Source: Pyrinomonadaceae bacterium (lineage in GTDB: Bacteria > Acidobacteriota > Blastocatellia > Pyrinomonadales > Pyrinomonadaceae). Taken from it: a DNA stretch of 58,361 nucleotides. This document shows positions 1-58,361 of the stretch, one piece after another. Location of the stretch: positions 1 to 58,361 of the forward strand of contig DATNNY010000654.1 of the NCBI GenBank assembly GCA_035601635.1, in the 5' to 3' direction. Numbering within the stretch: the stretch's first letter is position 1; each line of letters opens with the position of its first letter. The notes beneath the pieces were generated by a model. It worked only from the letters and a program-made list of their open reading frames with translations, had not been told where the DNA came from and searched no databases. The translations under genes and the position numbers were made by a program.

Positions 1-747
1 CCGCAGCTCAATCGTTACTAAACCGCCGCTCTCTGACGACAACTTGCCGGCATGGACCGCCGCATTACAGATCGACGAATCGAGGGTGTAAATGTCGGTG
101 CCCCACACCGAGCTTTCTTTGCCACCAGGGGGACATTTGAATTTGTAGGTCTTGCCGGTTTCGACGCTGAGCGCTGAAGCCGACGTGTTCCAGAGCACAG
201 GTGTCTGGTCATCGGCTGCTCGCACTACCGCCTCAGTGTTTGGAGTTTTGAAAACGAAGCTGTGCTGATACGAACCGAAAGCGCTGGTGGTCACGCCGTT
301 TCTTTCGCTGGTGCCATAAATGGTCCGGCCCGGGCGCAATTCGATGGTGACCGCGCCGCCTTGCTGGTAGGTGATCAATCCGCTATGAACACCGGCCGTG
401 CAGATTGATGAATCAGCCGTATAGATGTCGCTGCCCCAAACCGCATGCGCTGCGCCTCCCGGCGCGCACATCAGCGTAAACGTCTCTCCGTCTTTGCCGT
501 TTAGCGACGCGGCGTTGGCTTCCCAGGTCGTTGGTGTGCCTGCACCGGCTGAAGATGGCGGCGCAGAAGGCGAAGTGTTTGAGTTGTCTGGTGAAGTACT
601 TGTGTGGCCACCGCCACTCGCGCTGTTTTCATTTCTCAGTTTTGAGCAACCGGCGCTGCCGAGCACGATTGCGGCCAGCAAGAGCCCAACCCAGCGGCCG
701 ACGATCCTTCGCTCGATGCGGAAGATTGATTGGTACGATGGTGTCAC
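1..747 (-). CDS. LCCL-domain lipoprotein (C-terminal end runs off window start)
   Basis: Absent from the ORF track. I translated the minus strand by hand: GTG at 747, frame open to base 1 (249 codons). N-terminus is VTPSYQSIFRIERRIVGRWVGLLLAAIVLGSAGC (signal peptide plus lipobox). Two LCCL-like signatures follow: WGSDIYTADSSICTAGVHSGL and WGTDIYTLDSSICNAAVHAGK. Confidence 0.7.
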   Translation of the reverse strand, partial: MTPSYQSIFRIERRIVGRWVGLLLAAIVLGSAGCSKLRNENSASGGGHTSTSPDNSNTSPSAPPSSAGAGTPTTWEANAASLNGKDGETFTLMCAPGGAAHAVWGSDIYTADSSICTAGVHSGLITYQQGGAVTIELRPGRTIYGTSERNGVTTSAFGSYQHSFVFKTPNTEAVVRAADDQTPVLWNTSASALSVETGKTYKFKCPPGGKESSVWGTDIYTLDSSICNAAVHAGKLSSESGGLVTIELR

Positions 748-1164
748 GTAGACGGATCCTTTCGTCTTGCCAGGTTTAATGAGCGGGGTGCAGTGAGTAT
801 ACCAGTCAGATGAATTGTGTGAAACGACCGCGTCGAATCGGTTGTCCGTCATGAGGCCCCAAGGGCCGTCACGCGATAGCCACGATCAGGGTCCGGAATG
901 TTGAAATCAACCGGAGGTCCGAATTAACGGCATTACTGTCGCGCATGTCGGCCCTTCGGGCCTTGTTGTTTTTGGACGGACGACCCCGACCTGACGGTTG
1001 GGGCTATTTCATGTCGGCGCTTCGCGCCTGATCAATACGAAAGCGAACCACGCCGGCCCGACCACCGTATTACCTGGCGTCAACAGGGTATTCACCGCCT
1101 TACAATATTTGCGGCCGCCGTACGTCTACAGTAATGGTTTGATGAGCTGTCGAGCACCCGCCAG

Positions 1165-1746
1165 ATGAACGAGCAAGGCTTCGACCAGGATCGGCAAATC
1201 TCTGAAGTCATCGCGGCAGAACGATCCCGGCTGCGCAATTTCATCCGCCGGCGCGTGGCCGATCCGCGCGACGCTGAGGACATTCTGCAGGACGTCTTCT
1301 ACAAGCTGGTGGAAGCGAACCGCCTGCTGATGCCGATCGACCACGTGACCGGCTGGCTGTTTCGCGTGGCGCGCAATCGCATCACGGACCTTTTCCGGAA
1401 GCAGAAGACAGAGAGCTTCAGCGACTCGAGCGTAGAGGACGAACAAGGCGAACTGCTTCGGCTCGAAGATCTTCTGCCATCGCCGGATGCGGGACCAGAA
1501 GCGCTCTATGTCCGCCGAGTACTGCTCGATGAGTTGGAACTTGCTCTCGAAGAACTGCCTAATAATCAACCGATGAGCCAGCGTGAAGTATTCATTGCTC
1601 ACGAACTCGAAGGGCGCAGCTTCAAAGAGTTGTCGGCGGAGAGCGGCGTTAACACTAACACGCTACTCGCGCGCAAGCGCCACGCGGTCCTGCATCTACG
1701 CCAGCGACTGCAGAGCATTTACGACGAGTTTACCAGTAATGGCTAA
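1165..1746 (+). CDS. ECF-type RNA polymerase sigma-70 family factor
   Basis: 193 aa. Region 2-like DAEDILQDVFYKLV and WLFRVARNRITDLFRK. Region 4 HTH is REVFIAHELEGRSFKELSAESGVNTNTLLARKRHAVLHLRQRL. Confidence 0.9.
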   Translation: MNEQGFDQDRQISEVIAAERSRLRNFIRRRVADPRDAEDILQDVFYKLVEANRLLMPIDHVTGWLFRVARNRITDLFRKQKTESFSDSSVEDEQGELLRLEDLLPSPDAGPEALYVRRVLLDELELALEELPNNQPMSQREVFIAHELEGRSFKELSAESGVNTNTLLARKRHAVLHLRQRLQSIYDEFTSNG

Positions 1747-1907
1747 GTTGAAACGCACTGCGTTCTCTGCGAAGACCTCGGCGCTCTCTGCGGTTGAGCG
1801 TTCTTGAAGGTGTTATTAACCGCACGGGCCACAGGGGATTTCGCAGAGGGACGCAGAGAAGAGCGAGATTAGATCACGAGCAGTTAAAACAGGTGAGGAA
1901 ACACAAC

Positions 1908-2246
1908 ATGAAAAAGAGAATGATTTGGATGGCTCCCGCGGCGATCCTGGGGATGGTGGTCTTCATCACGATTGGCGGCACAGTAGTGATGCTTTTGTGG
2001 AATTGGCTGGCGCCGGCGTTGTTCGGATTGCGGTTAATTACCCTCTGGCAGGCTATCGGATTGCTGGCTCTCTGCCGAATTCTGTTCGGAGGCTTTGGTC
2101 TTGGTAGTGGTCATCGCTCCAGTTCGCGAGGGCGAATGGGCGAACGCTGTAAGCCGATGACGCCGGAGGAACGGGAAAGAATCCGCCAGGGACTTCATGA
2201 TCGCTCGAGGCAGACGGCGCCGCTGGATTCGAATCCCCGCGACTGA
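1908..2246 (+). CDS. small membrane protein downstream of the ECF sigma (possible membrane partner/anti-sigma, unproven)
   Basis: ATG at 1908 is preceded by GAGGAA. MKKRMIWMAPAAILGMVVFITIGGTVVMLLWNWLAPALFGL gives two hydrophobic helices followed by a basic tail. The ORF-track start at 1794 is probably too far upstream. Confidence 0.45.
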   Translation: MKKRMIWMAPAAILGMVVFITIGGTVVMLLWNWLAPALFGLRLITLWQAIGLLALCRILFGGFGLGSGHRSSSRGRMGERCKPMTPEERERIRQGLHDRSRQTAPLDSNPRD

Positions 2247-2307
2247 TTGCGGACCGATCTGCTTTGCACGAACGCTTGATTCAATGCACGGACAGGGAGG
2301 AACGAGT

Positions 2308-3051
2308 ATGAGCACATCTATAACGCTGGAACGGATCGCAGAAGCATCGCCACGGCTGAAGGCCAGGATTGCCGGCGGTTTGTGGTTGCTCTGCATCATA
2401 GCAAGCGTCGGGGGCTTCATCGCTGCGGCTCCACTAATAGTGGCCAACGACGCAGCGGCTACGGCGAAGAACATTCTGGCGAACGAATCACTGTTTCGTC
2501 TCGGATTTGCCGTCGATTTGACTAGCGGCTTGTCCTATTTGGGGGTCACAGTCTTCCTCTATTACGTGCTGAAACCCGTCAGCAAAAGTCTCTCACTGCT
2601 GGCGGCGTTCTTCGGCCTGGCAGGCGTCGCGATCGGAGCCCTCGGGTGGGTCAGTCATCTCGCGCCTTTGGTTCTATTGCATGGTGATCAATACCTGAGT
2701 GCGTTCACATCGAGTCAGTTACAAGCGATGTCGATGGTCTCTCTCAAGCTGCAGATGCAGGTCTTTAGCATCGGCATGGTATTTTTCGGAATTCAGTGCA
2801 TCTTGATGGGATGCCTGGTTGCGCGATCGACGTTCCTGCCACGCATCCTGGGCGCACTCCTGGCAATCGGCGGCACAAGTTACGTAATCGCCTCTTTTGC
2901 GAACTTCTTATTACCACTGTTCGGCGCACGCCTAATACCTTTCATCATGCCCGTGGCGCTGATCGGCGAAGGATCGCTGAGCCTGTGGCTCCTCGTTAAG
3001 GGCGTGAACGAACAACGATGGTACGAGCAGGCCGGCGCAGCGGGGATTTGA
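2308..3051 (+). CDS. DUF4386-family integral membrane protein (paralog 1)
   Basis: ATG at 2308 follows GGGAGG. Motifs RIAGGLWLL, NDAAATAKNILANESLFRLG, FLPRILG and GEGSLSLWLLVKGV match the DUF4386 consensus as I remember it. Confidence 0.8.
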   Translation: MSTSITLERIAEASPRLKARIAGGLWLLCIIASVGGFIAAAPLIVANDAAATAKNILANESLFRLGFAVDLTSGLSYLGVTVFLYYVLKPVSKSLSLLAAFFGLAGVAIGALGWVSHLAPLVLLHGDQYLSAFTSSQLQAMSMVSLKLQMQVFSIGMVFFGIQCILMGCLVARSTFLPRILGALLAIGGTSYVIASFANFLLPLFGARLIPFIMPVALIGEGSLSLWLLVKGVNEQRWYEQAGAAGI

Positions 3052-3152
3052 CCGCAAGCGCAATGCATTCTTGATTCGATCAGTCGCTCAGGAAATGAAG
3101 AGCGTTCAACGCTGAAAGGCTTGTCGACCGCGAGATATAAGGAGACAGAGTC

Positions 3153-3851
3153 ATGCACCCCACCAAAAAGGCCGCACGCATAGCAGGAGCGCTATATCTA
3201 TCCATGGCTCTCTTTGCTCCCTTCAGCCTGATCTATATTCCCAGGACCATGATCGTGCGCGGGGACGCAACTGCGACCGCCGGCAGGATCCTCGATCACC
3301 AGACGGTTTTCCGCCTCGGCATCGTCGCTGAGCTGATGTCTTCCCTGATTTTCATCTTCCTGGTCCTGGCTCTCTACCGTTTGCTCAGCGGCGTCAATCA
3401 GACGCATGCTTCGTTGATGGTGGTCCTGGTCCTGATCGCGGTCGCCGTCGGGTTTGTGAATGTGTTGAATAACGTCGCGGCCCTGACGCTCTTCCGCGGC
3501 GAGAATTTCCTCGCGGTATTCGACAAACCGCAGCGGGACGCGCTGGGCATGTTGTTCCTCAGCTTGCATCGGCAGGGACTTCAGGTTGCCGAGATCTTTT
3601 GGGGCCTGTGGCTTTTCCCCTTCGGCGTACTGGTAATGAGATCGGGCTTCCTTCCCCGGATTCTGGGCGTCTGGCTGATCGTCAACTGCTTCCCTTATCT
3701 GGCCCTCAGCCTTACGGGCTTACTGTTCCCGCAATACCAGGAGATGGTTTATCGCATCGCCTTCCCCGTTCTGTTCGGAGAGTTGGCGATCGCGCTGTGG
3801 CTTCTGATTAGGGGCATAAAGGTGCAACCATTGGCCGCCGCGGCCTCTTAA
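3153..3851 (+). CDS. DUF4386-family integral membrane protein (paralog 2)
   Basis: 232 aa with ARIAGALYL, GDATATAGRILDHQTVFRLG, FLPRILG and GELAIALWLLIRG. Confidence 0.85.
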   Translation: MHPTKKAARIAGALYLSMALFAPFSLIYIPRTMIVRGDATATAGRILDHQTVFRLGIVAELMSSLIFIFLVLALYRLLSGVNQTHASLMVVLVLIAVAVGFVNVLNNVAALTLFRGENFLAVFDKPQRDALGMLFLSLHRQGLQVAEIFWGLWLFPFGVLVMRSGFLPRILGVWLIVNCFPYLALSLTGLLFPQYQEMVYRIAFPVLFGELAIALWLLIRGIKVQPLAAAAS

Positions 3852-3926
3852 TCGAGCGGTCGTGGCGTCATACTCACTTGATTGAGTCGCTACGCATTTT
3901 GATCTTTAGGCATAAGGAGAAGTCGG

Positions 3927-4601
3927 ATGACTCGCACCACGAACGCCAGGATCGCCGGCGCCACATTCCTGCTCTACATCGCGGTCGGCATAGCCGGTGT
4001 GATCCTGTTCGGCCGGGCGACCAGCGGAGACGGGATCGCGGTCAAGCTCGCGAGCATCGCGCAGCACACGACAGAGGTCCGCGTCGCGGTGGTGCTCTCG
4101 CTGCTCACTTGCTTTACGGCCCTCGTGCTGGCCGTGACGTTGTATGGGATCACGCGCGACCAGGATCCCGACCTCGCGATGCTGGCCCTGACCTGTCGCG
4201 TCGCCGAAGGCTTGCTCGGTGCGATCTTCCTGCTAGCGACGCTGGGACTGCTGTGGCTCGGGACGACCGCTGGAGCAAATGCCCCGGACGAGAGGGCGGC
4301 GCGGGCGCTCGGCGCGTTTCTTCTTAAGGTGCAGAGTTGGAGCACGATGATCGGGGCGATCTTCTTCGCCGTCGGCAGTATGCTCTTCTCCTACCTTTTG
4401 CTGCGCGGCCGAATGATTCCCGCGGCACTCGCATGGCTCGGGGTGATCGCGTCGGTGCTGCTCGTTGTGGGCCTTCCCGTTCAGCTCTCTGGATTCTTCA
4501 CCAGCCCGGTTTTCGGGCTGATGTGGTTACCGATGCTCGTGTTCGAGTTGACGCTCGCGCTGTGGTTGCTCATCAAGGGAGTAGCAAAAAGAGCGGTCTA
4601 G
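3927..4601 (+). CDS. DUF4386-family integral membrane protein (paralog 3)
   Basis: 224 aa with ARIAGATFLLYI, RMIPAALAWLG and FELTLALWLLIKGV. Same architecture as the two preceding ORFs. Confidence 0.8.
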   Translation: MTRTTNARIAGATFLLYIAVGIAGVILFGRATSGDGIAVKLASIAQHTTEVRVAVVLSLLTCFTALVLAVTLYGITRDQDPDLAMLALTCRVAEGLLGAIFLLATLGLLWLGTTAGANAPDERAARALGAFLLKVQSWSTMIGAIFFAVGSMLFSYLLLRGRMIPAALAWLGVIASVLLVVGLPVQLSGFFTSPVFGLMWLPMLVFELTLALWLLIKGVAKRAV

Positions 4602-4663
4602 GCAAACTGGCAAAGGCGCGGGAATGTGAAAGGAACAGTGTCCAGGTTGGTTTCGTCGTCCTA

Positions 4664-4785
4664 GGTTCTCATAGTTATTGAAATCTGGTCGATGAGATTA
4701 CAAGAACTTACAAGACTTTTCTCACAGTTAGTGAATCCCGATTCTCATTGTTAGTGATTTCCTGCTTACAAATTCTCGTTGTTCT
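4664..4785. repeat. Tn7-like left-end repeat block, copy A (three putative TnsB-binding sites)
   Basis: Sites are at 4664-4684 (GGTTCTCATAGTTATTGAAAT), 4717-4738 (TTTTCTCACAGTTAGTGAATCC) and 4740-4761 (GATTCTCATTGTTAGTGATTTC). The block aligns along about 125 bp with 11917-12040. Confidence 0.6.
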
Positions 4786-4838
4786 CGAGTTCAGTGTCAC
4801 CCAAGAGACAAACTAGGGACGTGGCCTACTGAGAATTA

Positions 4839-4929
4839 GATTTCAATAACTATAGTGCGGTCAATCTTCAACACTTTAGAAGAATTTTCTCACAGTTACT
4901 GAATCCGGATTCTCACCTGTTATTGATTC
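4839..4929. repeat. second, partial set of Tn7-like end sites (right-end-like site plus two left-end-like sites)
   Basis: ATTTCAATAACTATAGTGCGG (4839-4860) resembles the middle right-end site TCACTAACTATGGTGCGG. TTTTCTCACAGTTACTGAATCC (4886-4906) and GATTCTCACCTGTTATTGATTC (4908-4929) repeat the inner left-end sites. Confidence 0.5.
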
Positions 4930-5251
4930 TTATCGGCCCAACTACATCAGTTAATGCCGCTGGCTTCGCCCACCAATCTTCCGATCTAAATGGATTGCTC
5001 CTGTCACCAGGCGAGGCGCAACCGCTTTGGTATTCTTGCGCAGTTCTTTGCTATTGACAGATTTCTTCTGGGGCAGTAGAGTGTCGAAGCTATAAGCCAG
5101 CGGAGTTTTCGGCGGCGTTTTGAAGTTTGTCCCCGTTGACTGCGATCACCGCTTCAGCATCACACACTTCAGCTGCCCTCTCATCCTGCGACAGCCGCGA
5201 GTCCAACAAGGATAATATCGTCGATGGCGAGCAGGTCGCATTTACCAGCTT

Positions 5252-7483
5252 TTGACCTTGGCAATCGCTATGGCCTCACAGCATAACTTTCACGCTTCCC
5301 TAAAGAATCTTCTTCTGCCCGACCTTCGCGGCATGCGTAAGTGGGTGCTGATTCTGGGCTACATCGTTCTTGCAGCAGCCTTATTGGGAGTCGTCTACGT
5401 TCGTTTTTACGAACGGTTCAGCATGAACGAGTGTAAGAGCGATGGGCCGCAGAAGAATTGCCAGCAGCAACTTACTGCGGTTGAAGTTCCGCCGGTTAAG
5501 ACAGCAGCAAACCATTCAGGGATGTTCCCAGCGGGCGATCTGCTTACGGGAAGCTTCTTCCCGAATGTTCGACAGGCAACTGTCGCGAGTCAGCATTCTG
5601 TTCGTTACGCGCATCATCATACGCAACCAACTGGAAGCGAACAGATCAAAGCAGAAGACGGAACTGAGGAATCAAATTCAGCCAGTCTGTCGACGAATGT
5701 TCTACTTCCCGTTACGAGTGGCGTTGCGCAACCTGAAGCTTCGCCATCGCCCTCATTGCAGGCGCCACAAGATGCGACGCCAAAGTCGGCAAGTAAAAAT
5801 AAGAAACCTAACGCAATCAAACGGTTTGTCTTTTGGCTATGGAGTCTCTTCGCACCCAGGACGCAGTCTTTCATACCTGGCTTACCATCTCTGACATTTT
5901 CACCGTCAAGTTCCGCAAGCCCTTCAACCACGGTTCGGCTGCACTGTTTGCGCGGCAGCCCATGCGTTGTACAGTTTGGCGATTTGCGGGAATTCTACCG
6001 ACCTACATTCGAAGTAACCACGGGCGAAATACGGAAAGAACGTGGGGCGATGATTTGGGATCTTTCGGGAACGGAATCGGGTCTCTATGAGATGCGGATG
6101 CAGTTCGCAGGAAGTAGCAGAAAAGCTTTCGTAGCGATCGAGTGTCCGGATTGCGAGACTGGGCCGACGCCGACCCCAACACCACAGTCCACCCCTACAC
6201 CCCTGGCCACCCCGACGCCGATCCGGACGCCCACGCCAACGCCGACACCCACGCGGACACCAACGCCGCAACCGACGCCGACTCCAGTATGGACCCCAAC
6301 ACCATCGGCGACACCAACTGTGGCGCCGCCATCGCCAACGCCGGCGCGCACCCCGACGGCAGGACCAACGCCGGCCTGGACTACATCGCCAACGCCAACG
6401 CCTTTTGCAACCCCAAGCGGTTCGCCTGCAACTTCGGCAACGCCTCTACCTTTGCAGGAGACTGACTATGCGAATCAATCGTGGCCCGAAAAACTTCCCA
6501 AAGCCTGGGACAGTTACATTACGGTTGAGTTTCAGAGAACCTATGGACCGAAGGAACGACCAACCCCATCGCAATCCCCCGGTATTGTTTCAAGCTCGAC
6601 TCGCCTTCCCATCGTTCCCGGCGGGGAAGGAAATCCCGATAACGAGTTGTATGAAGCTTCTGCTTCAGTGGAGATAGCAAACACGAGCGACCTTGAAGCA
6701 CTACCGAATGGTGATAACGGAGACAAGTCGCTCGACGGGCGAAGACTCGTGCAGTGGACAATTCCGTTTAGATTGAAGAGCAATGTTACTCAACAGCGGG
6801 CTTTCGAGCTAATTTTCAACGTCAAGCTAACAAATAAGAAGACCGGCCAGTCGAAAACCACGTCGTACCATCTCGCGCCAGCATCAATCAAGGTGCACTG
6901 GATTCCGGGAACCAAGCTGCAAGCCTATGGTCTCTTTGGAACCCTTTTCCCGTTTTCATTCGCAATGATAATTTTTCCTGCAATAAAAGTTCAGTTCGGC
7001 GCCCTGGCGGGGCTCGGGCAAGAAGACGGCCAGTTGGCGAGCACGGGAGAATCCGTGATCGAGGAAGAAAACGTGCTCCACGCCAACCTTTGGCTTGAGG
7101 ACAAGGACAAGAGACCAATCCCGCCACCTCTCAGTCTCGAGTGGGGATCTGAGTATCGTCTGCTGTTTGCGATCGAGCCTGAGCTTAGAGAGTTCCTGAG
7201 CAGCAGCCAACTATTCATTGAGCCGCCTGAGCTTCAAAAAAGCCGGAGCACTGATGTCGAAATCCAGGTGATGAGTAGGTTGCTGAGAACCAAACTCGGA
7301 TGCGAGACGCGTAAGGTCGCATATTATTCAGGCAGGGGATTCGCACCTGAAGCTTTCGACATTGCGCCAGTTGCCGAGGGCTGGTACTCAATTACGGTTC
7401 GCCTCTTCTATCGAGAAACCATCATTTATCGCGAGAAAATAGAGGTGGAGGTAAAGGGCGCAACGAGAGCGGCGCGCGCTTGA
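5252..7483 (+). CDS. membrane-anchored protein with a long Pro/Thr linker and a C-terminal domain shared with the downstream kinase
   Basis: 743-aa ORF. The real start may be ATG at 5270 or 5333. N-terminal TM helix is WVLILGYIVLAAALLGVVYV. A (T/S)P-rich linker lies around 6160-6450. The C-terminal roughly 130 aa are homologous to residues encoded at 8430-8825. Confidence 0.7.
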   Translation: MTLAIAMASQHNFHASLKNLLLPDLRGMRKWVLILGYIVLAAALLGVVYVRFYERFSMNECKSDGPQKNCQQQLTAVEVPPVKTAANHSGMFPAGDLLTGSFFPNVRQATVASQHSVRYAHHHTQPTGSEQIKAEDGTEESNSASLSTNVLLPVTSGVAQPEASPSPSLQAPQDATPKSASKNKKPNAIKRFVFWLWSLFAPRTQSFIPGLPSLTFSPSSSASPSTTVRLHCLRGSPCVVQFGDLREFYRPTFEVTTGEIRKERGAMIWDLSGTESGLYEMRMQFAGSSRKAFVAIECPDCETGPTPTPTPQSTPTPLATPTPIRTPTPTPTPTRTPTPQPTPTPVWTPTPSATPTVAPPSPTPARTPTAGPTPAWTTSPTPTPFATPSGSPATSATPLPLQETDYANQSWPEKLPKAWDSYITVEFQRTYGPKERPTPSQSPGIVSSSTRLPIVPGGEGNPDNELYEASASVEIANTSDLEALPNGDNGDKSLDGRRLVQWTIPFRLKSNVTQQRAFELIFNVKLTNKKTGQSKTTSYHLAPASIKVHWIPGTKLQAYGLFGTLFPFSFAMIIFPAIKVQFGALAGLGQEDGQLASTGESVIEEENVLHANLWLEDKDKRPIPPPLSLEWGSEYRLLFAIEPELREFLSSSQLFIEPPELQKSRSTDVEIQVMSRLLRTKLGCETRKVAYYSGRGFAPEAFDIAPVAEGWYSITVRLFYRETIIYREKIEVEVKGATRAARA
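6163..6440. repeat. low-complexity Pro/Thr-coding repeat (TPTPTP...)
   Basis: Translated as TPTPTPQSTPTPLATPTPIRTPTPTPTPTRTPTPQPTPTPVWTPTPSATPT. This region generates several spurious alternate-frame ORFs. Confidence 0.9.
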
Positions 7484-10141
7484 AAGTTCTCCTGCTGACG
7501 AAGGCGAGGTATTCGCGTCTCTGCCTTTTTGGCTCATTCGTTCACGAAAGGTTAAAGGATATTCGTTCGAAAATAAGAGACTACCGGATCATAAGTGAGC
7601 TCGGGAGGGGCAGCATGGGTGTCGTCTATGTCGCCGAACACCTATCGCTCGGTCGCCTTGTGGCGATAAAGACTCTTAACCTGAAAGCTGCGAAGGAAGA
7701 ACCGAATTTCCGCAAACGCTTCTTGCGCGAAGTTCGCACAATTTCGGCTCTTTCCCATCCGCAAATCGCGGCAGTTTACGATTACGGAGAGACCGAGGAT
7801 GGAGAACCCTTCCTCGTCATGGAACTGGTCAGAGGCGAGACCCTCAGCGATCTCATCTCGACAGACTTTCTCACAATTCCGCGCTCCCTCGACATCACTA
7901 GACAGGTAACTGAAGCGCTGTCCGTAGCCCATCGCCATGGTGTCATCCATCGCGACAGGTGTCATCCATCGCGACATTAGACCCGCCAATGTGATGGTCA
8001 AACCGAGCGGAGAAGTGAAAGTTATGGATTTTGGTATCGCTAATCTGCGGAAGCCCGGGGAGACCCCACGTTACGGAAAGCAGTCGACCGACGTCCGCGC
8101 AGTTCGTAGCGCAATGAATTATGCGGCACCTGAGCAGGCATTGGGCGAGCCGCTCGACTCGCGCGTCGACGTTTTTTCGACCGGTGTTTTGCTCTACGAA
8201 ATGTTGACGGGCAGATTGCCTTTCCGGAACGCGCTCCTGAACGAGGAACCACCGCGTCTGACTGAGGTCAGCTCCGGACCGACGCCCGAAGGCTTGCAGC
8301 AAGTCTTGAACCGCGCTCTAGCAAAGGATCGTGGGGCACGCTATCACGATATTATGGAGTTCAAGGACGATCTGAACTCGGTCATGCGGCAACTCGAAAG
8401 GAGCTATGCGAGCAAGGCTGAAACATCAGACGAGAATATTCTGCACGCTAATCTATGGATCGAGGACGATTATCGTGAGCCGGTGTCGCAACCTCTGATT
8501 ATCAGCACTAGCGACGCGTACTTCTTATTGTTCGCTATTGAGAACAAAGTCAGAGAGCGCATTAGCAGTACCCAATTATTCGTTGAGCCGGAGTCGCTGC
8601 AAGAGAAGCCTATATCGGTCGTGGAAATTGTGGTTTCAACCGATCTCTTGAAGGAAGCGACCGGCCAGGAGACCCGTCAGGTTGAATACTATGCAGGGAC
8701 CGGCACTCTTCCTGAAGCTTTCGCGCTCTATCCTAGAGTCGAAGGGCGTCACCCGGTAACCATTAGACTCTTCTATCGACAGACCATTCTCTACAGAGAA
8801 CGATTCTGTGTGGACGTCATTGCCCGTCTCAATCAGGCTCATACAGAGACACTGATCATGCCACGAACTCAGGAGGTAGCTTATATGGCTAATTTCGATG
8901 AATTCATTCAGCCTAACTTGACGTTGACGCTGGACCTCGACGGCAATTCTCTTTATTTGAGTTATCGAACTCCTGGGAACGAAAGGAAGGATCGAATCCG
9001 CCTACCCGTGCCGCCGGATCAAATCACCGACCCGGTAATCCTGATGCGAGAGGAACTCTCAAATTGGGCTAAGAAATACGAAGAGGTTCTGGATAAGGAC
9101 AAGAAAGATAGGTTGAGTTGCGATCCTGTAAAAATCAAAGATATGTGGACGTACCTGGCTCAAGAAGGACAGAGACTATACAGATTAATTTTTGATCTCG
9201 ACGACCAAACCGATCTTAATCTGGTCAAGCTAGCTGAAAACATCAAGGAACGGCTCGAGCCGGAATCAACAATAGAGATTGACGCGAGTCAAGTGCCTAT
9301 CCCATGGTCGATGTTGTTCGATGATGAGATCCCTTCCGTTGACGACCCGCTTTATCTCGAAAAGTTGCTCCCCCATTTTTGGGGCATTCGCCATCAGCTC
9401 ACAGTCCACCCGCCTTTAGGCACCAACACGTTCAATAACAAGCCTTACCTCGCGAACACTGATGGCACGAGACTTACGATCGGGGTTAATAAACAGACCG
9501 ATCTGGAATATCAGACCGGCCAAATGACTTTCTTTCAAGGCATGGAAGAGAAATTCAAGCAACTAACGGATCCAGAAAAGAGGTACTTGTTAATGCTCGG
9601 CACCTCCAAGGAGCAGGTGATATCGAGCTTGACTAAACGGGAGGAGCCGCAACATCTCTACTATCTTTTTTGTCATCACGAAAAAGGCGAAGGCGAGATC
9701 ACGATCTACGGAATTTCTGACAAGCTTAAGAAGACCCAGATCATTATGGAAGGGCAGCAGCAAGGCGTAATTACTCTCCAGGAGTTATCTGACAACCGTG
9801 CGATCCGCCCGTTTCGTTCTCCGCCCGTAATTTTTCTAAACGCCTGCCAGTCCAGCAAATTAAAGATGGGCGATCCGACCTCGTTTATGACTTACTTTAT
9901 CAGGCGCTTGGGATCCTGGAACTTCGTGGGTACTGAAGCAGACATCCCAGCGCCGTTCGCCGATGCCTTTGGGCAGCGTTTCGTAAAGGAGTTTTTGAAG
10001 GGCAAACGAGTAGGTGAAATCCTATTCGATTTCAGGAAAGACTATGCGCGTCGGTATTTCAATCCTTTTGGTCTCTACTACACGCTGTTCGGGCGAGGTG
10101 AAATTCATCTGCAGAATCCGGTTGCGGGAGTAACGCCATGA
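7480..10141 (+). pseudogene. Ser/Thr protein kinase - CHAT (caspase-like) fusion, frameshifted by a 19-bp tandem duplication
   Basis: ORF 7480-7980 has GRGSMGVVYVAEH, AIK and HRHGVIHRD, then terminates. ORF 7937-10141 restarts at GVIHRDIRPANVMV, DFG and APE. The C-terminus has a CHAT-like His/Cys pair (YYLFCHHEKGEG and VIFLNACQSS). Removing one 19-bp copy restores a single frame. Confidence 0.8.
7939..7976. repeat. exact 19-bp tandem duplication GGTGTCATCCATCGCGACA x2
   Basis: Read directly: 7939-7957 equals 7958-7976. It lies on the HRD catalytic-loop codons. Confidence 0.95.
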
Positions 10142-11502
10142 CGCGCCACTACGTAATCAGTGATTTACACCTCGGCATGGGTCGAATAAATGAAACGGAA
10201 TGGCATCCGCTTGAAGATTTCAAGTCGGACGAAAGTTTTCACAAATACCTCGACTTCATCGACAAGGATGGAGGCGATGAACTGATTATCAACGGCGACT
10301 GGATCGATTTTATGCAGTTAGAGCCGTTAGCGTATGATCCCGATCACCTGCACTACTCGGAAGACGGTCACATTCTAGGATGGACCGAAAAGGATTCCCT
10401 GGCCAAGTTAGAGAGCTGCAGAGCTCAACTTGCACATAAAAACTTCTTTGACGACCTGCGGCATTTCCTTAGTTCTGGAAAGAAATTAACGATCATCATG
10501 GGAAACCATGATCCCGATCTGTTCTGGCCGGGTGTTCAGGCTGAAATTATCAGCTATCTGAATCCGCCGGAGAAGGATCGCCTCGAGTTTTCCCAAACTT
10601 TTGTCCGTCGGGGCACCGCTCATATCGAACATGGTAATCAATACTGTTCGCCTGAAAACAGATTCTACAATCCTCAGAACGTTTTTCATCGCAGCACTGA
10701 AGACAACCTCGAACGGCTCGAAATGGCGTGGGGCACCATCTTTGTGATGGAATTCTTTAACTCGATTGAGGAAGAGTTTCCTTTTGCCGACAACATCAAG
10801 ACGCAGGTACGAGCCATTTGGCTGGGGATTAAGAATGGCTGGGTTGGCGGTAAGATGGCCGCTAAGTTCGTAAAGTTTATGATCAGCGCCGGCATTCCCT
10901 GGAGCTCCATTACAGCGAATGTTTTAGGGCCGAAAAAAACAGCGCCTCATCAATTGATTCAAAATCTTGGCGAGCCCGCAATCACCGCCGAGCTGCTGAA
11001 AAATTACGGATCCAATCCTGCTTTTAAGAAAAGCTTTGACGATGAAATAGCTCGCACCACTAATGCTGAGTGGCGAACTCTCCAGCTGCAAAATGTCCGA
11101 AATGCAGAGCTATCCGGACCTGACAAAAGACCTGTTACAGCCGCTGAACTTACGCCGGATCCGGCTGGCAGTCCGGTGATGGGTGTCTTTCGCGATGAGC
11201 CTGAGTTTCGAGGCGCCACCGAATTGTTGAAGCGAAATCGAGGAGGTGAGGTGATTTTTGGTCACACGCACACGGAGATTGACGGCAAAGATCCTAAAGC
11301 CAAAGTGAAAAATTATTTTAATACGGGAACGTGGGTCGATAGTCTTGATCTTTCTCAACCGGGGAAACGCGAGATTCTCAAGAACATAAAAGGACCAGAC
11401 CTAAAGAACGATGCAATCTTCGATCTGCGGTTAAGACAAGTCATTATTGATCTCGACGACAACAATGCTACTCGAGTATCTTTGGAACCTATTAAGCCTT
11501 AG
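10138..11502 (+). CDS. calcineurin-like metallophosphoesterase
   Basis: 454 aa with ISDLHLG, NGDWIDF, GNHDPD and FGHTH motifs. The start overlaps the upstream stop (ATGA). Confidence 0.8.
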   Translation: MTRHYVISDLHLGMGRINETEWHPLEDFKSDESFHKYLDFIDKDGGDELIINGDWIDFMQLEPLAYDPDHLHYSEDGHILGWTEKDSLAKLESCRAQLAHKNFFDDLRHFLSSGKKLTIIMGNHDPDLFWPGVQAEIISYLNPPEKDRLEFSQTFVRRGTAHIEHGNQYCSPENRFYNPQNVFHRSTEDNLERLEMAWGTIFVMEFFNSIEEEFPFADNIKTQVRAIWLGIKNGWVGGKMAAKFVKFMISAGIPWSSITANVLGPKKTAPHQLIQNLGEPAITAELLKNYGSNPAFKKSFDDEIARTTNAEWRTLQLQNVRNAELSGPDKRPVTAAELTPDPAGSPVMGVFRDEPEFRGATELLKRNRGGEVIFGHTHTEIDGKDPKAKVKNYFNTGTWVDSLDLSQPGKREILKNIKGPDLKNDAIFDLRLRQVIIDLDDNNATRVSLEPIKP

Positions 11503-11862
11503 TCACTTAGTCTCACAGAACAAACCTAGAATCATTTGATCGCCTGGATAAGGCGCGCCAGAAGCAAGACGCCACTCTCGAGTGAACCAAGTGTCGGTTG
11601 CTATTCCGGCAGTCGATTTGTTGATTTCTTGTAATGATGGAATTAATGCCCGAAGTCTCTACTTATGGGTGGACATAAACGCGGGATACTTACAGTGTGT
11701 ACTGTCGGAAACGAGCAGTTCGTGCGCCTTGTCTTGATCGTGCAGCATGCGTGAACGTGTTTTCTGGTCGTTCATTATGTGAGGGAGATTATAGATCGGC
11801 TGCCAGCAATGCAGATATTGGCGGGACGGTACGAGAGAACAGATCGACGCGCCGTGGCGTGG

Positions 11863-11907
11863 AATCACTAACTATGGTGCGGATTTCACTAACTATGAGA
11901 ACCGACA
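11863..11907. repeat. Tn7-like right-end sites, copy B (end of element 1)
   Basis: AATCACTAACTATGGTGCGG then ATTTCACTAACTATGAGAACCGACA. Nearly identical to 49408-49452. Confidence 0.6.
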
Positions 11908-11916
11908 TCGTCTCTA

Positions 11917-12040
11917 GGTTCTCATACTTAATGAAATTTCGCTGGCTAAGATACAACAACTTACAGGAATCTTCTCAAAGTTAGCGCGTCCAGATTCTCG
12001 TAGTTATTGATTTTCTTCTGTTCAATTACCGTTGTTCATA
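11917..12040. repeat. Tn7-like left-end repeat block, copy B
   Basis: GGTTCTCATACTTAATGAAAT (11917-11937), CTTCTCAAAGTTAGCGCGTC (11971-11990) and GATTCTCGTAGTTATTGATTTT (11993-12014). Colinear with 4664-4785. Confidence 0.6.
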
Positions 12041-12162
12041 AAACCGCTAACCTAATAACCAAGTCTGAGGTTCAAGTCCCCACGCGCCTAACAATTCCCT
12101 TCAATAACAATCTCGCACTGCTTCGGCGGAAAACAATTTTACGCAGTTGCGCTGGTTTGCGG

Positions 12163-13323
12163 CTATTGTGATGTCTCCCAAGTTATTTTCCCTACTGATG
12201 TCTCAGGCCGCAGGAAGGCAATCCACTTAAGTAACGTGCTGTACTGCAAGTATCGTCTACCGAACCTTGGTTTTGCGTAGAGTCTGCGTGCCAAAAATCT
12301 TCTTCGACGCATTGTCCTACCAATTGCGCTCGAACGAATTCGCTTGTCATAGGTCGAGAAGGAGAAGTCATTCGACCTAATCGCGTTATTAGCCGACTGC
12401 GCAGCAATCATGCCAAGGGCAAGAGCAGACGTGATCCCCTCGCCAAACAAGGGGTCGACACCGGCAGCATCGCCAGTTAGGAGGACTCGGTCCAGGCTGC
12501 ATGGCGCCCGTGGTTCATAGCGCAGGAGAGGGTGTGATTTTTGTTCGAAACGATTTGCATCAATACCGTGTTCCCCGAGCCATTCGGCAAAGGAATCTCG
12601 CAGATGGAACGTTTCGTCTTTCCTGAATGGCGCAGCCATGATTCCCAAACTTACGACTGGAGGCTCTTCGGACACCGTTGGGAAGATCCAACAGTATCCG
12701 GGAACTCCCCGACTCGTTACACTAAGATCAAAAATGGCCATGTTTCTCGAAAAATCGGGAATGTCCGTTTCACCAAGCGAGGCAAAAGTCTCTATTGCAA
12801 TCATGAGCCGATCGTGACGAGGCAGGCCCACTAGCCTGCGCACTGTGCTGTTCGCTCCGTCGGCTCCAATGACAATCTTTGTTCGATATTCGTTCTTCGA
12901 GGTCCTAATAACGATATCCTGCGAAGTGCGGGTGATATTATCAACTGACTCTCCGTCCCTGGTAACAACGCCACGCCGACGTGCTGTTTGAAATAGAAGG
13001 TCATCGAATTGATCCCGACGAATCACCCGAAAATGATCAGGATGTCTAACTGTTAGACATCCGGTGGGTAGAACGAACTTCGAAATGTGGACCGGATGAG
13101 ATGGCAAATCAATTCTTAGACCCAACTGCCCCAGAATGACATCGGCGTCCTTGATCATCCCGCCAGCACATAGCTTAACGCGAGGAAAGACCGCCCTATC
13201 CAGAAGGAGCACGCGACTGGTGATATCGGGATCCAGCTTGGCTAACTCGAGGGCGGTCGCACAGCCGGATGGACCTGCTCCGACGATTATGATCTCAAAG
13301 TCATGCATGGACGAAACCTTCAA
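12163..13323 (-). CDS. FAD-dependent oxidoreductase, geranylgeranyl-reductase family
   Basis: 386 aa. N-terminal dinucleotide fold is IIIVGAGPSGCATALELAK. A second motif, LLTGDAAGVDPLFGEGITSAL, is typical of the GGR/FixC-like family. Confidence 0.75.
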   Translation of the reverse strand: MKVSSMHDFEIIIVGAGPSGCATALELAKLDPDITSRVLLLDRAVFPRVKLCAGGMIKDADVILGQLGLRIDLPSHPVHISKFVLPTGCLTVRHPDHFRVIRRDQFDDLLFQTARRRGVVTRDGESVDNITRTSQDIVIRTSKNEYRTKIVIGADGANSTVRRLVGLPRHDRLMIAIETFASLGETDIPDFSRNMAIFDLSVTSRGVPGYCWIFPTVSEEPPVVSLGIMAAPFRKDETFHLRDSFAEWLGEHGIDANRFEQKSHPLLRYEPRAPCSLDRVLLTGDAAGVDPLFGEGITSALALGMIAAQSANNAIRSNDFSFSTYDKRIRSSAIGRTMRRRRFLARRLYAKPRFGRRYLQYSTLLKWIAFLRPETSVGKITWETSQ

Positions 13324-13669
13324 ACTTCAAGGCCTATGTAATTGGGAAGGAACAATTGCACGCGCTGGGCATTTACGGTCCCAGTAAACGAACAGGTTTA
13401 GTTTCGATCATGAAGGCCTTGACCTCCGTTAATTCGCCATAATAGGCTCAGCCGGCTTCAGACGTAAATCAGTAGACCGTTAGAAGACGGATTCTTCGGC
13501 AATCTCGCGTCCTGAGCCAGGACAAACGAGAGCCGCATTCGATGGGTGCTTAAGTCTGGCGTGTCTGAGTATTCCGATGATAACCCTTTGAAACTGCATG
13601 AATCGCTGCTGGGTTTCACCGCGACCGCTTAACTCACACGTCACGCGTTAACCGGGACTGAGGAGAAAT

Positions 13670-14356
13670 ATGGCCTCCAAGACAATAGTTGAAAAAGTAA
13701 AAGAGTCTTTGGCGAGCGAGTCACCGGAGTATATAGACCAATACTACAAGGCATTGCTGGAGAATTTCCATCGCCTGGACCAGAAATTTCATCGCGCCCT
13801 CTTGCTCTTACTATTCGCGATAGCGTCGTTTGTGCTTTTAGCGCATACCTCAACAGTCGAAGTTGCGCTTGGCCCCTTTAAGCTAAAGGATGTTGGGATC
13901 CTTCTAAAGTATTTGCCACTGATAGTCGCCTACGCGTACTGCTCAACGAGCTCACTAGGCACCATGCGACAACATATGCGCGACCTTACGGCGGCTGTGG
14001 TAACGATCAATCATAAATCCATTGCTAAGAACTCAATGGACATCTTTCTACAGCCACATTCGTTATTCCATTCATCAGAAACAAGCCAAAAGTTCTCCTT
14101 TGGCATTCTTTCCAAGACGTTCCTCCATATTGAGGCAATCCTCGTGTTAGCTCTGATGATTGGCCCCATTATTTTCCTCGGGCACGCCTTCTATCACTGC
14201 TTCTTCGTGTTTGGTTTTAGAGATGTGAATCTCTGGGTGTCGTTGATCCTATCCTTCGTTTTCGTCTTTCAGGCAGTTTTGGTTTTCGTGCACTATTTTC
14301 GAGATATGTACATCATTGGATCGGAGCGCACACAGGACCACCAAGAGGCGAAATGA
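13670..14356 (+). CDS. hypothetical membrane protein
   Basis: 228-aa ORF with several hydrophobic helices. I recognise no motif. Confidence 0.5.
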   Translation: MASKTIVEKVKESLASESPEYIDQYYKALLENFHRLDQKFHRALLLLLFAIASFVLLAHTSTVEVALGPFKLKDVGILLKYLPLIVAYAYCSTSSLGTMRQHMRDLTAAVVTINHKSIAKNSMDIFLQPHSLFHSSETSQKFSFGILSKTFLHIEAILVLALMIGPIIFLGHAFYHCFFVFGFRDVNLWVSLILSFVFVFQAVLVFVHYFRDMYIIGSERTQDHQEAK

Positions 14357-14732
14357 GAAGCAAGGCTAATCTAAATTCGACGAAGCGGTGGACCGCCCTC
14401 TCGACTGTGGCTTACTATAGAATCAAAGAAAACTGGAAAGAAAACGAGCAAGCCGAGACAACGGGAAGCGGCTGATCTCGACTCTTTGCTCCGCACTTGG
14501 TCGGGCCAAAAGGTGAGCCGGTTAAATCGGTGGTCTATCTGCGTCATAGGATTTGCTGGCGATGTGTCGATAGAGGTCAAAGAAATAGCTGGGAAATGAA
14601 ACAAATTGAGAAATCTTATATAGACCATTCTCAGACTGAGTAGCTTTTATATTGTCTCGACACAATTTTGAAGGCATAATACGCCGACCTCAAACGAGCA
14701 AGTTTCTGAAGGTTTAGGCTTTACCCAGACTA

Positions 14733-15536
14733 TTGTATATAAGGATTATTGTGCTCCTTCTCCGCGCGATACTGCGACTTATTAGGTTTAGCACCTCGCT
14801 TCTTTGCGTTTTGGCAATATTCCTTCCGTTATTAGCCAGAACCAAGAATCTCGTTTTAAGCATTAGTGAAGCGATCCCTTTACTTTTCATTTGCATGTGC
14901 ACATTTATTGCGAATGACCTGGACGATATCGAAAAAGATCGCGTAAACCATCCCGAGCGGCCGCTGCCCGCCGGCGAGCTGACTTCAGAGTTTGCCGCGG
15001 TTCTTTACTTCCTTTCGCTTGGTTTGGCACTTTTTTTGACTAGGTACTTTGTCCCACAGGACATTGCCTTTTGGTACTACGGCCTAATTACATTAACCAT
15101 CAGTTACCGATATGTAGTTGAGTTTTTGCCAAGCGTCAAAACCGTCTACACAGCGATTGGGAGTTCGATTCCGCTTTTGCTAATCGCAACTTCATATCCT
15201 CATGAGCAGAAATTGAGAGTTGCCGCAGCTTCCGTTTTTCTTTTCATATTGGCGCGAGAAATATGCGGTGATCTCCAAGACAGATCGGGAGATGCGGTTT
15301 CGTTCATGCACCAGCTTAGTCCCTCATCGCTAGCCGTTACTGCATTTATCCTTCAAGTGTTGGGATTGGTGTTGCTGGCGCTCCAAACGACCAATCGAGG
15401 AGATGTCATTGCTCTGACTTCGATGACACTGTTGCTTACATTGTCGAGCGTCTATTGGTTCAAACTAGCGCACTACCGAAGAGCAACTCTTCTAATGAAG
15501 ATTCAGTTGTTTGTCGGGCTTTATTTCCTGATCTGA
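14733..15536 (+). CDS. UbiA-family prenyltransferase
   Basis: NDLDDIEKDRVNHPERPLPAGEL is the UbiA NDxxDxxxD...RP motif, and the protein is polytopic. The start is uncertain (TTG 14733 or GTG 14751). Confidence 0.75.
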   Translation: MYIRIIVLLLRAILRLIRFSTSLLCVLAIFLPLLARTKNLVLSISEAIPLLFICMCTFIANDLDDIEKDRVNHPERPLPAGELTSEFAAVLYFLSLGLALFLTRYFVPQDIAFWYYGLITLTISYRYVVEFLPSVKTVYTAIGSSIPLLLIATSYPHEQKLRVAAASVFLFILAREICGDLQDRSGDAVSFMHQLSPSSLAVTAFILQVLGLVLLALQTTNRGDVIALTSMTLLLTLSSVYWFKLAHYRRATLLMKIQLFVGLYFLI

Positions 15537-15620
15537 ACCATTGAAAAGAGACCGTTTGCTTCTCAGCCGCTGATTCTTATGACGGTTTAATGATAGCCCG
15601 TTGTCCAGGAGATTAACCTC

Positions 15621-16730
15621 ATGTCCACCCCCCAAGACACTGAAAATCTACTACCGTCCGAAGCATATAGACAAGCCACTAGCTCGCTTGTGTATAGGCT
15701 CTCAGAATTGATGTTCGGGAGTCTTTTGGCGGCCTATTGCCTTGGCTTCGTAGGAGCAATTGCTGCTGCTGAGGCTAGTCTACCTTCCGTATACCGGCCT
15801 TTGGGAATTTGGTTGCTCGCAACCCAATATATTTGCATTTCCTTAATGTTTACGTATCTTACAACCAGCTTCTACCTCACTTATCACGTGGGAATACTCA
15901 CTCAGCCCAGATTGCCTTTCGATAGTCTCGGACTAGATTTCACTATCGCGGTTCTACAGGCTGTCTTTTTCGGATTATCGCTGCTCCTTCCTGCACTATT
16001 CCCAGTCTTACTGGCGGTGAATGTTTTCATATCAGCGTGGCGTAAGAACCAGGAATACACGCGATTAGTGGACAATCTATTTGAAGATTGCAAAGGTCGT
16101 GAAAAATCTAAACCAATATTTCGTAATGAACTCGCGGATCTCTTGCGAGGCAAGCGTCACCTGACACTTTGGGCACCCATCGGGTCGGACATTCGAAGAA
16201 AGGGACTCTGGGCTTTCTTGATTGGTGTGTTTGTAGTCGGTCTCTATTCGAAATCGGATTCCATTACGCCGCACAACTTCCTAATCTGGTTACTTGATTG
16301 GTTGAACAACAGGTTGCCGCAGTTTCTGATTGAATGGATAGCACGGCCACTTCTGACTCCATGGGGGTTAAAGCAGCTCTTAATTACGGGTGAGATCCTA
16401 TTGGCTACATATTTTGTGTATCGCCATGCGCGAGGGGTTTTGGGAAAACGCGCCTCCTTCCGCGGGTTCCCAATTAAGAGTCTTGACTCTTGCAGGTACC
16501 CTGCCGACGTAGGAGTTGAAGATTTTTGCAGGTATCAAGCTGAGGCTGGAGATATTGGGAAGACACTAGACGGGAAAGCGCAATTAAGCAGTCCCGGTAA
16601 AAGTCAAGAAGGTGCAGGCGACGTTCACGGAGGCTCGAAAGCGAACTCTCCTCCCTCCATGGACGAAGAGTTCGAAAACTTACCAGTTGAGGTCAGGAAA
16701 TTATGCGAAAAACTGTTCCCTCAGAGTTAA
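15621..16730 (+). CDS. hypothetical polytopic membrane protein
   Basis: 369-aa ORF with multiple TM helices and an acidic or charged C-terminal tail. No motif recognised. Confidence 0.5.
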   Translation: MSTPQDTENLLPSEAYRQATSSLVYRLSELMFGSLLAAYCLGFVGAIAAAEASLPSVYRPLGIWLLATQYICISLMFTYLTTSFYLTYHVGILTQPRLPFDSLGLDFTIAVLQAVFFGLSLLLPALFPVLLAVNVFISAWRKNQEYTRLVDNLFEDCKGREKSKPIFRNELADLLRGKRHLTLWAPIGSDIRRKGLWAFLIGVFVVGLYSKSDSITPHNFLIWLLDWLNNRLPQFLIEWIARPLLTPWGLKQLLITGEILLATYFVYRHARGVLGKRASFRGFPIKSLDSCRYPADVGVEDFCRYQAEAGDIGKTLDGKAQLSSPGKSQEGAGDVHGGSKANSPPSMDEEFENLPVEVRKLCEKLFPQS

Positions 16731-16854
16731 ATGTGCGTCGGCTGAAGCCTCAAGATTGCACAGAGGTCGCGATGAGTATTACAAATGCATCGGTCGCTTT
16801 TCTTTAATGTCGAATCTTACAATTCTATTCGATTAGATTGTCTTAACTAGAACC

Positions 16855-17442
16855 ATGCCATTTAATACGAATGTAATCGAAGGCTTCACGGAATCAGCCG
16901 TCCGAACCCTCGCGGCAAGCACGCCCGAGGAAAGAGTGGTACTGGTAAACGAAGATGACGAAGCAATCGGAATAGAGGACAAAACCAAGGCCCACCGGTT
17001 GGGGAAGCTGCACCGGGCTTTTTCGGTTTTTGTTGTCAATTCCGCAGGCCAGCTACTGGTGCAAAAAAGAGCGGTGACGAAATATCATTCACGCAACCTG
17101 TGGTCGAACACGTGCTGCGGTCATCCCCGACCAGGTGAAACCATTGCGCAGGCTTCGCGACGACGACTTGGAGAGGAAATGGGATTCCAGTCGAATTTGA
17201 AAGAAGTCTTCAGTTTCATTTATCGCGCCAACCTTGAAGACGGATTGATCGAAAACGAATACGATCATGTTTTGGTTGGCTACTTCGAAGGCGTTCCCAC
17301 GCCTGATCCGGCCGAGATTTCTGAGTACAGGTGGGTAGATATCCCGGGCCTTAGCGTCGACCTTCAGAGAGACCCTGAGAATTATACGTGTTGGTTTCGG
17401 ATTTCTTTTGACCGCTTTCTTCGCGTCCTTCAACCTCTCTAG
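16855..17442 (+). CDS. idi: isopentenyl-diphosphate delta-isomerase, type 1 (Nudix)
   Basis: HRAFSVFVVNSAGQLLVQKRA, WSNTCCGHP and ENEYDHV are type-1 IDI signatures. Confidence 0.85.
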   Translation: MPFNTNVIEGFTESAVRTLAASTPEERVVLVNEDDEAIGIEDKTKAHRLGKLHRAFSVFVVNSAGQLLVQKRAVTKYHSRNLWSNTCCGHPRPGETIAQASRRRLGEEMGFQSNLKEVFSFIYRANLEDGLIENEYDHVLVGYFEGVPTPDPAEISEYRWVDIPGLSVDLQRDPENYTCWFRISFDRFLRVLQPL

Positions 17443-17476
17443 CGTCGATTTCACTTGCTCTAATTAGCCACGGTTT

Positions 17477-18160
17477 ATGATTCTTTCACACCTTGTTGCT
17501 GTACTCAGCGCCTTTGTACGGTCACTTCAGTATGCAGGAGTGCTTCGACTCTCTCGAGCCGAACGCCTTAGGTGTACAAAAAAATCTATACGTCTCGCGC
17601 TATGTTATGCGGGCTTCGGAACTCCTTGGAATTTGAAGCAAGCATGGAAAGCTGGCGAGGCAGCGTTTTTATCTTGCGCCTACGATGTCGTAACGGATTG
17701 GCGACATTTCGACAAGGGAGCTCGCAGCTCTTTTGAGAGGATTCTAACTAACTTGTCGAAAGTTGAGCTTCGAATATTGGCAATGAGGTTATACGACAAG
17801 GACTTGAACAATCAGCTATCCGGCGACGGCCTAGAACGCGGTGCCATAGCATTAGAATTCACTCTCAAGACGATGGGATGTGAAAAGCAGCGAGCAGCGA
17901 CGTGGGGCGATTTGATTCAACTCGGGGAACTTCTGCAGATTGTAGATGATGTGTTTGATTATGAAGACGATGCAGCCGTCGGCGATCAAAACTGTCTCGC
18001 GACGCCCAACCGGACTGCTCACCTTACACGACTCCTCGAAGATCTAAATCGCGAAACTTCTCGGCGATTATTCGGTAAACGTTCTGTGTTAATCTCTGCT
18101 ATTGCTCACGCAAGAAAGAAGGCCACTATATTGCTCTCAAAACCGTCAAGGAACCAATAG
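17477..18160 (+). CDS. small isoprenoid-synthase-like protein (DDxxD motif)
   Basis: 227 aa. LLQIVDDVFDYEDD resembles the Asp-rich motif of class I isoprenoid synthases. The assignment is weak. Confidence 0.4.
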   Translation: MILSHLVAVLSAFVRSLQYAGVLRLSRAERLRCTKKSIRLALCYAGFGTPWNLKQAWKAGEAAFLSCAYDVVTDWRHFDKGARSSFERILTNLSKVELRILAMRLYDKDLNNQLSGDGLERGAIALEFTLKTMGCEKQRAATWGDLIQLGELLQIVDDVFDYEDDAAVGDQNCLATPNRTAHLTRLLEDLNRETSRRLFGKRSVLISAIAHARKKATILLSKPSRNQ

Positions 18161-18279
18161 CAATGGCGTGGGTAAATGCCCGTTAGGATTTGTGAATTAT
18201 CGAGGGCAATGTAACCCTCCCTAACACTGTGCCATTGTAATGAGAGGGACCCTCTCCAATTTCGAAGCGAAACTAGTGT

Positions 18280-19182
18280 TCATTGGTAGAAGCTCGAGGT
18301 GTCAGCACTTGCCGATTCTAGATGAATGCCCGTAGCGTCAAAATACCCTGCAAATTCTCCGGGATATAGATCGTTTATTCCGCCTTCCGGGTCATGGGCT
18401 TGTAGCGTTACGTACAGATCGAGCGGTCCACGAAAATTAATTCGGTCGTTTGCCTTCGAAAAAGTAATGGAGGCGACTCTTAATTCGTCAATGACGGTCA
18501 CGAAGGAAATGGAGTCCAGATCATCTCCAAGGTCGTAAGCATGCGGATTGCCATCGAGCTTCTCTTCGACAAATTTAGAGATTCTGAAACCAAACATTTC
18601 CTCAATGGAATCTTCATCTTCTAAACCTGATGCCAGTTTGAAATAGCCCTCGCTCGGAATTGAGCCTCGATAGGTATCGATCGCAAATTGGATCGCGTTA
18701 TAGCGGAGATCAGGGTCGAGGTGATACTCAGCCAGCGCTAATATGTACAAGTAACATTCTTCTCGGTAGACCGCATACAAGCGCGCGAGCATTGACATGA
18801 AGGCATCGAACTCAATCTCTTCGGTTGAATGCGCAGCTTGGGCCGGGTTACCTTCGACTACTAAGATTCGGATTACTTCATCAATGGCTCGTGCTGACCG
18901 AGTGTCATATGGCCAAATTCGCGAACCCTTCAACTGAAATCCAGAATACGGCCTAACTAGGCGCATGACTTCATCCAAAACAGCGTCTGGAAGCTCGTCG
19001 CGAAAGCTTAAAACGGCTCCCTCAAGTGAGGTCAGACCCTTCACTCGCTTGTAGCTTTCTGGGAAGAACTGTTGGAGAAGATCATGATATTCAGGATGAA
19101 GAAGAGTTTTGGTCAGTTCGGATTTATCCCAGACCCACGTGTAAATGTCCCCGCCGTTGCTTTTATCCAGACTGTCTAACAT
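18280..19182 (-). CDS. N-terminally truncated paralog of the 20277-21548 protein (C-terminal module only)
   Basis: The 300 aa are about 85 percent identical by eye to residues 124-423 of ORF 20277-21548. Nucleotide homology breaks near 19200. Confidence 0.6.
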   Translation of the reverse strand: MLDSLDKSNGGDIYTWVWDKSELTKTLLHPEYHDLLQQFFPESYKRVKGLTSLEGAVLSFRDELPDAVLDEVMRLVRPYSGFQLKGSRIWPYDTRSARAIDEVIRILVVEGNPAQAAHSTEEIEFDAFMSMLARLYAVYREECYLYILALAEYHLDPDLRYNAIQFAIDTYRGSIPSEGYFKLASGLEDEDSIEEMFGFRISKFVEEKLDGNPHAYDLGDDLDSISFVTVIDELRVASITFSKANDRINFRGPLDLYVTLQAHDPEGGINDLYPGEFAGYFDATGIHLESASADTSSFYQ

Positions 19183-19290
19183 CTGCTTGGCGGCAACTGA
19201 CCTTCTCCCTAAAAACAGTACCAGATTAAAATATAGAAACCCGGATTTTGTTGAGATTCGTTGAAGAGCTTGGCTTGACTTAAAAACGCA

Positions 19291-20238
19291 CTAATGGGCT
19301 CCTTTTTCAAATCTACTTTGAGCTTTGATCACATAGGCAAGCTCCCGGCCTGTCGCCTTCAATTCGGCCTCCAGTAGCTCAATTTTCTTCTTTCGAAATC
19401 CAAACAATTTCTTCGCTAACTTACTCCACTTAAGCTTAACAAGGTCTTCGATGATCTCCGTTCCGGAAACGATCGCAGTTTGGAAGATGCCTGGTTGTGT
19501 TCTCATTTTGTGGAGTTTCATGTGTTGCTGGAACCGATCGATCAAATATTCGGCCTTCTGTTCGACCTCTATCTTAGACAATTTGTTGCGTGCAACTTCA
19601 TTCATCCAATCGCGCATGGCTAGAAACTTGCCCTGAGAATCGGGGTCCGACCTGAACTCAATAATCTCTTCCCAAGATGTTGTCTCACTTGGAATCGGCA
19701 GTTGAGGGATAATAACTTCCAGCACTTGTCTCGGCGATGCTTCGGAAAAATATTCGTGGCATGAATGAGAAAACGTCCAAGATGCATCCATGTGTTCGAC
19801 TTCGCGCAGATAAAGACAAAGCGCTCTTGTATCAAGCTGCGTTGCGACGACCACCATTTCGTAAAGCATTCTAAGTTGCTGATCACTCTTTCGTTGTGGC
19901 TCCAGCTCTGCAATCAAGTCGAGAAAATCATCAGCACCCTTTCGGTATTGCTTATATGACTTACTAAGGCCGGTTTTCTTGCGGTCTTTTGGCGCCGGCG
20001 GAATGTAAATAATCCCTTCGTCGCGAAGCCAAAGCAACTCATTGACTAAGTCTTCCGACACGCTTGAAGGCCTATCTTCAGTGATTAGTTCAAATCCGTG
20101 AAAAGCAATTTTATCAAGCAATAGCGCTTCACGTTTCAATGTGCTGCTGACGTCGTCAGTGGCGAGCATGATATCGAACGAATTCTTTACACCTACTAGA
20201 CCATTCATAAGATTTCCGTGAATTAGTACCCTTGACAC
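19291..20238 (-). CDS. hypothetical protein
   Basis: 315-aa ORF between the two paralogs. No motif recognised. Confidence 0.5.
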   Translation of the reverse strand: MSRVLIHGNLMNGLVGVKNSFDIMLATDDVSSTLKREALLLDKIAFHGFELITEDRPSSVSEDLVNELLWLRDEGIIYIPPAPKDRKKTGLSKSYKQYRKGADDFLDLIAELEPQRKSDQQLRMLYEMVVVATQLDTRALCLYLREVEHMDASWTFSHSCHEYFSEASPRQVLEVIIPQLPIPSETTSWEEIIEFRSDPDSQGKFLAMRDWMNEVARNKLSKIEVEQKAEYLIDRFQQHMKLHKMRTQPGIFQTAIVSGTEIIEDLVKLKWSKLAKKLFGFRKKKIELLEAELKATGRELAYVIKAQSRFEKGAH

Positions 20239-20276
20239 TTTATGCTAGCCCGGGTGACCCGATGCGAAATTAGTTT

Positions 20277-21548
20277 TCATTGGTAGAAGCTCGAGGTGTC
20301 CGCACTTGCAGATTCTAGATGAATGCCTGTGGAGTCAAAATACCCCGCAAACTTTCCTGGATATTGATCTCTTATTCCACCTTCGGGGTCATGCGCTTGT
20401 AACGTTACGTGTAGATCGAGCGTTCCACGAAAACTGATTCGGTTTTCGGCCTTTGAAAAGTTAATAGAGGAAACTATTACTTGGTCAATAACCGTTACAA
20501 AGGAAATGGAATCTAGGTCATCTCCAAGATCGTAATCATGCGGATCGTCGTCGAGCTTTTCTTCTACAAATTTAGAGATTTTGAAACCAAACATTTCCTC
20601 AATGGAATCTTCGTCTTCCAGACCGGAGGCTAGTTTGAAACAGTCTTCGAGTGGAATTGAGGCTCGGTAGGTATCGAGGGCAAACTGGATTGCGTTATAG
20701 CGAAGATCGGGGTCGAGGTGATGCTCAGCCAACGCTAATATGTACAAGTAACATTCTTCTCGATAGGCAGCGTACAATCGTGCGAGCATCGACATGAAAG
20801 CATCGAACTCAATTCCTTCAGTTGAGTTAGCAGCCTGGACGGGGTTACCTTCCATGATCAAGATTTGGATTACGTTATCGATAACTCGCGCCGAAGGAGC
20901 GTCATACGGCCAAATTCGCGAACCCTTCAACTGAAATCCAGAATACGGCCTGACAAGGCGAAGCACTTCATCCAAAACAGCCTCTGGAAGCTCGTCACGG
21001 AAGTTGAAAACGGCGCCTTCAAGTGAGGTCAGCCCCTTCACTCGCTTGTAGCTTTCGGGGAAGAACTGTTGGAGAAGGTCGTGATATTCAGGCTGAAGAA
21101 GAATCCTGGTCAGTTCGGATTTATCCCAAACCCACGTATAAATGTCTCCACCGTTGCTCTTATCCAAGTTGTCTAACATTTGCTTGGCAGCAACACCGGG
21201 AACTGTTGTGGTTACCAACAGAAAGCCATCAGCGCGATGTTGAGCGAGCTTATCCTTTATTGAAGGAAGATCAGATTCGGTCACAGATTTGCCGCTAGTT
21301 GCGTTGTCCTTACAACTGACCAGCCATCTGAGTCTTTGAGTGCTGAGGTTTCCGAGTAAAACTTCGGTAAATAGCAGGTCCTTTCCTCCATCCGGACCCC
21401 GGCCCGACCAGATAGGTGATAATTTCTTCTTAAACCCAATCTGGCGGGCCAAATCTTGCAGACCTTCGCCTGGAACCGATGATACCAACTCGCGGAAGTC
21501 AATCAGGTTAGAAGATCTAAGCATGATGAATGATGATCGGCGCGCCAA
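20277..21548 (-). CDS. Mrr-like restriction-endonuclease-domain protein with an unknown C-terminal module
   Basis: N-terminal GRGPDGGKDLLF...WLVSCKD...GFLLVTTT matches the Mrr_cat pattern (G-x-D-G-G-x-D ... Q/S-C-K). The C-terminal roughly 300 aa are uncharacterised. Confidence 0.65.
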   Translation of the reverse strand: MARRSSFIMLRSSNLIDFRELVSSVPGEGLQDLARQIGFKKKLSPIWSGRGPDGGKDLLFTEVLLGNLSTQRLRWLVSCKDNATSGKSVTESDLPSIKDKLAQHRADGFLLVTTTVPGVAAKQMLDNLDKSNGGDIYTWVWDKSELTRILLQPEYHDLLQQFFPESYKRVKGLTSLEGAVFNFRDELPEAVLDEVLRLVRPYSGFQLKGSRIWPYDAPSARVIDNVIQILIMEGNPVQAANSTEGIEFDAFMSMLARLYAAYREECYLYILALAEHHLDPDLRYNAIQFALDTYRASIPLEDCFKLASGLEDEDSIEEMFGFKISKFVEEKLDDDPHDYDLGDDLDSISFVTVIDQVIVSSINFSKAENRISFRGTLDLHVTLQAHDPEGGIRDQYPGKFAGYFDSTGIHLESASADTSSFYQ

Positions 21549-21807
21549 TGCGACTCAGGGAATTAACTGTCTATTCACTAGCCGTGAGAATGAGTATTCC
21601 TTAGAGCTTTCCACATAATATCTTCGACAAAGTATATATCGATATTACTGAAATCGTTACGCTCGGCAGTTACGAAGATAGACTGAATTGATGCCGACGC
21701 TGTAACCATCTCTCAGCAACTGAAGATGTAAGATTCCGCCCGACAATCGGCGTGCTTCAGCCTTGGTGTAACCCTTCCCCAATTTAGGGCCAGTTGGGTG
21801 GAGAAGG

Positions 21808-24291
21808 TCAGTGCTTCAATCTCAGCGAATCGCGAATTCTTTCCACGTCTGTTTTCAAATACCGGCTTCGACCGTATCCGTCGACATTCGGCCCTGATAC
21901 TCTTTCCAGTACTCCTTTTTTCACTAATCTGTTAAAGACGCCCTTGGTTAGCTGAAGAATCTCCGCAGCAGCTTTTGCTCCGACACGATTCCTATGTGTT
22001 TCAACGAACGCGTCAAGGTCTTCCTCTACGATATAAAAACAGTGAAGGTGTTTTTCAGATTGTATAGCTGGCAGTGCTCCGCGCAGAATTGCCTTTCTAA
22101 GTGTGCTCACAACTATTCCGACGCGTTTCGCGGCAATGTAGATAGACAGAAGTGATGCGAACGGGAGTTTTCTACGTCTGCACTCGCCGACTAATTCGGG
22201 CTGTAGAAAATATCGATTTCTGGTGGACGGCCGACGGTACCGAATCGAAGATCTTAAGAACCCGTTTTGGACCATGCGGTGAGCTGAATCTTCGTCGATG
22301 CTAAGCGCGCTGCAAACTTCTTTGAGGTCAAGGCTGCAGGTGGGCACCGTCGAGTGGTCCGTGGCTCGATAGTTTGAAATAAGCTCCCGTAAATCAAGGT
22401 TTGCCAAGTCGACTTGGCTAAAAATATATTGAAGGCCTCCGTCAATTGTCCGTCCTGAGATGGGATGGATATTCTTGTCCCGGAGAACCGCAACAATGTA
22501 ACCCGTATCGGTATCCAGTTTTTTCGCAATGGTCCTTGTAAGCACAACATACTTCACGCTGAACGCACTAACATCCTCGCTATTTATGAAACGGCCGAGG
22601 GATTCAAAACCCGGAATTAGTTTGGCGTTCAGCAAACCCTTGTTGGCAAGAAAATATACTTCCATTAGATTCGTTTTGAGCAACTGAGCAGTTTCTTCAA
22701 GCGAATGCACTTTGCCCGTGAATCCCTGCATCTTACCGCGAGCAAAATCTGCGATCTCGACCGCTGAGAAAAGGATACTAGATAGCACGGGTTTTCTGGT
22801 TTTGCTGCTGATATGTACTTCACCGTCAAAGACAGCTTTGATTAGGGTTCCGCAGTGACCGCCGGCTCGTCTTACGGTCTGAAGAGCATTGCGAAGGGTC
22901 TTTGTTTGATCAGACTTCTGGGTTCGCGCAACCACCGATTCAGCCAGACGAGTTAAGAACAAATCGATACTTGCAGAGCTAAATCGCCACTCGTGATTTC
23001 CCTCGATTACTGGACCGCGTATCGGGGTTAACAACTTGCTTTCGACAAGTTCAATCAACCGCTTCGCATGAGTTCCCAATTTGTGAGCTGTTTGATTAAG
23101 GCACATTGAGTCTTTCAATTCGTCTCGTAGGTTAATAACACTCTCTGCTTCAATTAGTAGTAATCGGGACTCGCCGGTTTTCTTAGCTTCCGTAAGTTTT
23201 CCAGCCGCGATTAGTTTCTTGATACTTCGAGGTGTAACGTTAAGGATCTGTTTTGCCTCCACTACGGTTAGATACTTCCTTTGAGCGGTATTGCTCAGAC
23301 GGGACAATGTCGTCGGGTAACCGCCGCGCCACTGAGTCGCAATATATTCTTCGAAACCCTCTCGTAAGAAGTCATAACAAGGGTCGGCTAACTGAACGTA
23401 GAGAGCAGATTTGTACTGACCGAAGTCTCTTCTTAACCCTCGTCCATGTCTGCTATCCGGATTGTTTTCGCGTTTCCAATCGAGAAATGAGAAAAAGTTG
23501 TTGGGCCAATTTTGGAATACTTTGTAGGCTTTGGCGATAAGTGAGTGAATCTCTTTGTTGCGAAATGAGTTTGAAATCCGCTTGCCTCTAGTATCCATTA
23601 ATCCTTGGAACTGGCCGACAATGAAAAACAGAGCGGATAACAATTGACTAAGACTCAAGGTTGTAAGAGGACATTCGGCGTCGACCTTGCTTTTGGATGG
23701 ATCTGCTTTTATTAGGTTGCATAATTGGTAAATTCTTTGTGCTACGTGCAGTTCGTCATTTGTAACTTGCTGGCCTTTCCACGATCTCCAATCGAATTCA
23801 CAGACACAAGTGGCAATTGCAGTTCGACGCCAACCGATTCTTTGGTTGCATCGCGGACATCTATCAAGGAGTACACGTCTATGTAAGGGACATGCAGTGA
23901 CAGCAGCGAATTCCCAGATTTTTCGCGCGTAAAGGCGTTCTCTTAAACACTCAGGACAGATTTTAGATTCACAAACTCGAATAGTGTATCGAGGAACGGG
24001 GTTACCGAATAACGAGTAGTCGTGCAGTGTTCCTGCGCGGTTAACCGGCTCGTACCAAAGGTCCCTCAGTGCAGATTCAGAGACGCCAGTCAATATCTGG
24101 AGTTGTTGCAGGTTCCACACGCTAATGGACGACAGTGAGAAGTCCCATCTATTGGTCGGAATCTTTGCGAGATCCAGAATCCATGTGATGACATCGTACT
24201 GGTTGAGTTCGGTCAGTCTAAGCACGAAACCAGGAAGACTCTCATCGGCATAGGGAGTTGCTGAGAAAACCAGCCTTTGATTGTTTGTCAT
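21808..24291 (-). CDS. tniQ: TniQ/TnsD-like target-selection protein with multiple C-terminal HTH modules
   Basis: 827 aa. N-terminal TniQ signature is PYADESLPGFVLRLTELNQY plus a Cys cluster (CPECL...CPLH...CPRCNQ). At least six HTH_17/MerR-like segments follow, for example YLTVVEAKQILNVTPRSIKKLIAAGKL and GAKAAAEILQLTKGVFNRLVKKGVL. Confidence 0.85.
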   Translation of the reverse strand: MTNNQRLVFSATPYADESLPGFVLRLTELNQYDVITWILDLAKIPTNRWDFSLSSISVWNLQQLQILTGVSESALRDLWYEPVNRAGTLHDYSLFGNPVPRYTIRVCESKICPECLRERLYARKIWEFAAVTACPLHRRVLLDRCPRCNQRIGWRRTAIATCVCEFDWRSWKGQQVTNDELHVAQRIYQLCNLIKADPSKSKVDAECPLTTLSLSQLLSALFFIVGQFQGLMDTRGKRISNSFRNKEIHSLIAKAYKVFQNWPNNFFSFLDWKRENNPDSRHGRGLRRDFGQYKSALYVQLADPCYDFLREGFEEYIATQWRGGYPTTLSRLSNTAQRKYLTVVEAKQILNVTPRSIKKLIAAGKLTEAKKTGESRLLLIEAESVINLRDELKDSMCLNQTAHKLGTHAKRLIELVESKLLTPIRGPVIEGNHEWRFSSASIDLFLTRLAESVVARTQKSDQTKTLRNALQTVRRAGGHCGTLIKAVFDGEVHISSKTRKPVLSSILFSAVEIADFARGKMQGFTGKVHSLEETAQLLKTNLMEVYFLANKGLLNAKLIPGFESLGRFINSEDVSAFSVKYVVLTRTIAKKLDTDTGYIVAVLRDKNIHPISGRTIDGGLQYIFSQVDLANLDLRELISNYRATDHSTVPTCSLDLKEVCSALSIDEDSAHRMVQNGFLRSSIRYRRPSTRNRYFLQPELVGECRRRKLPFASLLSIYIAAKRVGIVVSTLRKAILRGALPAIQSEKHLHCFYIVEEDLDAFVETHRNRVGAKAAAEILQLTKGVFNRLVKKGVLERVSGPNVDGYGRSRYLKTDVERIRDSLRLKH

Positions 24292-24328
24292 TTATTCCGA
24301 CGGAATTGCGGCAACCTCCAATAATGAC

Positions 24329-25393
24329 TCAGCGCTGCGAAAGCACATCGGACATCGAACGCTTATTCCTCCGCGGCTTTATTCTTTTGTTTGTTGCATT
24401 CGTCGAAGGAGTTGCGCGTTTCGCAGGTGTTCTAGGCTTAGCGCAATTACTCATTTGGCTAAAGGGATTCGGACGTTTGACAAAATCCTGCGCTACCCTT
24501 TCTTCATAGGCTCGAGCAAGGAGTGAGTGATCGATTTGTTCGGCACCGGTCTGAATAGCCAGCTTTGCCGCCCACCGAAGGAGCTTCATTACATAGTTGA
24601 TAACGCCATCCGTTGCCGAATAGATCAAAAACGCAGTCTCCTTATCTGCAAGATGCGAATTCTCCAAAAGCGGCAACCTATCATCAATTTCTTTTAGTAG
24701 TTGTCTAAACTCGGGGTCTTGAGCTTCAGCCTCCCAAGCAAACGGTGCGATCTCTTCTCGAGAGGAGAAGCGACGTTTGAGTTGTTCGTTTCCCTTGTTC
24801 TCTAAGACGCTTTCACAGCCAGGCATTCCGACAAGAACGATTGGCCGACATGTTTCATTAATCAGGTTCTTCAGCCAATCTGAAATGGTTTTTAGTATGT
24901 TCTTTGTTTGCCTGTCGTCGAAGTGCTGAAACTCATCGAGGATGATCAGTTCGACTTCGCAATCTCTTATGTATTTTCTCAGTCGCAACGTAATCGAACT
25001 AACGGTGCCTTTATCCGCGGCGGGATCTCCCAATGCTTCGAGCATTGCAGAACCAAGGCCTTTGACTGTTGCCGGTGAAGGTACAGTCACCACAAGGACG
25101 GGAACGATTCGTTTCTCAGGCGTCTCACGAGCCGGAAAATTGCTGGCGTACCATTTAATGAGTGTCGTTTTTCCGGCTCCTTTAGTCCCCGTGATCAACA
25201 TGCATTCAGGTTCAGCTGAGATCTTTGAAAACTCGCGGCAAAACTCGATCTTCCCGTAGAGATTTTTCAACCTGGGGTATCTGACGAACACTTGCTCGAT
25301 CATGACAAGCCGTTCAGCTGTGCTGAGCTTACCAAAACGGTCAGTCCGGTCGTTTCTTCCCTCATTTTTGCGATGCTTGATTTTCCGTTTCAT
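24329..25393 (-). CDS. tnsC: TniB/TnsC-like AAA+ ATPase
   Basis: Walker A is ITGTKGAGKTT and Walker B is LIILDEFQH. The gene sits between tnsB and tniQ and overlaps the tnsB stop. Confidence 0.85.
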   Translation of the reverse strand: MKRKIKHRKNEGRNDRTDRFGKLSTAERLVMIEQVFVRYPRLKNLYGKIEFCREFSKISAEPECMLITGTKGAGKTTLIKWYASNFPARETPEKRIVPVLVVTVPSPATVKGLGSAMLEALGDPAADKGTVSSITLRLRKYIRDCEVELIILDEFQHFDDRQTKNILKTISDWLKNLINETCRPIVLVGMPGCESVLENKGNEQLKRRFSSREEIAPFAWEAEAQDPEFRQLLKEIDDRLPLLENSHLADKETAFLIYSATDGVINYVMKLLRWAAKLAIQTGAEQIDHSLLARAYEERVAQDFVKRPNPFSQMSNCAKPRTPAKRATPSTNATNKRIKPRRNKRSMSDVLSQR

Positions 25394-27456
25394 GATTTCC
25401 TCCCGGGCAAGTTGTAATCGGACTCGAATTCATCCAAATCCAAGTCCTCCTCTTTCACGAGATCCATTTCAACCGGACTCACCGCGTCTTTCGTAAGCGG
25501 GTCTAGATCGCTTTGCTTTCTAGTCCGTTGGTTGTGAGATCGAGATGTCTTGTGCTTGTTGACGTAAGGTTCGACGACATTGGAGCTTGAGGTTGCACCG
25601 TTAACATTAGAAGTCTGAGTTTCATCAATTGCAATTGTCTTTGATTTGGAGACCACATCGAAAGCGTCGACGCCAATTTCAGAGTCGGCTCGCGTACCAT
25701 TGGAGGATTGGGTGTCCTTTTCTTGGGGAGGTGTTACGCTTACTTCGACTCGACCGGTCGACTTACCACTGCCGCCCTGCCAAAGCGCAGCTTTGACGCT
25801 AGAGCTACTCTTGCTACGCACATTCAATTCACTGTTTACAATCTTCTGGATACGCTCCTTAGCTAGGCTGAGCTGCTCTCCATCTACATAGTCCTCAGCC
25901 GTAAGGCGGGCCTCTCTTTTGATGACCTTGTGCTGCCACAGGGTCAAACCGGACGTGTAGTCTTGGTCTACAGCAGGCACAGGCAGATAAGAATTCGTCT
26001 CGCTGTCGTAGGCATGAATCAGCGATATGTCCATTGGATCATATTTGATCTTCACCTGATCGCCTTTCTTGTGACGACTCTTCAATGGACTCAGACAGGG
26101 ATGGTTGTAATAGAGCCCCCAGATTTCGATTCCTGAACTGGAGATGGAACGGTGCTCGATGTGGCCCAGTAGTATGTTCAATTCTTCAGCCTTGTAAGGA
26201 AGGGCTGGAGGAAACTCCTTAGTACCTTCTTCCCACCTTCTGGCGGGGACGTCACCGATTCCCCGATGGATACTGCGGTGGTACACATCGATGATCGAAG
26301 TGTGCAAAAGCTCATCGAGAGTTTGCATCGAGACCAACGCGTTCTTCTTTGGATCGTAGTCCCACTTCTCTGCAATATTTGAAAAAGTGGTGCCCGGAAT
26401 CTGGTGCAATAGTCTCTTGTTGAGAGTCCCGAACATTCGTTCAACCGATGGCTTATAGTAGGGGTGCCTTATCGGCGCGTACTGCGTGATGATTCCCAGT
26501 TGCAGACACGCTTCATCAAAACTCCTGCTGTAGTACTGTTTTGCATTGTCGACTACCAGCACTTCGGGAAGGCCATAGGCATCCCAGGAGTGAACAATTC
26601 CTGGGTAACGTTCTTTCACATAAGTTTTGGGCTTGATGCTATGTAGCAGAGTCTGCATAACCGAGAGATAGCTCGGCCGCACAAAGCTCAGGTAGTAACC
26701 CAGGATCATTTTCGTGAAGGCGCAAATTGCGATCATCAGCCATGGCCGCCCAATTGGGAGATTCGTTTTTTCGTCGATAACAAACAGGTCAAGTTTCGTG
26801 TCATCCATTTCGACTCGCTCTAGAGGACGAGTTGGGCGGACACCTTGCTTATTAACTTTATGTCGAAGGTCGGCGATGCGCTTGCTGTATCGAGCTTTGT
26901 CCTTTTCGTAAGGATCTAGTTTGTTGATCACGCGGTAAAGAGTGTTTCGGTGAGGAATCGGTAGCTTGTCTCCCTTGTCTCTAAATCTATTCTCTTCTCT
27001 AATCCGGGCTTCGATTAGGTCGTAGGTGGACTGCACCGTCGGACGCGTGCGTGACAAGTAATGCTCATTCACAACATCGTCGATAATTTTCTCGACCGCC
27101 TTGCATGTTTCGAGATCATCGCTGATACGTCTGCCATCGTTGTCGCTGACTTTGCCTCTAGCCTTAAACGCAGGCGCCAAAGCCCGAATATCATCGCCAG
27201 CCGCCGTGTAGGTTCTGTGCCAGCGAGAAACTGTTATGCAGGTTGGTGGGTTGAGGTCTTTGATGTCCTTGCTGACCTTATCAATAACCGGCTTCAAGTT
27301 CTCTGCGTTCTTGCCAAAGCTCGTTAGCGCTGATTTGCAAATGCCTTCGACGTACGCGAGGCGCCGCAGCGCTTCGATTTTTCTAGGATCGATGTCTTCG
27401 AGCGCTTCGAAATCATTGATGCTCGACCATTGTCGCCGCGCCTGGACATTTTCAAC
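25390..27456 (-). pseudogene. tnsB: tnsB (Mu/DDE transposase), 3' segment downstream of the IS insertion
   Basis: The ORF-track start (TTG 27297) is an artefact. The frame stays open upstream and encodes VENVQARRQWSSINDFEALEDIDPRKIEALRRLAYVEGI... with no start codon. It joins in frame to 30808-31010 once the IS is removed. A DDE/rve core is present (DDTKLDLFVID...). Confidence 0.85.
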
Positions 27457-27666
27457 CGGAAGTATGTACTTTACGCAAAGGGAAGGTCTGACGGTTTCAT
27501 GAGCCGCCGGAGCGGGAATTTTCAGAATCTTACTTCGGCCAGCCCTCTGCGGGTTTCTTCTTCTCTAGCGACTTCTTAACTGCATCTTTCCAGTCGCCTT
27601 CAAGTTTCAGTATATCCGCTTTAGGCCCCGGCTTGGCTCGTTTCTTTTTAGCGAGTTTCTTTTTCT

Positions 27667-27909
27667 TCACAGCTTCATCTTATCGTCAATCAGCGCATCT
27701 ACAATCACTCCGGCCAGTCGCGCGTACTTGAGCAAGACTGGCAACGATGGTTGCCGCTTGCCACTTTCAAACTGAGAAATAATCGCTCGATCCGTCACGC
27801 CTAATTCCTTTGCAATCTCGCTCTGAGACAATCCAGCTCTGATTCTCACTCGCCTCAGCTTTCGCGCCAGCTTGCGCGGATAGTCTCGCCCCCGCTTGGT
27901 AGTTCCCAT
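27667..27909 (-). CDS. XRE-family HTH regulator
   Basis: 80 aa containing LSQSEIAKELGVTDRAIISQFESGKRQPSLPVLLKYARLAG. Paralogous to ORF 35695-36165. Confidence 0.8.
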   Translation of the reverse strand: MGTTKRGRDYPRKLARKLRRVRIRAGLSQSEIAKELGVTDRAIISQFESGKRQPSLPVLLKYARLAGVIVDALIDDKMKL

Positions 27910-28074
27910 CAGGACTGACCTCCTGATGGATTTCCCTTGCAGCTAGGAGCGTTCGCTACTAGACTATGCGCCGTGCTAGAGGATGCCCGGACGATTTGAA
28001 GCGTCCGAGCGAGAGGCATTAGCCGCTTTGTCCTCTTGCTCTAATTTTCAAAATAACGATCTCTTTTCAAACAG

Positions 28075-28240
28075 CATATGGGAGCACAGTGCAAGTAAGC
28101 AAGAGTGAGCTTGCCGAAACCATGCTCCCATGTAGAGAGCGGGGCGACGTTGGGGTGAGGACAACCGTCGCCAGCTCTCACTAAGCGGGGAAGTCACTTG
28201 TGAGCGTAGTGGGACGCTCGCCGACTTCCCCGCTCTAACA
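28075..28240. ncRNA. candidate structured RNA (three or four consecutive strong hairpins); strand and function unknown
   Basis: Stems read by eye: ATGGGAGCA/TGCTCCCAT; GAGAGC..GGCGACG/CGTCGCC..GCTCTC; AGCGGGGAAGTC/GACTTCCCCGCT enclosing GAGCG/CGCTC. The segment is locally GC-rich inside an AT-richer IS. No convincing ORF covers it. Confidence 0.3.
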
Positions 28241-28449
28241 TCATGCAAAACATCTACGCCGCGACTCCCAAAGGTCTTATCTATCACCTGCTGGCCGAAT
28301 ACCATCGCACCCTTTGCGGCCTGTACATCGTCGGCGATCTTCACTTGTTCGCCGGGATACCAAAGGATCGGATTCTCTGTAAGCATTGCGAGACGATAGC
28401 TTCGCAAAACAAGTCTACTTCCGTCTCCTGAATTGCTGTACCCTTAGAC

Positions 28450-29436
28450 CTATAAAACGACAGGCCCCTTATACCTTAGCCGTTTTCCTTCAGCTTCGCG
28501 GATCGCCAAAGCCATTCGCTCGCCATCGTTCAATTCCCGGTTGTTCCACATGAAATCGAACTGCCAGATGTAGCGATGTAAATGCTTCTTGCTTACGTTG
28601 TGATAGATACCAACGATGCCGCGCTTGACTAGCGCGAATGAGCTTTCAACCGTGTTCGTGTTGACATCACCACGAGCATATTCCTTCGCGCTATGGCACA
28701 CTGTTTCATGGCCCGCATATTCAAGGTCGATCCCGTTGTATGACGGATTCTCGTCGGTGAGGATGAATGCTCGCTTGTCTACTACTTCGCGGATTGCATC
28801 TTTCAAGGTGTCGCCCGTCACGTCCGCAACCACTCGCCGTCTGATTCTACCGTTGCGTTCGACAGCCGCGAAAACTGGCTGTTTGTTGGTTCCGCGTCCG
28901 CGCTTACTGATGCCCTTGTATCGCGGTTTTCCGCCCACATACGTTTCGTCACATTCAACAATACCCGTAAGCTTTGGCGTGGCATCGTCTGGGGCCATCG
29001 CAAATCTGATTCGATTCATGAGGAATAACGCCGTGCGATAGCTGCATTGGGTGTGACGTTTAATCTCAAGCGCACTGACACCTTTTTTCGAGGTTGAGGC
29101 TCGCCAGAACGCATAGCACCAATGACGAAGGGGAAGCCGTGACTCTTCAAACACAGTTCCAAGACGAACGGTGTATTGTTGTTTGCAATCGTGACAACGC
29201 CACAGAAAACGCTTGCTCCGTTCACCCGTCTTCCGGTCAACCATTTTATAGACATCGACGCTACCACAGTGAACGCAACACGGCTCGTCGCCCCAACGCT
29301 GAGCCTCAAAAAATTCCACGGCGGTTAGTTCATCAGCGCACGCGAGCGGCATCTGCTTAATAACAGCGGAACTAGATAGGCGATGCTTGTTCTTGTTCAT
29401 GTTGCTAATTTTACACTTAACGCAATTCACTGTCAA
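28450..29436 (-). CDS. IS1595-family (ISXO2-like) DDE transposase
   Basis: N-terminal zinc ribbon is CCVHCGS...WRCHDCKQQYTVRLGTVFEESRLPLRHW. An ISXO2-like core follows (IVECDETYVGGK, ILTDENPSYNG). Confidence 0.85.
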   Translation of the reverse strand: MTVNCVKCKISNMNKNKHRLSSSAVIKQMPLACADELTAVEFFEAQRWGDEPCCVHCGSVDVYKMVDRKTGERSKRFLWRCHDCKQQYTVRLGTVFEESRLPLRHWCYAFWRASTSKKGVSALEIKRHTQCSYRTALFLMNRIRFAMAPDDATPKLTGIVECDETYVGGKPRYKGISKRGRGTNKQPVFAAVERNGRIRRRVVADVTGDTLKDAIREVVDKRAFILTDENPSYNGIDLEYAGHETVCHSAKEYARGDVNTNTVESSFALVKRGIVGIYHNVSKKHLHRYIWQFDFMWNNRELNDGERMALAIREAEGKRLRYKGPVVL

Positions 29437-29659
29437 GAGGAAAGTTGCGGCTCGGATTTCGACTTCCCGAAATAGTCCCTTGACTCCATAGAAAGGACGG
29501 GTTAGAGTGCAGAACGAAAAAGGGAGCGAGCCGCTACAAGCTCACTCCCCGGTTCACGGCCTAACTGGAATAGGCCCCCTAATTGATACCTACCATCTAC
29601 CAACAGACAGGGACATTCTAGCATCATATAAAGGTCTTTGACAACACATAAAATGGTTG

Positions 29660-29746
29660 TGGGGACGACAGGAATTGCACCCGCACGAGCCTTTCGGCTC
29701 ACCGTATCGACAGTACGGCGCGTCTGCTAATTTTCGCCACGTCCCC
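29660..29746 (-). tRNA. type II (long variable arm) tRNA-like gene with apparent GUC anticodon and a non-canonical T-loop
   Basis: Hand-folded. Acceptor GGGGACG/CGTCCCC is perfect. Anticodon stem CCGTA/TACGG has loop CTGTCGA. The variable arm is GAGCC-GAAA-GGCTC. T-stem GCGGG/CCTGT has two G:U pairs. T-loop is TGCAATT rather than TTCRANY. No CCA is encoded. Confidence 0.4.
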
Positions 29747-29774
29747 ATATCCACGGTCGGGCTTGAAAATGTAA

Positions 29775-29848
29775 TGGGGCGAACTCTGGGGATCGAACCC
29801 AGACCTTCGTAGTACTGGTACGACATGCTACCGTTACACCAAGCCCGC
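29775..29848 (-). tRNA. 74-nt tRNA gene with an atypical anticodon loop CCAGUAC (C33; nominal anticodon AGU)
   Basis: Hand-folded. Acceptor GCGGGCT/AGTTCGC has G4:U and G5:U pairs. D-loop is AACGGTA. Anticodon stem is TCGTA/TACGA. T-arm CTGGG-TTCGATC-CCCAG is canonical. Discriminator is C and CCA is encoded. Confidence 0.6.
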
Positions 29849-29988
29849 CACACGGCGGCGGAGAGGTTTTCATTTTTGCGAGTGAGCCTCTTCGCCGTTC
29901 TGGTTTTCAAACACCTTCACTAAATCACAGACAAGACCTTGCTGCAAGCACTATTTCATCGGTGAAACAATTTTTCAGAATGGTTCCC

Positions 29989-30651
29989 TCAGTCGTCATC
30001 AAGACTTAGGGCTACCGGTTCGGCTTTCTTATCAGACACCTCTGGTTCGTCTTCCAAACTGAGTCCGGCTGGCGCTCTCTTGTGGCCGTTACTACTCACG
30101 GCAGGTTCATCTTCATCTACTGTCTCGACGATCATGAATGGGCTGCTGTTACCTTTTTTGAACGCCTCTGCGGTAGTCCATTCCAACAGCCCAAACTCGT
30201 TCGGGCCAGTCTTAACAAAAATCTGATCCTTCCGGGCATAGAGCCCTAACTGACCAGCGAGCGATGCGCGGGTTTTCTTGTTGATCTCTTTCCCGATTGC
30301 GGTCAGCAAAGTATCTACGTGAAGCGGCTTGCGAACATCGCGCAACGCATCGCGTGCCTTGCTCGCTTCACTACCTCGACGAAGCGCAATCTCCGCGCGG
30401 CCTTCGTCGCCTTCTTCATCCGGCAAACTTTTTAGTACGGCCTGAAGTTCCTGCATCGCAAACTCATTGGCTTCGATATCGCCAAAAATCTCGCTCGCCT
30501 GACCGTGCAAATTTGCTAACGTCATCTGAATCTTGTCGATACGCTTTTGGATCGCGGCGCGTGCGCTGATGGGCATAACTAAAACCTTCCTTTCGGGCTT
30601 TTGGCTTGGAAATCCCGGCAGGCCTAAGGGGGAACCAACTGAGACTGGCAA
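29989..30651 (-). CDS. HARE-HTH-like winged-helix protein
   Basis: LHVDTLLTAIGKEINKKTRASLAGQLGLYARKDQIFVKTGPNEFGLLEW resembles the HARE-HTH motif. The tail is acidic. The likely start is MPISARAAIQ near 30576. Confidence 0.55.
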   Translation of the reverse strand: MPVSVGSPLGLPGFPSQKPERKVLVMPISARAAIQKRIDKIQMTLANLHGQASEIFGDIEANEFAMQELQAVLKSLPDEEGDEGRAEIALRRGSEASKARDALRDVRKPLHVDTLLTAIGKEINKKTRASLAGQLGLYARKDQIFVKTGPNEFGLLEWTTAEAFKKGNSSPFMIVETVDEDEPAVSSNGHKRAPAGLSLEDEPEVSDKKAEPVALSLDDD

Positions 30652-30807
30652 ACTGAGAGAATTTTAACCTCCGATTTTGCTGAGGTCAAGAGAAATGTTA
30701 AAAAGTGAGAGTGCGTGATGTTGGCGAGAGGGTAGGGCAGCCGTAAAGTCTAGCTTTTGTTAAACGTTTGGCGTTTTAAGGTTAATTGCGTAAAGTACAT
30801 ACTTCCG

Positions 30808-31010
30808 TTTTCAACTTCTCCGTTTGCGCCTAACAGCTCGGCGATTCCCTCAAATAGCGCCTTCAGGATTTCTGCCTCCGGTTTGGAGCACAAAGTTTCG
30901 GTAGCCAGGTGTTTGAGTTGGAGTTCGCCATTGGCCAAGCGTTTTTCAATCGAATAGCGTTGGCCGGAAAGTTTGATTTGCAGCCCTTGTCGCAGCCTTT
31001 GGCCTTTCAT
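30808..31010 (-). pseudogene. tnsB: tnsB, 5' segment upstream of the IS insertion
   Basis: MKGQRLRQGLQIKLSGQRYSIEKRLANGELQLKHL...GANGEVEN. The rest of ORF 30750-31010 (GSMYFTQLTLKRQTFNKS) is read-through into the IS inverted repeat. Confidence 0.8.
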
Positions 31011-31288
31011 ACTTTTCCTCCCTGGTTGCTTTCTGGCTGTGACAGGTAATAACTAACAATCAGCTTGGTGAGGGCGCAGATTTTAAGCGTCAGCCACGGT
31101 CGGCCAACGGGCAGTCTTGTCCTTTCACCTACGACGAACAGATCTAGTTGTGTATCGTCTATCTCGAGGTTCTCCAGCGGGCGGTAGTTATTGTCTCCTT
31201 GGTCTGCGTCACGCTGACTAGTCGCCGAACAGCGCAGGCTTTTTTGCGAAACGGAAACGTGGTCGTCAGTGTTGTCAAAGCGATTCAT
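31007..31288 (-). pseudogene. isolated fragment of a TnsB-like catalytic core between tnsA and tnsB
   Basis: LENLEIDDTQLDLFVVGERTRLPVGRPWLTLKICALTKLIVSYYLS parallels LERVEMDDTKLDLFVIDEKTNLPIGRPWLMIAICAFTKMILGYYLS in the main tnsB. It is only 93 aa. Start and stop overlap both neighbours. Confidence 0.6.
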
Positions 31289-31932
31289 CCTTCACCTCCA
31301 TCGTTGTTTTCAGAGTTAGTTGGAAGCCATATCGGGCTCTTCATACTGAGAGGAATTAAGTAATCGGTAACGATAAAATGGTGGTACATCAGCGCCAGGA
31401 CCACCGGCCTTTCAGCGCCTCGTGATTCAAAAAGCTCGAGAAGTTCCCCTAGCGTTGCTGTTTGGCGATGTAAGAAAAATTCATGGCATAAGAGATGGTG
31501 TTGTGGATGAATTGACGTCCGCGAGTAGTATCTCAATCTCTTGATCGTAGTTAAGAACGGTTCGACTAAAATCTCGCGTTCGGTTTTGACGAGAAAGTCA
31601 TAACCCGCACGATCACATATCGGCGTGACGATCCGAAACAATTGCTCGAACCAGGGTGTAATCAGTCGTTCATACTTAACCTCAACAATCAGCGGACGCT
31701 GTTGTTTCCGATAGACCAGAAAATCGGCCGTAAACGATCGGCGTTTTCCATTCAACTCGTAAAAGACTCTTATTGACTGTGTAGAGTAGGAAATGACGTT
31801 TCGATCGTGCTCGCACCGTAGGGCAAGGCACAGTTCAGCGATCGATTCGGTCCAAATGTTTCGACCGTTCTTCTGGCTCGGAAGCTTGCAGACATTTATA
31901 CGGCGTCCGCCGTTGTGGATTTTTCTGAGCAT
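31285..31932 (-). CDS. tnsA: TnsA-like endonuclease
   Basis: ESIAELCLALRCEHDRNVISYSTQ...FTADFLVYRKQQRPLIVEVKYERL shows a restriction-endonuclease-like D...E-x-K core typical of the TnsA N-terminal domain. Confidence 0.8.
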   Translation of the reverse strand: MLRKIHNGGRRINVCKLPSQKNGRNIWTESIAELCLALRCEHDRNVISYSTQSIRVFYELNGKRRSFTADFLVYRKQQRPLIVEVKYERLITPWFEQLFRIVTPICDRAGYDFLVKTEREILVEPFLTTIKRLRYYSRTSIHPQHHLLCHEFFLHRQTATLGELLELFESRGAERPVVLALMYHHFIVTDYLIPLSMKSPIWLPTNSENNDGGEG

Positions 31933-31947
31933 GGTGCCCCCTGAGCT

Positions 31948-33222
31948 TTATGGTTCTTGAGAATGCGAGCTGGGAGATGTTGCGCATTCGGAAGTGTTAT
32001 CGGCACGGCTATGACAGTGAGCGTTTATTCCTCGGGTGATTTTAAAGAGTGAGGAACGATCTAGCTTCAAACGTCTGGCAGCATGGCTCATATTTCCGTT
32101 ATAGCGACGCTTCACAGCCTCGATAGCTGCAGCTCGCACGCGTTGCGTAAAATCGTGAAAAGACTCACCCGCAAAAAGAGTGCGGCAGGAATCAGGCAGG
32201 TCGATCGTCTGCGAATCGAGATATTTGAACCGGGCCAATTCGGCGTGGACATTTGCAGCGGTGACGTTGGTACCGCCGGCGTAGCAAGCGAGCCGCGCTA
32301 TAACGTTTTGCAATTGCCGAATGTTGCCTGGCCAGTCATAAAGACAAAGTTCATTGAGAGCGGCTTCATCTAGTTGCACGGACTTAACTGAACTCAACTC
32401 AGATCGCTCTGCGGCAAACCTTCTGAAAACGAGTTCCGGAATATCCTGGCGACGTTGGCGCAATGGCGGAATGTCAAGTTGGAGTACTGCGAGGCGGTAA
32501 TAGAGATCGTCTCGAAAGCTGCCGACCGCGATCATTCGATGGAGGTTACGTGACGACGCAGCAACGAGCCGCACGTTGCAGTCAATGTCAGTGAGCCCCC
32601 CCAACCGTCGGATCTTTCGGCAATCAATCGCTTTAAGTAGTTTCGCTTGCAGTTCCGGTTTGAGTTCGCCAATCTCATCCAAAAACAGTGTGCCGTTGTG
32701 CGCAACTTCGAAGAGACCTTTCTTGCGCCCCGTGGCACCTGTAAAAGCTCCTCGCTCGAATCCAAAGAGTTCGCTTTCAAGAAGGTGTTCGGGCAGAGCG
32801 GCGCAATTGACGTCAACGAAACGCGCGGCAGAATGTTTGCTGCGCTCGTGAATGATCTGAGCCACAGTTGTTTTGCCTGTGCCGGATTCTCCCGTTAGCA
32901 GCACGGCGTGCTGTACTCGCGCCGCGTGAGATATTTGTTCGTCGAGACCGCGCATGCTCGGCGATTGACAGACCCATTGGGCGTTCCGCGAAGATTCGGA
33001 AACGGTGCGGCCTTCAGCCACTGCCGAAAAAGCTGCTCTGAGTGTGGTCGGTTTTTTTCCATCGACACGTACATCTCTCCTGAGAAGAGGTTTTTTGAGA
33101 ATGCGCAAGCTAACCATGGAGAATTCCCAAGACAGAATCTCCATTAGACATACTGAAAAAGCGTGAAAGTGTGACAGGGGTGAAGGCGGGGAACCGGGGA
33201 AATGCCCGGGATCTTCTAACAA
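31948..33222 (-). CDS. sigma-54-dependent transcriptional activator (bEBP) without a recognisable N-terminal sensor domain
   Basis: AAA+ Walker A is LTGESGTGKTT. The GAFTGA loop is FERGAFTGATG. WPGNIRQL is present, and the C-terminal Fis-type HTH is NMSHAARRLKLDRSSLFKI. The likely start is M at 33117, leaving only about 60 aa before the AAA+ core. Confidence 0.85.
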   Translation of the reverse strand: MLEDPGHFPGSPPSPLSHFHAFSVCLMEILSWEFSMVSLRILKKPLLRRDVRVDGKKPTTLRAAFSAVAEGRTVSESSRNAQWVCQSPSMRGLDEQISHAARVQHAVLLTGESGTGKTTVAQIIHERSKHSAARFVDVNCAALPEHLLESELFGFERGAFTGATGRKKGLFEVAHNGTLFLDEIGELKPELQAKLLKAIDCRKIRRLGGLTDIDCNVRLVAASSRNLHRMIAVGSFRDDLYYRLAVLQLDIPPLRQRRQDIPELVFRRFAAERSELSSVKSVQLDEAALNELCLYDWPGNIRQLQNVIARLACYAGGTNVTAANVHAELARFKYLDSQTIDLPDSCRTLFAGESFHDFTQRVRAAAIEAVKRRYNGNMSHAARRLKLDRSSLFKITRGINAHCHSRADNTSECATSPSSHSQEP

Positions 33223-33238
33223 ATAGTTAGCTTTAAAA

Positions 33239-33736
33239 TTAATCTAGCAGAGCACTTTCGTTCTGCCTTTCAAGTTCTGATTTGACTTGCGAGAGCCAGG
33301 TCAAGGCTAATTCCAATGCCTCACTTGGATCCGAGATCCTTGCTGAAACCCGCGCAATTTTATGAGAGTTTTCCGTCAAAAGCTTGACGGCTTCGACGTG
33401 AATCCGATAGGCAGCAAAAACTAGCGCGCTTGATCTCGGTGAGGTGGTCCATGGAAGACAATCGTTTGATTCCAAGCTTTGAAGGTCAAGTAATTTTATT
33501 TCCAAAGCATCTGCTAAGGCCATTGGTGCGACACCTAAACTTCTCCTGAATCGGCGAACAAAAGAAGAAAGAGTTGTTATTTCAACAGATCGAGTTACGG
33601 GCCGGTTACGAAGGAAGGAAAGTAAATCACTCGGAGTCTTAAATACGGGAGGCTCCACCTTGGGGATGTTTTCCTCTTCTTCCCTCTCACGACGAATCTG
33701 TTCCAACAGGTTGTTTATGTGATCTTCGTAGCTCAT
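33239..33736 (-). CDS. hypothetical protein between the sigma factor and the bEBP (possible sigma partner)
   Basis: 165-aa ORF with no TM helix and no motif recognised. It overlaps the upstream sigma ORF end by 50 nt. Confidence 0.45.
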   Translation of the reverse strand: MSYEDHINNLLEQIRREREEEENIPKVEPPVFKTPSDLLSFLRNRPVTRSVEITTLSSFVRRFRRSLGVAPMALADALEIKLLDLQSLESNDCLPWTTSPRSSALVFAAYRIHVEAVKLLTENSHKIARVSARISDPSEALELALTWLSQVKSELERQNESALLD

Positions 33737-34307
33737 CGTTTTCCAGCCTCAATATTTCTCGCTTCAGTTTGCGAAGTATGCGTGAGAGTCGCTGTCGGAT
33801 CGCAGTGTCGGTTGATCCTAACCTGCGCGCTATCTCGGGCGACTTTAGGCGTCGACGAAATCGAAGTCGGAGAACCTCGCAATCGATTTCCTTAAGTGAT
33901 CCGCTTTTTCTGAGCGATCTGATCGCCTGTTTCAGCCATTTATGCCTCTTCTGATTTCCGCCATTATTTTCTTCGTCGATTGTAGCTTCGATCGATGGTT
34001 CTAGAATGTCCTCGATGGATTCTGGCCAACGACGTCGTTCTTGCTCACGATTGCGTGCGAAGTTCTTTGCGACTGTTAGAAGCCATTTTGACAATTCTCC
34101 TTCGTCCGGATCGTACCCAGCGCATTTTGTTCTTTCTAAGATTAGCCACAAGTCCTGCCAGACATCTTCCTCTTCATGAAAGCCGGCCCAGCGAAGAAAT
34201 GGAACTACGTTTGCGATTCCTTCTTTCCACAGGAACTCAAACGCTTTAGGATTGCCCGCCTTAAGCTTCTTGATAAACTGTATACTGTCAATGATGGCCT
34301 CGAACAT
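33687..34307 (-). CDS. ECF-like sigma-70 family factor
   Basis: Region 2-like EEDVWQDLWLILE and WLLTVAKNFARNRE. Region 4 HTH is CEVLRLRFRRRLKSPEIARRLGSTDTAIRQRLSRILRKL. Confidence 0.7.
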   Translation of the reverse strand: MFEAIIDSIQFIKKLKAGNPKAFEFLWKEGIANVVPFLRWAGFHEEEDVWQDLWLILERTKCAGYDPDEGELSKWLLTVAKNFARNREQERRRWPESIEDILEPSIEATIDEENNGGNQKRHKWLKQAIRSLRKSGSLKEIDCEVLRLRFRRRLKSPEIARRLGSTDTAIRQRLSRILRKLKREILRLENDELRRSHKQPVGTDSS

Positions 34308-34466
34308 CTGTGTTGCTCAACTTTCCGGCACACCAGAATTAAGGCTTGCAAAACCGTCCTCCCTTTTTGTACACTGATGACGGTTCGCGCCTCTGGCGCC
34401 TATAAAGATTTTGATTTAGCGGCATAACTTTTCGAGGGTTGACGCCGCAGGATTTCTAAGCCGAGT

Positions 34467-34507
34467 GGGGTTGACGATCGCCAAATCGTCAACCCCGCTT
34501 CGTTTTT
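34467..34507 (+). terminator. 12-bp perfect hairpin followed by a T-run (terminator-like or operator)
   Basis: GGGGTTGACGAT-CGCCAA-ATCGTCAACCCC, then GCTTCGTTTTTA. It lies in the divergent intergenic region at 34308-34674. Confidence 0.35.
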
Positions 34508-34674
34508 ATAATCTCCGATTCCTACATCGTACGAATCTCCTTTTTATCAACATCCGATCGCGTCCATACTTCGCGCTTAACTGAGCAACGTGTGGCAGAT
34601 AAACTGAAGCTAAACGTCGAGCGGACTCCAAGACTGCGTCGGCTTCTTTTTCACTGACCGTCCAGGACTAGCTT

Positions 34675-35523
34675 TTGGATCGGCCGCTGCCTCACACTAG
34701 CAGAGTCAGTGTGACGACCCCTGTGACGGGGTTGGGCGGTTCGAGCGAAAGGGAGAGTGCGATAGCTTTGGAGATGGCGAACACACGGAAGAGAAATCGC
34801 AGAAAGACGAAGACCGAAGTCCAACCGCACAAGGATGACTCCGAATCATTCGGCGAATTCGTCGGACGCACGCGCGAACGGTTACGAAATCCAGAGCTAT
34901 CGCAAACGAAGGCTGCCGAGAAGGCGGGAATTAGCCGCGAGACGTGGAATCGAATTGAACGAGGCAAACAACTACCAGCTCCCGCGAATATCCCTGCCAT
35001 CGCTGAAACCCTTAAAACCGACGTCAGGAGACTTTTCATCCGCGCGGGTTACGAGGTACCCAGTGACATCGAGATTGACAGACGGAAAAGGCTTGTACGG
35101 GATTTCCTCGTCTACTGGGACGAGGCAAGTTCAACCGCGGGATTTATGTTGGGCATACTCGCGATCTGGTTAAGAGACAAGCAAGAGGGCGAGGAGCGAA
35201 CCCGAATTTACTTGGAACCTGCCTTCCTGCAACTTCTCATTGCGATTCAAGAAAACCTCTCTAGGAATCAACAACTTCGTCTTGCTGCTGAACTCATCGA
35301 AAGAATCCCAGTTACTGAATTGAGAAAGGATCGAATTGACTTCAATAACATGCTTGAAGAGATCGATTGTGAGTTGGAATGGAATAAGCGCGCATCAGTC
35401 AGAGCCGCCGGTGGTCTCTATGAAATTCGATCACTGCCTGGCATGGGGCATTATCGCCGTTTGCTTACTGACGAAGAGCTAACTAACCTTTTGGTATTCG
35501 CCAAGAGCCAAACCAAGGAATAG
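34675..35523 (+). CDS. XRE-HTH domain protein with a long C-terminal extension
   Basis: ELSQTKAAEKAGISRETWNRIERGKQLP. The likely start is MANTRKRNRRK near 34773. Confidence 0.65.
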   Translation: MDRPLPHTSRVSVTTPVTGLGGSSERESAIALEMANTRKRNRRKTKTEVQPHKDDSESFGEFVGRTRERLRNPELSQTKAAEKAGISRETWNRIERGKQLPAPANIPAIAETLKTDVRRLFIRAGYEVPSDIEIDRRKRLVRDFLVYWDEASSTAGFMLGILAIWLRDKQEGEERTRIYLEPAFLQLLIAIQENLSRNQQLRLAAELIERIPVTELRKDRIDFNNMLEEIDCELEWNKRASVRAAGGLYEIRSLPGMGHYRRLLTDEELTNLLVFAKSQTKE

Positions 35524-35694
35524 CCATCAGTGGAAACCTGCGGGAGTTGCCTCAAATTAGCTGGTAGTTCGACGTCGTTGCGGATGACAAGAACCGCCTC
35601 AGGAGTGGCTCTACTCTTGGCGGATCTTGAGCGAGCCGAGATTCTTCTGAATAGGACTGCGCCGTAATGACTTCTCAACAGGAGGGCAGTCCTG

Positions 35695-36165
35695 ATGGGA
35701 AGAGCGTCGCGTGAAACGCCCAAGCACTTAGGTGAAAACCTTCTCCAAATACGAACTGAGTTGGGTTTGTCTCAGGATGGAATGCTAAGGCGCTCAGGGC
35801 TCGCGCAGGAATACGGCCGGCACTACATCAGCGGTTTCGAGACTGGAGAACGCGAGCCCTCATTTCTGGTATTGTTAAAGTATTCTGAGGTGGCAAGGGT
35901 TTGGATCAACGCCCTCGTGGATGATGAGGTGAATCTTCCTCGCCGAATTTCCAACACTGAAATGCAGCCAGGAATTAAGCAAAAAAGGGCGAAGGACCCG
36001 CAAGCGACGCTGAATCTTAACGGACAAGTACTGGATGGCGCCGCAATGCAATCAACCTCTTACCGCCTCCGGCCCTTTCGCCCTTGTAGGAGATCGCTAA
36101 CTAGGGTGATTGCCACGAAGAGTCCCGCAAAGAGCCCTACAGCTTTTAGAACCTCAGCTGCCTGA
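35695..36165 (+). CDS. XRE-family HTH regulator (paralog of 27667-27909)
   Basis: LGLSQDGMLRRSGLAQEYGRHYISGFETGEREPSFLVLLKYSEVARVWINALVDDEVNL. The 3' end overlaps a convergent ORF. Confidence 0.7.
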   Translation: MGRASRETPKHLGENLLQIRTELGLSQDGMLRRSGLAQEYGRHYISGFETGEREPSFLVLLKYSEVARVWINALVDDEVNLPRRISNTEMQPGIKQKRAKDPQATLNLNGQVLDGAAMQSTSYRLRPFRPCRRSLTRVIATKSPAKSPTAFRTSAA

Positions 36166-36425
36166 GGATAAACTGGCTCGATTTCGACACCTAAATCGTA
36201 AACTTTCTTGCATTGGGGACAGACCACACCTACGCCCTCCATCACTAGCGGAAGCCACGTTGGAGATGTGAGCGGATTGCCATACGGACATGAATGCAGC
36301 ACACCGCCGTCCTTCTTACATGGGCAGAGCAGCTTCTGCGATCCATCGTCATAACATCCAGCGTGTTCCAGATAAGTTTGTTTGTTGCATTGCCGACAGT
36401 CGATTCGTCCATTGTATCCAATCAT
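36060..36425 (-). CDS. Cys-rich (zinc-ribbon-like) protein with a C-terminal TM anchor
   Basis: CRQCNK...CPCKK...CPYG...CPQCKK, then LKAVGLFAGLFVAITLVSDLL. Confidence 0.45.
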   Translation of the reverse strand: MIGYNGRIDCRQCNKQTYLEHAGCYDDGSQKLLCPCKKDGGVLHSCPYGNPLTSPTWLPLVMEGVGVVCPQCKKVYDLGVEIEPVYPQAAEVLKAVGLFAGLFVAITLVSDLLQGRKGRRR

Positions 36426-36553
36426 CTCGGACCTCTCTTCGTCTTATCGCGGCTAGAAGTTGCCTGCTAAGTTTTCGTCATCCTAGTCCCTTTTAACGCT
36501 TCTAAAAAGGATAAAATATGGGCCAAAATATTCCGGCTCCAAGCTCAATGATT

Positions 36554-37240
36554 TCAAGCAGTTTGGGACTTCGGGATGTCGAAGACAGCCTCAAGCAAAG
36601 AGTTGAAAGACTCGTTCGAAGCCAGGTCGGCGCGCTCCTTGTGCTTCAAGAACGTCTCAAACCTCTTCCTGGCATTTTCCTTCATGGTGCGGAGCCAATC
36701 GTTCAGGTGCACTTGACCCTTATCTTCAAGTTCTTTCCAATGAGGCGCACCTATTCTTGAGTTTTGCGCGATCCACAGGGCGATCTCCCAAATGCGCTTG
36801 CTTTCAGCTTTGGTCGGTTTGCGTTCTCTAACAAGCATGTACCTGGTCCCGATGTAGAATGCATAAACGACATTTTCGGCGGTCGGATCTTTTTCGAACA
36901 GGTAACGGTCAGCGATTTGAGCGAGCGTACTCATCTCCGCTCCCTTCTTAAGAAACGGTTCCACAAATTCTCTGATTTCCAACTGTGAAACTGGAACACT
37001 CGGCTCATTTTGCATAAGCGCGCTCACATTGACCCCTTGAGTTTCTAGAAGTGCCTTGAGTCCATGACTCAGAAATTCAGGACCCCGAAGAACCAACTTT
37101 AAGCCGCGGTCAATCGCCGTCGGATCCGAGCAGGCGTGAAGCAGTCCGAAGAAGAGAATTGTGGAATCAACGGAGATCGACTCCCTATGTCGATTCTTTG
37201 TATTATTCAGATCTGTCGACATCGAGGTTCTATTCGGCAC
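36554..37240 (-). CDS. hypothetical protein (operon with caspase-helicase)
   Basis: 228-aa ORF, co-directional, 43-bp gap to the upstream gene. No motif recognised. Confidence 0.55.
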   Translation of the reverse strand: MPNRTSMSTDLNNTKNRHRESISVDSTILFFGLLHACSDPTAIDRGLKLVLRGPEFLSHGLKALLETQGVNVSALMQNEPSVPVSQLEIREFVEPFLKKGAEMSTLAQIADRYLFEKDPTAENVVYAFYIGTRYMLVRERKPTKAESKRIWEIALWIAQNSRIGAPHWKELEDKGQVHLNDWLRTMKENARKRFETFLKHKERADLASNESFNSLLEAVFDIPKSQTA

Positions 37241-37283
37241 CGCAAACCGAAGTTTTTGCGAGTGCCTGGAGCGAATTCCCTTT

Positions 37284-37907
37284 CTACATTTTCGATCTTG
37301 CCGGAAAGCCGAGATTTGAAGCCAAGTCTCTGTCTTTCTCCAGTTTGTTCTTTCGCATCTCTATACGCGTGCGGGCTTTGCTGCGAACGCCACCATTGAA
37401 CATTTCGACATCGCTCCCAACGCAACTAAGCCACTGTCTAATCTGACCTAGCTCACGATCGAATTGGCTGCGAATGGCGGTAGCTTCTTGCTGACCCGCT
37501 GCGGTGTATATCAGCACCAGCTCACTTGCATTCACTTGGGCGTGGGGCGGATTAAAGTTGAAAGATGACGGACGACACTTGAACAGCTCCTTCTCTCCCA
37601 AATAGGGCACAAAGAATTTGTAGCGCGTACCGGAGACAAGGCCAGAGCCGCCGTGATAGAAGAATCGATTGGGCGTCCGTCTCACGTCGATTTTCGCGTC
37701 TTCGTGATCGACGGTGATGCTCTTTTCGTCTAACGCCGGGACGGCAATCGTGTATTCTCTTTCGAAATAGTCGCAGAGAGTCTCAAGGTCTTCATCGCGG
37801 ATGCGAGCTGGCGGAAAACTCTCAATTTCTTTGAACATCTTCTGCTCATGCCCATATAAAACGCTCGAAAGATCCACGTTCGAAAAAAGAATCGTTCTTT
37901 CACCCAT
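37284..37907 (-). CDS. hypothetical protein (operon with caspase-helicase)
   Basis: 207-aa ORF with a 35-bp gap to the upstream gene. No motif recognised. Confidence 0.55.
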   Translation of the reverse strand: MGERTILFSNVDLSSVLYGHEQKMFKEIESFPPARIRDEDLETLCDYFEREYTIAVPALDEKSITVDHEDAKIDVRRTPNRFFYHGGSGLVSGTRYKFFVPYLGEKELFKCRPSSFNFNPPHAQVNASELVLIYTAAGQQEATAIRSQFDRELGQIRQWLSCVGSDVEMFNGGVRSKARTRIEMRKNKLEKDRDLASNLGFPARSKM

Positions 37908-37942
37908 ATTCTTAGTGGCCTCCTCGTCAGAGCTTGTCTAAG

Positions 37943-39100
37943 CTAGGTCATTTTTAGCGCCATTAGCAGTCGCTCATTTTCGTCAATCAGAACCTCATGA
38001 GGCTCTCCTTTACCCGCCTTCATTTGTAGATCCTCGGCACTAGCATGTTCCAAACCGTCTTCACTCGTAAGGTCGCGAATCTGATGACCTTCGCCGAGTA
38101 ATCTAAAGTCAGGGTTGTCGACGTCGCGCTTGAATAGGTACGTGAAATCAAGGACGTGCGGAGTTATGTGAGCCGGTCTGGCAATGTCCGGTGCAAAGTA
38201 CTCCGACGGTAACGTGTAATCAGTATGATAATAACCTTTATATTCACAATAGTTCTTGTCACGAACCTTTTTTGAGAGCTTCACTGGACACTCCGGCATG
38301 CCGATCGGACTGGGCCATAGGTCAGTAGCCTTTCCTGAGACCGCGTTGGCAGCCATATCAATCGTTCGCATCGCTAACTCCAATGCTTTGCCTAACGAAT
38401 CAATTTTAGACTCAGGATAGCCTTCAAACGGTCCGCCAATTTGGCTGTCCATCTCTTTCATAGCGTTTGCGACGATGCCAGATTTTACTAAGTGACCAAC
38501 AGAATTGACGGAGAAGGCCATGCCGCCTGGTATACGGTGGTCGTGCCACCAGCGACCATCCCCTTGCGCGCAAAAATAATTTACTCCGGTAAGCCACTTC
38601 CACGTCGTCAGTGACGAGCCGGGCTTCTGAAGGTAGAGTTGGTCGAGATGAATCTTGTCGGTGAAGATGTCGGCTTGTAAATACAGAAAGCATAGCCTGC
38701 GAGCCAGTTCTAACATCGCGGGGCTCGGCACCGCGGATGCGAGTAGTGGAGATATCGCCAGCACAACAAATCCACTTTTACGACCTTCGAAACCGTGTCG
38801 TGTCCATTCCAACCTTTTTGACTGAATCTTGTTACTAATGAATTCATCGGATTCTCGAAGGTCATTCTCCGTGAGAAAACAATAGGTCAGAGCATCCGAC
38901 TTAGCTGCAATTCGGCCAAACAAACAAGGCTGCCATTTTTCCAGCCACCGTCCGAGAACTGCTGCCGCCTCTGCATCACTTCGCGTCTGAAAGAGACAGG
39001 TGTTGGCAGACTCGATCTCTGGAGAGAAACCAACATTGTCGCGCCAATCGTCGGGCTCCAATAACGAAAAATAGTGGGCAACAGAATTAGGTGTAACCAT
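37943..39100 (-). CDS. hypothetical protein (operon with caspase-helicase)
   Basis: 385-aa ORF with a 21-bp gap to the upstream gene. It contains WQPCLFGRIAAK, and I cannot place the family. Confidence 0.6.
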   Translation of the reverse strand: MVTPNSVAHYFSLLEPDDWRDNVGFSPEIESANTCLFQTRSDAEAAAVLGRWLEKWQPCLFGRIAAKSDALTYCFLTENDLRESDEFISNKIQSKRLEWTRHGFEGRKSGFVVLAISPLLASAVPSPAMLELARRLCFLYLQADIFTDKIHLDQLYLQKPGSSLTTWKWLTGVNYFCAQGDGRWWHDHRIPGGMAFSVNSVGHLVKSGIVANAMKEMDSQIGGPFEGYPESKIDSLGKALELAMRTIDMAANAVSGKATDLWPSPIGMPECPVKLSKKVRDKNYCEYKGYYHTDYTLPSEYFAPDIARPAHITPHVLDFTYLFKRDVDNPDFRLLGEGHQIRDLTSEDGLEHASAEDLQMKAGKGEPHEVLIDENERLLMALKMT

Positions 39101-39121
39101 ATTCCACAGACTCGCTACGAT

Positions 39122-42100
39122 CTAACTCACGTATAACGGTATGTTTTGTACCGACGAGGCTTCACCGTCGTGTTCTTTGTTGTGCGCCTCCACAGCCCTT
39201 CTTAAGACTAATAACTTCGATTCACTGCCAGATAGCACTTCGAGTAGTGCTTCATCAGAAGTTTCCATTAGCTCATCGATGGAACATTTGCCTGCCTGTA
39301 ACAGTCGGCGGTAGTCGCCGCGCGTAAGTCGTGTGCCTGCTAATGTTGCCAGTTCCACGGCGGTTGGTGGAACGCCAGTTTCGAGCCTGATTAGTAATCG
39401 ATCTACGCGACCATTTAAATCGAGGCTGGGATGCACGGCCGCGGCAACCCTGCTAACGGTATGCAACAGGTCGCACGTTCTCGACCTAGATCCCAACACA
39501 GGTCCTGAAGCTCCATCGAATCTACCGCCGTGCCTCGTAAGAATGTTTTCGATTTCCGACATCGGAAGATCTGAAATCCAAAGTAGACAAGCGGCGGCCT
39601 TCTTTGCTCGACGAGCCAATTGAGCTGTGTCTGAGACTCTCAAGCTAAGCGTCTGAATAAGACTTTCGGTTACACCTTGCCTACGGATTTCCGATGTCCA
39701 AGAGTTACTTTCTTTTGCAGCGCCCTTCTTATTAACTGGGAAATAAACTTCATCTAATTCGACCGTTATTTGCGCGGCCGTTATGAGCGCCGGATCGGTA
39801 ACCTGCTCGGGCCGCACACGTCGGAACGCATCCACTAAGCGAATAATCGACTCAACCTCAACGCCGGCTTCACCGGCGAATCGCCCTAAATCAGTAGGCA
39901 AATAACGCCCATCATGACCCACTTCGACGAGTCCGTGAGTCTTGAGCGATAACAAGGCCTCCAGCAGACGGGTCTTGTCCCACGACCAGTTCGGTTGCAT
40001 TTGCCTTTGCTGAAACGCGCCGAAACTCTCTTCCAAGAAACTGATTACCTGGTCCGAGGTAAGGCCGCCGGCTTTCTTAGGTGTGGCCGCGAGCACTCGT
40101 AGAATCAGTGAGCGCTGATCTGTTTGACCCGACAAGAATCGGGAAACGACATCCTCCGGCTGGCCTTTGATGTATCTCGTCCAAAGATACTCCTCCGCTC
40201 GCGCAGTTAAAGCTAAAAGAAAAGATGCTCCTCTTTGCGTGAAGGGTAATCTGCCGGCGCGACCAGCGATGTTCTTGTATTCGGCTATCGAGTAGGGCTG
40301 GGGAACATCTCCAGGGTGTTCAAGTCCCGCAATAATTACGGCTTCGGCCGGAGTATTGATACCCATTGCCAAAGTTGTCGTTGCGGCTATGACTCTGATG
40401 GATGACTGCGGCAATCTAAACTCATCTTCGATTACCTGCTTTTCTTCTGGGTCCAGGTCCGCGATATGGAAGGCAACACCTCCCTCAAGGCTTTGCTTGA
40501 GATTGCCGGACGCCAGTGAAGGATCTCCTATGGGCAGGAGGTCGATTGCTGACTTCGCAGGCGGTAACCGCAAGGCTTCGGCTAAATAGTGCGCACACCC
40601 CCTCGCTTCGCCTTTCGTCTCACGGAAAACGATTACGCTCTTATTCTCAGAAACCAATTTTCGGGTAAGAGGAATGATGTAGTTCTGGCTCGCGTTGGGG
40701 TTGGCGCTTCGATACTCAGGAACAATAACTCCCTCTAGAATTTTCTCCTCACCGGTATCCGATGATACAAAGCGGAAGCTGCCATCGCGCCTAATTACGC
40801 CTTCGTCAAGAGGCACAGGTCGTTCAGTACGCTTCAAGAGCCTCGCGCCGACCCATCTTTCCAATCCGTTCGTGTCCCCAATTACAGCTGACAAGGCAAT
40901 AAACTGAGGTTCGGCGCCTTGACGTCGGCTGATGCGGAGCAAAGTCAGCAGGAACTCAAGATTTGCGCCGCGTGATAGGTCGGCGATCATCTGAACTTCA
41001 TCGACTACGACAGTACCTACCTGTCCCATGAGATATGGACTTCCAAGTGCCAGCGCAGCGAATTTTTCGTAAGTCATCAAGCAGATGTCGTATTGACCGC
41101 GCATCAGTGGGCCAATATCATCAACTGTGCTGTTGCCGGTGGCCATGATTGTTCTTGCGCCGAAGTTGCCGTAGAGCTTTTCAAAATGTCGTAATTTGTC
41201 ATTCACCAATGCCTTTAGTGGCAGCAGGAAGAAGGCGCGCTGGCGATTCAGTATGCCGCGCAACGCCGCTAGCTCACCGATCATGGTCTTGCCGGAAGAG
41301 GTGGGAGCCGAAACAACTAAGTTTTCCCCTGAAAGTAATCCGTATTCGTTAACCGCGCTGATCTGTAATTCGTTAAGTGAAGGGATAACTCCGGCCCAAG
41401 CATCAATCAATTGCTGCGGGAAACCGTATGAGTTTAGACTTTGGACGTCTTTCGTAACCGGTTGGCGTTGCGAGTCAGGGAACAGGGCTGAGTACCGAGG
41501 GCCAGGGGTGAATATTGGCCAAGTAATGTCGCCGTCAATCTTACCCCTCACCGTCGGGTTCTGAATCTTACCCAGCTTAGCTGAGAAATCGGTGACTCCC
41601 TTTGTAACGTGTTCGAGGAGACGGTAGAGAGAGATTTTTCCCGCTTGAACAACTTCGTCAGCACCTTGCAAAGCCATAATCAGATGGTGGGTCAGTAGGC
41701 CATGTTTGAGCTTCGCATTTTCCCAAGCTTTTTCTGTCGCAGTTGATGCAGTCAGCACCAGCCTACCGGCACCAGACATCTGCTCTAGCAAATTCTCAAC
41801 GGAGGAAAGTTCACGCGCGGTGGTATCAACGTCCAATCCTTTTGCACCCATGCCGCCCGAGAAACAGCAATCCAAGATGCAAATGAGCCGCTTCGCCGGA
41901 ACTTGTGACAGTGAGCGCGCAAGTAGATCGAGAGAGATACAGCTGCCTTCTAGATCACGAAGGTCTGCGTCGTATGTAACAATTTGGTGAGTGGGGGAGC
42001 CGTGGCCTGAAAACGAGATGACAACTACATCGGCGGCGGAGCACGATTTCAGCTTCTCCAGATTGTCGATAATAGTCGCACGAGTAGCTTCTTCATCGAC

Positions 42101-42238
42101 AATGAGTTTTGTTGCACCACCGAGAGTGTCAGTAAACAGTGCGTGCAGAGCGGCAGCATCTCGAGCAGCGAAACTCAGTTCATTTATTAAAGTCGATGAA
42201 TGCCGATTGATTCCAATGAACAGACCATAAAATGCCAT
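39122..42238 (-). CDS. caspase-like (peptidase C14) domain fused to a Ski2/DExH-like superfamily-2 helicase
   Basis: The N-terminus has FIGINRH..., a His in VVVISFSGHGS and a Cys in LICILDCCFSGG. Helicase motifs are APTSSGKT (I), VVVDEVQ (II), LSAV (III), IAATTTLAMGINTPA (V) and IAGRAGR (VI). About 350 aa of extra C-terminal region follow. Confidence 0.85.
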   Translation of the reverse strand: MAFYGLFIGINRHSSTLINELSFAARDAAALHALFTDTLGGATKLIVDEEATRATIIDNLEKLKSCSAADVVVISFSGHGSPTHQIVTYDADLRDLEGSCISLDLLARSLSQVPAKRLICILDCCFSGGMGAKGLDVDTTARELSSVENLLEQMSGAGRLVLTASTATEKAWENAKLKHGLLTHHLIMALQGADEVVQAGKISLYRLLEHVTKGVTDFSAKLGKIQNPTVRGKIDGDITWPIFTPGPRYSALFPDSQRQPVTKDVQSLNSYGFPQQLIDAWAGVIPSLNELQISAVNEYGLLSGENLVVSAPTSSGKTMIGELAALRGILNRQRAFFLLPLKALVNDKLRHFEKLYGNFGARTIMATGNSTVDDIGPLMRGQYDICLMTYEKFAALALGSPYLMGQVGTVVVDEVQMIADLSRGANLEFLLTLLRISRRQGAEPQFIALSAVIGDTNGLERWVGARLLKRTERPVPLDEGVIRRDGSFRFVSSDTGEEKILEGVIVPEYRSANPNASQNYIIPLTRKLVSENKSVIVFRETKGEARGCAHYLAEALRLPPAKSAIDLLPIGDPSLASGNLKQSLEGGVAFHIADLDPEEKQVIEDEFRLPQSSIRVIAATTTLAMGINTPAEAVIIAGLEHPGDVPQPYSIAEYKNIAGRAGRLPFTQRGASFLLALTARAEEYLWTRYIKGQPEDVVSRFLSGQTDQRSLILRVLAATPKKAGGLTSDQVISFLEESFGAFQQRQMQPNWSWDKTRLLEALLSLKTHGLVEVGHDGRYLPTDLGRFAGEAGVEVESIIRLVDAFRRVRPEQVTDPALITAAQITVELDEVYFPVNKKGAAKESNSWTSEIRRQGVTESLIQTLSLRVSDTAQLARRAKKAAACLLWISDLPMSEIENILTRHGGRFDGASGPVLGSRSRTCDLLHTVSRVAAAVHPSLDLNGRVDRLLIRLETGVPPTAVELATLAGTRLTRGDYRRLLQAGKCSIDELMETSDEALLEVLSGSESKLLVLRRAVEAHNKEHDGEASSVQNIPLYVS

Positions 42239-42265
42239 TTCGTTCGTTGACCAGAAGTAGCACCC

Positions 42266-42502
42266 TCAGTGTTTCTTATCTTTGGGAGGATTCGGGTCGT
42301 TGCCATAACTGTCCTTGTCTTTGATTCTGTTTTCGCGATTATGAATAACCAATTCAGACCCACGTGTTTTAGCGAGCGGCGTTGCGGTCTTAATGGCTGC
42401 CTGCTGTGTGTCATGGAGACTAGATGCTCTTTTATCTCCTTCACTTATCACTGCCCAACTCTTATCCTTGCGATGTGTGACATGAACGTTCTTCTTTGCC
42501 AT
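42266..42502 (-). CDS. DUF2188-like small protein
   Basis: VHVTHRKDKSWAVISEGDKRASSLHDTQQAAIKTATPLAKTRGSELVIHNRENRI matches my memory of DUF2188. Confidence 0.6.
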   Translation of the reverse strand: MAKKNVHVTHRKDKSWAVISEGDKRASSLHDTQQAAIKTATPLAKTRGSELVIHNRENRIKDKDSYGNDPNPPKDKKH

Positions 42503-42633
42503 CGGAGCTACCTCCCTCGGAATGTTTCATTGATGTAGCTGAGTTTCTCAGATACAATGCGCCCATGAAATCACCTTTTGTTTCACTAGTCAAGCATTGT
42601 TCCACATAAAACACAGCTGGAAGGATTGGAATT

Positions 42634-43017
42634 ATGGCGACTAGAAAACTTAGCAGCTTGGGAGCACTAGTTAGGAAGAAGCGCGGCGAGCGAAAATTGC
42701 GCGAGACTGCTGGGCAAATTGGCATTGGTCCAGCAACGTTGATGCGAGTAGAGAACGGGCGCATTCCGGACATAGAGACTTTCGGCAAGCTGTGCAACTG
42801 GCTGAAGATTGATCCTGGTAGTTTCTTGGGATTTCAGCCAGATGTAAGTCAAGCCGCTCAGTTATCACCGAATGAGCCAGCGGTGTCCTTGTCCGCCCAC
42901 TTCAGGGCAGATCGAACACCAGAGCCGGCGACCGTGAATGCCCTTGCGAAAATGATTCTCTTAGCTGTTCACTCGCAGCGGGGGAGCGAAGTCTTAGAAG
43001 AAGATGACCACGCTTGA
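42634..43017 (+). CDS. XRE-family HTH regulator
   Basis: LRETAGQIGIGPATLMRVENGRIPDIETFGKLCNWL. It overlaps the downstream ImmA-like ORF. Confidence 0.75.
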   Translation: MATRKLSSLGALVRKKRGERKLRETAGQIGIGPATLMRVENGRIPDIETFGKLCNWLKIDPGSFLGFQPDVSQAAQLSPNEPAVSLSAHFRADRTPEPATVNALAKMILLAVHSQRGSEVLEEDDHA

Positions 43018-43582
43018 GCGAGGCTTCAAATCCTGGGCCGAACGCACCTCCCTTGCATTTCGAAAGGAATTGGGCGTTCCCATTGACGCTCCGCTTAAAC
43101 CTCAACAGGTAGCAGAGTATCTCGGCGTTGAATTATGGACGCCAAGCCAGGTCCCCGCGATAACGAGGGAAATAACGGATCAATTACTGAAGATCGATCC
43201 TTGGGGATGGTCTGCAGCGGGCATGCAACTTAACGATCGAGGAATTGTTGTTTACAACCCTCGCCATTCACGGGGTCGCCAAGTTTCTGACATTACCCAT
43301 GAACTTGCGCATTTCATATTGGATCACCAACCCGCAAAGATTATTCTGTCGGCCGACTTGGATGGTATGAGCATGCGATCTTTTAATCAGAAACAAGAGG
43401 ATGAAGCGAACTGCCTCGCTTGGACCCTTCTTCTTCCGCGAGAAGGATTAATGCGAGCGAAGCGGCGCCGTCTGACGGCGGACCAAATCGCTGAACAATA
43501 TGGCGTAACGAAATCGCTCGCAGTATATCGGTTGAATTCCACCGGGGTGGAAAAACAATTAAGAGCTCGACTCGCGCATTAG
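43004..43582 (+). CDS. ImmA/IrrE-family metallopeptidase
   Basis: HELAHFILDH (HExxH) with EDEANCLAWTLLLP downstream. This is the classic pairing with an upstream XRE gene. Confidence 0.75.
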   Translation: MTTLERGFKSWAERTSLAFRKELGVPIDAPLKPQQVAEYLGVELWTPSQVPAITREITDQLLKIDPWGWSAAGMQLNDRGIVVYNPRHSRGRQVSDITHELAHFILDHQPAKIILSADLDGMSMRSFNQKQEDEANCLAWTLLLPREGLMRAKRRRLTADQIAEQYGVTKSLAVYRLNSTGVEKQLRARLAH

Positions 43583-43627
43583 GGAAGAGGGTCTTTCAAA
43601 GGATTACCACCACTCCTTAAGCGAAAT

Positions 43628-46600
43628 GTGACAATGGATCTAACGACCTTTTTTGGCCGGCTCGGTTATCTGGAGTCGCCGCACTTCTTGCGACGTGGCA
43701 GTGCTGAACTGCGCGCGGCACCGGACTTTGGCCACATATTTCGAAAGGCGACAGCTAAACCGTGCCATCTAGAAGGTGTTTATACGCTACGGCGTACTCC
43801 CCAATCCAAGACTGAGCCTCTTGTCCCCGTCGTCTATGTCTGTACTGCGGAGTCCGAACAGGCTGCAGCCAAAATCCATGAACTGGTGTGGAACCAGGAT
43901 ATCGTTCCTTTCCTACTGGTGCATTCGCCGCGCGGAGTTTCCCTATATTCGGGTTTTAAGTGCCAACCGCTAAAGAACGGCTTAGAGCGAGGAGTCTTGA
44001 AGCCATTGATGCAATTCAATGAAGTGTCGGAACTCGCTGAGTCATTTCATGCCGACGCTATCGACAGCGGTAAGTTGTGGAGAGATTGGGGCCGACACGT
44101 CACACCGGAAACGCGGATCAACTGGAAGTTACTCGGTAACTTGCTGAAGCTCGATCGCTGGCTTCGAGACAATGGCGGCTTGGAGAAGGATGTTTCTCAT
44201 GCATTGATAGGTAAGTACGTTTACCTGCATTACCTGCGCGATCGAGACATTCTCTCAGATGCGCGACTGGCCGAGTGGCAGCTCGATGAATCGGCGATCT
44301 TTGGGGGTACTGCCACCCGCGCTGGATTGCAGGCCGTCACCGAAAGGCTGGATGAGTGGCTTAATGGTAGCGTGTTTCCGCTAAAGCTGCGCGGCCGCGG
44401 TGCGCCAGATGATGAGCTGATCTCACGCGTCGCAGCTACCTTTCATGGTGACGAGATAGTGGGTGAACGTGACTGGCAGTTGCATCTTGACTTCCGCGTC
44501 TACGACTTTTCCTACATTCCAATCGAGACCCTGTCGGTAATTTACGAACAGTTCTTACATATGCCCGAGGAGGACGGCGGAGCTACGAAGGGCGAAGAGG
44601 CCGCCGCTTACTATACGCCGATACCAGTCGTCAATTTCATGTTGTCGGAGATGGAGGAACGATTACCGCTTCAACGTGGAATGAAGGTTTTCGATCCGGC
44701 TTGCGGCTCTGGGGCTTTCCTTGTTCAAAGCTATCGTAGACTTATCGAGCGTGAGTTTCCGGTTACGAAACAGAGGCCTACGCCGCACGAACTTCGCGCT
44801 TTATTAGAAGATCATATCTTTGGAATCGACAACGACCCTGATGCATGCCAGGTGACAGAGTTGAGTCTCATTCTCACGCTACTCGATTACGTTCATCCGC
44901 CGGACCTATTGCCAACGTCGCCTGGGAAGCCTAACTCCGATTTCAAGCTCCCTGCCCTGGTTGGAACTAATATTTTTCAGACAAATTTTTTCAAGCTAAG
45001 TAATGCCGCGCGTCAGAACTTGGCCGAAATTAAGTTTCATTGGATCGTTGGAAATCCTCCCTGGAAAGATCTTAATCCCGCCAAACTGATCAAGCAAGAC
45101 GAGCCGGCTTGGGAATGGATGCGCGATAAGGAGAATGTGAAGCAGCGGCCGTGCGGTGACAACGAACTGGCTCAGGCGTTCGCGTGGCGATCAAGTGAGT
45201 TTCTGTTTGACGCTGGAGCGACTGCCCTACTACTGCCAGCGATGACGCTATTCGAAGATCCGTCGCGCAAATTTAGAAAGAGGTTCTTCAAAGCTCAACG
45301 AGTCACCGCAGTGGCTAACTTCTCGAACCTTGCGGAAGTCCTCTTTGCTAGCGGCAGATCCACCGTCAAGCGTCCTCGGATACCTGCAGCATCTTTCTTC
45401 TTTTGCAATCGCGACCAAGTTGAAGTTGATCCCGATGACTGTATTCGCGTGTTCTCACCAATGGTAGCGAATCAAGAACCAACTCGACCGAGCGTTCAGG
45501 GAGAACGGGTGCCTACTTGGAGTTTGGTCATTAGCGCTAATGAAATCCGCGATGTTTCAGTGGGAGAAGTCGCTAGGGGAGATGCTCTTCCTTGGAAACT
45601 TGCCATGTGGGGCTCGGCGTCCGACATAAAATTGTTAACCCGCACTGCGAGCCGCATGACGAGTATTGGAGAACTCGAAGCTGAAGGAGCGATTGTGGTA
45701 GCTGAAGGCCCCCCGCTAGTATCTTCACATGTCAAGAGCGGTAAAAACCGAACGAAATATGTTCCCGAAGTGGTCGGTCAACCGCTGCTAACGATGAACG
45801 CTGCCGCAAGACTCCGATATCTCTTTGACTTTCCGAACAATGCTTTTCTTGAGAACAAGAAATACTACGGTCACCTGCGTCGCGGGATCCGCGGTCTAGC
45901 TATTTGTAATGCCCCCCATGTTGTCGTAAGTGCCGCGCGCACGTTTGCGATCTTCAGCGACAAGTACTTTATTGTTCCGACCCGACAGATCGGCATAATA
46001 AGCACGACAGGCGATGATGCTTTTCTCAAAGCGCTCTCGCTTTATCTAAGTTCTGACTTTGCGTTCTATCACCAGTTTCTTACATCTCCTCAATTTGGCG
46101 TGAAACGTGATGTGGCAACCCTCAATGCTCTCCGACGCATTCCAGTACCGATTGCAAATCGAAGCCGTGAATATCTTGAACCGTGGTTACAACTGCATAA
46201 CCGGCTGGTCAAAACTACTCCCGTCGATGTACGCGACACCCGTATCGAGCAGCGCGGAGAAGGCCAAAAACAACTTCAATTCGGTATCCCTGATCGTGAC
46301 AACCTCGTTCCTCTGTTGAACGAGTTGAACAATCTCGTGTATGACACCCTTGGATTTGACGATCATGACCGCGCATTAGTCCATGACCTTGTACGCGTTC
46401 GATTACATCTGATTGACGGGAATATCGGAAGGCCAGCTATTCGTCCGCCGAAGCAGGCCGAGATGAAAACCTATGCCCGTCGATTAAAGGCTGATCTTGA
46501 TGCTTTCGTTGGCGACGAACTGGACAAGCGGCATCAGGTCGGTATTGTCTATGACAACGAGTCCGGTATGATCCAAATCGATCTAATTGCCGACAAAATG

Positions 46601-46849
46601 GCAGCTCGTAGTCTCACTGTTGTCGCGGCAGATCAATTGACCGCGCGACAGTTGGAAAAGACGCGGCGACGCCTCAGAAAACAGCAGAGCCAGTGGCTCT
46701 ACTTCGATCGTAATCTACGTGTCTACGAAGAATCGAAGACGTTCGTGTTGAAGCCTATGCAACGGTTCCATTGGACTGAAAGCCAAGCGATGTTAGATGC
46801 TCAAGAAATCATTGCAGGAACCCTACAACTCGGAGACCAAATCCAGTGA
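43628..46849 (+). CDS. large N6-adenine DNA methyltransferase (Eco57I/type IIG-like architecture)
   Basis: AAYYTPIPVVNFML, the SAM motif VFDPACGSGAFLV and the catalytic IVGNPPW. About 300 aa at the N-terminus and about 550 aa at the C-terminus are unknown. ATG at 43634 is a likely start. Confidence 0.8.
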   Translation: MTMDLTTFFGRLGYLESPHFLRRGSAELRAAPDFGHIFRKATAKPCHLEGVYTLRRTPQSKTEPLVPVVYVCTAESEQAAAKIHELVWNQDIVPFLLVHSPRGVSLYSGFKCQPLKNGLERGVLKPLMQFNEVSELAESFHADAIDSGKLWRDWGRHVTPETRINWKLLGNLLKLDRWLRDNGGLEKDVSHALIGKYVYLHYLRDRDILSDARLAEWQLDESAIFGGTATRAGLQAVTERLDEWLNGSVFPLKLRGRGAPDDELISRVAATFHGDEIVGERDWQLHLDFRVYDFSYIPIETLSVIYEQFLHMPEEDGGATKGEEAAAYYTPIPVVNFMLSEMEERLPLQRGMKVFDPACGSGAFLVQSYRRLIEREFPVTKQRPTPHELRALLEDHIFGIDNDPDACQVTELSLILTLLDYVHPPDLLPTSPGKPNSDFKLPALVGTNIFQTNFFKLSNAARQNLAEIKFHWIVGNPPWKDLNPAKLIKQDEPAWEWMRDKENVKQRPCGDNELAQAFAWRSSEFLFDAGATALLLPAMTLFEDPSRKFRKRFFKAQRVTAVANFSNLAEVLFASGRSTVKRPRIPAASFFFCNRDQVEVDPDDCIRVFSPMVANQEPTRPSVQGERVPTWSLVISANEIRDVSVGEVARGDALPWKLAMWGSASDIKLLTRTASRMTSIGELEAEGAIVVAEGPPLVSSHVKSGKNRTKYVPEVVGQPLLTMNAAARLRYLFDFPNNAFLENKKYYGHLRRGIRGLAICNAPHVVVSAARTFAIFSDKYFIVPTRQIGIISTTGDDAFLKALSLYLSSDFAFYHQFLTSPQFGVKRDVATLNALRRIPVPIANRSREYLEPWLQLHNRLVKTTPVDVRDTRIEQRGEGQKQLQFGIPDRDNLVPLLNELNNLVYDTLGFDDHDRALVHDLVRVRLHLIDGNIGRPAIRPPKQAEMKTYARRLKADLDAFVGDELDKRHQVGIVYDNESGMIQIDLIADKMAARSLTVVAADQLTARQLEKTRRRLRKQQSQWLYFDRNLRVYEESKTFVLKPMQRFHWTESQAMLDAQEIIAGTLQLGDQIQ

Positions 46850-47508
46850 TAAATGCATCGCGTCCTCGGCCCGGCGGCTTTTCAAGCAATTCTGTTTACC
46901 TACGAAGGGTGTTTGTTCGACGGGTCCATCAACTGGTGCTACTCGGCTATGACCGATTGACACCTTCTGCTTACGAAAAAGCGGAAGAGCCTTCGATCTC
47001 AGGCGATTTGGTTGAAGCAATTGACCATGTTTTGAGCGAGCGCGACGAACCATGGATGTCTATGTTCAGCGTACACGACGATCCCCCTATCAACGACGGT
47101 CGACGAAAAGGAAAACGCCGAAAACGCGTTGACCTGCGGATTGATTCGGGAGCGCTTCGCCCTCGTGCCCGTTTCCGATTTGAAAGTAAGCGGCTCGGTA
47201 GACGCCACACGGTAAAAATTTACCTTGGGACTGATGGTCTCGGATGTTTTCTGCGCGGTGATTACGCGCGAGAAGAGGACCAAGCCGGTATGCTCGGCTA
47301 CGTACAGCGTGGCAACCTAGGAGATTGGGGTAAGAAGATCGCGCAAGAATTCGCCAAGGCTCCGGCTCTTTATGCGGTGGACTCAGAAGCTCCGTTCTCC
47401 GTCGAATCAACACGTTCAACTGTCTCGCAGGCGTATCATTCGCGACACAATCGCAGCGCCGTGGGTCGACCAATTCTCATTGACCACATCTTGCTAATAT
47501 TCTACTGA
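46846..47508 (+). CDS. putative PD-(D/E)xK nuclease-fold protein
   Basis: It overlaps the methyltransferase stop. RVDLRID...FRFESKRL fits a D...E-x-K pattern. The motif-level call is weak. Confidence 0.45.
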   Translation: MINASRPRPGGFSSNSVYLRRVFVRRVHQLVLLGYDRLTPSAYEKAEEPSISGDLVEAIDHVLSERDEPWMSMFSVHDDPPINDGRRKGKRRKRVDLRIDSGALRPRARFRFESKRLGRRHTVKIYLGTDGLGCFLRGDYAREEDQAGMLGYVQRGNLGDWGKKIAQEFAKAPALYAVDSEAPFSVESTRSTVSQAYHSRHNRSAVGRPILIDHILLIFY

Positions 47509-47569
47509 GACTATGTGCGAGGCAGAGTACGGCAGGCGATAAGATCTAAAGCCACTCAGTTAATACCAC

Positions 47570-48481
47570 ATGTTTCAGGACTTCCAACCACCTTTCTATT
47601 GGCAACAGTTTGAAGATCTTACCGAGGCTGTTTTCCCGTATTTATATGGGGGAGCTCTCGCGCAAAAAATTGGTCGGGCTGGTCAAGCCCAACACGGGGT
47701 TGATGTGTACGGGCAATGGCTACCCAGTAAAAGCCGCATCGGAATTCAGTGTAAACGAATGGATGAGCTGGACGAGCAGAATCAACCGCGTCCCGGAGGA
47801 GCCGTTACAAAGAGATTACTTTACGATGAATACGAACAAGCTTTGAAGTTTAGACCTAAGTTGGATGAATGGATTCTCGCAACTACGGCGAAGCGAGATG
47901 AGAAAGCTCAACGTTTAGCTCGGCTGCTCGACAAAGAGTCTCAAGATCGTGGCGACTTTGCCGTTCGAATCTGGTTTTGGGATGACTATCGTTCCTACCT
48001 TAATAATTTTGGCGAGTTACAGCGACGGTACTATCGTCACGTCTTAAATGTGAGATCGTCTAAGGATATTGACAAACTGACACTCGAAGTCTACGCGCAC
48101 GCATTCTCTCGGCCCGCCTTCCAGGATCCCATCTACTCTGAAAATGCGGATGATTTTCTTCAAGCCATCCAGGACACGATGCGCGCGCTGAATACCGGTG
48201 AATTGGTGGACCGCGAAACAAGGAACATAATTAGAAGAGCGATTGGCGGCCGTCGCTCCATACAGGAAGATGTTTGGCGGCTCGCTTGTGACAAAGTCTA
48301 CCGTCGACTGTTGGAACTAAAAACGACATTCCAAAGCGGTCTCAAAGATGGGATGATAGTGATTAAACCTTATGACCTTCAAATTGAACGTGGCCTTAAA
48401 ATGCAACTCGAATATCTGAGGGAATCCGCCGTTGCAGAACTCAATTCCGTCCTTAAGATGGCAAGTCTTCGACCCATCTAG
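47570..48481 (+). CDS. Mrr-like restriction-endonuclease-domain protein with an unknown C-terminal module
   Basis: FEDLTEAVF...GRAGQAQHGVDVYG...IGIQCKR...WILATTAKRD fits the Mrr_cat-like pattern. Confidence 0.55.
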   Translation: MFQDFQPPFYWQQFEDLTEAVFPYLYGGALAQKIGRAGQAQHGVDVYGQWLPSKSRIGIQCKRMDELDEQNQPRPGGAVTKRLLYDEYEQALKFRPKLDEWILATTAKRDEKAQRLARLLDKESQDRGDFAVRIWFWDDYRSYLNNFGELQRRYYRHVLNVRSSKDIDKLTLEVYAHAFSRPAFQDPIYSENADDFLQAIQDTMRALNTGELVDRETRNIIRRAIGGRRSIQEDVWRLACDKVYRRLLELKTTFQSGLKDGMIVIKPYDLQIERGLKMQLEYLRESAVAELNSVLKMASLRPI

Positions 48482-48525
48482 AGGAAGATGCATTTACATT
48501 AGCCGCATATACCCCTTCGCCAGAC

Positions 48526-49338
48526 TCAGTCAAATAAGACTTCTTTTTGAATCTGAGAATACCCCACCTCTCCGGAGAAAATGGGGTTAAGTACGTCTGG
48601 ATACTTTCCGTGATAAACAAAATAAAGATATCGAATGGCCGCGCACAAGTGTTCCAATTTTGATTTATGATCTTCGAACTTAATAATTCGCGCTACAGTG
48701 CATTCTTGGAAGGCAGCCAGTAAATCAAAATTAAAATCTTCGCGGAAGTGCCCGCAGATATCTTCAATAATCTCAGGTGATGTCAGATAATGGGAGAACG
48801 TCTGAGAGCTAGTGTAATCGGCCATTGCCAGTGGCAGGATCAAGAATCCGTATGGTCCCCAATGGATGGCATCCTCGAGTTTTGAATTGTATTCATAGAT
48901 CCCGCTCAAACTTAGCCGAAATTGATCCCAATCTTCTCTTGAGACAATATGCTGGGCTAATTCAAATAGCGCTTCCCATAGCGAATCAAGCACTTTGGGA
49001 AGTGGCAGAATACCTTCAGTAAAGGTCGTGGATCTCAGAGTACGGGTAAGATGAAACCAAAACGTCGTGTCGAAGGGTTTGTCGGGGACTACGAGATTCT
49101 TAATCGGTCGTAGAAGAAACTCATCAGACGCTTCGTCGAGATGAGCCAACTCCGCACCCAATTCGTCAAACCATTCGTTTAGCGAACCCTCGTCGATTCC
49201 GAATGATTTATGAAGCGACTCATATATGGACGGCACACTCTCACAATCTAGAATTCTCTTGGATGCCGTTAACATCTCTTGTTGGTTCCTTAAGGGTTGT
49301 GTCAGGTGATTGTACAGTCTGCAAGCGAGAACCGACAC
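48526..49338 (-). CDS. hypothetical protein
   Basis: 270-aa ORF. It is the last gene before the right transposon end. No motif recognised. Confidence 0.5.
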   Translation of the reverse strand: MSVLACRLYNHLTQPLRNQQEMLTASKRILDCESVPSIYESLHKSFGIDEGSLNEWFDELGAELAHLDEASDEFLLRPIKNLVVPDKPFDTTFWFHLTRTLRSTTFTEGILPLPKVLDSLWEALFELAQHIVSREDWDQFRLSLSGIYEYNSKLEDAIHWGPYGFLILPLAMADYTSSQTFSHYLTSPEIIEDICGHFREDFNFDLLAAFQECTVARIIKFEDHKSKLEHLCAAIRYLYFVYHGKYPDVLNPIFSGEVGYSQIQKEVLFD

Positions 49339-49386
49339 GTGTCCCTTGTGACGTCGAGATCATTGAGACCAACTAATATCATTGGA

Positions 49387-49452
49387 ACCACTAACTATGA
49401 GAAAAGATATCACTAACTATGGTGCGGATTTCATTAACTATGAGAACCGACA
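49387..49452. repeat. Tn7-like right-end block, copy C (three contiguous putative TnsB sites)
   Basis: ACCACTAACTATGAGAAAAG / TATCACTAACTATGGTGCGG / ATTTCATTAACTATGAGAACCGACA. The spacing is about 21 bp. The terminal ...ACA is followed by TCGTC, which overlaps the dcd stop codon. Confidence 0.65.
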
Positions 49453-49455
49453 TCG

Positions 49456-50022
49456 TCAGAGGCGGGGCAGCGTCACCCCCCGCTGACCTTGGTACTTACC
49501 TCCTCTATCTTTATAAGAGGTTTCACAAATCTCGTCAGATTCGAAGAAGACCACTTGGGCGACTCCTTCATTCGCATATATCTTAGCCGGCAACGGTGTG
49601 GTGTTTGAAAACTCGAGAGTCACGAAGCCCTCCCATTCCGGTTCAAATGGTGTTACATTGACCAAAATTCCGCATCTCGCATACGTGCTCTTCCCGAGGC
49701 AGATTGTTAGCACATTTCTAGGAATTCGAAAGTATTCAACTGTGCGCGCGAGCGCGAAACTGTTTGGGGGAATGATTACGGAGTCGCCTCTCACCTCAAT
49801 AAAGTTCTTTTCATCGAAGTTTTTTGGATCGACGATGGTGCTGTTGATGTTTGTGAACAGCTTGAACTCATCTGAGCAGCGGATGTCATAGCCGTAGCTG
49901 GATGTTCCATACGAGACGATCGGTTTTCCATCTACTGCCTTCACCTGGCCCGGTTCGAACGGCTCAATCATGGCAAACTCCAGAGCCATGCGGCGGATCC
50001 ACTTGTCGGATTTTATGCTCAT
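49456..50022 (-). CDS. dcd: dCTP deaminase
   Basis: 188 aa. [28 protein letters not shown]...[23 protein letters not shown] is typical of the short Dcd family. Confidence 0.9.
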
Positions 50023-50169
50023 GCTCAGTGCTCTTTCGGGTCGACGCTGCGGTGAAATCTAATTTTTTCGGTCGCTCTAATGAATGCGCAAATTATTGCA
50101 TATTCTTAAGTCGTTGGTACTAGAGTCAAAGTCCGTCTAAATCCTCTCTTTTTCCGTGCACTCGGTTAA

Positions 50170-50524
50170 GAGAATCTCGCATAGGTGCTCTTTCCGAGAC
50201 AGATTGTCATGACGTTCCGAGGAATGCGAAAGTATTCCACCCTGCGCGCGAGCGCAAAACTATTCGGTGGAATGATGACGTGATCGGCCTGGATGTCGAC
50301 AAAACTCTCTTGGCATCGAACTTCTTTGGATCGACGATGGCGCTATACACGTTGGTGAATAACTTGAATTCATCTGCACAGCGCACGTCATAGCCGTAGC
50401 TGGAGGTGCCATATGAAACGACCCGCCGCCCATCTACCTCTTTTACCTGATGCGGCTCGAAAGGCTCAATCATGGCGCATTCCTGCACCATGCGCCGGAT
50501 CCACTTGTCGGATTTTATGCTCAT
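50170..50524 (-). pseudogene. dcd: second dcd copy, 3'-truncated and frameshifted
   Basis: The first roughly 70 codons parallel the intact copy ([28 protein letters not shown]...[22 protein letters not shown]). The frame is then lost. Nucleotide homology stops near 50174, corresponding to about 49674 in the intact copy, so about 215 nt of the 3' end are missing. Confidence 0.8.
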
Positions 50525-50584
50525 GTTCAGCGCTGATTTATTGAGTGCATCCAGGGTTTAAGATCGAAGCGCGTCAGAATACGC

Positions 50585-50761
50585 GATATGGAGTGCGGCG
50601 GCAAGCGAAGGTACAGAACCGCTTGCGGTCGCAAGCGGGTTAATAACTCAATCTTCGCAGGACGGTGAATTTCTTTTTGTGCGGGAGTCGTAGGTGGAAC
50701 TCGTGAACCGCTTGCTACTGCAAGCGGTTCTGTACCTTCGCTTGCCGGCGCGCTCCATATC
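50585..50761. repeat. imperfect palindrome (about 42-bp arms, about 93-bp spacer), REP/MITE-like
   Basis: GATATGGAGTGCGGCGGCAAGCGAAGGTACAGAACCGCTTGC (50585-50626) pairs with 50720-50761 with 2-3 mismatches. Inner hairpins are CCGCTTGC-GGTC-GCAAGCGG and GAACCGCTTGC-TACT-GCAAGCGGTTC. Confidence 0.8.
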
Positions 50762-50806
50762 CAACGCGTTGACCATCGACGATGCTCATTGTTAGCCTTG
50801 CCGATC

Positions 50807-51598
50807 ATGAAACTCATCGTTCTTGGATCCGGGACTTCGGTTCCGCATCCGCAAAGGGCCGCTGCTGCTTTCTGGTTGGAAACGCCGGCGGGTAGTGCCT
50901 TACTCGATTGCGGCGCAGACTCAGCTCACCGCATGGCTCAGGAAGATGTCGACTGGCCCAACCTCGATGTGATCTGGATTAGCCACCTGCATCTGGATCA
51001 CTGCGGCGGGCTGGCGTCGCTGCTGTTTGGATTGAAGTGGGCCCCGCAGACGCAGGCCCGTCAAAAGCCGCTGCGGATTTTCGGATGTGTGGGAATCGGA
51101 AAGCTCTTAAGAGCAATCGACGAATCGAACAACTACGCGTTGTTCGCCCAACCCTTTCCCATCGAGCTCCATGAAGCCTCAGCCGACAACGCCGGCTTTG
51201 AATTAATGCCGGGACTTGCCGCGCAAACTTTTTCGACCCCACACACTCGTGAAAGCCTGGCGATTCGGCTGACTGACAGTGACGAAACATCACTCGTCTA
51301 TACATCGGACACCGGATATTCTGAAGAGCTGGCAACATTCGCACGCGGCGCTGACCTGCTGCTGCTGGAATGCTCGTTCTGGCGTAACAAGCCGACGCCA
51401 AAACATCTCGAGCTTGACGAAGCTATGCGTCTCGCGCAACTGACACAGCCACGTAGACTAATCCTTACGCATCTTTACCCCGAATGGGACGGCGTTGATC
51501 TTGAAAGCAAAGCTGGAGAGCTGTGGCCGGGTAAGACGATCGCTGCCTACGACGGGCTATGCGTCGAAATCCAGCGCAAGTCAGTACCACCTGCGTAA
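50807..51598 (+). CDS. MBL-fold metallo-hydrolase (RNase Z/BN-like)
   Basis: MKLIVLGSGTSVP and ISHLHLDHCGG (the HxHxDH motif). The start is likely at 50807 rather than 50789. Confidence 0.8.
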   Translation: MKLIVLGSGTSVPHPQRAAAAFWLETPAGSALLDCGADSAHRMAQEDVDWPNLDVIWISHLHLDHCGGLASLLFGLKWAPQTQARQKPLRIFGCVGIGKLLRAIDESNNYALFAQPFPIELHEASADNAGFELMPGLAAQTFSTPHTRESLAIRLTDSDETSLVYTSDTGYSEELATFARGADLLLLECSFWRNKPTPKHLELDEAMRLAQLTQPRRLILTHLYPEWDGVDLESKAGELWPGKTIAAYDGLCVEIQRKSVPPA

Positions 51599-51671
51599 GC
51601 GGGCGGGTCAATCATTCAGGTTGGGCATTAAGTTGAGCTATGGATCCACCTGCTGACGCAGGTGGTACTGA
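51581..51671. repeat. inverted repeat plus hairpin between convergent genes (possible bidirectional terminator)
   Basis: TCAGTACCACCTGCGT (51581-51596) pairs with ACGCAGGTGGTACTGA (51656-51671). A local hairpin CCACCTGC-TGAC-GCAGGTGG lies at 51646-51665. There is no clear U-tract. Confidence 0.4.
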
Positions 51672-51681
51672 CCTCATCATC

Positions 51682-53628
51682 TCAGCGAACGCTCACGGTA
51701 ACATTATTGGCTCCCAGCGAATTTCCTGTCACGCGCTGTAGCTCAGCAATGGATTTGTTGAGATCAGTCTGCGCGCGCAACTCGTTGCCCCGCGCGGTGG
51801 CCAATGCGGTCTGCCGTTCGAGCACCAGAAAAACTGTTGACTGGCCGACGTCGAGTTTGCGTTTCTCGCTTTCGTATTGTTGCTCGGCGGTCGAGCGGGC
51901 AATCGCCGCCGATCGTAGACGGGCCGACGCGGTAGTCAGCGACTGCAGCGCGTTGCGCACCTCGACCTGAATCAGTTGTTCGAGCTGTTCACGTTGGGTC
52001 GCGATGCGCTTCCCTTCCACGAGCGAATGGCCGAGCTGGCCCGCGGCGGTGCGATTGCGCAGCGGCAAACTGATCGAAACTCCTACCCGAAAATTGTTAA
52101 ATTGATTCGAACCAAGATTGGAAAGGGACTGTGGGTAGCCGCCGAGCAAGTCAGGCGAAATGGTGGTTGCCGCCGGAGCCGGCAGCGCCGGCAAGCCCGA
52201 AAGCAACGACAACTGGTTCACTCGGGCCCGCACTTGATCACTGCTGGCCGAAAGAGGATTACTACCCGTCAAAGTGCCGGCGTTACCCACCATCCCGTAA
52301 CTTCCGACCAGATCGATCTCCGGCTTGGTCTGATCGCGATAGAGTCTCTGATCCAGAAGATTAATTTCGCGCGCCAGATCCGATTGACGTAATTCCTGTC
52401 GATTTTGGATCGCGGAACTCATCGCATCAGGCAGAGAGACCTGCGGCAGAGTCAGATCGGCCTGATCCGTGGGAATGATGGACAGGCCCCATAACTTAGC
52501 CTTCTGATCTTCGGCGATCATGTTTTTCAGACTATTCTCGGCTCGGTTAACGTCTTCGAGGGCGCTGAACTCGGCTTGTTCGAAATTCGCGACTTGCGTT
52601 TCGGCCGCGACTACATCAATGGGCGCGAGCGAACCTTCGGCCACCATGCGGCGGTTGTGCTCGAGTTGGCTGCGCGAGTCGTTGAGCGAATCACGTTGAA
52701 TCTGCAGATTGCGCAGCGCAAAAACCAGGTCCCAATACGATCGCTGCACGCTGGTAATTACTTCGATCGCCCGCTGGCGAAACTGCGCGTCGGTCAATGA
52801 AAGATTCTTTTTGGCCACTTCGATCTGACGCCGTGGCAAGTCAAAGCGCAGCCCGCGAACCAGCGGCTGGATATAGGTGAAAGTCAGCGCGGTTGGATAC
52901 TGCGGATTAAGCGCGGTGAACAAACTGTTACTGGTCGAGCGGACCGATGAAAAGTCCAGCCGATAGTTGCCGCCGTACTTTGGGGTCAAACCTTCCAGAC
53001 GAGTGGTCGCGGTAAAGTCCGTCGCCTCGACGGCGTTGCTGGCCCCGCTGAGAAAACTGGCGGCCGGGGTTTTGATTCTCTCGTAATAGCTCTGCGCGCT
53101 GAGCCTCGGATCATACGCTCCGTGCGTCGATAACAGATCGTATTCGGCGATCTTAACGCTGTCGCGCGCGACTTCGATGTCTTTATTGTTGACGAGCGCC
53201 AAAGCAATCGCTTCGCGCAGGGTCAGTGGTTGCTGATCGTTTGTCTCTACACCGACTCGGCTCAGCGAAGGCAGGGGCCGATTTGCGTCGGCGCGATAAT
53301 CGATCACTACCGAAGGGGCCTTTGGACTCTGCTGCGCCGAAACCATGGGCGAAGCCGTCGGGACTGGCGCGGGTTCCTGGGCAAAGGCGTTCGAATGTGC
53401 AAGCACAAATACCAACCCCATAAGCGAAGCGATCGTTAATATCGTCCGCGCAGCGGAGGGGCGGTAGCCCGACCGTGAGGGAGGGCGTTCACTCGTGAAT
53501 GCGAGAGCCGAAGCCATCTCTGACGGTCGGGCTGCTGCCCAGTCCGCTGACGCACGTCTCACGGATTCAGATTGATTCCGCCCGCTTCGCGGACGCGGTT
53601 GACTGGATGCTCGTTTTACTTCAATCAT
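51682..53628 (-). CDS. TolC-family outer-membrane efflux protein
   Basis: The repeat architecture is typical of OEP/TolC, with coiled segments such as LTLREAIALALVNNKDIEVARDSVKIAEYDL. The likely true start is MASALAF at 53517, giving a signal peptide ending AFAQE. Confidence 0.8.
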   Translation of the reverse strand: MIEVKRASSQPRPRSGRNQSESVRRASADWAAARPSEMASALAFTSERPPSRSGYRPSAARTILTIASLMGLVFVLAHSNAFAQEPAPVPTASPMVSAQQSPKAPSVVIDYRADANRPLPSLSRVGVETNDQQPLTLREAIALALVNNKDIEVARDSVKIAEYDLLSTHGAYDPRLSAQSYYERIKTPAASFLSGASNAVEATDFTATTRLEGLTPKYGGNYRLDFSSVRSTSNSLFTALNPQYPTALTFTYIQPLVRGLRFDLPRRQIEVAKKNLSLTDAQFRQRAIEVITSVQRSYWDLVFALRNLQIQRDSLNDSRSQLEHNRRMVAEGSLAPIDVVAAETQVANFEQAEFSALEDVNRAENSLKNMIAEDQKAKLWGLSIIPTDQADLTLPQVSLPDAMSSAIQNRQELRQSDLAREINLLDQRLYRDQTKPEIDLVGSYGMVGNAGTLTGSNPLSASSDQVRARVNQLSLLSGLPALPAPAATTISPDLLGGYPQSLSNLGSNQFNNFRVGVSISLPLRNRTAAGQLGHSLVEGKRIATQREQLEQLIQVEVRNALQSLTTASARLRSAAIARSTAEQQYESEKRKLDVGQSTVFLVLERQTALATARGNELRAQTDLNKSIAELQRVTGNSLGANNVTVSVR

Positions 53629-53814
53629 GACTTTCTTCCATCATTAGTTGACGATCCTAACAGGTGTTCGCGATCGAGTAACTTGCTTTGGCTTTTCATT
53701 TAGCCCGAACCACGAACGATCCACGAAATCACACCAACAAAACTTTCGCTTCGGATGTTTTCGTGGATCGTCTTATCTGCCAAGCGAAATTTCTCAAGAA
53801 AGGACACCACGCGT

Positions 53815-56800
53815 CTAGTGCCTCGACGTTATTCCCAAGAGCGAGGCCGCCGCTGTCGCCGCTCGCCGCCGCGCGCGCCCAAAGACGCCGGAGAACGTCG
53901 AGCTGATGCGGGACCAGATGTGGCTGCGCGCCAAATCATCAAACAGTGAATAGAACACCGGCACGGCCAGCAACGTCAGCAGCAGACACAAAGACTGTCC
54001 GCCAATCACCAGCACGCCAATCGATCTGTTGGTACCCGCGCCCGGTCCGCTGGAGAGGACCAACGGCGTCATGCCCGCGACCAGCGCGATCGTGGTCATT
54101 AAAATCGGGCGCAAGCGATCGCGATTCGCCTGGATGATCGCGTCATGGCGTTCCATGCCCTGCTTGCGCAAACCGTTCGTATGATCGATTTGCAGGATGG
54201 CGTTCTTTTTCACCACCCCGAACAGCAGCAACAAACCCAGACCCGAGAAAATATTCACCGTCTGTCCCGTCACCAGCAACGAAACGATGCCGAATGGAAT
54301 TGCGAGCGGCAGCGTCAAAAGAATCGTGACCGGATGAATGAATGATTCGAACTGCGCCGCCAGAACCATGTACATGAAGACAAACGACAAGACGATCGCC
54401 AGCAGGAAATACTGCCCGGTGCGAGCCAGCTCTCGCGTCCTCCCGGCCAGAAACGTTCGATAAGAGCTGTCCATATTTTCCGCTTTGGCATATTCGGTGA
54501 GCTTCGCGGTGACTGCTGTTTGCGATCCTCCCGGCTTGGTGTTCGCGACCAGCATCACCTGGCGTTGACGGTTGTAGCGATCGATTGAAGAGGGGCCAGT
54601 GCCTTCCTCGACCCGCACCAGATTATCGAGGCTGACCCAACCCAGCTTTTGTGAAGATACCAGCATTCGTTTCAAGCCATCGGCGCTGGCGCGAAACTCT
54701 CCCATCGCGCGCACCCGCACGTTGTATTGATCGGTGCCGGCGTTGAAAGTCGAAACCTTCTGACCAGCCACCAGAGTGTTGAGTGATTGAGCGATGTCGC
54801 CAACCCGCACTCCCAGATCGGCGGCACGGGCCCGATCGATTACCACGCGTAATTCAGGCTTGCCCGTGATCAGCGTCGAATCGACGTCGACGACATCCGG
54901 AATTGTCTTCAGTTTCTTGAGCAGGTCGTCAGCGTACTTGGTGAGCTTGTCCAGATCCGGGCCGCTCACCACAAAGTTGATGTCCGCGTTACGCTGCCCG
55001 CCGCCGGAAATAGCCGCCACCGGATTAACACTCGTGCGCAGCTGATCCGGAAATTCTTTCAGGTACTTGCTCACGATCTCGTTACGCACCCGAATCATCA
55101 AATCCTGTTGCGAGATGCTCCGCTCGTCAACCGCCGTCATCTTCACGTAGATGTTTGCCAGATTGACGATCTGTTGTTGCCCACTGCCAATGGTTACCAG
55201 CGTGTCGGTGACGCCGGGCAGCTTTCGAACATCAGCGGCAATGCGTTCCGCCAGACCCGAGGTCGAAGAGAGTGTCGAGCCTTCGGGCGCGCGCACATTG
55301 ATTTCGAACTGCGCCTGGTCGTCAACCGGCAAGAAGTTCTTCCCGACGAACATGAAAAGCGGCACGGTGCTGAGGATCACCAGGACCGACAACAACACAA
55401 TCGCCCAGCGATGATTCATAGACCACCTGAGCATCCAGGTATAGGTGCGATCGATGGGACGATAGAAGCGCGACTCTTTCGATTGCGCCTGGACGTACTT
55501 GTCCTTGAACTCAGCCAGCGAACTGCGCTTCTGGCCTTCCGGCGAAGTCGAGATTTCCGGGCTGGGTCCTTTTGCGGTCGGCGCGTGCTTGCGCTTGATC
55601 ATGCGCGCCGCCAGCATAGGCGTCAGCGTAAACGACACGATCAGCGAAACCGCAATCGCGAACGAAGAAGTAAATCCGAACGAAGACATGAAGCGGCCGA
55701 CGATGCCGGCCATGAATCCGACGGGCAGAAACACTGCGAGCAAGGACAAGGTCGTGGCCGTAACTGCCATGCCGATTTCGCGCGTGCCTTCAATGGCCGC
55801 CTGAAACGGCGGCATTCCTTTTTCTTCGATGAAGCGAAAAATATTTTCCAGCACCACCACCGCATCGTCGATCACAATTCCGACCATCAGTGTGAGCGCG
55901 AGCATCGTGATCTGGTTCAGAGTAAAGCCCATCGCCGCCATCAGTCCGAAGGTGGCCACGATCGAAGTAGGAATGGCTATGGAAGCGATGAAGGTGGCGC
56001 GGAAGTTCCAAAGAAAGACGAAAACGACGATGGCCGCCAGGATACTGCCCTCAATCAGGTGCAGATTGATCGAATGCAGGGCCGCTTTGATAAAGATCGT
56101 CTGGTCCCCAACGATTTGTGTTTTCACATCATGCGGCAAGTTCGGCGTCAGCTCGGCCAGACGCTCTTTAACCGCGTCGGCAACCGCCACGGTGTTTTGG
56201 CCCGACTGCTTCGACACGACCAGCGTTACGGCGGGCTGGCCATTCAAACGCGCTTCCGTGCGTTGCTCTTCGGCCCCGTCTTCGACATAACCAATGTCGC
56301 TTAGCTTGACCGCGTAAGCGCCGCGGCTTGCGACCACGATATTGTTGAATTGCGCCGGATCGGGAACGCGTCCCATCGTGCGCACAGTGAACTCGCGCTG
56401 CCCTGATTCAATGCGACCACCGGGCAGCTCCATGTTTTGTAGCTTGACCGCATTCGCGACGTCGGCAGCTGTAACATTAAAGGCCCGCATCTTGTCGGGA
56501 TCGACCCAGACTTCCACCTCACGCAGACGGCCGCCCACAATTTCAACGTTGCCGACCCCGTCGATCGATTCGATCAGGCGCTTGATCCCTTTGTCGGCGA
56601 TGTCGGTCACCTCGCGCAAGCTGCGCGGCGCCGATACCGCTATGCGCAAGACCGGCGTCGCATCAGTGTCGAGCTTCTGCACAATTGGGACTTCGGCCGT
56701 CTCAGGCAGCTGGTTAACGATCAAGTCAACTTTGTTGCGCACTTCCGAAGCGGCCACGTCGGCATTCTTCTCGAGCACGAAATTAACGAACACCTGCGAA

Positions 56801-57066
56801 ACGCCTTCGACGGAAGTCGACCGCAATTCATCGATGCCGCTGATGGTGTTAACCGCGCCTTCGACCTTGTCGGTGATTTCGGTTTCTATTTCCTGAGGCG
56901 AAGCGCCCGGATTGACGACCGTAATCGTGATCGTCGGCAAATCGATCTTAGGAAACAGATCGACGCCGAGCGATCTAAAGGAAAACAGGCCCACCACCGT
57001 AATGCTCAGAATGAGCATGGTCGCGAAGACCGGACGACGAACACAGATTTCAGCAAGTTTTTGCAT
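53815..57066 (-). CDS. RND efflux transporter permease (AcrB-like)
   Basis: About 1083 aa beginning MQKLAEICVRRPVFATMLILSITVVGLFSF, with 12-TM AcrB-like organisation. The ORF-track start at 57090 lies inside a REP-like hairpin and is probably not used. Confidence 0.9.
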   Translation of the reverse strand: MQKLAEICVRRPVFATMLILSITVVGLFSFRSLGVDLFPKIDLPTITITVVNPGASPQEIETEITDKVEGAVNTISGIDELRSTSVEGVSQVFVNFVLEKNADVAASEVRNKVDLIVNQLPETAEVPIVQKLDTDATPVLRIAVSAPRSLREVTDIADKGIKRLIESIDGVGNVEIVGGRLREVEVWVDPDKMRAFNVTAADVANAVKLQNMELPGGRIESGQREFTVRTMGRVPDPAQFNNIVVASRGAYAVKLSDIGYVEDGAEEQRTEARLNGQPAVTLVVSKQSGQNTVAVADAVKERLAELTPNLPHDVKTQIVGDQTIFIKAALHSINLHLIEGSILAAIVVFVFLWNFRATFIASIAIPTSIVATFGLMAAMGFTLNQITMLALTLMVGIVIDDAVVVLENIFRFIEEKGMPPFQAAIEGTREIGMAVTATTLSLLAVFLPVGFMAGIVGRFMSSFGFTSSFAIAVSLIVSFTLTPMLAARMIKRKHAPTAKGPSPEISTSPEGQKRSSLAEFKDKYVQAQSKESRFYRPIDRTYTWMLRWSMNHRWAIVLLSVLVILSTVPLFMFVGKNFLPVDDQAQFEINVRAPEGSTLSSTSGLAERIAADVRKLPGVTDTLVTIGSGQQQIVNLANIYVKMTAVDERSISQQDLMIRVRNEIVSKYLKEFPDQLRTSVNPVAAISGGGQRNADINFVVSGPDLDKLTKYADDLLKKLKTIPDVVDVDSTLITGKPELRVVIDRARAADLGVRVGDIAQSLNTLVAGQKVSTFNAGTDQYNVRVRAMGEFRASADGLKRMLVSSQKLGWVSLDNLVRVEEGTGPSSIDRYNRQRQVMLVANTKPGGSQTAVTAKLTEYAKAENMDSSYRTFLAGRTRELARTGQYFLLAIVLSFVFMYMVLAAQFESFIHPVTILLTLPLAIPFGIVSLLVTGQTVNIFSGLGLLLLFGVVKKNAILQIDHTNGLRKQGMERHDAIIQANRDRLRPILMTTIALVAGMTPLVLSSGPGAGTNRSIGVLVIGGQSLCLLLTLLAVPVFYSLFDDLARSHIWSRISSTFSGVFGRARRRAATAAASLLGITSRH

Positions 57067-57077
57067 CTTCACCCCGC

Positions 57078-57331
57078 GGAGCGCAGGCATCCTTGCCTGC
57101 GGAACGCCGGCATCCTGCCGGCCCCTCCCCTACCCACTCGCTACTGCGAGCGGTTTCGTACCTATTGCGTGACTGCCGCTCCATCACTCAATTGATCGAC
57201 TGGAGCGCAGGCATCTTGCCTGCGGAACGCCGGCATCCTGCCGGCCTTTCTTTTTGCGAAAAACCCGCTCGATACCGCGAGCGGGTTCCCATCTATTGCG
57301 TGACTGCCGCTCCATCACTCAATTGATCGAC
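57078..57331. repeat. about 131-bp tandem duplication containing REP-like hairpins and the last 39 nt of the MFP gene
   Basis: GGAGCGCAGGCATC(C)TTGCCTGCGGAACGCCGGCATCCTGCCGGCC occurs at 57078 and 57202. The exact 39-mer CTATTGCGTGACTGCCGCTCCATCACTCAATTGATCGAC occurs at 57162-57200 and 57293-57331. Confidence 0.85.
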
Positions 57332-58361
57332 ATTGCTGGTGGCCACTATTTCATCGGCCGCGACACCACTCTTGAGTTCAACCAGGTCACCCTCAGTCTG
57401 GCCGGACTGCACCAGGCGCTGCTCAGCATGGCCGTTCTTGATCACGAACACGTAGGTGGATCCCGAAATTGTGCGCAGTGCTCGCTGCGGCACGAGCACG
57501 GCTGGCGCGCTTTGCGGCAAAAGAATTCGCACAGTGGCGAACTGGCCTGGTTTCAACTCGGCTTTTGGATTCTCAACATCGGCCTCAACCGTCAGCGTCC
57601 TTGAAGCAGTGGTGACGTTAGGCGAAACCCGCGCTACGTGGCCGGCAAAATTACGATCGGGATAACCCGATACGCTGACAGAAACACTCTCGCCGGTACG
57701 CACCTGTGGAATCGCCTGTTCGGGAACATCTATGCGCACGCGCAAAGGGTTCAGGTTGACGACGGTGGCGACTTTCTGTTGCGGTGAAACATATTCGCCG
57801 ACGTCGGCGGGGCGATCGGAGACATATCCCGGCATCGGCGAGACCACCACGGTATACCCGAGACTGCGCTTCGCAAGTGCGACCTGAGTCACCGCGGCAT
57901 CGACCGCCGCTTGCGAGTTGGCAACGGTGGCGTAGTTTTGCTGGGCCTGATGAATCAGGGCCTGATATTGCTCAGCCAACTGATCGCGTTGTGATTTCTG
58001 CTGGTCGTAAGCCGAGCGCGAAATGTCGCCGGTCTCGACCAGTTTCTCGTAGCGCCGCAAATTCTTCTCAGCTAACTCCAGCGCTGAGCGCGCCCCTGCC
58101 ACCTCGGGAACATTCTCCGGATTGAACTTCTGCCCGGGCCGCAGACCGATCTTTGCCTCGTTCTGGCGCAGCGTGGCTTTCGCCTGGTCCAACTGGGCCT
58201 GCGCCTGTTGGACGCGAATACGAAAGTCCGCGTCATCAAGCTTGACGATCATCTGCCCGCGTCGCACTGAACTGCCCAGGTCGACCCCGACGGCGACGAC
58301 CTTGCCCGACGTTTCCGCCGCGATGTCAGTTTGCTCGTTCGCCGCCAGGCTGCCGTTGGCT
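57293..58361 (-). CDS. RND efflux periplasmic adaptor (HlyD/MFP family), 5' end beyond the window
   Basis: The frame stays open to the window end (ANGSLAANEQTDIAAETSGKVVAVGVDLGS...). It has coiled-coil and beta-barrel segments typical of MFPs, and sits upstream of the RND and TolC genes. Confidence 0.85.
   Translation of the reverse strand, partial: ANGSLAANEQTDIAAETSGKVVAVGVDLGSSVRRGQMIVKLDDADFRIRVQQAQAQLDQAKATLRQNEAKIGLRPGQKFNPENVPEVAGARSALELAEKNLRRYEKLVETGDISRSAYDQQKSQRDQLAEQYQALIHQAQQNYATVANSQAAVDAAVTQVALAKRSLGYTVVVSPMPGYVSDRPADVGEYVSPQQKVATVVNLNPLRVRIDVPEQAIPQVRTGESVSVSVSGYPDRNFAGHVARVSPNVTTASRTLTVEADVENPKAELKPGQFATVRILLPQSAPAVLVPQRALRTISGSTYVFVIKNGHAEQRLVQSGQTEGDLVELKSGVAADEIVATSNVDQLSDGAAVTQ

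Follow-up and report, generated by a model that had tools for sequence, protein, structure and literature searches.

The 58,361-nt stretch of Pyrinomonadaceae DNA analyzed here (the window) carries at dcd an island that is very probably an array of two Tn7-like transposons, element A (7.2 kb) followed by element B (37.5 kb), which belong to one family. This family is found in Blastocatellia and Pyrinomonadaceae (Acidobacteriota), and it uses dcd, the gene for dCTP deaminase, as its attachment gene. The first-pass annotation had proposed tandem Tn7-like elements stacked at the dcd stop codon, and this proposal is supported by the haplotypes found in related assemblies, by end architecture, by the tns genes, and by the register of insertion at dcd. 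The same annotation confined the island to 4653-49457; the stacked array stands, but the right border does not, as foreign sequence reaches 50173. The features of the window are given below, with strand where one applies.

4649..4653: GGTTT, the last native bases on the left (blastn against empty-site contigs)
4654..4660: CGTCGTC, seven nucleotides missing from empty sites, which hold the putative left duplication of A
4661..4800, + strand: left end of A, with sites at 4664-4682, 4717-4735 and 4740-4758
4838..4930: extra partial end block, in A only (site comparison)
5252..11502, + strand: cargo of A (ORF annotation)
11864..11907, + strand: right end of A, two packed sites, terminus ...GAGAACCGACA
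11908..11912: TCGTC, right flank of A and left copy of the 5-bp target duplication of B
11913..12037, + strand: left end of B, terminus TCTAGG, sites at 11917, 11970 (weak) and 11993
12163..21548: left-side cargo of B (ORF annotation)
21808..24291, - strand: predicted tniQ/tnsD-type target selector, 827 aa, N-terminal TniQ domain plus HTH_17
24329..25393, - strand: predicted tnsC, TniB-type AAA+ ATPase (PF05621, E=2.3e-28)
25390..31010, - strand: predicted tnsB, split by an insertion sequence (IS) at about codon 66 (Pfam and homologue alignment)
27457..30807: IS1595-family element within tnsB, 22-nt inverted repeats, 8-bp duplication TTTTCAAC
31285..31932, - strand: predicted tnsA-like endonuclease (PF08722, 5e-7; D...ExK motif)
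31948..36165: genes for regulators, which relatives also keep upstream of tnsA
36554..49338: cargo on the right side of B (ORF annotation)
49387..49452, + strand: right end of B, three packed sites, terminus ...GAGAACCGACA
49453..49457: TCGTC, right copy of the 5-bp duplication, overlapping 2 nt of the dcd stop
49456..50022, - strand: dcd', an intact foreign dCTP deaminase gene (comparison with the native allele)
50023..50173: foreign stretch of 151 bp on the upstream side of dcd'; foreign DNA ends on the right at 50173/50174
50174..50524, - strand: native dcd remnant, codons 1 to ~116

Searching the window with the 18-mer TCACTAACTATGAGAACC and allowing up to three mismatches, we found a repeated site of ~19 bp confined to three junctions, with eight matches where shuffled sequences gave an expectation of 0.05, in agreement with the single family of ~20-bp sites originally noticed there. 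A position-weight matrix built from the sites placed strong sites on the - strand at 4664, 4717, 4740 and 4885 and at 11917 and 11993, and on the + strand at 11864 and 11885 and at 49387, 49409 and 49430, with no strong site elsewhere in the 58-kb window. The left blocks of A and B, thought to be colinear over ~125 bp, are colinear over ~124 bp at 74% identity; contiguous right-end sites indeed occur twice, and the right ends of A and B are alike at 48 of 49 nt, TCGTC included. The outermost sites are the inverted copies they had seemed to be (22 nt, 95% complementary). Sites are dispersed at the left ends and packed at the right ends, which finish ...GACA. One candidate for further subdivision of B, a lone weak site at 21574-21592, was insufficient to define additional internal ends.

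TCGTC was confirmed at all three junctions (4653-4657 and 4656-4660; 11908-11912; 49453-49457), the rightmost copy overlapping the stop of dcd, whose complement TCA lies at 49456-49458. Comparison with contigs carrying A alone identified TCGTC as the 5-bp target duplication of B; the leftmost TCGTC fails to match cleanly as a duplication. The left copy for A is ambiguous by 1-3 nt, being either TCGTC at 4656-4660 or TCGTC at 4653-4657 followed by GTC. Moreover, the outermost flanks of the island differ (GGTTT on the left vs TCGTC on the right), which means that the arrival of A is not accounted for by simple insertion. The early observation that left ends do not begin with TGT was correct, and the family terminus, mapped by the duplications of B and of two related elements (L026 and L033), is TCTAGG; the terminus of A deviates further and reads CTAGG or CCTAGG, with the first T of the family sequence absent or changed to C. 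The extra block found only in A, perhaps left over from an earlier junction, comprises a + oriented right-type site (4842-4860) and, at 4869-4915, another partial left block.

Soil assemblies from the same population show three states of this locus: empty, A alone beside dcd, and A plus B. Empty sites were found in related strains (L009-L013), as the first-pass annotation had anticipated, but they do not join 4660 to 49453, because the dcd copy at the right of the island is itself foreign. The A-only state was recovered from two assemblies, GCA_009772255.1 (L002) and JGI sample 3300012923 (L003), which are 99.6-100% identical to the window across the junctions, have an identical right end of A, and differ from the A+B state by exactly the 37.5-kb B plus 5 bp (TCGTC). 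Both assemblies also yielded empty-site contigs (L009 and L012), and B was not on any contig recovered from either. The A+B state is present in two independent assemblies (L001 and L004); the 4653/4654 junction and the junction of A with B recur in L004, that of B with dcd' recurs in L001, and the 50173/50174 junction recurs in L001, L002 and L003.

Native identity to the empty-site contigs, determined by blastn, ends at 4653, and foreign DNA spans 4654 to 50173. These are the true borders, because the dcd gene at 49456-50022 is a foreign copy that arrived with the island. The flanks have a GC content of 0.576 and 0.570, against 0.506 for A and 0.491 for B; they are more GC-rich, as had been judged by eye, but the change does not fall at 49457, since low GC and foreign sequence extend beyond it, up to 50173. 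The foreign gene, dcd', has 83% amino acid and 76% nucleotide identity to native dcd and serves as the actual attachment gene of A and B. The native gene survives as a remnant frameshifted by a 2-bp insertion, and its 3' 216 bp are gone, replaced by dcd' and A. Among the fetched loci, none exceeded ~80% nucleotide identity as a possible donor of dcd', no haplotype carried dcd' without A, and there was no donor genome; the 151-bp piece upstream of dcd' matches the same population only.

Searches of Pfam, NCBIfam and PDB sequences identified tnsA, tnsB, tnsC and tniQ in the middle of B, 17.5 kb from its right end and reading away from that end; the orientation noted for the tns genes thus applies to B, while A has none. 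The predicted TniQ (PF06527, E=1.7e-16, plus HTH_17) matches solved TniQ/TnsD chains by sequence (7u5d_I, 1e-10; TnsD 8v32_J, 8.5e-5). The putative tnsC lies beside tnsB, a gene order kept in L005-L008 and L067/L068. The putative TnsA scores 1.9e-13 with the NCBIfam TnsA_like model, under the cut-off of that model, and matches PseTnsAB fusion chain 30jv_A in its TnsA portion, where the D...E-x-K residues align. The putative TnsB has an rve core (PF00665) and a Mu-transposase C-terminal domain (PF09299), and 1446 homologues were found at E<=1e-20, full-length proteins being ~740-770 aa. Its gene is in two halves, residues 1-66 at 31010-30816 and ~66 to the end at 27456-25396, and excising 27457-30815 in silico makes it colinear with a 754-aa homologue. 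Because tnsB is broken, B is unable to move by itself now. The 3.35-kb insertion belongs to the IS1595 family, as its transposase at 28450-29436 (PF12762, 1.6e-40; NF033547, 4.5e-55), its inverted repeats and its 8-bp duplication show, and it carries two tRNA genes and two ORFs as passengers. Neither an integrase nor a resolvase, which could have offered another route of integration, was present among the 40 scanned ORFs.

The regulator genes encode a sigma54-type activator (31948-33222), a 165-aa ORF, an ECF sigma factor (33687-34307) and HTH proteins. The cargo of both elements appears from its sequence to be mainly of the defense type, with anti-phage genes. On its left side, B carries genes for an FAD oxidoreductase, a UbiA prenyltransferase, a NUDIX hydrolase, two paralogues with a nuclease-like C terminus and proteins without assigned function, and a portion of this cargo is common to the relative L068 at ~79% nucleotide identity. 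On its right side are a homologue of the PADLOC candidate family PDC-S54, a caspase-DEAD-box helicase (HamB-like), an HTH and M78 peptidase pair, a type IIG restriction-modification enzyme and unassigned proteins. The cargo of A encodes a 743-aa protein without assigned function, a Ser/Thr kinase resembling PADLOC family PD-T4-6, whose gene is frameshifted by a 19-bp tandem duplication (7939-7976), and a metallophosphoesterase; there are no tns genes in it, and A is non-autonomous.

A search for the same end repeats beside dcd in other genomes had been suggested, and a scan found related elements at this target in many soil metagenomes. Of 45 identical right ends, 23 adjoin 23 different dcd alleles (51-95% protein identity to dcd'), always with the right end proximal, and 21 of these lie exactly 3 nt beyond the stop codon, with exactly 6 nt between the terminal A and the last sense codon. 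Right ends at 23 alleles in a fixed register establish dcd as the attachment gene of the family. The flank at right ends is conserved at +31 to +59. About 15 of the 45 sit beside neither dcd nor another element. The Tn7-type end architecture recognized in the window is family-wide, with packed sites at right ends (offsets 5/26/48) and dispersed sites at left ends (5/58/81/(112)); all right ends finish ...CGACA, which is partly guaranteed by the search pattern. Clean 5-bp duplications flank L026 (CATCT) and L033 (CGAGG), both with terminus TCTAGG, and other left ends read TGTAGG, TCCAGG, TATAGG and more.

Arrays are common: among the 45 metagenome right ends, five directly adjoin a further left end, and two of seven left ends in metagenome-assembled genomes (MAGs) sit 4-8 nt past a right-end terminus. 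In the window, B lies 5 bp from the right end of A, whose sites are near-identical to its own, and such stacking suggests that target immunity may be weak or bypassed in this family. Small elements too short for tns genes (1.2-7.4 kb) are common. The orthologous tns gene order is conserved in relatives, and in intact relatives (L005-L008 and L066-L068) the ends are >10 kb from tnsB. A right end with dcd (L024) and a set of tns genes (L068) are non-overlapping parts of one 122-kb contig and likely belong to one element.

By analogy with Tn7 TnsD at glmS, the 827-aa TniQ/TnsD-type protein would bind the final codons of dcd, which are conserved (...DRGGKYQGQ...) and lie 30-60 bp from the point of insertion, and would recruit TnsC together with the TnsA/TnsB transposase on the ends of the element. 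Insertion would then take place 3 nt past the dcd stop, with the right end at dcd and a 5-bp duplication, leaving dcd intact. Insertion restores the site, so that a further element can enter between dcd and the first one. The ancestral locus would have consisted of a DUF4386 gene followed by native dcd. Element A, with foreign dcd' and its 151 bp of upstream sequence, would then have replaced the last 216 bp of native dcd, a step that would have required recombination or deletion besides, or in place of, simple transposition. B would have inserted between A and dcd', duplicating TCGTC, and subsequently the IS1595-family element would have split tnsB and the 19-bp duplication would have broken the kinase gene of A.

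We considered whether B never transposed at this site, the block of A, B and dcd' having come by recombination and the A-only state reflecting secondary deletion of B. The repeats at 11864-11912 and 49409-49457 differ at just one of 49 positions, and a crossover on the right-hand side of that mismatch would yield exactly the L002/L003 sequence; in addition, tnsB of B is inactive. However, the exact stretches are just 25 and 23 nt, a poor substrate for homologous recombination, the A-only state is present in two assemblies that both have empty-site contigs and gave no B, and the insertion sequence in tnsB can post-date the insertion of B. Arrays and 5-bp duplications across the family also show that stacking by insertion is the normal route. 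We consider deletion quite unlikely and infer that B was inserted rather than lost. Nor do we think that the repeats are scattered through the genome without any link to transposition, or that the window is a metagenome assembly chimera. The window does come from a metagenome-derived assembly, and repeats can mislead assemblers, but the sites are found nowhere else in 58 kb, they always form oriented left and right blocks with 5-bp duplications, and each junction recurs in at least one further assembly. Furthermore, the two right ends share no exact repeat longer than 25 nt, which is below the k-mer sizes at which assemblers normally finish; for some of the assemblies, contig names such as k141_... 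indicate k=141. Such an artifact is extremely improbable.

The arrival of dcd' is a separate question. A and dcd' could have been one long transposition unit, bounded by the left end of A and, on the far side of dcd', by a right end that was distal or cryptic, which landed at native dcd and later lost its distal end, together with the 3' part of native dcd, by deletion. The native left flank ends in GGTTT, and exactly these five bases also flank a family right end at a native-type dcd allele in L051; in addition, the array of L017 includes the 3' fragment of a foreign dcd together with the relic of a right terminus. Against this, there is no right-end-like site near 50173, seven extra nucleotides (CGTCGTC) separate GGTTT from the left end of A, and an additional deletion is needed, whereas a resident element recombining with incoming A-dcd' DNA, with an illegitimate second joint, needs no unusual transposase. 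We therefore regard the long unit as rather unlikely. The L051 element has no alignment of at least 150 nt to any part of the window, so it lends no support to a resident copy of A at the native site. It is similarly doubtful, though conceivable, that the array travels with its own landing pad, a functional dcd' linked to A having replaced the host dcd and then served B. If the attachment gene were co-mobilized in an element-driven and recurrent way, by right-end bypass or by recombination between elements, these elements would turn over an essential housekeeping gene and would import their preferred integration site into new genomes. A linked possibility, that there is little target immunity in the family, would explain the frequent stacking.

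These data add dcd to the known safe-harbor genes of Tn7-like transposons; in the main texts of the literature searched, we found no earlier report of dcd as the attachment gene or site of a Tn7-like family. They also define a sizeable Tn7-like clade in Acidobacteria, where very few Tn7-like elements have been described (4 host species in the cargo survey, PMC8649781). The series of empty, A-only and A+B loci gives base-pair-exact ends, duplication and register, and hence a basis for rebuilding the system in a heterologous assay. The non-TGT left terminus, the stacking and the transposon-borne sigma factor and activator could inform end recognition, immunity and regulation in Tn7 and CRISPR-associated transposons (CASTs). 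Finally, replacement of the host dcd by a linked foreign copy shows that attachment-site islands can drag housekeeping genes across lineages.

The dcd family resembles Tn7 of Escherichia coli, which inserts at attTn7 at the 3' end of glmS, in its TnsA/TnsB transposase, TnsC and TniQ-domain selector with an HTH, in its packed right and dispersed left sites, and in its 5-bp duplication and right terminus of ...ACA. It also shares orientation-specific insertion just downstream of a conserved gene, which is left intact with the right end proximal, and coding sequence 30-60 bp away that is the likely recognition element. In contrast to Tn7, its target is dcd and it inserts 3 nt beyond the stop codon, which the duplication therefore overlaps; its left terminus is TCTAGG rather than TGT; and no TnsE homologue was recognized among the scanned ORFs. 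The tns operon of B, moreover, is mid-element, 17.5 kb from the right end, and is preceded by ECF sigma factor, sigma54-type activator and HTH genes, the hosts are Acidobacteriota, and arrays with near-identical ends are frequent. Transposons of the Tn5053/Tn402 family (TniA, TniB, TniQ, TniR) lack TnsA, have a resolvase and target res sites. They share with B a TnsB-like DDE transposase, the TniB ATPase and TniQ, whereas B has TnsA and no resolvase domain among the scanned ORFs. CASTs have the same Tn7-like core machinery, but the 40 scanned ORFs contain no Cas Pfam domain and Rfam gave no CRISPR repeat family; targeting in the dcd family would be by protein. Protein-targeted Tn7-like families that form islands at fixed genes, and their cargo, have been surveyed (PMC10293859; PMC8649781). 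Among them, the Tn6022/AbaR-type islands are found in comM, and Tn6022 inserts inside that gene via TnsF and has strong target immunity (PMC11014353). Such families resemble the dcd family in having a dedicated attachment gene, defense-rich cargo, nested insertion sequences and decay into non-autonomous forms, and in building islands, whereas the dcd family inserts outside the dcd frame, encodes a long TniQ/TnsD-type protein, and stacks.

The window carries the three junctions proposed in the first-pass annotation, and the end sites were confined to them. Eight matches to the 18-mer consensus (at most three mismatches) all lay at junctions, with 0.05 expected from shuffles, and a weight matrix derived from these sites gave scores of 19–29 at only three places in the window. 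These places border two Tn7-like elements, A and B, stacked in tandem beside the dCTP deaminase gene dcd:

4664-4903, − strand: end sites of the leftmost junction (weight matrix)
11864-12011, two + sites, then − sites: end sites of the middle junction (weight matrix)
49387-49448, + strand: end sites of the rightmost junction (weight matrix)
4661-11907: element A, without transposition genes
11913-49452: element B, transposition genes on the − strand, directed away from the right end

The left blocks (4661-4784 and 11914-12037) are colinear with 74% identity, and the right ends (11864-11912 and 49409-49457) agree at 48 of 49 nt, TCGTC included, with the similarity between A and B stopping abruptly further inward. 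The stop codon of dcd (49456-50022, − strand) shares the last two bases of TCGTC. The flanks have a GC content of 0.576 and 0.570, compared with 0.506 for A and 0.491 for B. The colinear left blocks, the matching right ends, the overlap with the dcd stop, and the GC-richer flanks had all been proposed from the sequence and were confirmed. The same annotation had the tns genes reading away from the right end, which is true of B but not of A, which has none. Within 4838-4930, A's left region has two extra features, a + right-type site at 4842-4860 and another partial left block at 4869-4915. This arrangement is absent from all other left ends of the family, that is, of the elements sharing these ends, and could be left over from an older tandem junction. 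A solitary + site-like sequence just downstream of tniQ (21574-21592, matrix score 15.4) could represent either a relic end or a TnsB site with a regulatory role.

Exact-protein look-ups led to further soil assemblies from the same population, in which the locus occurs in three states. In the empty state, the DUF4386 gene is followed 50 bp on by dcd (L009-L013). In the A-alone state (L002, GCA_009772255.1; L003, JGI 3300012923), the window's dcd directly adjoins A's right end, the junction on the dcd strand reading ...CCTCTGACGA / TGTCGGTTCTCATAGTTAGTG... and then A's interior. The A-plus-B state of the window recurs in L001 and L004 (JGI 3300012582). The A-plus-B and A-only states differ by exactly 11913-49452 plus one TCGTC, which therefore fixes the termini of B (TCTAGG...CGACA) and its 5-bp duplication. 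Assembly artefact is an unlikely source of these states because the exact repeat common to both right ends is at most 25 nt. It is also less likely that the A-only state derives from A plus B, with B lost through recombination across the right-end repeat. L002 lacks ∼98 bp of window 11349-11446, near the 3′ end of A's metallophosphoesterase gene, an indel between haplotypes. An empty site joining ∼4660 to ∼49453 had been anticipated; empty sites do exist, but the borders are 4653 and 50174.

These borders reflect a foreign dcd. Coming from the left, the window matches the empty-site contigs (97% identity) up to 4653, and the match picks up again at 50174; the 3′ third of native dcd, the host's own allele, is missing (216 bp), and in its place are CGTCGTC, A, B, a complete foreign copy (dcd′), and 151 bp upstream of dcd′. 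The two genes are 76% identical in nucleotides and 83% in amino acids, and native dcd persists as a frameshifted 5′ part at 50174-50524. The A-only contigs already have the dcd′ arrangement, which indicates that A and dcd′ arrived before B. On the left, native sequence stops at GGTTT, and the same 5 bp lie beside a family right end at a native-type allele (L051), so native dcd can serve as a site too; the left border of the island looks like a transposition junction. A's left end is nevertheless preceded by 7 additional nt and deviates from the family in its first base, and the outer flanks differ (GGTTT versus TCGTC). The most economical reading, we infer, is that a resident element at the native site recombined with incoming DNA carrying A beside dcd′; the second joint, within native dcd, would have been illegitimate. 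Spacers consisting of the duplication plus its last 3 nt were seen twice (TTATT+ATT in L042/L061 and TCGTC+GTC in the window), a hint of retained TnsA-type 3-nt flaps. Another array, in L017, has on its far side a right-terminus relic and a degenerate piece of dcd 3′ sequence of a distant type (3230-3980 in the oriented copy); the array's own dcd retains host synteny. This piece and dcd′ together indicate that attachment-site DNA has moved with the elements at least twice.

The terminal 20-mer of the right end, used to scan metagenomes, returned 44 loci with 45 ends, and dcd adjoins 23 of these ends. The alleles are all different (51–95% protein identity to the window's dcd), and in 21 of the 23 the terminal A and the last sense codon are separated by exactly 6 nt, the stop codon and 3 more. 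We conclude that dcd is the attachment gene of the family. Across the aligned flanks, the duplicated 5 bp are variable and positions +31 to +59 are conserved (TG.CC.TG.TA.TT.CC.CC.CG.TC.T), encoding the C-terminal DRGGKYQGQ motif. A conserved coding block near the insertion point is the geometry of Tn7 TnsD at glmS, and because of this parallel we infer that TniQ probably reads the +31 to +59 block. Another left end adjoins 5 of the 45 right ends, forming tandem arrays, and in 3 (L027, L037, L045) the end is 3 nt beyond the stop codon of a hybrid histidine-kinase/receiver gene, a second attachment gene used by a subgroup of these elements; the others occupy assorted sites, one (L033) with a clean 5-bp duplication. 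The host gene upstream of dcd (50789-51598) encodes an MBL-fold hydrolase matching the Anti-Pycsar Apyc1 and RNase Z families, and the pair is syntenic in many related genomes.

Sites are offset by 5, 26, and 48 in right ends and by 5, 58, 81, and sometimes 112 in left ends. The caution that left ends lack TGT applies equally to the left termini mapped by duplications (TCTAGG in B, L026, and L033), and further left ends begin TGTAGG, TCCAGG, or TATAGG; the missing left TGT is therefore a real family trait, not decay. Complete small elements of 1.2–7.4 kb, with no room for tns genes, are common, so A is a typical non-autonomous member. Its cargo comprises a 743-aa protein of unknown function, a metallophosphoesterase, and a Ser/Thr kinase similar to PADLOC family PD-T4-6, whose gene is split and frameshifted by a perfect 19-bp tandem duplication (7939-7976) exactly at the HRD catalytic loop; removing one copy restores a single 880-aa ORF. 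A left-end genome scan hit seven MAGs; each is assigned to Blastocatellia, Pyrinomonadaceae, or unclassified Acidobacteriota. An Acido-Lenti-1 small RNA match at 984-1029 (Rfam RF01687, 44 bits) is consistent with an acidobacterial host.

Element B has its own transposition genes, one of them interrupted:

31285-31932, − strand: tnsA-like gene
27457-30807: IS1595-family element in tnsB, 3,351 bp, with 22-nt inverted repeats and 8-bp duplication TTTTCAAC
29660-29746: tRNA Asp-GTC, passenger of the IS1595-family element, above Rfam threshold
29778-29848: tRNA Thr-AGT, passenger of the same element, above Rfam threshold
24329-25393, − strand: tnsC
21808-24291, − strand: tniQ/tnsD-type gene, 827 aa, HTH_17 domain

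Residues 1-66 of TnsB homologues (∼750 aa) align to 31010-30816 and residues 66 onward to 27456-25396; with the IS1595-family element, which carries the two tRNA genes and two ORFs of unknown function, taken out in silico, tnsB is colinear with a 754-aa homologue. The short ORF between tnsA and tnsB (31040-31285, −) is a diverged copy, 63% identical, of the TnsB segment that surrounds the first catalytic Asp (residues 283-336), and is kept as a 76-aa ORF in a relative (L005, 9747-9977). In a close relative of B, tnsB, tnsC, and tniQ are intact and the left-side cargo is the same (∼79% nucleotide identity); its contig also holds a right end adjoining a different dcd allele. The region 5′ of B's tnsA (31948-36165) encodes a sigma54-type activator, a 165-aa ORF, an ECF sigma factor, and HTH genes. 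The block of ECF sigma factor, small ORF, and HTH genes before the tns operon is kept across relatives (L005-L008, L066-L068), which suggests transcriptional control by transposon genes; the sigma54-type AAA+ activator is present in some members only, the window among them. Cargo on B's right side includes a caspase-DEAD-box helicase (HamB-like), a homologue of PADLOC candidate family PDC-S54, and a type IIG restriction-modification enzyme with an HTH/M78 peptidase pair; left-side cargo consists of metabolic-type genes. Two neighboring cargo genes, one with a weak match to a pPIWI-associated nuclease domain, share an 83% identical 300-nt 3′ region (18263-18562 and 20260-20559). The 40 ORFs scanned included no Cas protein, integrase, or resolvase.

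Attachment-site stacking and defence-rich cargo are already known for Tn7-like elements. The three locus states and the family at dcd bear out the first-pass finding and its interpretation, and the natural empty and intermediate states are unusually good documentation of Tn7-like elements that target dcd. A large cargo survey of Tn7-like elements lists only four acidobacterial hosts (PMC8649781), and literature searches, along with searches within individual papers, turned up no description of dcd as an attachment gene for Tn7-like elements. Apart from the left TGT, the island shows every protein and end feature of Tn7-like elements, and its membership among CASTs or Tn5053-type elements is excluded. 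We conclude that the island consists of Tn7-like elements targeting dcd.

Follow-up and report, generated by a model that had tools for sequence, protein, structure and literature searches.

A probable protease–effector conflict operon with exchangeable sensors on a non-autonomous Tn7-like element of a Pyrinomonadaceae bacterium

Protease–effector defence modules consist of a linked protease and latent effector (MBL nuclease, alpha/beta-hydrolase, Pepco or EACC1) that are recombined with many sensors, and the defence logic of such linked modules with swappable sensors has been shown experimentally (Evans et al., bioRxiv 2025, PMC12642450). The same work, with reference to Krishnan et al. 2020, names an 'MPE-like enzyme' among the effector families that are associated with proteases and still uncharacterised. 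Metallophosphatase domains are needed for defence in DS-8 and DS-9 (PMC13092281), and Tn7-like transposons carry defence cargo and insert in tandem at one attachment site (Benler et al. 2021, PMC8649781). Here we analyze a stretch of 58,361 nucleotides from a Pyrinomonadaceae bacterium (contig DATNNY010000654.1; hereafter the window). We estimate at about 60% the probability that positions 5054–11627 form a single operon for a modular protease–effector conflict system, probably for anti-phage abortive infection, with a non-autonomous Tn7-like element of 7.2 kb as its carrier. The cassette would best be read as an abortive-infection module made up of sensor, adaptor, protease and effector, and as a form of the protease–effector class introduced above. 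An anti-phage suicide function is probable because the relatives share a core but swap its input: some have a restriction enzyme there, others a copy of an RNA-polymerase subunit or a small heat-shock protein.

The carrier (element 1, positions 4661–11907) is a Tn7-like non-autonomous element with repeats resembling binding sites at both ends, three on the left and two on the right. The left end (4661–4764, plus strand) contains a terminal 22-mer at 4664–4685 and subterminal TnsB-site-like repeats at 4719–4738 and 4742–4761; its terminus is ambiguous by 1 nt (CTAGG, versus TCTAGG in the neighbouring element 2, positions 11913–49452). The right end (11859–11907, minus strand) consists of two adjacent binding-site-like repeats, and its terminus, ...GAGAACCGACA (inward: 5'-TGTCGGTTCTC), shows 95% complementarity to the 22-mer at the left terminus. 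A 20-mer consensus has 10 matches in 58 kb against 0.5 expected, all of them within the four ends of elements 1 and 2. The left-end sites of both elements have the same spacing of 0/+53/+76 (11919, 11972 and 11995 in element 2), and the terminal 22-mers of element 2 are near-identical to those of element 1. The pentamer TCGTC flanks element 1 on either side, as a left target-site duplication read from the sequence at 4656–4660 and as a copy common to both elements at 11908–11912, and it also adjoins the right end of element 2 (49453–49457); by the logic of tandem insertion, these copies would make element 1 the older of the two. Extra end material in rearranged form lies at 4838–4930, with an inverted partial terminal site (4838–4853) and a repeat of left-end sites 2 and 3 (4887–4906 and about 4910–4930). 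It may come from a mini-element that has decayed, or have arisen by partial duplication.

No transposase or tns gene lies between the ends of element 1, and one operon is its sole cargo, so that the original prediction of a Tn7-like element without transposase, with the cassette as its only payload, holds; the cassette may, as first argued, confer a self-contained, selectable function. Candidate trans-acting transposition genes are present on the minus strand of element 2 (21808–27297), namely TniQ-HTH (21808–24291), TniB/TnsC (24329–25393) and a TnsB-like gene (25390–27297) whose product has rve and Mu-transpos_C domains. Element 1 resembles the Tn7-like transposons described previously (PMC8649781) in its asymmetric ends, repeated TnsB-type sites, TGT terminus, 5-bp duplication, insertion beside the stop codon of the conserved gene dcd, defence-type cargo and the TnsB/TniB/TniQ genes of its neighbour, but differs from them in having no tns genes at all and carrying a single operon.

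The open reading frames of the operon are all on the plus strand (5252–7483; 7480–7980 plus 7937–10141; 10138–11502), with the predicted 4-bp overlaps present at 7480/7483 and 10138/10141. A putative promoter-like site, TTGACA-17-TAGAGT (5054–5082, plus strand), is the best match in the region (10/12) and is followed by a leader of ~190 nt conserved with the related locus L001, to which TTGCTATTGACAG and the leader were aligned. A putative terminator-like hairpin and T-tract, found by consensus match only, lie 3' of the operon (11593–11627, plus strand). Gene 1 (5270–7483, plus strand) probably starts at ATG 5270 rather than TTG 5252, and its 737-aa product is a predicted membrane protein that ends in a domain designated X. 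It had been described as a single-pass protein with a long Pro/Thr linker. The linker stands (about 6161–6463; P, T and S make up 68% of aa 290–400, and the coding DNA consists of 12-nt periodic repeats), but two conserved hydrophobic segments (TM1, 5342–5401, aa 21–47; TM2, 6923–7018, aa 552–583), both kept in the homologues of L001, L004 and L005, make a two-pass topology with a loop of ~500 aa outside, containing the linker, most likely. The C-terminal X domain lies at about 7067–7453 (HMM E 1e-48); no Pfam family matches the gene 1 product.

Gene 2 is disrupted. A perfect 19-bp tandem duplication, GGTGTCATCCATCGCGACA x2 (7939–7957 and 7958–7976, 100% identity, plus strand), falls in the HRD-loop codons and so causes a frameshift and premature stop. 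The 5' fragment (7480–7980) encodes the kinase N-lobe, with G-loop (7600–7629) and VAIK (7660–7677), and the C-lobe (7937–8431) has HRD (7961–7990), DFG (8024–8041) and APE (8120–8137). Both halves match Pfam Pkinase (E 2.5e-22 and 9.1e-21), and in silico removal of one 19-bp copy gives a 2643-nt ORF of 880 aa. The Hanks-type Ser/Thr kinase that had been predicted is accordingly recognizable, but not as a single gene, and judging from the sequence it is an inactivated, pseudogene component of the window copy. Its reported fusion to the protease is real in the window reading frame but is not a family trait: the former intergenic junction (8869–8887) has lost its stop (CAG here, TAG in L001) while keeping a Shine-Dalgarno sequence (AGGAGG) and the start codon of CHAT (ATG 8885), and kinase and CHAT genes are separate in four other kinase-bearing loci (L001–3, L004, L007 and L008), which points to a local stop-codon loss peculiar to this locus. 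The repaired kinase matches PADLOC models of PD-T4-6 (E up to 1.7e-79), over the generic kinase domain only (aa 30–310 of the repaired protein). Ser/Thr-kinase defence systems (PD-T4-6, Stk2-like, PglW, MkoA) differ in having no X, CHAT or MPE, and the kinase is dispensable in eight of the 13 loci related to the window cassette.

The protease part (8885–10141, plus strand, 418 aa) was confirmed, by profile and predicted fold, as a divergent CHAT protease of the caspase/separase fold with an intact His/Cys dyad. Because Pfam CHAT gives no match to it even at E<=10, the assignment rests on other evidence: a profile search gave 3495 matches, 62 of 65 sampled carrying Pfam CHAT; hhalign aligned the dyad with E 2.2e-67; and an AF2 model (pLDDT >90 in the CHAT part) had separase, Csx29/TPR-CHAT, DdvA, SAVED-CHAT and caspases as its best Foldseek matches. 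The His of FCHHEKG (9668–9688; codon 9674–9676) and the Cys of LNACQS (9836–9853; codon 9845–9847), the residues named originally, are both invariant, and in the alignment they coincide with the dyad of CHAT. The third gene (10138–11502, plus strand), whose start overlaps the CHAT stop, encodes a metallophosphoesterase (MPE) of 454 aa that matches Pfam Metallophos above the gathering score (E 1.5e-6), as expected of the calcineurin-like phosphoesterase first proposed. All its metal-binding motifs are intact (DxH, 10159–10176; GD, 10291–10311; GNHD, 10501–10512; H, 10624–10638; GHTH, 11257–11274), the catalytic motifs are invariant in 23 homologues, and metal motifs IV and V are separated by a long insert, part of which is variable. 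No informative relative of the MPE was found in PDB or NCBIfam. PPP protein phosphatases have motifs of the GDxHG/GNHE type; those of the window MPE are instead of the nuclease/phosphodiesterase type.

Both input proteins, the membrane protein and the kinase, end in X (~130 aa; 8432–8818 in the kinase protein, paralogous to that of gene 1), a previously undescribed domain without a match in Pfam, PDB sequences or PADLOC. In all 13 distinct related loci X directly precedes CHAT, whether it forms the C-terminal part of the protein encoded by the gene before or is joined to CHAT in cis. Its carriers are interchangeable and comprise the membrane protein, the kinase, a type I HsdR (type I REase, 6e-42), an RpoA paralogue (RNA_pol_L/A_bac/A_CTD), an HSP20-like protein (HSP20) and unknowns; single-sequence phmmer from the window X already reaches the HsdR (1.2e-20), RpoA-like (2.9e-21) and HSP20-like (2.1e-14) proteins. 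Larger CHAT proteins have X in cis ahead of CHAT (HMM E 1e-15 to 1e-19; hhalign 97.6%, E 4.5e-12, just N-terminal to the CHAT columns), and one locus, L018, encodes such an X–CHAT protein followed by the MPE. Since some genomes encode X and CHAT in one protein and others in two, Rosetta-stone reasoning suggests that they interact physically. The AF2 model of X has pLDDT <50, leaving its fold unpredicted.

The MPE gene is immediately downstream of CHAT in 11 of the 13 loci, mostly with a 4-bp overlap, whereas the kinase is missing from eight and the membrane protein from nine. The conserved unit thus appears to be an X–CHAT core with MPE; the expected linkage of the genes in other genomes was found, but the kinase–protease–phosphoesterase trio is not the conserved unit. 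Tn7-like genes adjoin three of the 13 loci (TniQ/TniB in L001 and L002, TnsD/TniQ in L016), so that carriage by Tn7-like elements recurs but is not obligatory, and the element carrying the L001 cassette has end repeats unrelated to those of element 1; therefore the cassette moves between backbones. Locus L013 has a complete hsdM-hsdS-hsdR::X operon, then CHAT and MPE. One neighbourhood contains TIR-KaiC-like ATPase, TIR-SIR2 and nSTAND1 genes, and others BrxL and NACHT/DUF4062 or integrases and Mrr, so that the surroundings are of the defence or mobile-element kind. The conflict-system reading first offered is still the best. PADLOC 2.0 has no model for the CHAT, X or MPE parts, so there is no validated relative, in keeping with the earlier remark that the trio is not a named system. 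Related loci are few, all come from metagenomes or MAGs, and their phylogenetic range is narrow, with Acidobacteriota making up at least a part; because of this, shared descent could partly explain the linkage.

In the mechanism that we infer, X would be a docking or regulatory domain coupling a sensor protein to the protease. A phage disturbing the sensor would free or activate CHAT. The protease would next cleave a latent effector, for which the co-translated MPE is the likeliest candidate, with the cut in its long insert between metal motifs IV and V; the MPE would hydrolyse nucleic acid or an essential nucleotide, stopping the infected cell. The window copy, its kinase disrupted, may be decaying, although CHAT could still be made from its own ribosome-binding site and ATG 8885, and the result would resemble the natural kinase-less version in L005 (membrane-X plus CHAT).

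How far any decay has gone bears on a rather doubtful alternative, that the cassette here no longer functions and is left-over cargo of an old element that can no longer move. The frameshift, the lost stop between kinase and CHAT, the rearranged left end and the greater age suggested for element 1 all fit it, but the duplicated copies are perfect, which argues that the duplication is recent and reversible by slippage; the remaining ORFs and their catalytic residues are intact, CHAT retains its own SD and ATG, a kinase-less version occurs naturally, and the terminal repeats are 95–100% intact and match those of element 2. This alternative concerns the state of the window copy, not the nature of the system.

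If instead CHAT itself kills, by broad cleavage of host or phage proteins in the manner of type IV Thoeris and of caspase-like defence proteins without an effector, the MPE would be a regulator or accessory that, for instance, removes a nucleotide signal or resets the system. We regard this as unlikely. In its favour, the dyad is intact, effector-independent caspase-like proteases give phage resistance (PMC12642450), and L004 and L005 keep X and CHAT without MPE, but an unrelated pair of 128 and 818 aa occupies the MPE position there, as effector swapping predicts. Moreover, neither a nucleotide cyclase nor another signal generator is encoded, translation of MPE is coupled to that of CHAT in most of the loci, and MPE is the best-conserved component (87% identity versus 61% for CHAT with L001; 57% versus 39% with L008). 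A non-immune module of signalling or regulated proteolysis (envelope stress, developmental cell death), in which membrane protein and kinase feed signals to the protease and the MPE is the counter-enzyme, would suit the architecture of membrane sensor, Hanks kinase and protease, the housekeeping-like genes beside L018 and L004, and the HSP20-like and DnaK-like fusions discussed as stress links (PMC12642450). It is made distinctly improbable by the X–HsdR joining in an hsdMSR operon, the repeated siting among TIR, SIR2, STAND and BREX genes and on transposons or islands, the rare and patchy occurrence (nine close CHAT relatives among 5.8 billion clusters) and MPE motifs that are not of the PPP type. 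Very improbable is a toxin-antitoxin-like addiction module stabilising the transposon or island; sole carriage by a mini-element, potentially toxic enzymes and recurrence on Tn7-like elements would be expected of one, but a small labile antitoxin-like partner is absent, 10 of 13 related loci are outside Tn7-like elements, and the swapping of sensors (HsdR, RpoA paralogues) would have no rationale.

Returning to the protease–effector reading, a functional analogy for L013 is PrrC/EcoprrI, in which an anticodon nuclease is latent on a type I restriction enzyme and is released when phage T4 Stp inhibits that enzyme. The fusion of X to HsdR in a full hsdMSR operon, with CHAT and MPE next in line, likewise points to a suicide effector that stands guard over a restriction enzyme. 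The parallel is no more than an analogy: the proteins are unrelated, the coupling would be by a fused adaptor and a protease step, and the window copy itself has no restriction enzyme. Craspase (type III-E CRISPR gRAMP/Cas7-11 with TPR-CHAT Csx29, cleaving Csx30) provides some of the solved structures nearest in fold to the modelled window CHAT (8eex_B, 7y9x_B and 8d9f_A, with E of about 1e-10 to 1e-8; sequence identity about 10%). In Craspase a sensor keeps the CHAT protease inactive, and the protease has a dedicated partner as its substrate. However, the window cassette has no TPR repeats, Cas7-11, CRISPR array or Csx30/31, and its activation cannot be RNA-guided. Compared with the protease–effector modules (PMC12642450), the window protease is of the CHAT/separase type, the effector would be an uncharacterised MPE, coupling would pass through a separate X of ~130 aa, often on another polypeptide, and the sensors are membrane protein, kinase, HsdR, RpoA paralogue and HSP20-like rather than STAND, ABC or retron types. 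The two share a protease gene tightly linked to a hydrolase, a pair conserved while its sensor is swapped, location in defence islands and, in the long insert of the MPE, a variable loop between catalytic motifs that is compatible with a zymogen.

The operon that forms the cargo of element 1 (E1) consists of four open reading frames (ORFs) on the forward strand (5252–7483, 7480–7980, 7937–10141 and 10138–11502, by ORF calling), with a promoter-like sequence (TTGACA-17-TAGAGT, 5054–5082, +) found by motif match and a terminator-like hairpin (11593–11617, +) downstream. The overlaps of 4 bp each at 7480/7483 and 10138/10141 are those named in the original prediction. The second and third ORFs proved to be a single kinase gene, split by a perfect 19-bp tandem duplication (7939–7957 and 7958–7976, +; unit GGTGTCATCCATCGCGACA) within the codons of the HRD catalytic loop, and deletion of one copy in silico gives one 2643-nt ORF of 880 aa. 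The Pfam model Pkinase (PF00069) matches both fragments (E 2.5e-22 and 9.1e-21), and the repaired kinase retains the VAIK Lys, the alphaC Glu, the HRD Asp, the Asn and DFG. By model match and catalytic residues this is a Hanks-type Ser/Thr kinase, the frame of which is not intact in the window. Its catalytic loop reads HRDIRPAN, with Arg at the position usually held by Lys, as in the homologues of two related loci, L004 and L007.

The untranslated leader (5103–5270, corresponding to 674–840 in the related locus L001) is conserved far better than the first three coding regions, the products of which are 59%, 48% and 61% identical to those of L001; a leader block of roughly 70 nt, GAGTTTTCGGCGGCGTTTTGAAGTTTGTCC...CTTCAGCATCACAC, is nearly identical in the two. 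Indels relative to L001 break the frame of a small ORF in this leader, which was therefore discounted. The leader has no Rfam match, and its predicted RNA fold scores a non-significant z of -1.56.

The first gene had been described as encoding a single-pass membrane protein. Its start, judged by alignment with the homologue from L001, is the ATG at 5270, giving a product of 737 aa with hydrophobic segments at aa 21–47 and 552–583; as the L001, L004 and L005 homologues keep both, the single-pass description is probably wrong. About 500 residues separate the two segments, including the Pro/Thr linker (aa 290–400, 68% P/T/S), and the last ~130 residues, here called X, have a paralogous counterpart between the kinase and CHAT domains. 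Because the partners of X are cytoplasmic, the likely topology has the N-terminus inside, the large loop outside and X in the cytoplasm. Pfam gives no match on this ORF, and an NCBIfam GltJ match was rejected as low-complexity Pro/Thr sequence.

Domain searches upheld the kinase and the phosphoesterase of the original prediction, and the CHAT assignment stood on profile and fold evidence in place of the Pfam model. Pfam CHAT (PF12770) did not match the C-terminal 568 aa of the kinase protein even at E<=10, and the closest relative (P0010) scored 17.8 bits against it, below the cut-off of 24. Searched by word index against 5.8 billion protein clusters, the 568 non-kinase residues recovered only eight other proteins, five of which are stand-alone proteins of 380–424 aa covering the C-terminal 64–73% of the query. 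An exhaustive HMMER search of 1.84 billion representatives, using a profile built from six family members, returned 3495 matches at E<=1e-3, and 62 of 65 sampled matches carry Pfam CHAT (best 6.9e-31). Aligned by hhalign with these Pfam-CHAT-bearing matches (100% probability, E 2.2e-67), the family pairs its FCHHEKG with YCHA, and its LNACQS with LNACES, of CHAT proteins; the C-H-H and N-x-C of these motifs are invariant in the family alignment, which puts the presumptive catalytic His and Cys in the conserved CHAT positions.

An AlphaFold2 (AF2) model built from a 131-sequence alignment has pLDDT mostly >90 at residues 160–574, so that the CHAT part is solved and the X part is not. The best Foldseek match of the CHAT model is the separase protease domain (5fc2_B, E 1.7e-10); Csx29/TPR-CHAT of Craspase (8eex_B, 2.9e-10, as well as 7y9x_B and 8d9f_A), the DdvA CHAT domain, SAVED-CHAT (8tl0_B, 3.6e-5), caspase-9 (9e-5) and caspase-3 are also matched. 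Thus, though the Pfam model fails, profile and predicted fold support a CHAT protease of caspase/separase-like fold. The CHAT profile has no significant match among PDB sequences, NCBIfam and PADLOC gave nothing usable on the CHAT part, X or the first gene, and the plasmid collection contains no relatives of CHAT or of the metallophosphoesterase (MPE).

The last ORF matches Metallophos (PF00149; E 1.5e-6, 29.2 bits, cut-off 21.5). It has all the calcineurin-like motifs (DxH, GD, GNH[DE], H and GHxH); across 23 homologues, D9, H11, D54, N123, H124, H165, H376 and H378 show little or no variation. An insert of ~210 aa separates motif IV (H165) from motif V (GHTH, 375–378) and includes a loop variable in length and sequence (aa ~315–345) that is followed by a conserved LGxFRDxPExRxA. 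About 35 close homologues were found, and JGI names them LpxH. We rejected LpxH (UDP-2,3-diacylglucosamine hydrolase), since neither an LpxH model nor a PDB LpxH sequence was matched; the genomic context, CHAT and defence genes and not lipid A genes, likewise counts against it. NCBIfam at E<=1 gave only weak N-terminal matches, to TIGR00024 (SbcD-related) and TIGR04123 (PdeM), and neither the MPE sequence nor its profile has a significant match among PDB sequences. A PPP-type phosphatase opposing the kinase was also rejected, because the motifs are non-PPP and the MPE is present without a kinase elsewhere.

Contigs encoding CHAT or MPE relatives were fetched and the window domains mapped onto all of their ORFs, which gave the related loci L001–L018, a small sample made up entirely of metagenomic or metagenome-assembled genome (MAG) sequences. 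The window order is membrane-X, kinase-X-CHAT and MPE. The original prediction treated membrane protein, kinase-CHAT and phosphoesterase as a linked trio: membrane-X, kinase-X, CHAT and MPE do occur together in L001–L003, but the constant part is X-CHAT, and the carrier of X varies. L008 (a Pyrinomonadaceae MAG) has kinase-X, CHAT and MPE, and L007 has kinase-X and CHAT before the contig ends. The carrier is an RpoA-like protein in L006/L010 and L016, an HSP20-like protein in L017, the HsdR of an hsdM-hsdS-HsdR set in L013/14, and a protein of unknown type in L009, L012 and L015, each followed by CHAT and MPE; in L011, also with an unknown carrier, the contig ends inside CHAT, and in L018 an N-terminal region, X and CHAT are fused ahead of MPE. 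X lies immediately ahead of CHAT in all 13 distinct loci, MPE follows CHAT in 11 of the 13, mostly with a stop/start overlap, and the X-bearing partners of CHAT-MPE are of at least six kinds.

Single-sequence phmmer searches with the window X detected the HsdR (1.2e-20), RpoA-like (2.9e-21) and HSP20-like (2.1e-14) carriers, and HMMs predating the fetch of L016, L017 and L018 found X there at 1e-43, 1e-37 and 1e-15, respectively. PADLOC identifies the HsdR carrier as a genuine type I restriction subunit (REase_I, 6e-42). X itself has no match in Pfam, PDB sequences (by profile) or PADLOC, and its sequence pattern appears beta-rich. It is also present in cis, just N-terminal of CHAT, within larger CHAT proteins, where hhalign places X at template columns 173–298 (97.6% probability, E 4.5e-12) and CHAT at 324–711. 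By the Rosetta-stone argument, X and CHAT, which form one polypeptide in some genomes and two in others, would be expected to interact physically.

Two of the relatives lack the MPE. L004 has membrane-X, kinase-X and CHAT followed by genes for 128 and 818 aa, and L005 has membrane-X and CHAT with the same 818/122-aa pair in convergent orientation. This conserved gene pair beside CHAT (L004 8757–11599; L005 7927–10751) has no Pfam, NCBIfam or PADLOC match and may be an alternative effector. Directly upstream of membrane-X/CHAT, and divergent from it, L005 also encodes another CHAT protein, of 719 aa, together with a partner of 555 aa (508–4346, - strand).

The original prediction placed the operon in a Tn7-like element without a transposase, and the ends of E1 bear this out. 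Ten matches to a 20-mer end-repeat consensus were found in 58 kb, where 0.5 would be expected, all of them in four places (4666–4906, 11882, 11919–12014 and 49384–49446). Terminal 22-mers lie at 4664 (+), 11903 (-), 11917 (+) and 49448 (-), those of E1 being 95% complementary inverted repeats; the TnsB-type sites of E1 are asymmetric, with three on the left and two on the right, and the left-end sites fall at 0, +53 and +76 in both E1 and its neighbour, element 2 (E2). The right ends of both finish ...GAGAACCGACA (inward 5'-TGT...), followed by TCGTC, and this pentamer, at 4656–4660, 11908–11912 and 49453–49457, constitutes a 5-bp target-site duplication. The matching ends and shared TCGTC establish E1 (4661–11907, 7.2 kb, with a 1-nt ambiguity at its left terminus) and E2 (11913–49452) as two insertions at one 5-bp target, which overlaps the stop codon of a dCTP-deaminase gene (49456–50022). 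The operon is the only cargo of E1; there is no tnsA, tnsB, tnsC or target-selector ORF in 4661–11907, so E1 is non-autonomous. Its left end also includes extra end material (4765–4930), with an inverted partial terminal site (4838–4853) and a second copy of sites 2–3 (4887–4930), which may be what is left of a decayed miniature element or may have arisen by partial duplication of the end.

DNA similarity to L001 begins at the leader (5103) and ends at the MPE stop (11496), and the window end repeats are absent from every fetched locus; on these grounds E1 as a deletion derivative of an L001-type element was rejected. The end repeats of L001 are unrelated, which, together with the limits of the similarity, implies that the promoter-to-terminator cassette moves between differing Tn7-like backbones. 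It recurs with Tn7-like genes: L001/L002 and L016 adjoin TniQ/TniB or TnsD/TniQ genes.

E2 is a 37.5-kb Tn7-like element with its tns genes in mid-element and not at the right end. TniQ-HTH (21808–24291), TniB (24329–25393) and a TnsB-like gene (25390–27297) are parted from a TnsA-like ORF (31285–31932) by an IS1595 transposase (28450–29436) and, next to it, two tRNA genes (29659–29848, -), namely tRNA-Asp(GTC), called at an unusual length of 88 nt, and tRNA-Thr(AGT). E2 may be composite or nested. It also carries further defence-type cargo. A 1038-aa protein (39122–42238, -) with an N-terminal Peptidase_C14 caspase domain (E 8e-16) and a DEAD/Helicase_C helicase is a candidate second, unrelated caspase-type defence gene in the island; an IrrE-like M78 peptidase (192 aa) followed by a 1073-aa MmeI/Eco57I-type N6-methylase (43004–46849, +) resembles a restriction-modification gene of type IIG or BREX-like kind together with a regulator; and a 423-aa ORF beside tniQ (20277–21548, -) has a weak match to a predicted pPIWI-associated nuclease domain (E 6e-5, just under the cut-off).

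The dCTP-deaminase gene at the target exists in tandem copies (49456–50530, -), one full-length (49456–50022, GC 0.49) and an upstream one truncated at about codon 125 (about 50160–50530, GC 0.51). Because the GC of the flank is higher (0.575) than that of either copy, the island may reach as far as about 50.6 kb, with an attachment gene that may itself have been imported. The left flank contains an Acido-Lenti-1 RNA (Rfam RF01687, 44 bits; 984–1029, +), which points to an acidobacterial or lentisphaeral host; with Pyrinomonadaceae as the nearest relative that carries a name, the host is probably an acidobacterium. Directly adjoining the insertion site on its left is a tandem pair of paralogous DUF4386 membrane-protein genes (3153–4601, +).

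Linked protease–effector modules, in which the effector is an MBL nuclease, an alpha/beta-hydrolase, Pepco or EACC1, are zymogens licensed by site-specific cleavage; they recombine with many sensors, and an MPE-like enzyme is listed among the uncharacterised protease-associated effectors (PMC12642450). With CHAT and MPE adjacent across diverse sensor contexts in 11 of 13 loci, the pair appears from its gene order to be a protease–effector module in the sense of that work. Metallophosphatase activity is needed in the defence systems DS-8 and DS-9 (PMC13092281). On the strength of these two studies we propose that X would dock sensor proteins onto CHAT, that perturbation of the sensor would activate CHAT, that CHAT would cleave a latent MPE, and that the active MPE would kill or arrest the cell. 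The fuller reading, to which we give a probability of roughly 30%, is that X is a portable guard adaptor turning ordinary cell components into tripwires or decoys, so that phage tampering with any of them would act through a common CHAT to unleash the MPE zymogen; such a system would parallel, in bacteria, the plant guard/integrated-decoy principle with a caspase-type cascade, in a promoter-to-terminator cassette shuttled between Tn7-like transposons. The components so converted would be a subunit of a restriction enzyme, a spare alpha subunit of RNA polymerase, a small heat-shock protein, a kinase and an envelope-spanning protein.

Three main alternatives have to be set beside this proposal. 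CHAT may itself be the effector and the MPE an accessory; against this, the MPE is consistently better conserved than CHAT (87% vs 61% identity with L001 and 57% vs 39% with L008). The module may serve non-immune stress signalling. In favour of this, L004 and L018 adjoin housekeeping-like genes; against it, L013 lies within a type I restriction-modification operon, L015 is flanked by a TIR/KaiC-like ATPase pair on one side and TIR-SIR2 and nSTAND1-WD40 on the other, L017 is close to BrxL and a NACHT/DUF4062 protein, and L006 is surrounded by integrases and an Mrr nuclease. L012 has transposases and a TPR-CHAT protein around it.

Finally, the window copy may be decaying, a matter on which the kinase–CHAT junction has some bearing. 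The kinase-X gene of L001 ends ...CATAGGAGCATCCACATG, comprising a TAG stop, a GGAG ribosome-binding site and the CHAT start codon, whereas the window reads ...TCAGGAGGTAGCTTATATG, with TAG changed to CAG and the spacer in frame. The kinase–CHAT fusion of the original prediction is thus real in the window but local, L001 having a stop between the genes. A Shine–Dalgarno AGGAGG and the ATG at 8885 are kept ahead of the window CHAT, so a separate, stand-alone 418-aa CHAT could still be translated despite the upstream frameshift, and a kinase-less form occurs naturally as the membrane-X and CHAT of L005.

If the proposed reading is right, the locus represents an uncharacterised branch of a protease–effector immune logic for which experimental proof, obtained with other effectors, is very recent, with an effector class, the MPE, whose linkage to proteases has been noted and never studied. 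X would physically separate what is sensed from what kills, and it should be possible to swap sensors at will; the natural HsdR and RpoA-paralogue fusions predict anti-restriction proteins and RNA-polymerase-modifying enzymes as phage triggers. The locus is also a clean natural case of a non-autonomous Tn7-like element with a single defence operon and a likely helper adjacent, an arrangement that bears on the spread of defence genes.

The likeness of the window CHAT to Craspase (type III-E) is one of fold only: that system combines TPR-CHAT with Cas7-11 and a CRISPR array, whereas Pfam detects no TPR or Cas domains within the operon and no CRISPR array is present in its region. PADLOC 2.0 has no models for the CHAT, X or MPE parts, and text searches of the literature found no paper on a CHAT plus MPE system, the X domain, or HsdR or RpoA fusions to such a module. 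The logic of a protease, a latent effector and a variable sensor is already known, as is, computationally, the linkage of proteases to MPE; the adaptor domain, the kinds of sensor, the CHAT–MPE pairing as an object of study and the non-autonomous Tn7-like carriage are new.

What the first reader, a model, noticed from the sequence alone, without database searches (positions are those of the whole stretch)
27449..30815. tnsB is split by a 3.35-kb IS1595-family transporter IS with a textbook insertion signature
TTTTCAAC + CGGAAGTATGTACTTTACGCAA (27449-27478) and TTGCGTAAAGTACATACTTCCG + TTTTCAAC (30786-30815) form perfect 22-bp inverted repeats flanked by an 8-bp direct repeat. Eight bp is the duplication size generally reported for the IS1595 family. 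Deleting 27457-30815 joins ...ELLGANGEVEN (from 31010) in frame to VQARRQWSSINDFEALEDIDPRKIEALRRL..., giving a tnsB of about 753 aa. This explains three oddities. The tnsB frame has no start codon upstream of 27297. ORF 30750-31010 ends in nonsense. The element has a DDE transposase of its own (28450-29436). The IS is large for its family and carries an XRE regulator, a structured segment, two tRNA-like genes and a HARE-HTH protein. The perfect repeats suggest a recent event that probably immobilised the Tn7-like element.
Basis: seen in the sequence. Interest (0 to 1): 0.75.

Follow-up and report, generated by a model that had tools for sequence, protein, structure and literature searches.

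The report
Cargo-carrying IS1595 element splits tnsB
A 3.35-kb jumping gene of the IS1595 family has landed inside the transposase gene of a larger Tn7-like transposon; the insertion is routine, but the element belongs to a large undescribed soil-bacterial group that carries odd tRNA genes whose anticodons do not match their charging signals.

Summary
Perfect 22-bp inverted repeats (27457-27478 and 30786-30807) are flanked by an 8-bp duplication, TTTTCAAC. Removing the 3,351-bp element and one duplicate restores a 753-aa TnsB. That protein aligns without a gap across the junction with 13 full-length homologs. An intact syntenic relative (L101) has the same octamer once and no IR-like sequence.

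The element encodes an intact IS1595 transposase. The same IR bounds about 50 related elements of 2.0-5.6 kb in Acidobacteriota and Verrucomicrobiota genomes, 38 of them with their own perfect 8-bp AT-rich duplication. A 99.4%-identical copy sits at a different site in L094.

New here: this clade has a fixed core and two cargo slots. The core is the IRs, a leaderless transposase gene whose promoter contains IR-like boxes, and a conserved small Lys-rich protein.

In the window and about 15 relatives the cargo includes structurally conserved tRNAs with mismatched identity:
- a G-1/C73 (His-type) tRNA with a Thr anticodon;
- a class-II, Leu-like tRNA with an Asp anticodon here, and Pro or ochre anticodons elsewhere.

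These match the "irregular tRNA polycistrons" of Mukai et al. 2017, which that paper's text does not link to IS1595. Their function is unknown.

The parts
27449..27456 (.). Target-site duplication, copy 1 (TTTTCAAC)
   Evidence: Identical to 30808-30815. On the tnsB coding strand it reads GTTGAAAA, codons 66-68.
27457..27478 (.). Terminal inverted repeat at the end distal to the transposase start (IRR)
   Evidence: Perfect 22-bp reverse complement of 30786-30807. The same sequence, with 0-3 mismatches, bounds about 50 related elements.
27457..30807 (-). Whole IS1595-family transporter IS, 3,351 bp; the transposase reads on the minus strand
   Evidence: IRs plus 8-bp duplication; intact transposase; sister elements at other sites; a 99.4% copy at another site in L094.
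27530..27670 (-). Conserved small Lys-rich accessory ORF (46 aa). Its C-terminal motif is LKxxGxWxxAVKKSLxKKKPxxGWPK. Its start overlaps the XRE stop codon (GTGA).
   Evidence: tblastn finds the C-terminal 28 aa next to the IRR in about 47 elements. Codon-position entropy of 0.75/0.46/1.43 shows it is coding.
27667..27909 (-). XRE-family HTH regulator (80 aa), slot-B cargo
   Evidence: Pfam HTH_3 2e-12 and HTH_31 4.5e-12. An ortholog sits in sister element L098.
27910..28242 (.). Structured divergent intergenic region between XRE and orf62. It holds at least 4 long hairpins, and one hairpin sequesters the XRE Shine-Dalgarno sequence and start codon.
   Evidence: MFE -149 kcal/mol, z = -6.9 on either strand. 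No Rfam family. Conserved in L098, in part nearly identical (A7). Two short-read assemblies break here.
28243..28431 (+). orf62, a small Cys-motif protein (YHRTLCGLY...DRILCxxCE), convergent with the transposase gene; slot-B cargo
   Evidence: 51% identity and 70% positives to the 62-aa ORF at the same position in L098. Indels in this stretch are multiples of 3. No family hit.
28450..29400 (-). IS1595-family DDE transposase, 316 aa from the ATG at 29400
   Evidence: Pfam DDE_Tnp_IS1595 1.6e-40 plus Zn_ribbon_IS1595 1.6e-08. NCBIfam NF033547 scores 187 bits against a cutoff of 75. The exact protein is on record from this ATG start.
29408..29436 (-). Transposase promoter TTGACA-17-TAAAAT containing an IR-like box (TTGCGTTAAGTGTA). 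The -10 hexamer ends 7 nt before the ATG, which suggests a leaderless mRNA.
   Evidence: Promoter scan scores 11 of 12. Conserved in five sisters (A9). The IR-like box is present in 48 of 60 elements and the 6-7 nt spacing in 41 of 60.
29513..29644 (-). Conserved promoter-like site (29615-29644, TTGTCA-18-TGcTAGAAT) followed by an intrinsic terminator (29521-29550 plus a T-run). This is either a candidate ~95-nt small RNA or the terminator of the tRNA operon.
   Evidence: Promoter and terminator scan. The promoter hexamers are conserved in five sisters. The terminator stem has 4 compensatory pairs.
29659..29746 (-). tRNA2: class-II (long variable arm) Leu-like body, A73, anticodon GUC (Asp), T-loop UGCAAUU, no encoded CCA
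   Evidence: ARAGORN and Rfam, 42.4 bits. Family cloverleaf has 12 of 20 compensatory pairs. CM R1 scores 82 bits. Anticodon census.
29775..29848 (-). tRNA1: 74 nt with genomic G-1 and C73-CCA (the tRNA-His identity set), anticodon AGU (Thr), C at position 33
   Evidence: ARAGORN and Rfam, 49.3 bits. G-1 and C73 are shared by all six Thr-anticodon relatives. The sequence is identical in L096.
29989..30576 (-). Coiled-coil plus winged-helix (HARE-HTH-like) protein, 195 aa, slot-A cargo; promoter-like site at 30661-30689
   Evidence: Pfam HARE-HTH E = 0.0033, below the cutoff. AF2 model: helix 5-50, winged helix 70-130 at pLDDT 83-88. Weak Foldseek hits to the RNAP delta subunit. Only 9 homologs were found. 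In all 5 distinct relatives with downstream sequence, plus the window, two tRNAs follow.
30786..30807 (.). Terminal inverted repeat at the end proximal to the transposase start (IRL)
   Evidence: L094 matches the window starting exactly at 30807.
30808..30815 (.). Target-site duplication, copy 2 (TTTTCAAC)
30808..31010 (-). tnsB 5' fragment (codons 1-67 plus 2 nt). As annotated, the ORF runs on into the IS to 30750.
25390..27456 (-). tnsB 3' fragment, from codon 68 onward plus the duplicated octamer
   Evidence: Pfam rve and Mu-transpos_C. PDB best hits are the TnsB proteins of PseCAST and Tn6677. Colinear with homologs.
21808..25393 (-). Downstream Tn7-like genes, both intact: tniB/tnsC-like AAA+ (24329-25393) and tniQ (21808-24291)
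   Evidence: Pfam TniB 2.3e-28; TniQ 1.7e-16 plus HTH_17. Same gene order in L101.
31007..31932 (-). Upstream Tn7-like genes: tnsA-like (31285-31932) and a conserved 93-aa ORF (31007-31288) that resembles the TnsB DDE region
   Evidence: Pfam Tn7_TnsA-like_N 5e-07. NCBIfam TnsA_like 1.9e-13, below its cutoff. The 93-aa ORF is 65% identical over 54 aa to TnsB residues 269-322. It occupies the same position in L101.

Best explanation
**What it is.** A 3,351-bp IS1595-family transporter insertion sequence (27457-30807) has transposed into codon Asn68 of the tnsB gene of a Tn7-like element (tnsA-like, 93-aa ORF, tnsB, tniB/tnsC, tniQ).

**Shown.** The element has perfect 22-bp terminal inverted repeats, an 8-bp target duplication in an AT-rich octamer, and an intact Zn-ribbon plus DDE transposase. 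In-silico excision restores a colinear tnsB. Many sister elements, and one near-identical copy, lie at other sites.

**Inferred mechanism.**
- The transposase binds the IRs and makes 8-bp staggered cuts at AT-rich targets.
- Its gene is transcribed as a leaderless mRNA from a consensus promoter. That promoter is built from an inverted pair of IR-like boxes, so the transposase probably represses itself.
- A conserved small Lys-rich protein encoded next to the far IR is a second core component of unknown role.

**Cargo.** The core leaves two cargo slots. In this copy, slot A holds a coiled-coil/winged-helix protein, two non-canonical tRNAs and a terminator. Slot B holds a small Cys-motif protein, a structured divergent control region and an XRE regulator.

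**Consequence (inferred).** The insertion separates the first 67 codons of TnsB from the rest. TnsB is very likely inactivated, leaving the Tn7-like element non-autonomous. The split gene has not decayed further, so the event is young relative to the time neutral decay would take.
For: - **IRs and duplication.** They are exact and unique in the window.
- **Transposase.** Pfam DDE_Tnp_IS1595 1.6e-40 and Zn_ribbon_IS1595. NCBIfam NF033547 scores 187 bits against a cutoff of 75. It is full length relative to more than 100 homologs.
- **Restored TnsB.** 753 aa; gap-free across the junction against 13 homologs of 737-772 aa. PDB best hits are PseCAST and Tn6677 TnsB.
- **Intact reference.** L101 is a syntenic intact relative with a single GTTGAAAA and no IR.
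- **The IR is an IS terminus.** The same IR bounds 2.0-5.6 kb elements around transposases of 52-90% identity. Thirty-eight have a perfect 8-bp duplication at distinct sites, and the duplications are 81% A+T.
- **Second copy.** L094 is 99.4% identical, starts exactly at the IS terminus, and has an unrelated flank.
- **Core and slot architecture.**
Against: - No empty-site allele of this particular Tn7-like element was found in the metagenome collection.
- All three assemblies holding the locus carry the insertion. The insertion is therefore fixed where it was sampled, and 'recent' cannot be dated.
- Only one copy is present in the 58-kb window.
- Loss of TnsB function, transposase autoregulation, leaderless translation and the role of the small ORF all rest on sequence alone.
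- One sister element (L098) lacks a matching direct repeat.
Confidence: 0.95

Rival explanations
1. The 22-bp repeats and the intervening DNA are a native or programmed part of tnsB, such as an intron-like or invertible segment, and not a foreign IS.
For: The locus is identical in three assemblies, and no empty-site allele was found.
Against: Thirteen homologs and the syntenic L101 lack any insert and any IR-like sequence at this position. The repeats bound transposase-containing units at dozens of unrelated sites, each with its own 8-bp duplication. No intron family was found in Rfam.
Confidence: 0.01
2. The two tRNA genes are ordinary host tRNA genes, or decaying pseudogenes, picked up by chance as passenger DNA. 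They have no role of their own.
For: Transporter ISs carry arbitrary passengers. Cargo in this clade is very variable, including ClpP-like, proteasome-like and Zn-ribbon proteins. The window's tRNA1 has C33 and tRNA2 has G55, both non-canonical.
Against: - The tRNA pair recurs in 15 of about 49 complete elements and in all 5 distinct relatives of the HARE-like gene with downstream sequence.
- The cloverleaf is kept by compensatory changes in 12 of 20 pairs.
- The G55 variant co-varies with the D-loop (4 of 4 against 0 of 12).
- The bodies and anticodons are systematically mismatched: a class-II body with Asp, Pro, Gly, Ala or ochre anticodons, and G-1/C73 with Thr anticodons. Ordinary tRNA genes are not like this.
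- The operon's terminator is conserved.
Confidence: 0.12
3. The irregular tRNAs are functional RNAs that are not used for decoding. They could be decoys or sponges for tRNA-binding enzymes (anticodon nucleases, synthetases, modification enzymes), or regulators. This is the second option raised by Mukai et al.
For: Mukai et al. found that G-1 tRNA1(GGU) is charged by E. coli HisRS but does not insert His at ACC. They also found that several allo-tRNA(UAU) variants were inactive or toxic (PMC5389517, section 16). C33 in the window's tRNA1 argues against normal ribosomal use. Anticodons turn over quickly between close sisters while the bodies are kept: GUC/AGU, UUA/GGU, UGU/GUC.
Against: No nuclease or other partner enzyme is encoded in the element. 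CCA ends, discriminator bases and the elbow tertiary pair are maintained as in chargeable tRNAs. The data here cannot separate this reading from true mistranslation.
Confidence: 0.35
4. The 3.35-kb unit is a non-autonomous cassette, or a composite of two events such as an IS plus later internal insertions, and not a single mobile unit.
For: Slot contents differ among sisters. L095 is a transposase-less remnant. Two short-read assemblies break inside slot B.
Against: The transposase ORF is intact and the promoter is conserved. The sisters L096, L099, L083 and L098 share the same order of parts between the same IRs. L094 shows that the IRL plus slot A moved together. Cargo exchange within slots is compatible with a single mobile unit.
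Confidence: 0.04

Closest known systems
IS1595 family transporter ISs (tIS; Siguier, Gagnevin & Chandler 2009, the 'ISNwi1+/ISPna2+' type groups as I recall them from ISfinder)
   Same: Zn-ribbon plus DDE_Tnp_IS1595 transposase, short terminal IRs, 8-bp duplication, and passenger genes inside the IRs (concept cited in PMC3129680).
   Different: - The transposase is at most 41.5% identical to annotated IS1595 transposases on plasmids.
- The clade has a nearly invariant 22-bp IR across phyla.
- It has a second conserved small protein.
- It has an IR-like operator pair in a leaderless transposase promoter.
- It has two defined cargo slots.
- It carries tRNA cargo.
No ISfinder comparison was possible, so the subgroup is unassigned.
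'Polycistrons of irregular tRNAs (tRNA0/1/2)' and G-1 tRNA1(GGU) of Acidobacteria (Mukai et al., NAR 2017, PMC5389517)
   Same: - Acidobacterial soil origin.
- Two adjacent odd tRNAs.
- One has G-1/C73 and a Thr (NGU) anticodon.
- The other has a long variable arm and a missense or nonsense anticodon.
- HTH (antitoxin-like) genes and a 'transposon-related protein' lie nearby.
   Different: That paper's text does not mention IS1595 or place these tRNAs inside an IS (term search; figures not seen). Here they are shown to be cargo between the IRs of a mobile IS1595 clade, next to a coiled-coil/winged-helix gene, with anticodon sets that change between sister elements.
allo-tRNAs (8/4 or 9/3 acceptor/T-stem; Mukai 2017)
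   Same: A long variable arm, non-cognate anticodons, and occurrence in Acidobacteria.
   Different: The window's tRNA2 and its family have the canonical 7-bp acceptor and 5-bp T stem, and a tRNA-Leu-like 3-bp D stem. They are not allo-tRNAs.
Tn7-like transposons (TnsA/TnsB/TnsC/TniQ); the closest solved TnsB proteins are from the type I-F3 CRISPR-associated transposons PseCAST and Tn6677
   Same: This is the interrupted host element. It has a TnsA-like endonuclease, a DDE TnsB with a Mu-transposase C-terminal domain, a TniB-type AAA+ protein and TniQ.
   Different: - No cas genes were seen in the ORFs checked.
- TniQ is 827 aa with HTH_17.
- A conserved extra 93-aa ORF resembling the TnsB DDE region lies between tnsA and tnsB.
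- Sigma-factor-like and sigma-54-activator genes lie upstream.
The transposon ends were not mapped.

Membership tests
IS1595 family insertion sequence | Transposase with an ISXO2-like DDE domain and an N-terminal zinc ribbon | tested here: met
   Pfam PF12762 1.6e-40 (139 bits, cutoff 27) and PF12760 1.6e-08. NCBIfam NF033547 scores 187 bits against a cutoff of 75.
IS1595 family insertion sequence | Short terminal inverted repeats at both ends | tested here: met
   Perfect 22-bp IRs, unique in the window, and conserved around relatives.
IS1595 family insertion sequence | 8-bp direct target duplication | tested here: met
   TTTTCAAC on both sides. Thirty-eight related elements have perfect 8-bp duplications.
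IS1595 family insertion sequence | Mobility: the same or sister elements at independent sites, and an uninterrupted target in relatives | tested here: met
   L094 is a 99.4% copy with a different flank. L083, L096 and L099 are sisters at other sites. L101 has the intact target.
IS1595 family insertion sequence | Assignment to a named ISfinder subgroup or a registered IS name | not testable with these tools
   ISfinder is not available. The nearest annotated plasmid transposases are at most 41.5% identical and are labelled only 'IS1595 family transposase'.
Transporter IS (tIS) | Passenger genes unrelated to transposition located between the IRs | tested here: met
   An XRE regulator, orf62, a HARE-like protein and two tRNAs lie inside the IRs. 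Cargo varies among sisters.
Tn7-like transposon (host element) | A tnsA-like endonuclease, a tnsB DDE transposase, a tnsC/tniB AAA+ protein and tniQ in one operon-like array | tested here: met
   The same array is present in L101.
Tn7-like transposon (host element) | Terminal arrays of TnsB-binding repeats and a 5-bp target duplication | not tested
   The ends of the Tn7-like element were not searched for.
Mukai 'G-1 tRNA1' irregular tRNA group | Genome-encoded G-1 pairing with C73, a Thr-type NGU anticodon, and tandem placement with a second irregular tRNA in Acidobacteria | tested here: met
   All six Thr-anticodon tRNAs (AGU, GGU, UGU) have G at -1 and C73-CCA, and sit beside a second tRNA. 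The description is in PMC5389517, section 16. No direct sequence comparison with their set was possible because no supplement is held.
allo-tRNA | A 12-bp acceptor branch in 8/4 or 9/3 configuration | tested here: not met
   The consensus fold gives a 7-bp acceptor and a 5-bp T stem.
HARE-HTH domain protein | A significant match to PF05066, or a winged-helix fold that matches RNAP delta or ASXL-type HARE-HTH | tested here: inconclusive
   Pfam E = 0.0033 and 0.0063, below the gathering score. Two homologs have precomputed PF05066 hits. AF2 gives a winged helix at pLDDT 83-88. Foldseek finds no hit at E <= 1e-3; the RNAP delta subunit appears among the weak top hits.

The most novel reading that the evidence does not exclude
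This IS1595 clade is the vehicle that spreads a trans-acting 'identity-mismatched tRNA' module among soil bacteria. The module comprises a His-identity tRNA reading Thr codons, a Leu-like class-II tRNA reading Asp, Pro or ochre codons, and a coiled-coil/winged-helix protein. The tRNAs would be charged and used, or conditionally unleashed, to mistranslate or suppress. That would make the module a toxin-like addiction, abortive-defence or recoding device. Swapping the anticodon between sister elements would retarget it.
Probability: 0.25. Interest if true: 0.85.

Novelty: new variant of a known kind. Interest (0 to 1): 0.5.

Why it matters
The insertion itself is routine: one mobile element disabling another. 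Its practical value is for annotation. It explains a start-less tnsB, a nonsense-tailed ORF and assembly breaks, and it marks this Tn7-like copy as probably non-autonomous.

The wider value lies in the element's family. It is a large, apparently undescribed clade of cargo-carrying IS1595 elements in Acidobacteriota and Verrucomicrobiota. The clade has an almost invariant 22-bp end, a self-operator promoter and two exchangeable cargo slots.

This gives a concrete genetic home for the irregular, identity-mismatched tRNAs that Mukai et al. found in soil metagenomes and metatranscriptomes and could only loosely link to toxin-antitoxin or transposon genes.

Two experiments become possible:
- Clone a 3-kb unit and ask whether natural mistranslating or suppressor tRNAs are expressed, charged and used.
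- Ask what those tRNAs do for a transposon.

Tried and rejected
- **PDB sequence search with the restored TnsB.** The alignments start at residue 88, so they say nothing about the junction. I replaced this with natural homologs.
- **Exact-protein lookup with the TTG-start transposase.** It found nothing. The ATG start worked.
- **Empty-site 24-mer in metagenome contigs.** No hit.
- **Metagenome scan with the HARE-like alignment.** Only one locus came back, but it proved useful: L094.
- **Rfam at a permissive threshold over the IS.** Nothing beyond the two tRNAs, so the structured segment has no known family.
- **blastn of the IS against sister elements.** The cargo is not conserved at the DNA level outside the closest sisters.
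- **hhalign of the HARE-like family against the small proteins upstream of UGG-type tRNAs.** Probability at most 5%, so the shared coiled-coil plus winged-helix look is architectural only.
- **Foldseek of the HARE-like model against the PDB.** No significant match.
- **Leu, Ser or Tyr identity of tRNA2.** BLAST against E. coli gave only weak partial hits, all to tRNA-Leu genes (E = 3). Harvesting genuine class-II tRNAs from about 1 Mb of fetched DNA gave too few references. 'Leu-like' therefore rests on my knowledge of tRNA-Leu D-arm and A73 features.
- **PADLOC.** No defence-system hit for the cargo, apart from generic HTH matches to the XRE protein.
- **Readthrough idea.** I considered that the ochre tRNA in L083 might read through the transposase stop codon into the in-frame downstream ORF. 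I did not verify it, and it cannot apply to the window, where the stop is TAG and tRNA2 is GUC.
- **Literature searches.** Searches for IS1595 plus tRNA, or for mobile mistranslating tRNAs, found nothing beyond Mukai 2017 and its review.

Full report
**1. The observation**

The sequence is as described. TTTTCAAC lies at 27449-27456 and again at 30808-30815. CGGAAGTATGTACTTTACGCAA at 27457-27478 is the exact reverse complement of 30786-30807. Allowing three mismatches, the 22-mer occurs nowhere else in the window, and no match is expected by chance. The bounded element is 3,351 bp.

Deleting it together with one octamer joins the 5' piece of tnsB (ATG at 31010) in frame to the 3' piece. The result is a 753-aa ORF ending at 25390. 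The break lies inside codon Asn68.

**2. Is it an insertion into tnsB?**

The solved TnsB structures (PseCAST, Tn6677) align only from residue 88 onward. They confirm the protein family but do not cover the junction.

A database search found 27 or more full-length homologs of 737-772 aa at 60-68% identity. Thirteen of them, spanning 44-70% identity, align with the restored protein without any gap across the junction. P0005 reads GANGEVEN-LQARRQWSSINDFEAL, almost identical to the restored sequence (A1).

The contig encoding P0005 (L101) carries the whole module in the same order: sigma-70-r4-like gene, 165-aa ORF, sigma-54-activator AAA+ gene, tnsA-like gene, 93-aa ORF, tnsB, tniB, tniQ. Its tnsB is uninterrupted. 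At the homologous place its DNA reads GAAGTTGAAAAT once, and it holds no IR-like sequence.

**3. Is it an IS1595 element?**

- The 316-aa protein (ATG at 29400) has the ISXO2-like DDE domain (1.6e-40) and the IS1595 zinc ribbon.
- It passes NCBI's curated IS1595 model (187 bits, cutoff 75).
- Annotated plasmid relatives are at most 41.5% identical and are all named 'IS1595 family transposase'.
- More than 7,000 database proteins match at E <= 1e-20, so the family is large.

I fetched 80 genomic loci encoding relatives, mostly from Acidobacteriota, with some from Verrucomicrobiota and others. I then fetched further loci for the closest homologs.

In about 50 of these loci the same 22-bp sequence, with 0-3 mismatches, lies in inverted orientation on both sides of the transposase gene and delimits units of 2.0-5.6 kb. 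This holds even though the transposases are only 52-90% identical. Thirty-eight units have a perfect 8-bp duplication, different in each, and 81% A+T overall.

L094, a contig from another metagenome, matches the window at 99.4% from exactly the IS terminus (30807) inward. Its 3.7-kb flank is unrelated, so it is a second copy of essentially this IS at another site.

**4. Population status**

The exact transposase and XRE proteins are on record on contigs from JGI sample 3300012582 and run SRR6266403. These contigs are 99.98-100% identical to the window and show the same insertion.

No empty-site allele was found. Both short-read assemblies break inside 27917-28094 with overlapping ends. That pattern suggests a graph branch at a segment shared with other elements.

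The insertion is therefore fixed where it was sampled. Its youth is supported by the perfect duplication and by the absence of further damage to the split tnsB. The perfect IRs are not evidence of youth, because they are conserved across the whole clade.

**5. Anatomy of the clade**

DNA comparison shows that only four parts are shared: the IRs, about 50 bp plus the transposase gene, and the last 200 bp or so.

The last 200 bp encode a small Lys-rich protein. Its 28 C-terminal residues are found in 47 elements. Variation is concentrated at third codon positions (entropy 0.75/0.46/1.43), and W9, P22 and G25 are invariant, so it is a real second gene.

The transposase promoter is a near-consensus TTGACA-17-TAAAAT (11 of 12). 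Its -10 hexamer ends 6-7 nt before the ATG in 41 of 60 elements. In 48 of 60 it contains a box resembling the inner part of the IR, usually as an inverted pair (TACTTGACGCAA...TTGCGTTAAGTA). I infer a leaderless, self-repressed transposase gene.

Between this core lie two cargo slots:
- Slot A lies between the IRL and the transposase gene.
- Slot B lies between the transposase gene and the small ORF.

Slot contents differ widely. They include a 270-335-aa protein with a faint proteasome-like hit in 16 elements, ClpP-like proteases, and Zn-ribbon proteins.

**6. Cargo of this copy**

*Slot B* holds three things:
- an XRE regulator;
- a convergent 62-aa Cys-motif ORF that is conserved in sister L098 (51% identity);
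- the 333-bp region between their divergent starts.

That region folds far better than shuffled sequence (z = -6.9) and has no Rfam family. It is conserved in L098, in part more strongly than the flanking genes. One hairpin covers the XRE ribosome-binding site and start codon. I read it as a divergent control region. Its precise role is open.

*Slot A* holds a 195-aa protein, then two tRNA genes, a conserved promoter-like site and a terminator whose stem shows compensatory changes. The protein has a long N-terminal helix, a confident winged-helix domain and an acidic tail. Its HARE-HTH match is only marginal.

**7. The tRNAs**

Both pass Rfam's tRNA threshold.

*tRNA1* (29848-29775) has a genomic G at -1 and C73-CCA, which is the bacterial tRNA-His identity set. 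Its anticodon is AGU (Thr), and position 33 is C. All six Thr-anticodon relatives (AGU, GGU, UGU) share G-1 and C73.

*tRNA2* (29746-29659) has a long variable arm, a 3-bp D stem with the UGGCGAAA...GACGC arm typical of tRNA-Leu, and A73. Its anticodon is GUC (Asp). The Leu assignment rests on my own knowledge; the only tool support is weak E. coli hits, all to tRNA-Leu genes.

Eight such long tRNAs give a cloverleaf with compensatory changes in 12 of 20 pairs. A covariance model built from them finds the same kind of tRNA beside the transposase in many elements. The anticodons are:
- UGG (Pro) in 14;
- UUA (ochre) in sister L083;
- GUC in the window and in L096, the latter found by ARAGORN;
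- class-II bodies with CCC, UGC or GUC anticodons elsewhere nearby.

Four tRNAs with the unusual T-loop UGCAA (G55) all have AGC instead of GGC in the D-loop, and none of the other twelve does. This is as expected if the 18:55 elbow contact is preserved.

In all 5 distinct relatives of the HARE-like gene with downstream sequence, and in the window, two tRNAs follow. The anticodon pairs differ:
- AGU + GUC (window, L096);
- GGU + UUA (L083);
- GUC + UGU (L098, L099);
- UGU + CCC (L095, a transposase-less remnant).

Fifteen of about 49 complete elements carry such tRNAs.

**8. Relation to what is known**

Transporter ISs were defined within the IS1595 family (Siguier et al. 2009, cited in PMC3129680). 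The kind of element is therefore known.

Mukai et al. 2017 (PMC5389517) reported acidobacterial 'polycistrons of irregular tRNAs'. These included G-1 tRNA1(GGU) species that E. coli HisRS charges but that did not decode ACC. They were found near toxin-antitoxin genes and a 'transposon-related protein'.

The window's pair fits that description. It does not fit allo-tRNAs, because its stems are 7/5 and not 8/4 or 9/3.

The text of that paper does not mention IS1595, and my literature searches found nothing that places these tRNAs inside an IS. I could not see their figures or supplements.

**9. What the tRNAs do is not settled**

They are clearly maintained as folded tRNAs with charging signals that disagree with their anticodons. 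Three readings remain:
- they mistranslate or suppress (novel case, about 0.25);
- they act without decoding, as decoys or regulators (about 0.35);
- they are passengers without a role (about 0.12).

The element encodes no nuclease, synthetase or known defence protein.

**10. Verdict**

The finding is correct and its interpretation is supported. As an event, an IS hitting a transposon gene is ordinary. The element itself is a new variant of a known kind, and its tRNA cargo deserves follow-up.

Noticed in passing
window 31007-31288 (-); L101 4723-5004: A 93-aa ORF lies between tnsA and tnsB. It is 65% identical over 54 aa to the DDE region of TnsB (residues 269-322) and overlaps both neighbouring genes by 4 nt. 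It occupies the same position in the intact homolog L101, so it is a conserved part of this Tn7-like family and not debris.
   Followed up: partly
window 31948-34307 (-) and 34675-35523 (+); L101 422-4079: Upstream of tnsA, on the same strand, lie a sigma-54-activator-type AAA+ protein, a 165-aa ORF and a sigma-70 region-4 protein. A divergent XRE gene lies beyond them. The same synteny is present in L101. This is an unusual regulatory set for a Tn7-like element.
   Followed up: partly
window 984-1029 (+): Acido-Lenti-1 RNA (RF01687, 44.2 bits against a gathering score of 37). This is consistent with an acidobacterial origin for the window.
   Followed up: no
window 39122-42238 (-): A 1,038-aa fusion of a caspase-like Peptidase_C14 domain with a DEAD/Helicase_C helicase. 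It is followed by three unannotated ORFs and could be a defence-type gene.
   Followed up: no
window 20277-21548 (-): A 423-aa protein just downstream of tniQ has a C-terminal match to the 'predicted pPIWI-associating nuclease' domain (E = 6e-05, just below the cutoff). It is probably Tn7-like cargo.
   Followed up: no
window 27917-28094; L001, L002, L092, L093: Two independent short-read assemblies both break inside the structured slot-B region, and the contig ends overlap by 95-120 bp. This suggests that the segment is shared with other elements in the same communities.
   Followed up: partly
L095 2084-3253: A transposase-less remnant (HARE-like gene, tRNA-UGU, tRNA-CCC and an IRR) lies next to phage-tail-like genes (Peptidase_S74). 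The module may also travel on phages.
   Followed up: no
L098 4783-4790 and 8088-8095: Sister element L098 has good IRs but non-matching flanks (TTCTTTTA and AAAAGAAA), and an IS110-family gene lies next to it. A rearrangement between copies is possible.
   Followed up: no
L015 6998-7099, L053 7017-7106, L066 6998-7104, L068 6942-7045: In four elements the class-II UGG tRNA lies just downstream of the transposase gene on the opposite strand, in slot B, and not upstream.
   Followed up: no
L083 1634-2932: In the sister that carries the ochre-reading tRNA, a 114-aa ORF starts two codons after the transposase stop codon and in the same frame. Whether the stop is UAA, which would allow readthrough, was not checked.
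   Followed up: no
L005 and L043: Two elements in different MAGs have the same duplication, ATTGCTAA. This could be an orthologous insertion or a preferred target.
   Followed up: no

Follow-up and report, generated by a model that had tools for sequence, protein, structure and literature searches.

Two adjacent tRNA genes in a Pyrinomonadaceae genome (GCA_035601635.1, contig DATNNY010000654.1; the whole 58,361-nucleotide stretch analysed is called the window) travel as cargo of an insertion sequence (IS) of the IS1595 family, and each combines an identity that is read mainly outside the anticodon with the anticodon of another amino acid. tRNA-A joins the tRNA-His signature (G-1:C73, CCA) to the Thr anticodon AGU in a C33 loop, and tRNA-B joins the Asp anticodon GUC to a class II body of tRNA-Leu type, marked by A73, a Leu-like D-arm and a long variable arm. 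It is quite possible, if short of probable, and the likeliest of the readings considered, that both are functional tRNAs charged in an anticodon-blind manner by HisRS and LeuRS, respectively, and that they support low-level missense decoding; processing, the charging synthetase, use by the ribosome and a benefit to the IS or its host are parts of this proposal. The IS and its genes are laid out as follows (window coordinates):

27457 to 30807, minus strand: IS1595-family insertion sequence, 3,351 bp (inverted repeats, target duplication, Pfam transposase domains)
27449 to 27456, no strand: target-site duplication TTTTCAAC, copy 1, 8 bp
30808 to 30815, no strand: target-site duplication TTTTCAAC, copy 2, 8 bp
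27457 to 27478, plus strand: terminal inverted repeat at the low-coordinate end, CGGAAGTATGTACTTTACGCAA, 22 nt
30786 to 30807, minus strand: terminal inverted repeat at the high-coordinate end, the same 22 nt inverted
29989 to 30576, minus strand: passenger protein upstream of the tRNAs, coiled coil plus HARE-HTH-like winged helix (wHTH)
29775 to 29849, minus strand: tRNA-A, with its encoded G-1 at 29849 (ARAGORN, Rfam, sequence)
29660 to 29746, minus strand: tRNA-B (ARAGORN, Rfam, own covariance model, family covariation)
28450 to 29400, minus strand: IS1595-family DDE transposase, 316 aa (Pfam, homologue alignment, public gene call)
27667 to 27909, minus strand: XRE-family HTH gene, 80 aa (Pfam HTH_3, 2e-12), within the cargo region 27530 to 27909
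27530 to 27670, minus strand: lysine-rich ORF, 46 aa, overlapping the XRE gene (ORF list)

The two 22-nt ends of the IS are identical, their sequence matching the window twice and 100 shuffles not at all, and the 8-bp direct repeat lies directly outside both of them. The transposase matches DDE_Tnp_IS1595 (1.6e-40) and Zn_ribbon_IS1595 in Pfam and is encoded on the same strand as both tRNAs, which bears out the initial annotation of the tRNAs as IS passengers co-directional with a transposase. Members of the IS1595 family make 8-bp duplications and occasionally carry passenger genes (ISfinder descriptions); the window IS shares with them the transposase, the zinc ribbon, the terminal inverted repeats and the 8-bp duplication, and differs by its recurrent tRNA passengers. 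Its inverted-repeat consensus also delimits related copies in L002-L034 (such numbers denote related loci). On the minus strand, the gene order is wHTH gene, tRNA-A, tRNA-B, transposase, XRE module. The true start of the transposase is likely the ATG at 29400 (MNKNKH...), judging from aligned homologues, which begin MDKNH..., and from the public call of 316 aa. The wHTH passenger, a candidate repressor whose HARE-HTH match in Pfam is weak, measures 195 aa in the public gene call and 220 aa as the longest ORF (TTG at 30651); all eight of its homologues have two tRNAs downstream, followed in L194, L196, L198 and L199 by an IS1595 transposase. Downstream of the transposase, the XRE gene and the 46-aa ORF form further passenger cargo, and a pair of 78 aa and 46 aa is also found in L198. 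The 119-aa ORF at 28048-28407 was not treated as a gene, having no Pfam match and no similarity to the ORF that occupies this position in L194.

tRNA-A is called as tRNA-Thr(agt) by ARAGORN and scores 49.3 bits against Rfam RF00005 (gathering score, 29). Its acceptor (GCGGGCU/AGUUCGC) contains G4:U69 and G5:U68, its D-loop reads AACGGUA, its T-arm (CUGGG-UUCGAUC-CCCAG) is canonical and CCA is encoded. The anticodon loop, CCAGUAC, comprises C33, the anticodon AGU (Thr) and A37, and breaks the canonical elongator rule of U33. The C33/AGU loop, the two G:U pairs, the T-arm and the CCA had all been described correctly and lie on the minus strand; Gly-like is not the best description of the gene, as the encoded G-1 (29849) pairs with the discriminator C73 to give an 8-bp, His-type acceptor, and this hallmark of tRNA-His occurs with a Thr anticodon, a combination recurrent in sister ISs. 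The pairing of G-1 with C73 had gone unmentioned. In bacteria, His identity comprises G-1 and C73 as well as G34, U35 and G36 (PMC9976931). An encoded G-1 opposite C73 is present in tRNA-A and invariant in six homologues, and G-1, G1, C72 and C73 are all invariant among the tRNA-A relatives (6 sequences). The His anticodon GUG is absent, its place being taken by AGU in tRNA-A and by UGU, GGU and CGA in homologues. L196 holds an identical gene, alongside a transposase with 89.5% identity to that of the window, and His-type homologues with NGU anticodons occur in L193, L194, L198 and L199. C33 also recurs, in L193, in the partner tRNA of L078 and in 6/72 members of the class II family described below. 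Folded alone, tRNA-A has a minimum-free-energy structure that is not a cloverleaf (z = -0.59), such folds being uninformative for a tRNA.

tRNA-B, called as tRNA-Asp(gtc) by ARAGORN, scores 42.4 bits against RF00005 (gathering score, 29) and 78.5 bits with its own covariance model. ARAGORN, one of the predictors suggested at the outset, finds both genes, and both Rfam scores lie far above the gathering score. The acceptor of tRNA-B (GGGGACG/CGUCCCC) is perfectly paired, the anticodon loop is CUGUCGA (GUC, Asp) and the long variable arm is GAGCC-GAAA-GGCUC. The T-loop, UGCAAUU, has G55 and the D-loop, AAAAUUAGCAGA, has A18 and lacks the GG dinucleotide, so that the canonical rule of G18-G19 with U54-U55-C56 is broken; the discriminator is A73 and CCA is not encoded. 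The type II layout, the perfect acceptor, the GAAA-capped variable arm, GUC and UGCAAUU agree with the initial annotation, apart from lying on the minus strand; from that annotation, the GG-free D-loop, A73 and the missing CCA had been omitted.

Leu identity in bacteria is set by A73, the tertiary core and the large variable region, without any anticodon element (PMC9976931). A73 instead of G73 is found in tRNA-B and in 72/72 distinct relatives, and alignments reveal the long class II variable arm together with a D-arm of Leu type, which has a 3-bp stem and A14 A15. A leucine anticodon (NAG or YAA) is lacking, with GUC in the window and mostly NGG in the family. In BLAST searches of E. coli genomes, the sole full-length matches to tRNA-B were tRNA-Leu genes, at a weak E = 3. 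As judged from the invariant A73 and from family members that bear Leu anticodons in tRNA arrays, the body is Leu-like, not Ser-like; of the anticodon-blind Ser- or Leu-type body proposed earlier, the Leu alternative thus stands and the Ser alternative falls (A73 in 72/72, G73 never). With a body whose type of identity is read without the anticodon, a class II tRNA carrying an Asp anticodon remains a credible missense (mistranslating) candidate. tRNA-B was also considered as an allo-tRNA and rejected: it has a 7-bp acceptor, a 5-bp T-stem, a 3-bp D-stem and A73, an 8/4 or 9/3 fold is impossible, extension of the acceptor past 7 bp would give U:U and G:G, and the 7/5 layout covaries.

tRNA-B belongs to a class II, tRNA-Leu-like family that comprises 80 sequences (72 distinct). 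Within it, 98.7% of stem cells are paired and both-side changes occur in 22/24 pairs, a level reached by 0/500 shuffles (slid controls were 39-48% paired), and compensatory covariation is present in all five helices. A18 accompanies G55 in 51 members (AG/UG) and G18 accompanies U55 in 20 (GG/UU), with no mixed case. The UGCAAUU T-loop is therefore not damage, given that its G55 covaries with A18 of the D-loop, and the co-occurrence of G55 with A18 and of U55 with G18 indicates that the L-shape is preserved. A73 is found in 72/72 and G73 in none, and ACC follows the acceptor in 48/72. The anticodons are UGG (54), AGG (4), CGG (3), GGG (1), GUC (3), UGC (2), UUA (2) and CCC (1), with GUC occurring in three diverged class II bodies (window, L153, L196), and tRNA arrays hold members of the same family with the true Leu anticodons UAG, CAA and GAG. 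A change of anticodon in an intact class II body is what anticodon-independent charging permits. Both the covariation proposed as a check, of the stems and of A18 with G55, and the retention of odd loops in other IS copies are borne out by this family and its kin, in which GUC, C33 and G55 recur. A scan of viral contigs with the T-arm 16-mer returned phage tRNA arrays and no relatives of the IS; in tRNA arrays on viral contigs, G55 in the T-loop and a D-loop lacking GG are likewise common, which shows that G55 T-loops occur elsewhere.

The linkage to the IS is recurrent. A class II tRNA is carried by 15/28 related ISs delimited by inverted repeats, 2 more carry other tRNAs, and a transposase is present on 35/60 contigs found by the tRNA pattern alone. 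In sister ISs, whose transposases are 86-89% identical, a His-type/NGU tRNA is paired with a second tRNA bearing GUC or UUA. L193 has a His-type UGU tRNA and a CCC tRNA, and no transposase was seen there. The GUC tRNA of L198 and L199 has G73, G10 and C38, the full Asp set, along with a pyrimidine at 37. A related IS in L013 carries an Ala-type tRNA (G3:U70 plus A73) with the Arg anticodon ACG, and this G3:U70 Ala-type tRNA is a third anticodon-blind identity system among these ISs. In the related IS of L017, the anticodon stem of the tRNA is interrupted by U:U mismatches. Overall, the mismatched tRNAs carried by IS1595-type elements, the window pair among them, form a large family that is mostly undescribed.

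The pair is also present in RNA: contigs from four metatranscriptomes cover 29654-29903 only, single contigs spanning both tRNAs, and variant contigs retain GUC and CCAGUA. The two genes are separated by 28 nt on the minus strand and are surrounded by these signals:

29853 to 29866, minus strand: conserved motif CCTCTCCGCCGCCG just upstream of the pair, also found ahead of the first tRNA in L193, L196, L198 and L199
29615 to 29644, minus strand: promoter-like TTGTCA-18-TAGAAT immediately after tRNA-B, conserved
29521 to 29550, minus strand: conserved 12-bp hairpin with U-run, intrinsic-terminator-like, in the gap between tRNA-B and transposase (fold; compensatory differences in homologues)
29408 to 29436, minus strand: promoter-like TTGACA-17-TAAAAT before the transposase, conserved in L194, L196, L198 and L199

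The hairpin probably terminates the tRNA transcription unit, and the promoter-like element before the transposase ends 7 nt before the ATG, which suggests that the transposase mRNA is leaderless. When the whole IS was searched against Rfam at E <= 1 for a T-box or another cis-regulatory RNA, only the two tRNAs matched; a T-box or known riboswitch in the transposase leader downstream of tRNA-B was thus dismissed, the conserved hairpin being a plain terminator-like stem.

By its described features, the pair matches the "irregular tRNA polycistrons" (tRNA0/tRNA1/tRNA2) that were reported in Acidobacteria together with allo-tRNAs (Mukai et al., 2017; PMC5389517). Like the tRNA1 + tRNA2 polycistrons, it is an adjacent, co-oriented pair present in soil RNA, and the two systems share an acidobacterial origin in soil or peat, two or three adjacent odd tRNAs, presence in metatranscriptomes, one tRNA with G-1 and a Thr anticodon, and another in which a long variable arm goes with a missense or nonsense anticodon. 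Unlike the G-1 tRNA (GGU) of that study, tRNA-A has AGU with C33, and unlike allo-tRNAs (8/4 or 9/3, Ser-type, G73, with a long tRNA-Sec-like D-stem), tRNA-B has a 7/5 layout and a Leu-like core. Carriage inside IS1595 elements, the family of Leu bodies with Pro anticodons and the A18:G55 covariation are absent from the 2017 paper (PMC5389517). The literature searched for IS- or IS1595-borne tRNAs and for natural bacterial tRNAs with Leu bodies and Pro anticodons yielded nothing beyond that paper and its reviews, and the link of irregular tRNA polycistrons to IS1595 appears to be undescribed before. A parallel to tRNA-B in build is offered by the nematode-specific V-arm tRNAs (nev-tRNAs), whose class II, tRNA-Leu-like bodies bear non-Leu anticodons (Gly CCC, Ile UAU) and accept leucine in vitro, LeuRS being indifferent to the anticodon (PMC3333845, PMC4300185). 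These nev-tRNAs differ from the window tRNAs in being eukaryotic and chromosomal, with another anticodon spectrum, no His-type partner and no transposable element. Phage tRNAs likewise are mobile-element genes that can have non-standard bases in the anticodon loop, changes by which they escape anticodon nucleases (PMC10264068); however, their identity matches their anticodon and they replace host tRNAs destroyed by defences (PMC10264068; PMC11555353), whereas the window pair has mismatched identities and anticodons and rides on an IS.

If the pair does serve missense decoding, it would be transcribed as a dicistronic unit and processed by RNase P with G-1 retained; host HisRS would charge tRNA-A and host LeuRS tRNA-B, whatever the anticodon, and the charged tRNAs would compete weakly with cognate tRNAs on the ribosome. 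tRNA-A would then insert His at Thr codons of the ACU/ACC type and tRNA-B Leu at the Asp codons GAC/GAU, which would make the IS a mobile module for missense decoding ('recoding'). In line with the charging step, E. coli HisRS charges the G-1 Thr-anticodon tRNAs of acidobacterial polycistrons in vitro, better than tRNA-His (PMC5389517). Several observations weigh against the decoding step: in E. coli, a HisRS-charged G-1 tRNA(GGU) gave no His incorporation at an ACC codon (PMC5389517), C33 (tRNA-A, L193, the L078 partner) and pyrimidine 37 (the GUC tRNA of L198 and L199) should weaken decoding, and Asp->Leu or Pro->Leu changes across the proteome should be toxic, with no evident benefit. The IS does not appear to recode its own transposase either: alignments of 26 and then 30 transposases revealed no signature of programmed recoding, with no Pro at conserved Leu columns in the 13 UGG-bearing ISs; in the window clade, conserved Leu/Ser columns were free of Asp and conserved His columns free of Thr. 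Furthermore, constant positions 35-36 (NGG, NGU) with a free position 34 are also expected if ProRS and ThrRS recognise these anticodons. It is nonetheless distinctly unlikely that the genes have their ordinary meaning, with ThrRS charging tRNA-A through G35/U36 and G1-C72/C2-G71, and ProRS (for NGG) or AspRS (for GUC) charging the class II tRNAs by their anticodons to provide extra Thr, Asp and Pro decoding. Bacterial ProRS and ThrRS do read exactly positions 35-36, the constant anticodon part in both families, and G1-C72 and C2-G71 of tRNA-A are Thr acceptor determinants (PMC9976931); A73 is also a ProRS determinant, and the GUC tRNA of L198 and L199 has the full Asp set. However, AspRS needs G73 and C38, whereas tRNA-B has A73 and A38; ProRS elements are missing from the class II family (C at position 72 in 48/72, and an A15-type Levitt pair in place of G15:C48); and tRNA-A has G:U in place of G4-C69 and G5-C68, and A34 in place of G34. 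Switches to GUC, UGC, CCC and UUA would each end cognate charging, yet the bodies are intact, and the ochre anticodon UUA has no cognate synthetase.

Alternatively, the tRNAs may fold and perhaps be charged without decoding. As decoys, antidotes or regulators they would operate together with tRNA-directed toxins or defence cargo, shielding the host or the IS from enzymes that cleave or modify tRNAs, or they would form a toxin-antitoxin-like addiction module; we consider this unlikely but deserving of serious weight. Related ISs and neighbouring loci carry a RelA_SpoT-domain protein (L014), an NYN nuclease domain (L008) and, in L203, SocA_Panacea and XRE + GNAT genes adjoining a homologous wHTH gene and an irregular tRNA; we take these to be of kinds known as tRNA-acting or toxin-antitoxin parts. 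Additionally, loops with C33 or pyrimidine 37 are consistent with poor use by the ribosome, anticodon nucleases are evaded by phage tRNAs whose anticodon loops are altered (PMC10264068), and for irregular tRNAs Mukai et al. noted toxin-antitoxin or transposon neighbours, charging by HisRS without decoding, and two engineered variants that killed E. coli (PMC5389517). On the other hand, Pfam and the ORFs reveal no recognisable toxin in the window IS, the cargo of its relatives is very diverse with no single fixed partner, and the conserved A73 (72/72), G-1:C73 and encoded CCA would be needless for a pure anticodon-loop decoy. The wobble base, moreover, is free (U, C, A, G before GG; A, U, G before GU), and it is this base that anticodon nucleases usually read. 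Action in cis, as processing sites, insulators or promoter elements for transposase expression, is very improbable, although in the window and nine genome loci the transposase is preceded on its own strand, at a distance of 60-230 nt, by a class II tRNA, and a conserved terminator-like hairpin and promoter-like boxes intervene. A second IS1595 sub-clade, with transposases ~40% identical, has a convergent tRNA abutting the transposase 3' end, and other elements have a divergent one, so that neither position nor orientation is fixed. The transposase also has its own conserved promoter, the IS contains no T-box or other Rfam family, and a cis role leaves the conservation of the anticodon, A73, CCA and the tertiary pair unexplained. 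Finally, it is scarcely credible that these are decaying pseudogenes picked up by chance. C33, G55, the lack of G18, two acceptor G:U pairs and the mismatched L017 tRNA could be taken as decay, as the initial annotation had allowed; the compensatory covariation in all five helices and in the tertiary pair, the identity of tRNA-A to its copy in L196 despite ~10% divergence of the transposase, the RNA contigs and the Rfam scores far above the gathering score exclude it, and both tRNA genes are confirmed to be real, expressed and not decayed.

Natural tRNAs whose identity and anticodon disagree, such as allo-tRNAs, nev-tRNAs and Streptomyces tRNA-ProX, are rare. The odd acidobacterial tRNAs of the 2017 metatranscriptome study can now be seen as cargo of a definable and widespread IS lineage, to which is added a large and conserved family of Leu-type bodies with Pro anticodons and many natural variants, including ochre suppressors. 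A broader idea, possible but doubtful as a whole, is that IS1595-family elements spread a toolkit of anticodon-blind-charged tRNAs that read the codons of other amino acids across several soil phyla (Leu bodies with Pro, Asp, Ala, Gly and stop anticodons, His acceptors with Thr/Ser anticodons and G3:U70 Ala acceptors with an Arg anticodon), such that transposition would act as a mobile 'mistranslation module', bringing code ambiguity at a low and regulated level, or nonsense suppression, into the recipient cell. The unit of ~3 kb bounded by inverted repeats is a concrete genetic test case for distinguishing mobile mistranslation or suppression modules from tRNA-shaped regulators or decoys, and its tRNA bodies may serve as starting points for orthogonal tRNAs. 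The tRNA family on these ISs may be one that deliberately mistranslates the genetic code.

The two irregular tRNA genes that the initial annotation had reported, with their odd loops, are confirmed and lie on the minus strand: ARAGORN calls tRNA-A as tRNA-Thr(agt) at 29775-29848 (-) and tRNA-B as tRNA-Asp(gtc) at 29659-29746 (-), and the Rfam tRNA model scores them at 49.3 and 42.4 bits, respectively, above its gathering score of 29. As read from the sequence, the acceptor of tRNA-A (GCGGGCU/AGUUCGC) includes G4:U69 and G5:U68, its anticodon stem is UCGUA/UACGA with the loop CCAGUAC (C33, AGU, A37), its T-arm is canonical, its discriminator is C and its CCA is encoded. The initial annotation, largely right about a real and unusual feature, overlooked the G at 29849, which directly precedes G1 of tRNA-A and pairs with C73. 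tRNA-B combines a perfectly paired acceptor (GGGGACG/CGUCCCC) with the loop CUGUCGA (U33, GUC, G37), a 5-bp variable arm with a GAAA cap, the T-loop UGCAAUU, a D-loop lacking GG and the discriminator A; CCA is not encoded.

The carrier is a 3,351-bp IS delimited by the 8-bp direct repeat TTTTCAAC and bounded by identical 22-nt inverted repeats (IRs) at 27457-27478 and 30786-30807 (two matches in the window, none in shuffles). These repeats enclose both tRNA genes, which bears out their placement inside a mobile element, co-directional with a transposase (316-328 aa; Pfam DDE_Tnp_IS1595, 1.6e-40, and Zn_ribbon_IS1595).

Features of the IS, in element order (all minus strand)
29989-30576 (-), coiled-coil/HARE-HTH-like protein (wHTH protein)
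29775-29849 (-), tRNA-A
29660-29746 (-), tRNA-B
29505-29644 (-), conserved promoter-like box and terminator-like hairpin
ATG at 29400 (-), transposase; its own promoter, TTGACA-17-TAAAAT, ends 7 nt before the ATG
last (-), XRE HTH gene and 46-aa partner

The longest transposase ORF has a TTG start (29436, -) within the TTGACA -35 box; because the start used by homologs and in public gene calls is ATG 29400, 7 nt past TAAAAT, the transposase mRNA is probably leaderless. The stretch between tRNA-B and the transposase holds a small hairpin as well as the conserved promoter-like box and the strong terminator hairpin, and these elements together might specify an RNA of their own, ~95 nt long (fold z = -2.9); none of the metatranscriptome contigs matched covers 29505-29644. 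Four metatranscriptomes, from soil or plants, yielded contigs that within a 900-bp stretch match only 29654-29903; as assembler contigs, these do not resolve transcript ends and may include DNA carry-over. Some single contigs span both tRNAs, and the variants keep GUC and CCAGUA while their stems differ.

The IS lies within tnsB of a Tn7-like element, and when it is taken out in silico along with one copy of the repeat, an open frame of 767 codons re-forms; therefore, the Tn7-like transposase has probably been inactivated.

Features around the insertion
21808-33222 (-), Tn7-like element and adjoining sigma-54 activator
21808-24291 (-), TniQ+HTH
24329-25393 (-), TniB/TnsC
25390-27297 (-), TnsB-like (Mu transposase C / rve)
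25390-27456 and 30816-31010 (-), tnsB fragments split by the IS
31285-31932 (-), TnsA-like
31948-33222 (-), sigma-54 activator, upstream of the Tn7-like genes

Elsewhere in the window, an Acido-Lenti-1 RNA match lies at 984-1029 (+) (Rfam, 44.2 bits; gathering score 37). The nearest relatives of the transposase and the wHTH protein are in two MAGs, one Chloracidobacterium and one Pyrinomonadaceae, which with the RNA match suggests that the host is acidobacterial.

Two tRNAs follow the gene in each of the eight wHTH protein homologs, and in four retrieved loci (L194, L196, L198 and L199) they are followed by an IS1595 transposase 86-89% identical to that of the window.

tRNA pairs of the window and sister elements
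Window and L196: first, His-type AGU (C33); second, class II GUC
L194: first, His-type GGU; second, class II UUA (ochre)
L193: first, His-type UGU (C33); second, type I CCC
L198 and L199: first, type I GUC (G73); second, His-type UGU

An alignment of six His-type tRNAs shows no variation at G-1, G1, C72 or C73, and tRNA-A is identical base for base in L196 despite a 10% transposase difference. In a more distant partner tRNA (L078) the acceptor is likewise 8 bp and the loop CC-NNN-AC, and a related IS (L013, 6915-6988, -) carries an Ala-type tRNA (G3:U70, A73) with the Arg anticodon ACG. Among other IS-linked mismatched tRNAs, ochre UUA occurs on class II Leu-type tRNAs in L194 (1299-1387, +) and L155 (1120-1207, -), the latter paired with a tRNA having an 8-nt loop, and L190 (9449-9760, -) is an IS-linked tricistron whose tRNAs are a 95-nt one with GAC, a His-type one with CGA and a class II one with UGG. 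The cargo of related IS1595 elements (L014, IS 62-5685; L008, L026, L203-L205) varies widely and in many cases resembles defence or toxin genes, including RelA_SpoT-domain, NYN-domain, DUF3800 and proteasome-like proteins, SocA_Panacea, XRE with a GNAT acetyltransferase, and a 1,009-aa ORF that by eye resembles a fused restriction-modification enzyme.

tRNA-B is a member of a large IS-borne family, a link reached from both directions. A transposase search over one genome per species yielded 80 loci, mostly in Acidobacteriota but also in Verrucomicrobiota, Planctomycetota, Proteobacteria and Gemmatimonadota, at which ARAGORN and R1, our covariance model built from 16 family members, found 22 class II tRNAs adjoining the transposase (72-97 bits). 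The elements are bounded by one shared IR consensus with the tRNA inside every time; 15 of the 28 IR-delimited copies hold a class II tRNA and two hold other tRNAs. Conversely, scanning metagenomes with a tRNA-only pattern (anticodon free) gave 60 contigs, each of which R1 confirmed (63-92 bits); an IS1595 transposase is present as well on 35 of these, many of which span just 1-3 kb. Two arrangements occur: the tRNA is co-oriented with and upstream of transposases that share 57-97% identity with that of the window, or, in a sub-clade at ~40% identity, it converges on the 3' end of the transposase.

Judging from 72 distinct sequences, selection strongly maintains the structure of this family. 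Stem cells are paired at 98.7% and both sides change in 22 of 24 pairs, figures somewhat favoured by an alignment fitted to the model; none of 500 shuffles reaches this pairing and covariation, and pairing in slid controls is 39-48%. Every member has A73, the acceptor is followed by ACC in 48/72, position 33 is U in 66 and C in six, and position 37 is a purine in 70/72. Since G55 is always accompanied by A18 (51 sequences) and U55 by G18 (20), with no mixed cases (the metagenome pattern fixed the T-loop and left the D-loop free), the odd T-loop reflects compensation within the contact between D-loop and T-loop rather than damage. Decay of the two genes is accordingly rated as highly improbable. 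Viral tRNA arrays (L081-L132, IMG/VR) also have many UGCAA/UGCGA T-loops (G55), mostly without the D-loop GG (crude count: GG/UU 81, AG/UG 46, GG/UG 27, AG/UU 4); several of their tRNA-Leu calls are only 73-77 nt and so lack a long variable arm.

Family anticodons are mostly NGG (UGG 54, AGG 4, CGG 3, GGG 1), the others being GUC 3, UGC 2, UUA 2, CCC 1, GAG 1 and UAG 1; the UAG member and an extra, lower-scoring CAA tRNA are located in tRNA arrays. By these counts the window's GUC is a minority state, yet it is no accident: it recurs in L153 (acceptor and variable arm differing from tRNA-B), in L196 (stems differing, corner canonical GG/UUCAACU) and in the metatranscriptome variants. Across the cargo tRNAs, anticodons change on bodies that are preserved, and the changes extend to a stop anticodon.

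In bacteria, LeuRS recognizes A73, the tertiary core and the large variable region but no anticodon base, HisRS recognizes G-1 and C73, and AlaRS G3:U70, whereas AspRS requires G73 and C38, ProRS G72 and G15:C48, and ThrRS G4-C69 and G5-C68 (PMC9976931). Against these compiled sets, the cargo tRNAs carry exactly the anticodon-blind marks and lack several marks of the synthetase matching their anticodon. Because of these marks and the drift of anticodons in intact bodies, the simplest reading, held tentatively at somewhat under an even chance, is that HisRS would charge tRNA-A and LeuRS tRNA-B, and that the charged pair would then missense-decode, so that Thr codons would receive His and Asp codons Leu. 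The same missing marks and drifting anticodons argue against cognate charging by anticodon, which is improbable. Missense decoding itself meets objections: E. coli HisRS charges G-1/GGU tRNAs of this kind, yet in E. coli they failed to place His at ACC (PMC5389517), C33 should weaken decoding, and the IS transposase gives no sign of a need for recoding. A function outside translation, linked to toxin or defence cargo directed at tRNAs, is less probable than HisRS/LeuRS charging with missense decoding, but it draws support from the RelA_SpoT, NYN, and Panacea with GNAT/XRE proteins of sister elements. A role in cis for the IS is more doubtful still than cognate charging, as tRNA position and orientation vary among elements.

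Our literature search found no description of tRNAs as regular IS1595 cargo, of a family with Leu bodies and Pro anticodons, or of the A18:G55 switch. An allo-tRNA identity was rejected for tRNA-B because its layout is 7/5 rather than 8/4 or 9/3. tRNA-B would function like the nematode nev-tRNAs, whose Leu-type bodies bear foreign anticodons and are charged with Leu. The window pair is alike in kind to the acidobacterial "polycistrons of allo-tRNA-like and other irregular tRNAs" of soil metatranscriptomes, which, according to the paper describing them, may be connected with toxin-antitoxin systems and transposable elements (PMC5389517). The pair is thus a real, unusual feature of a known but poorly understood kind.
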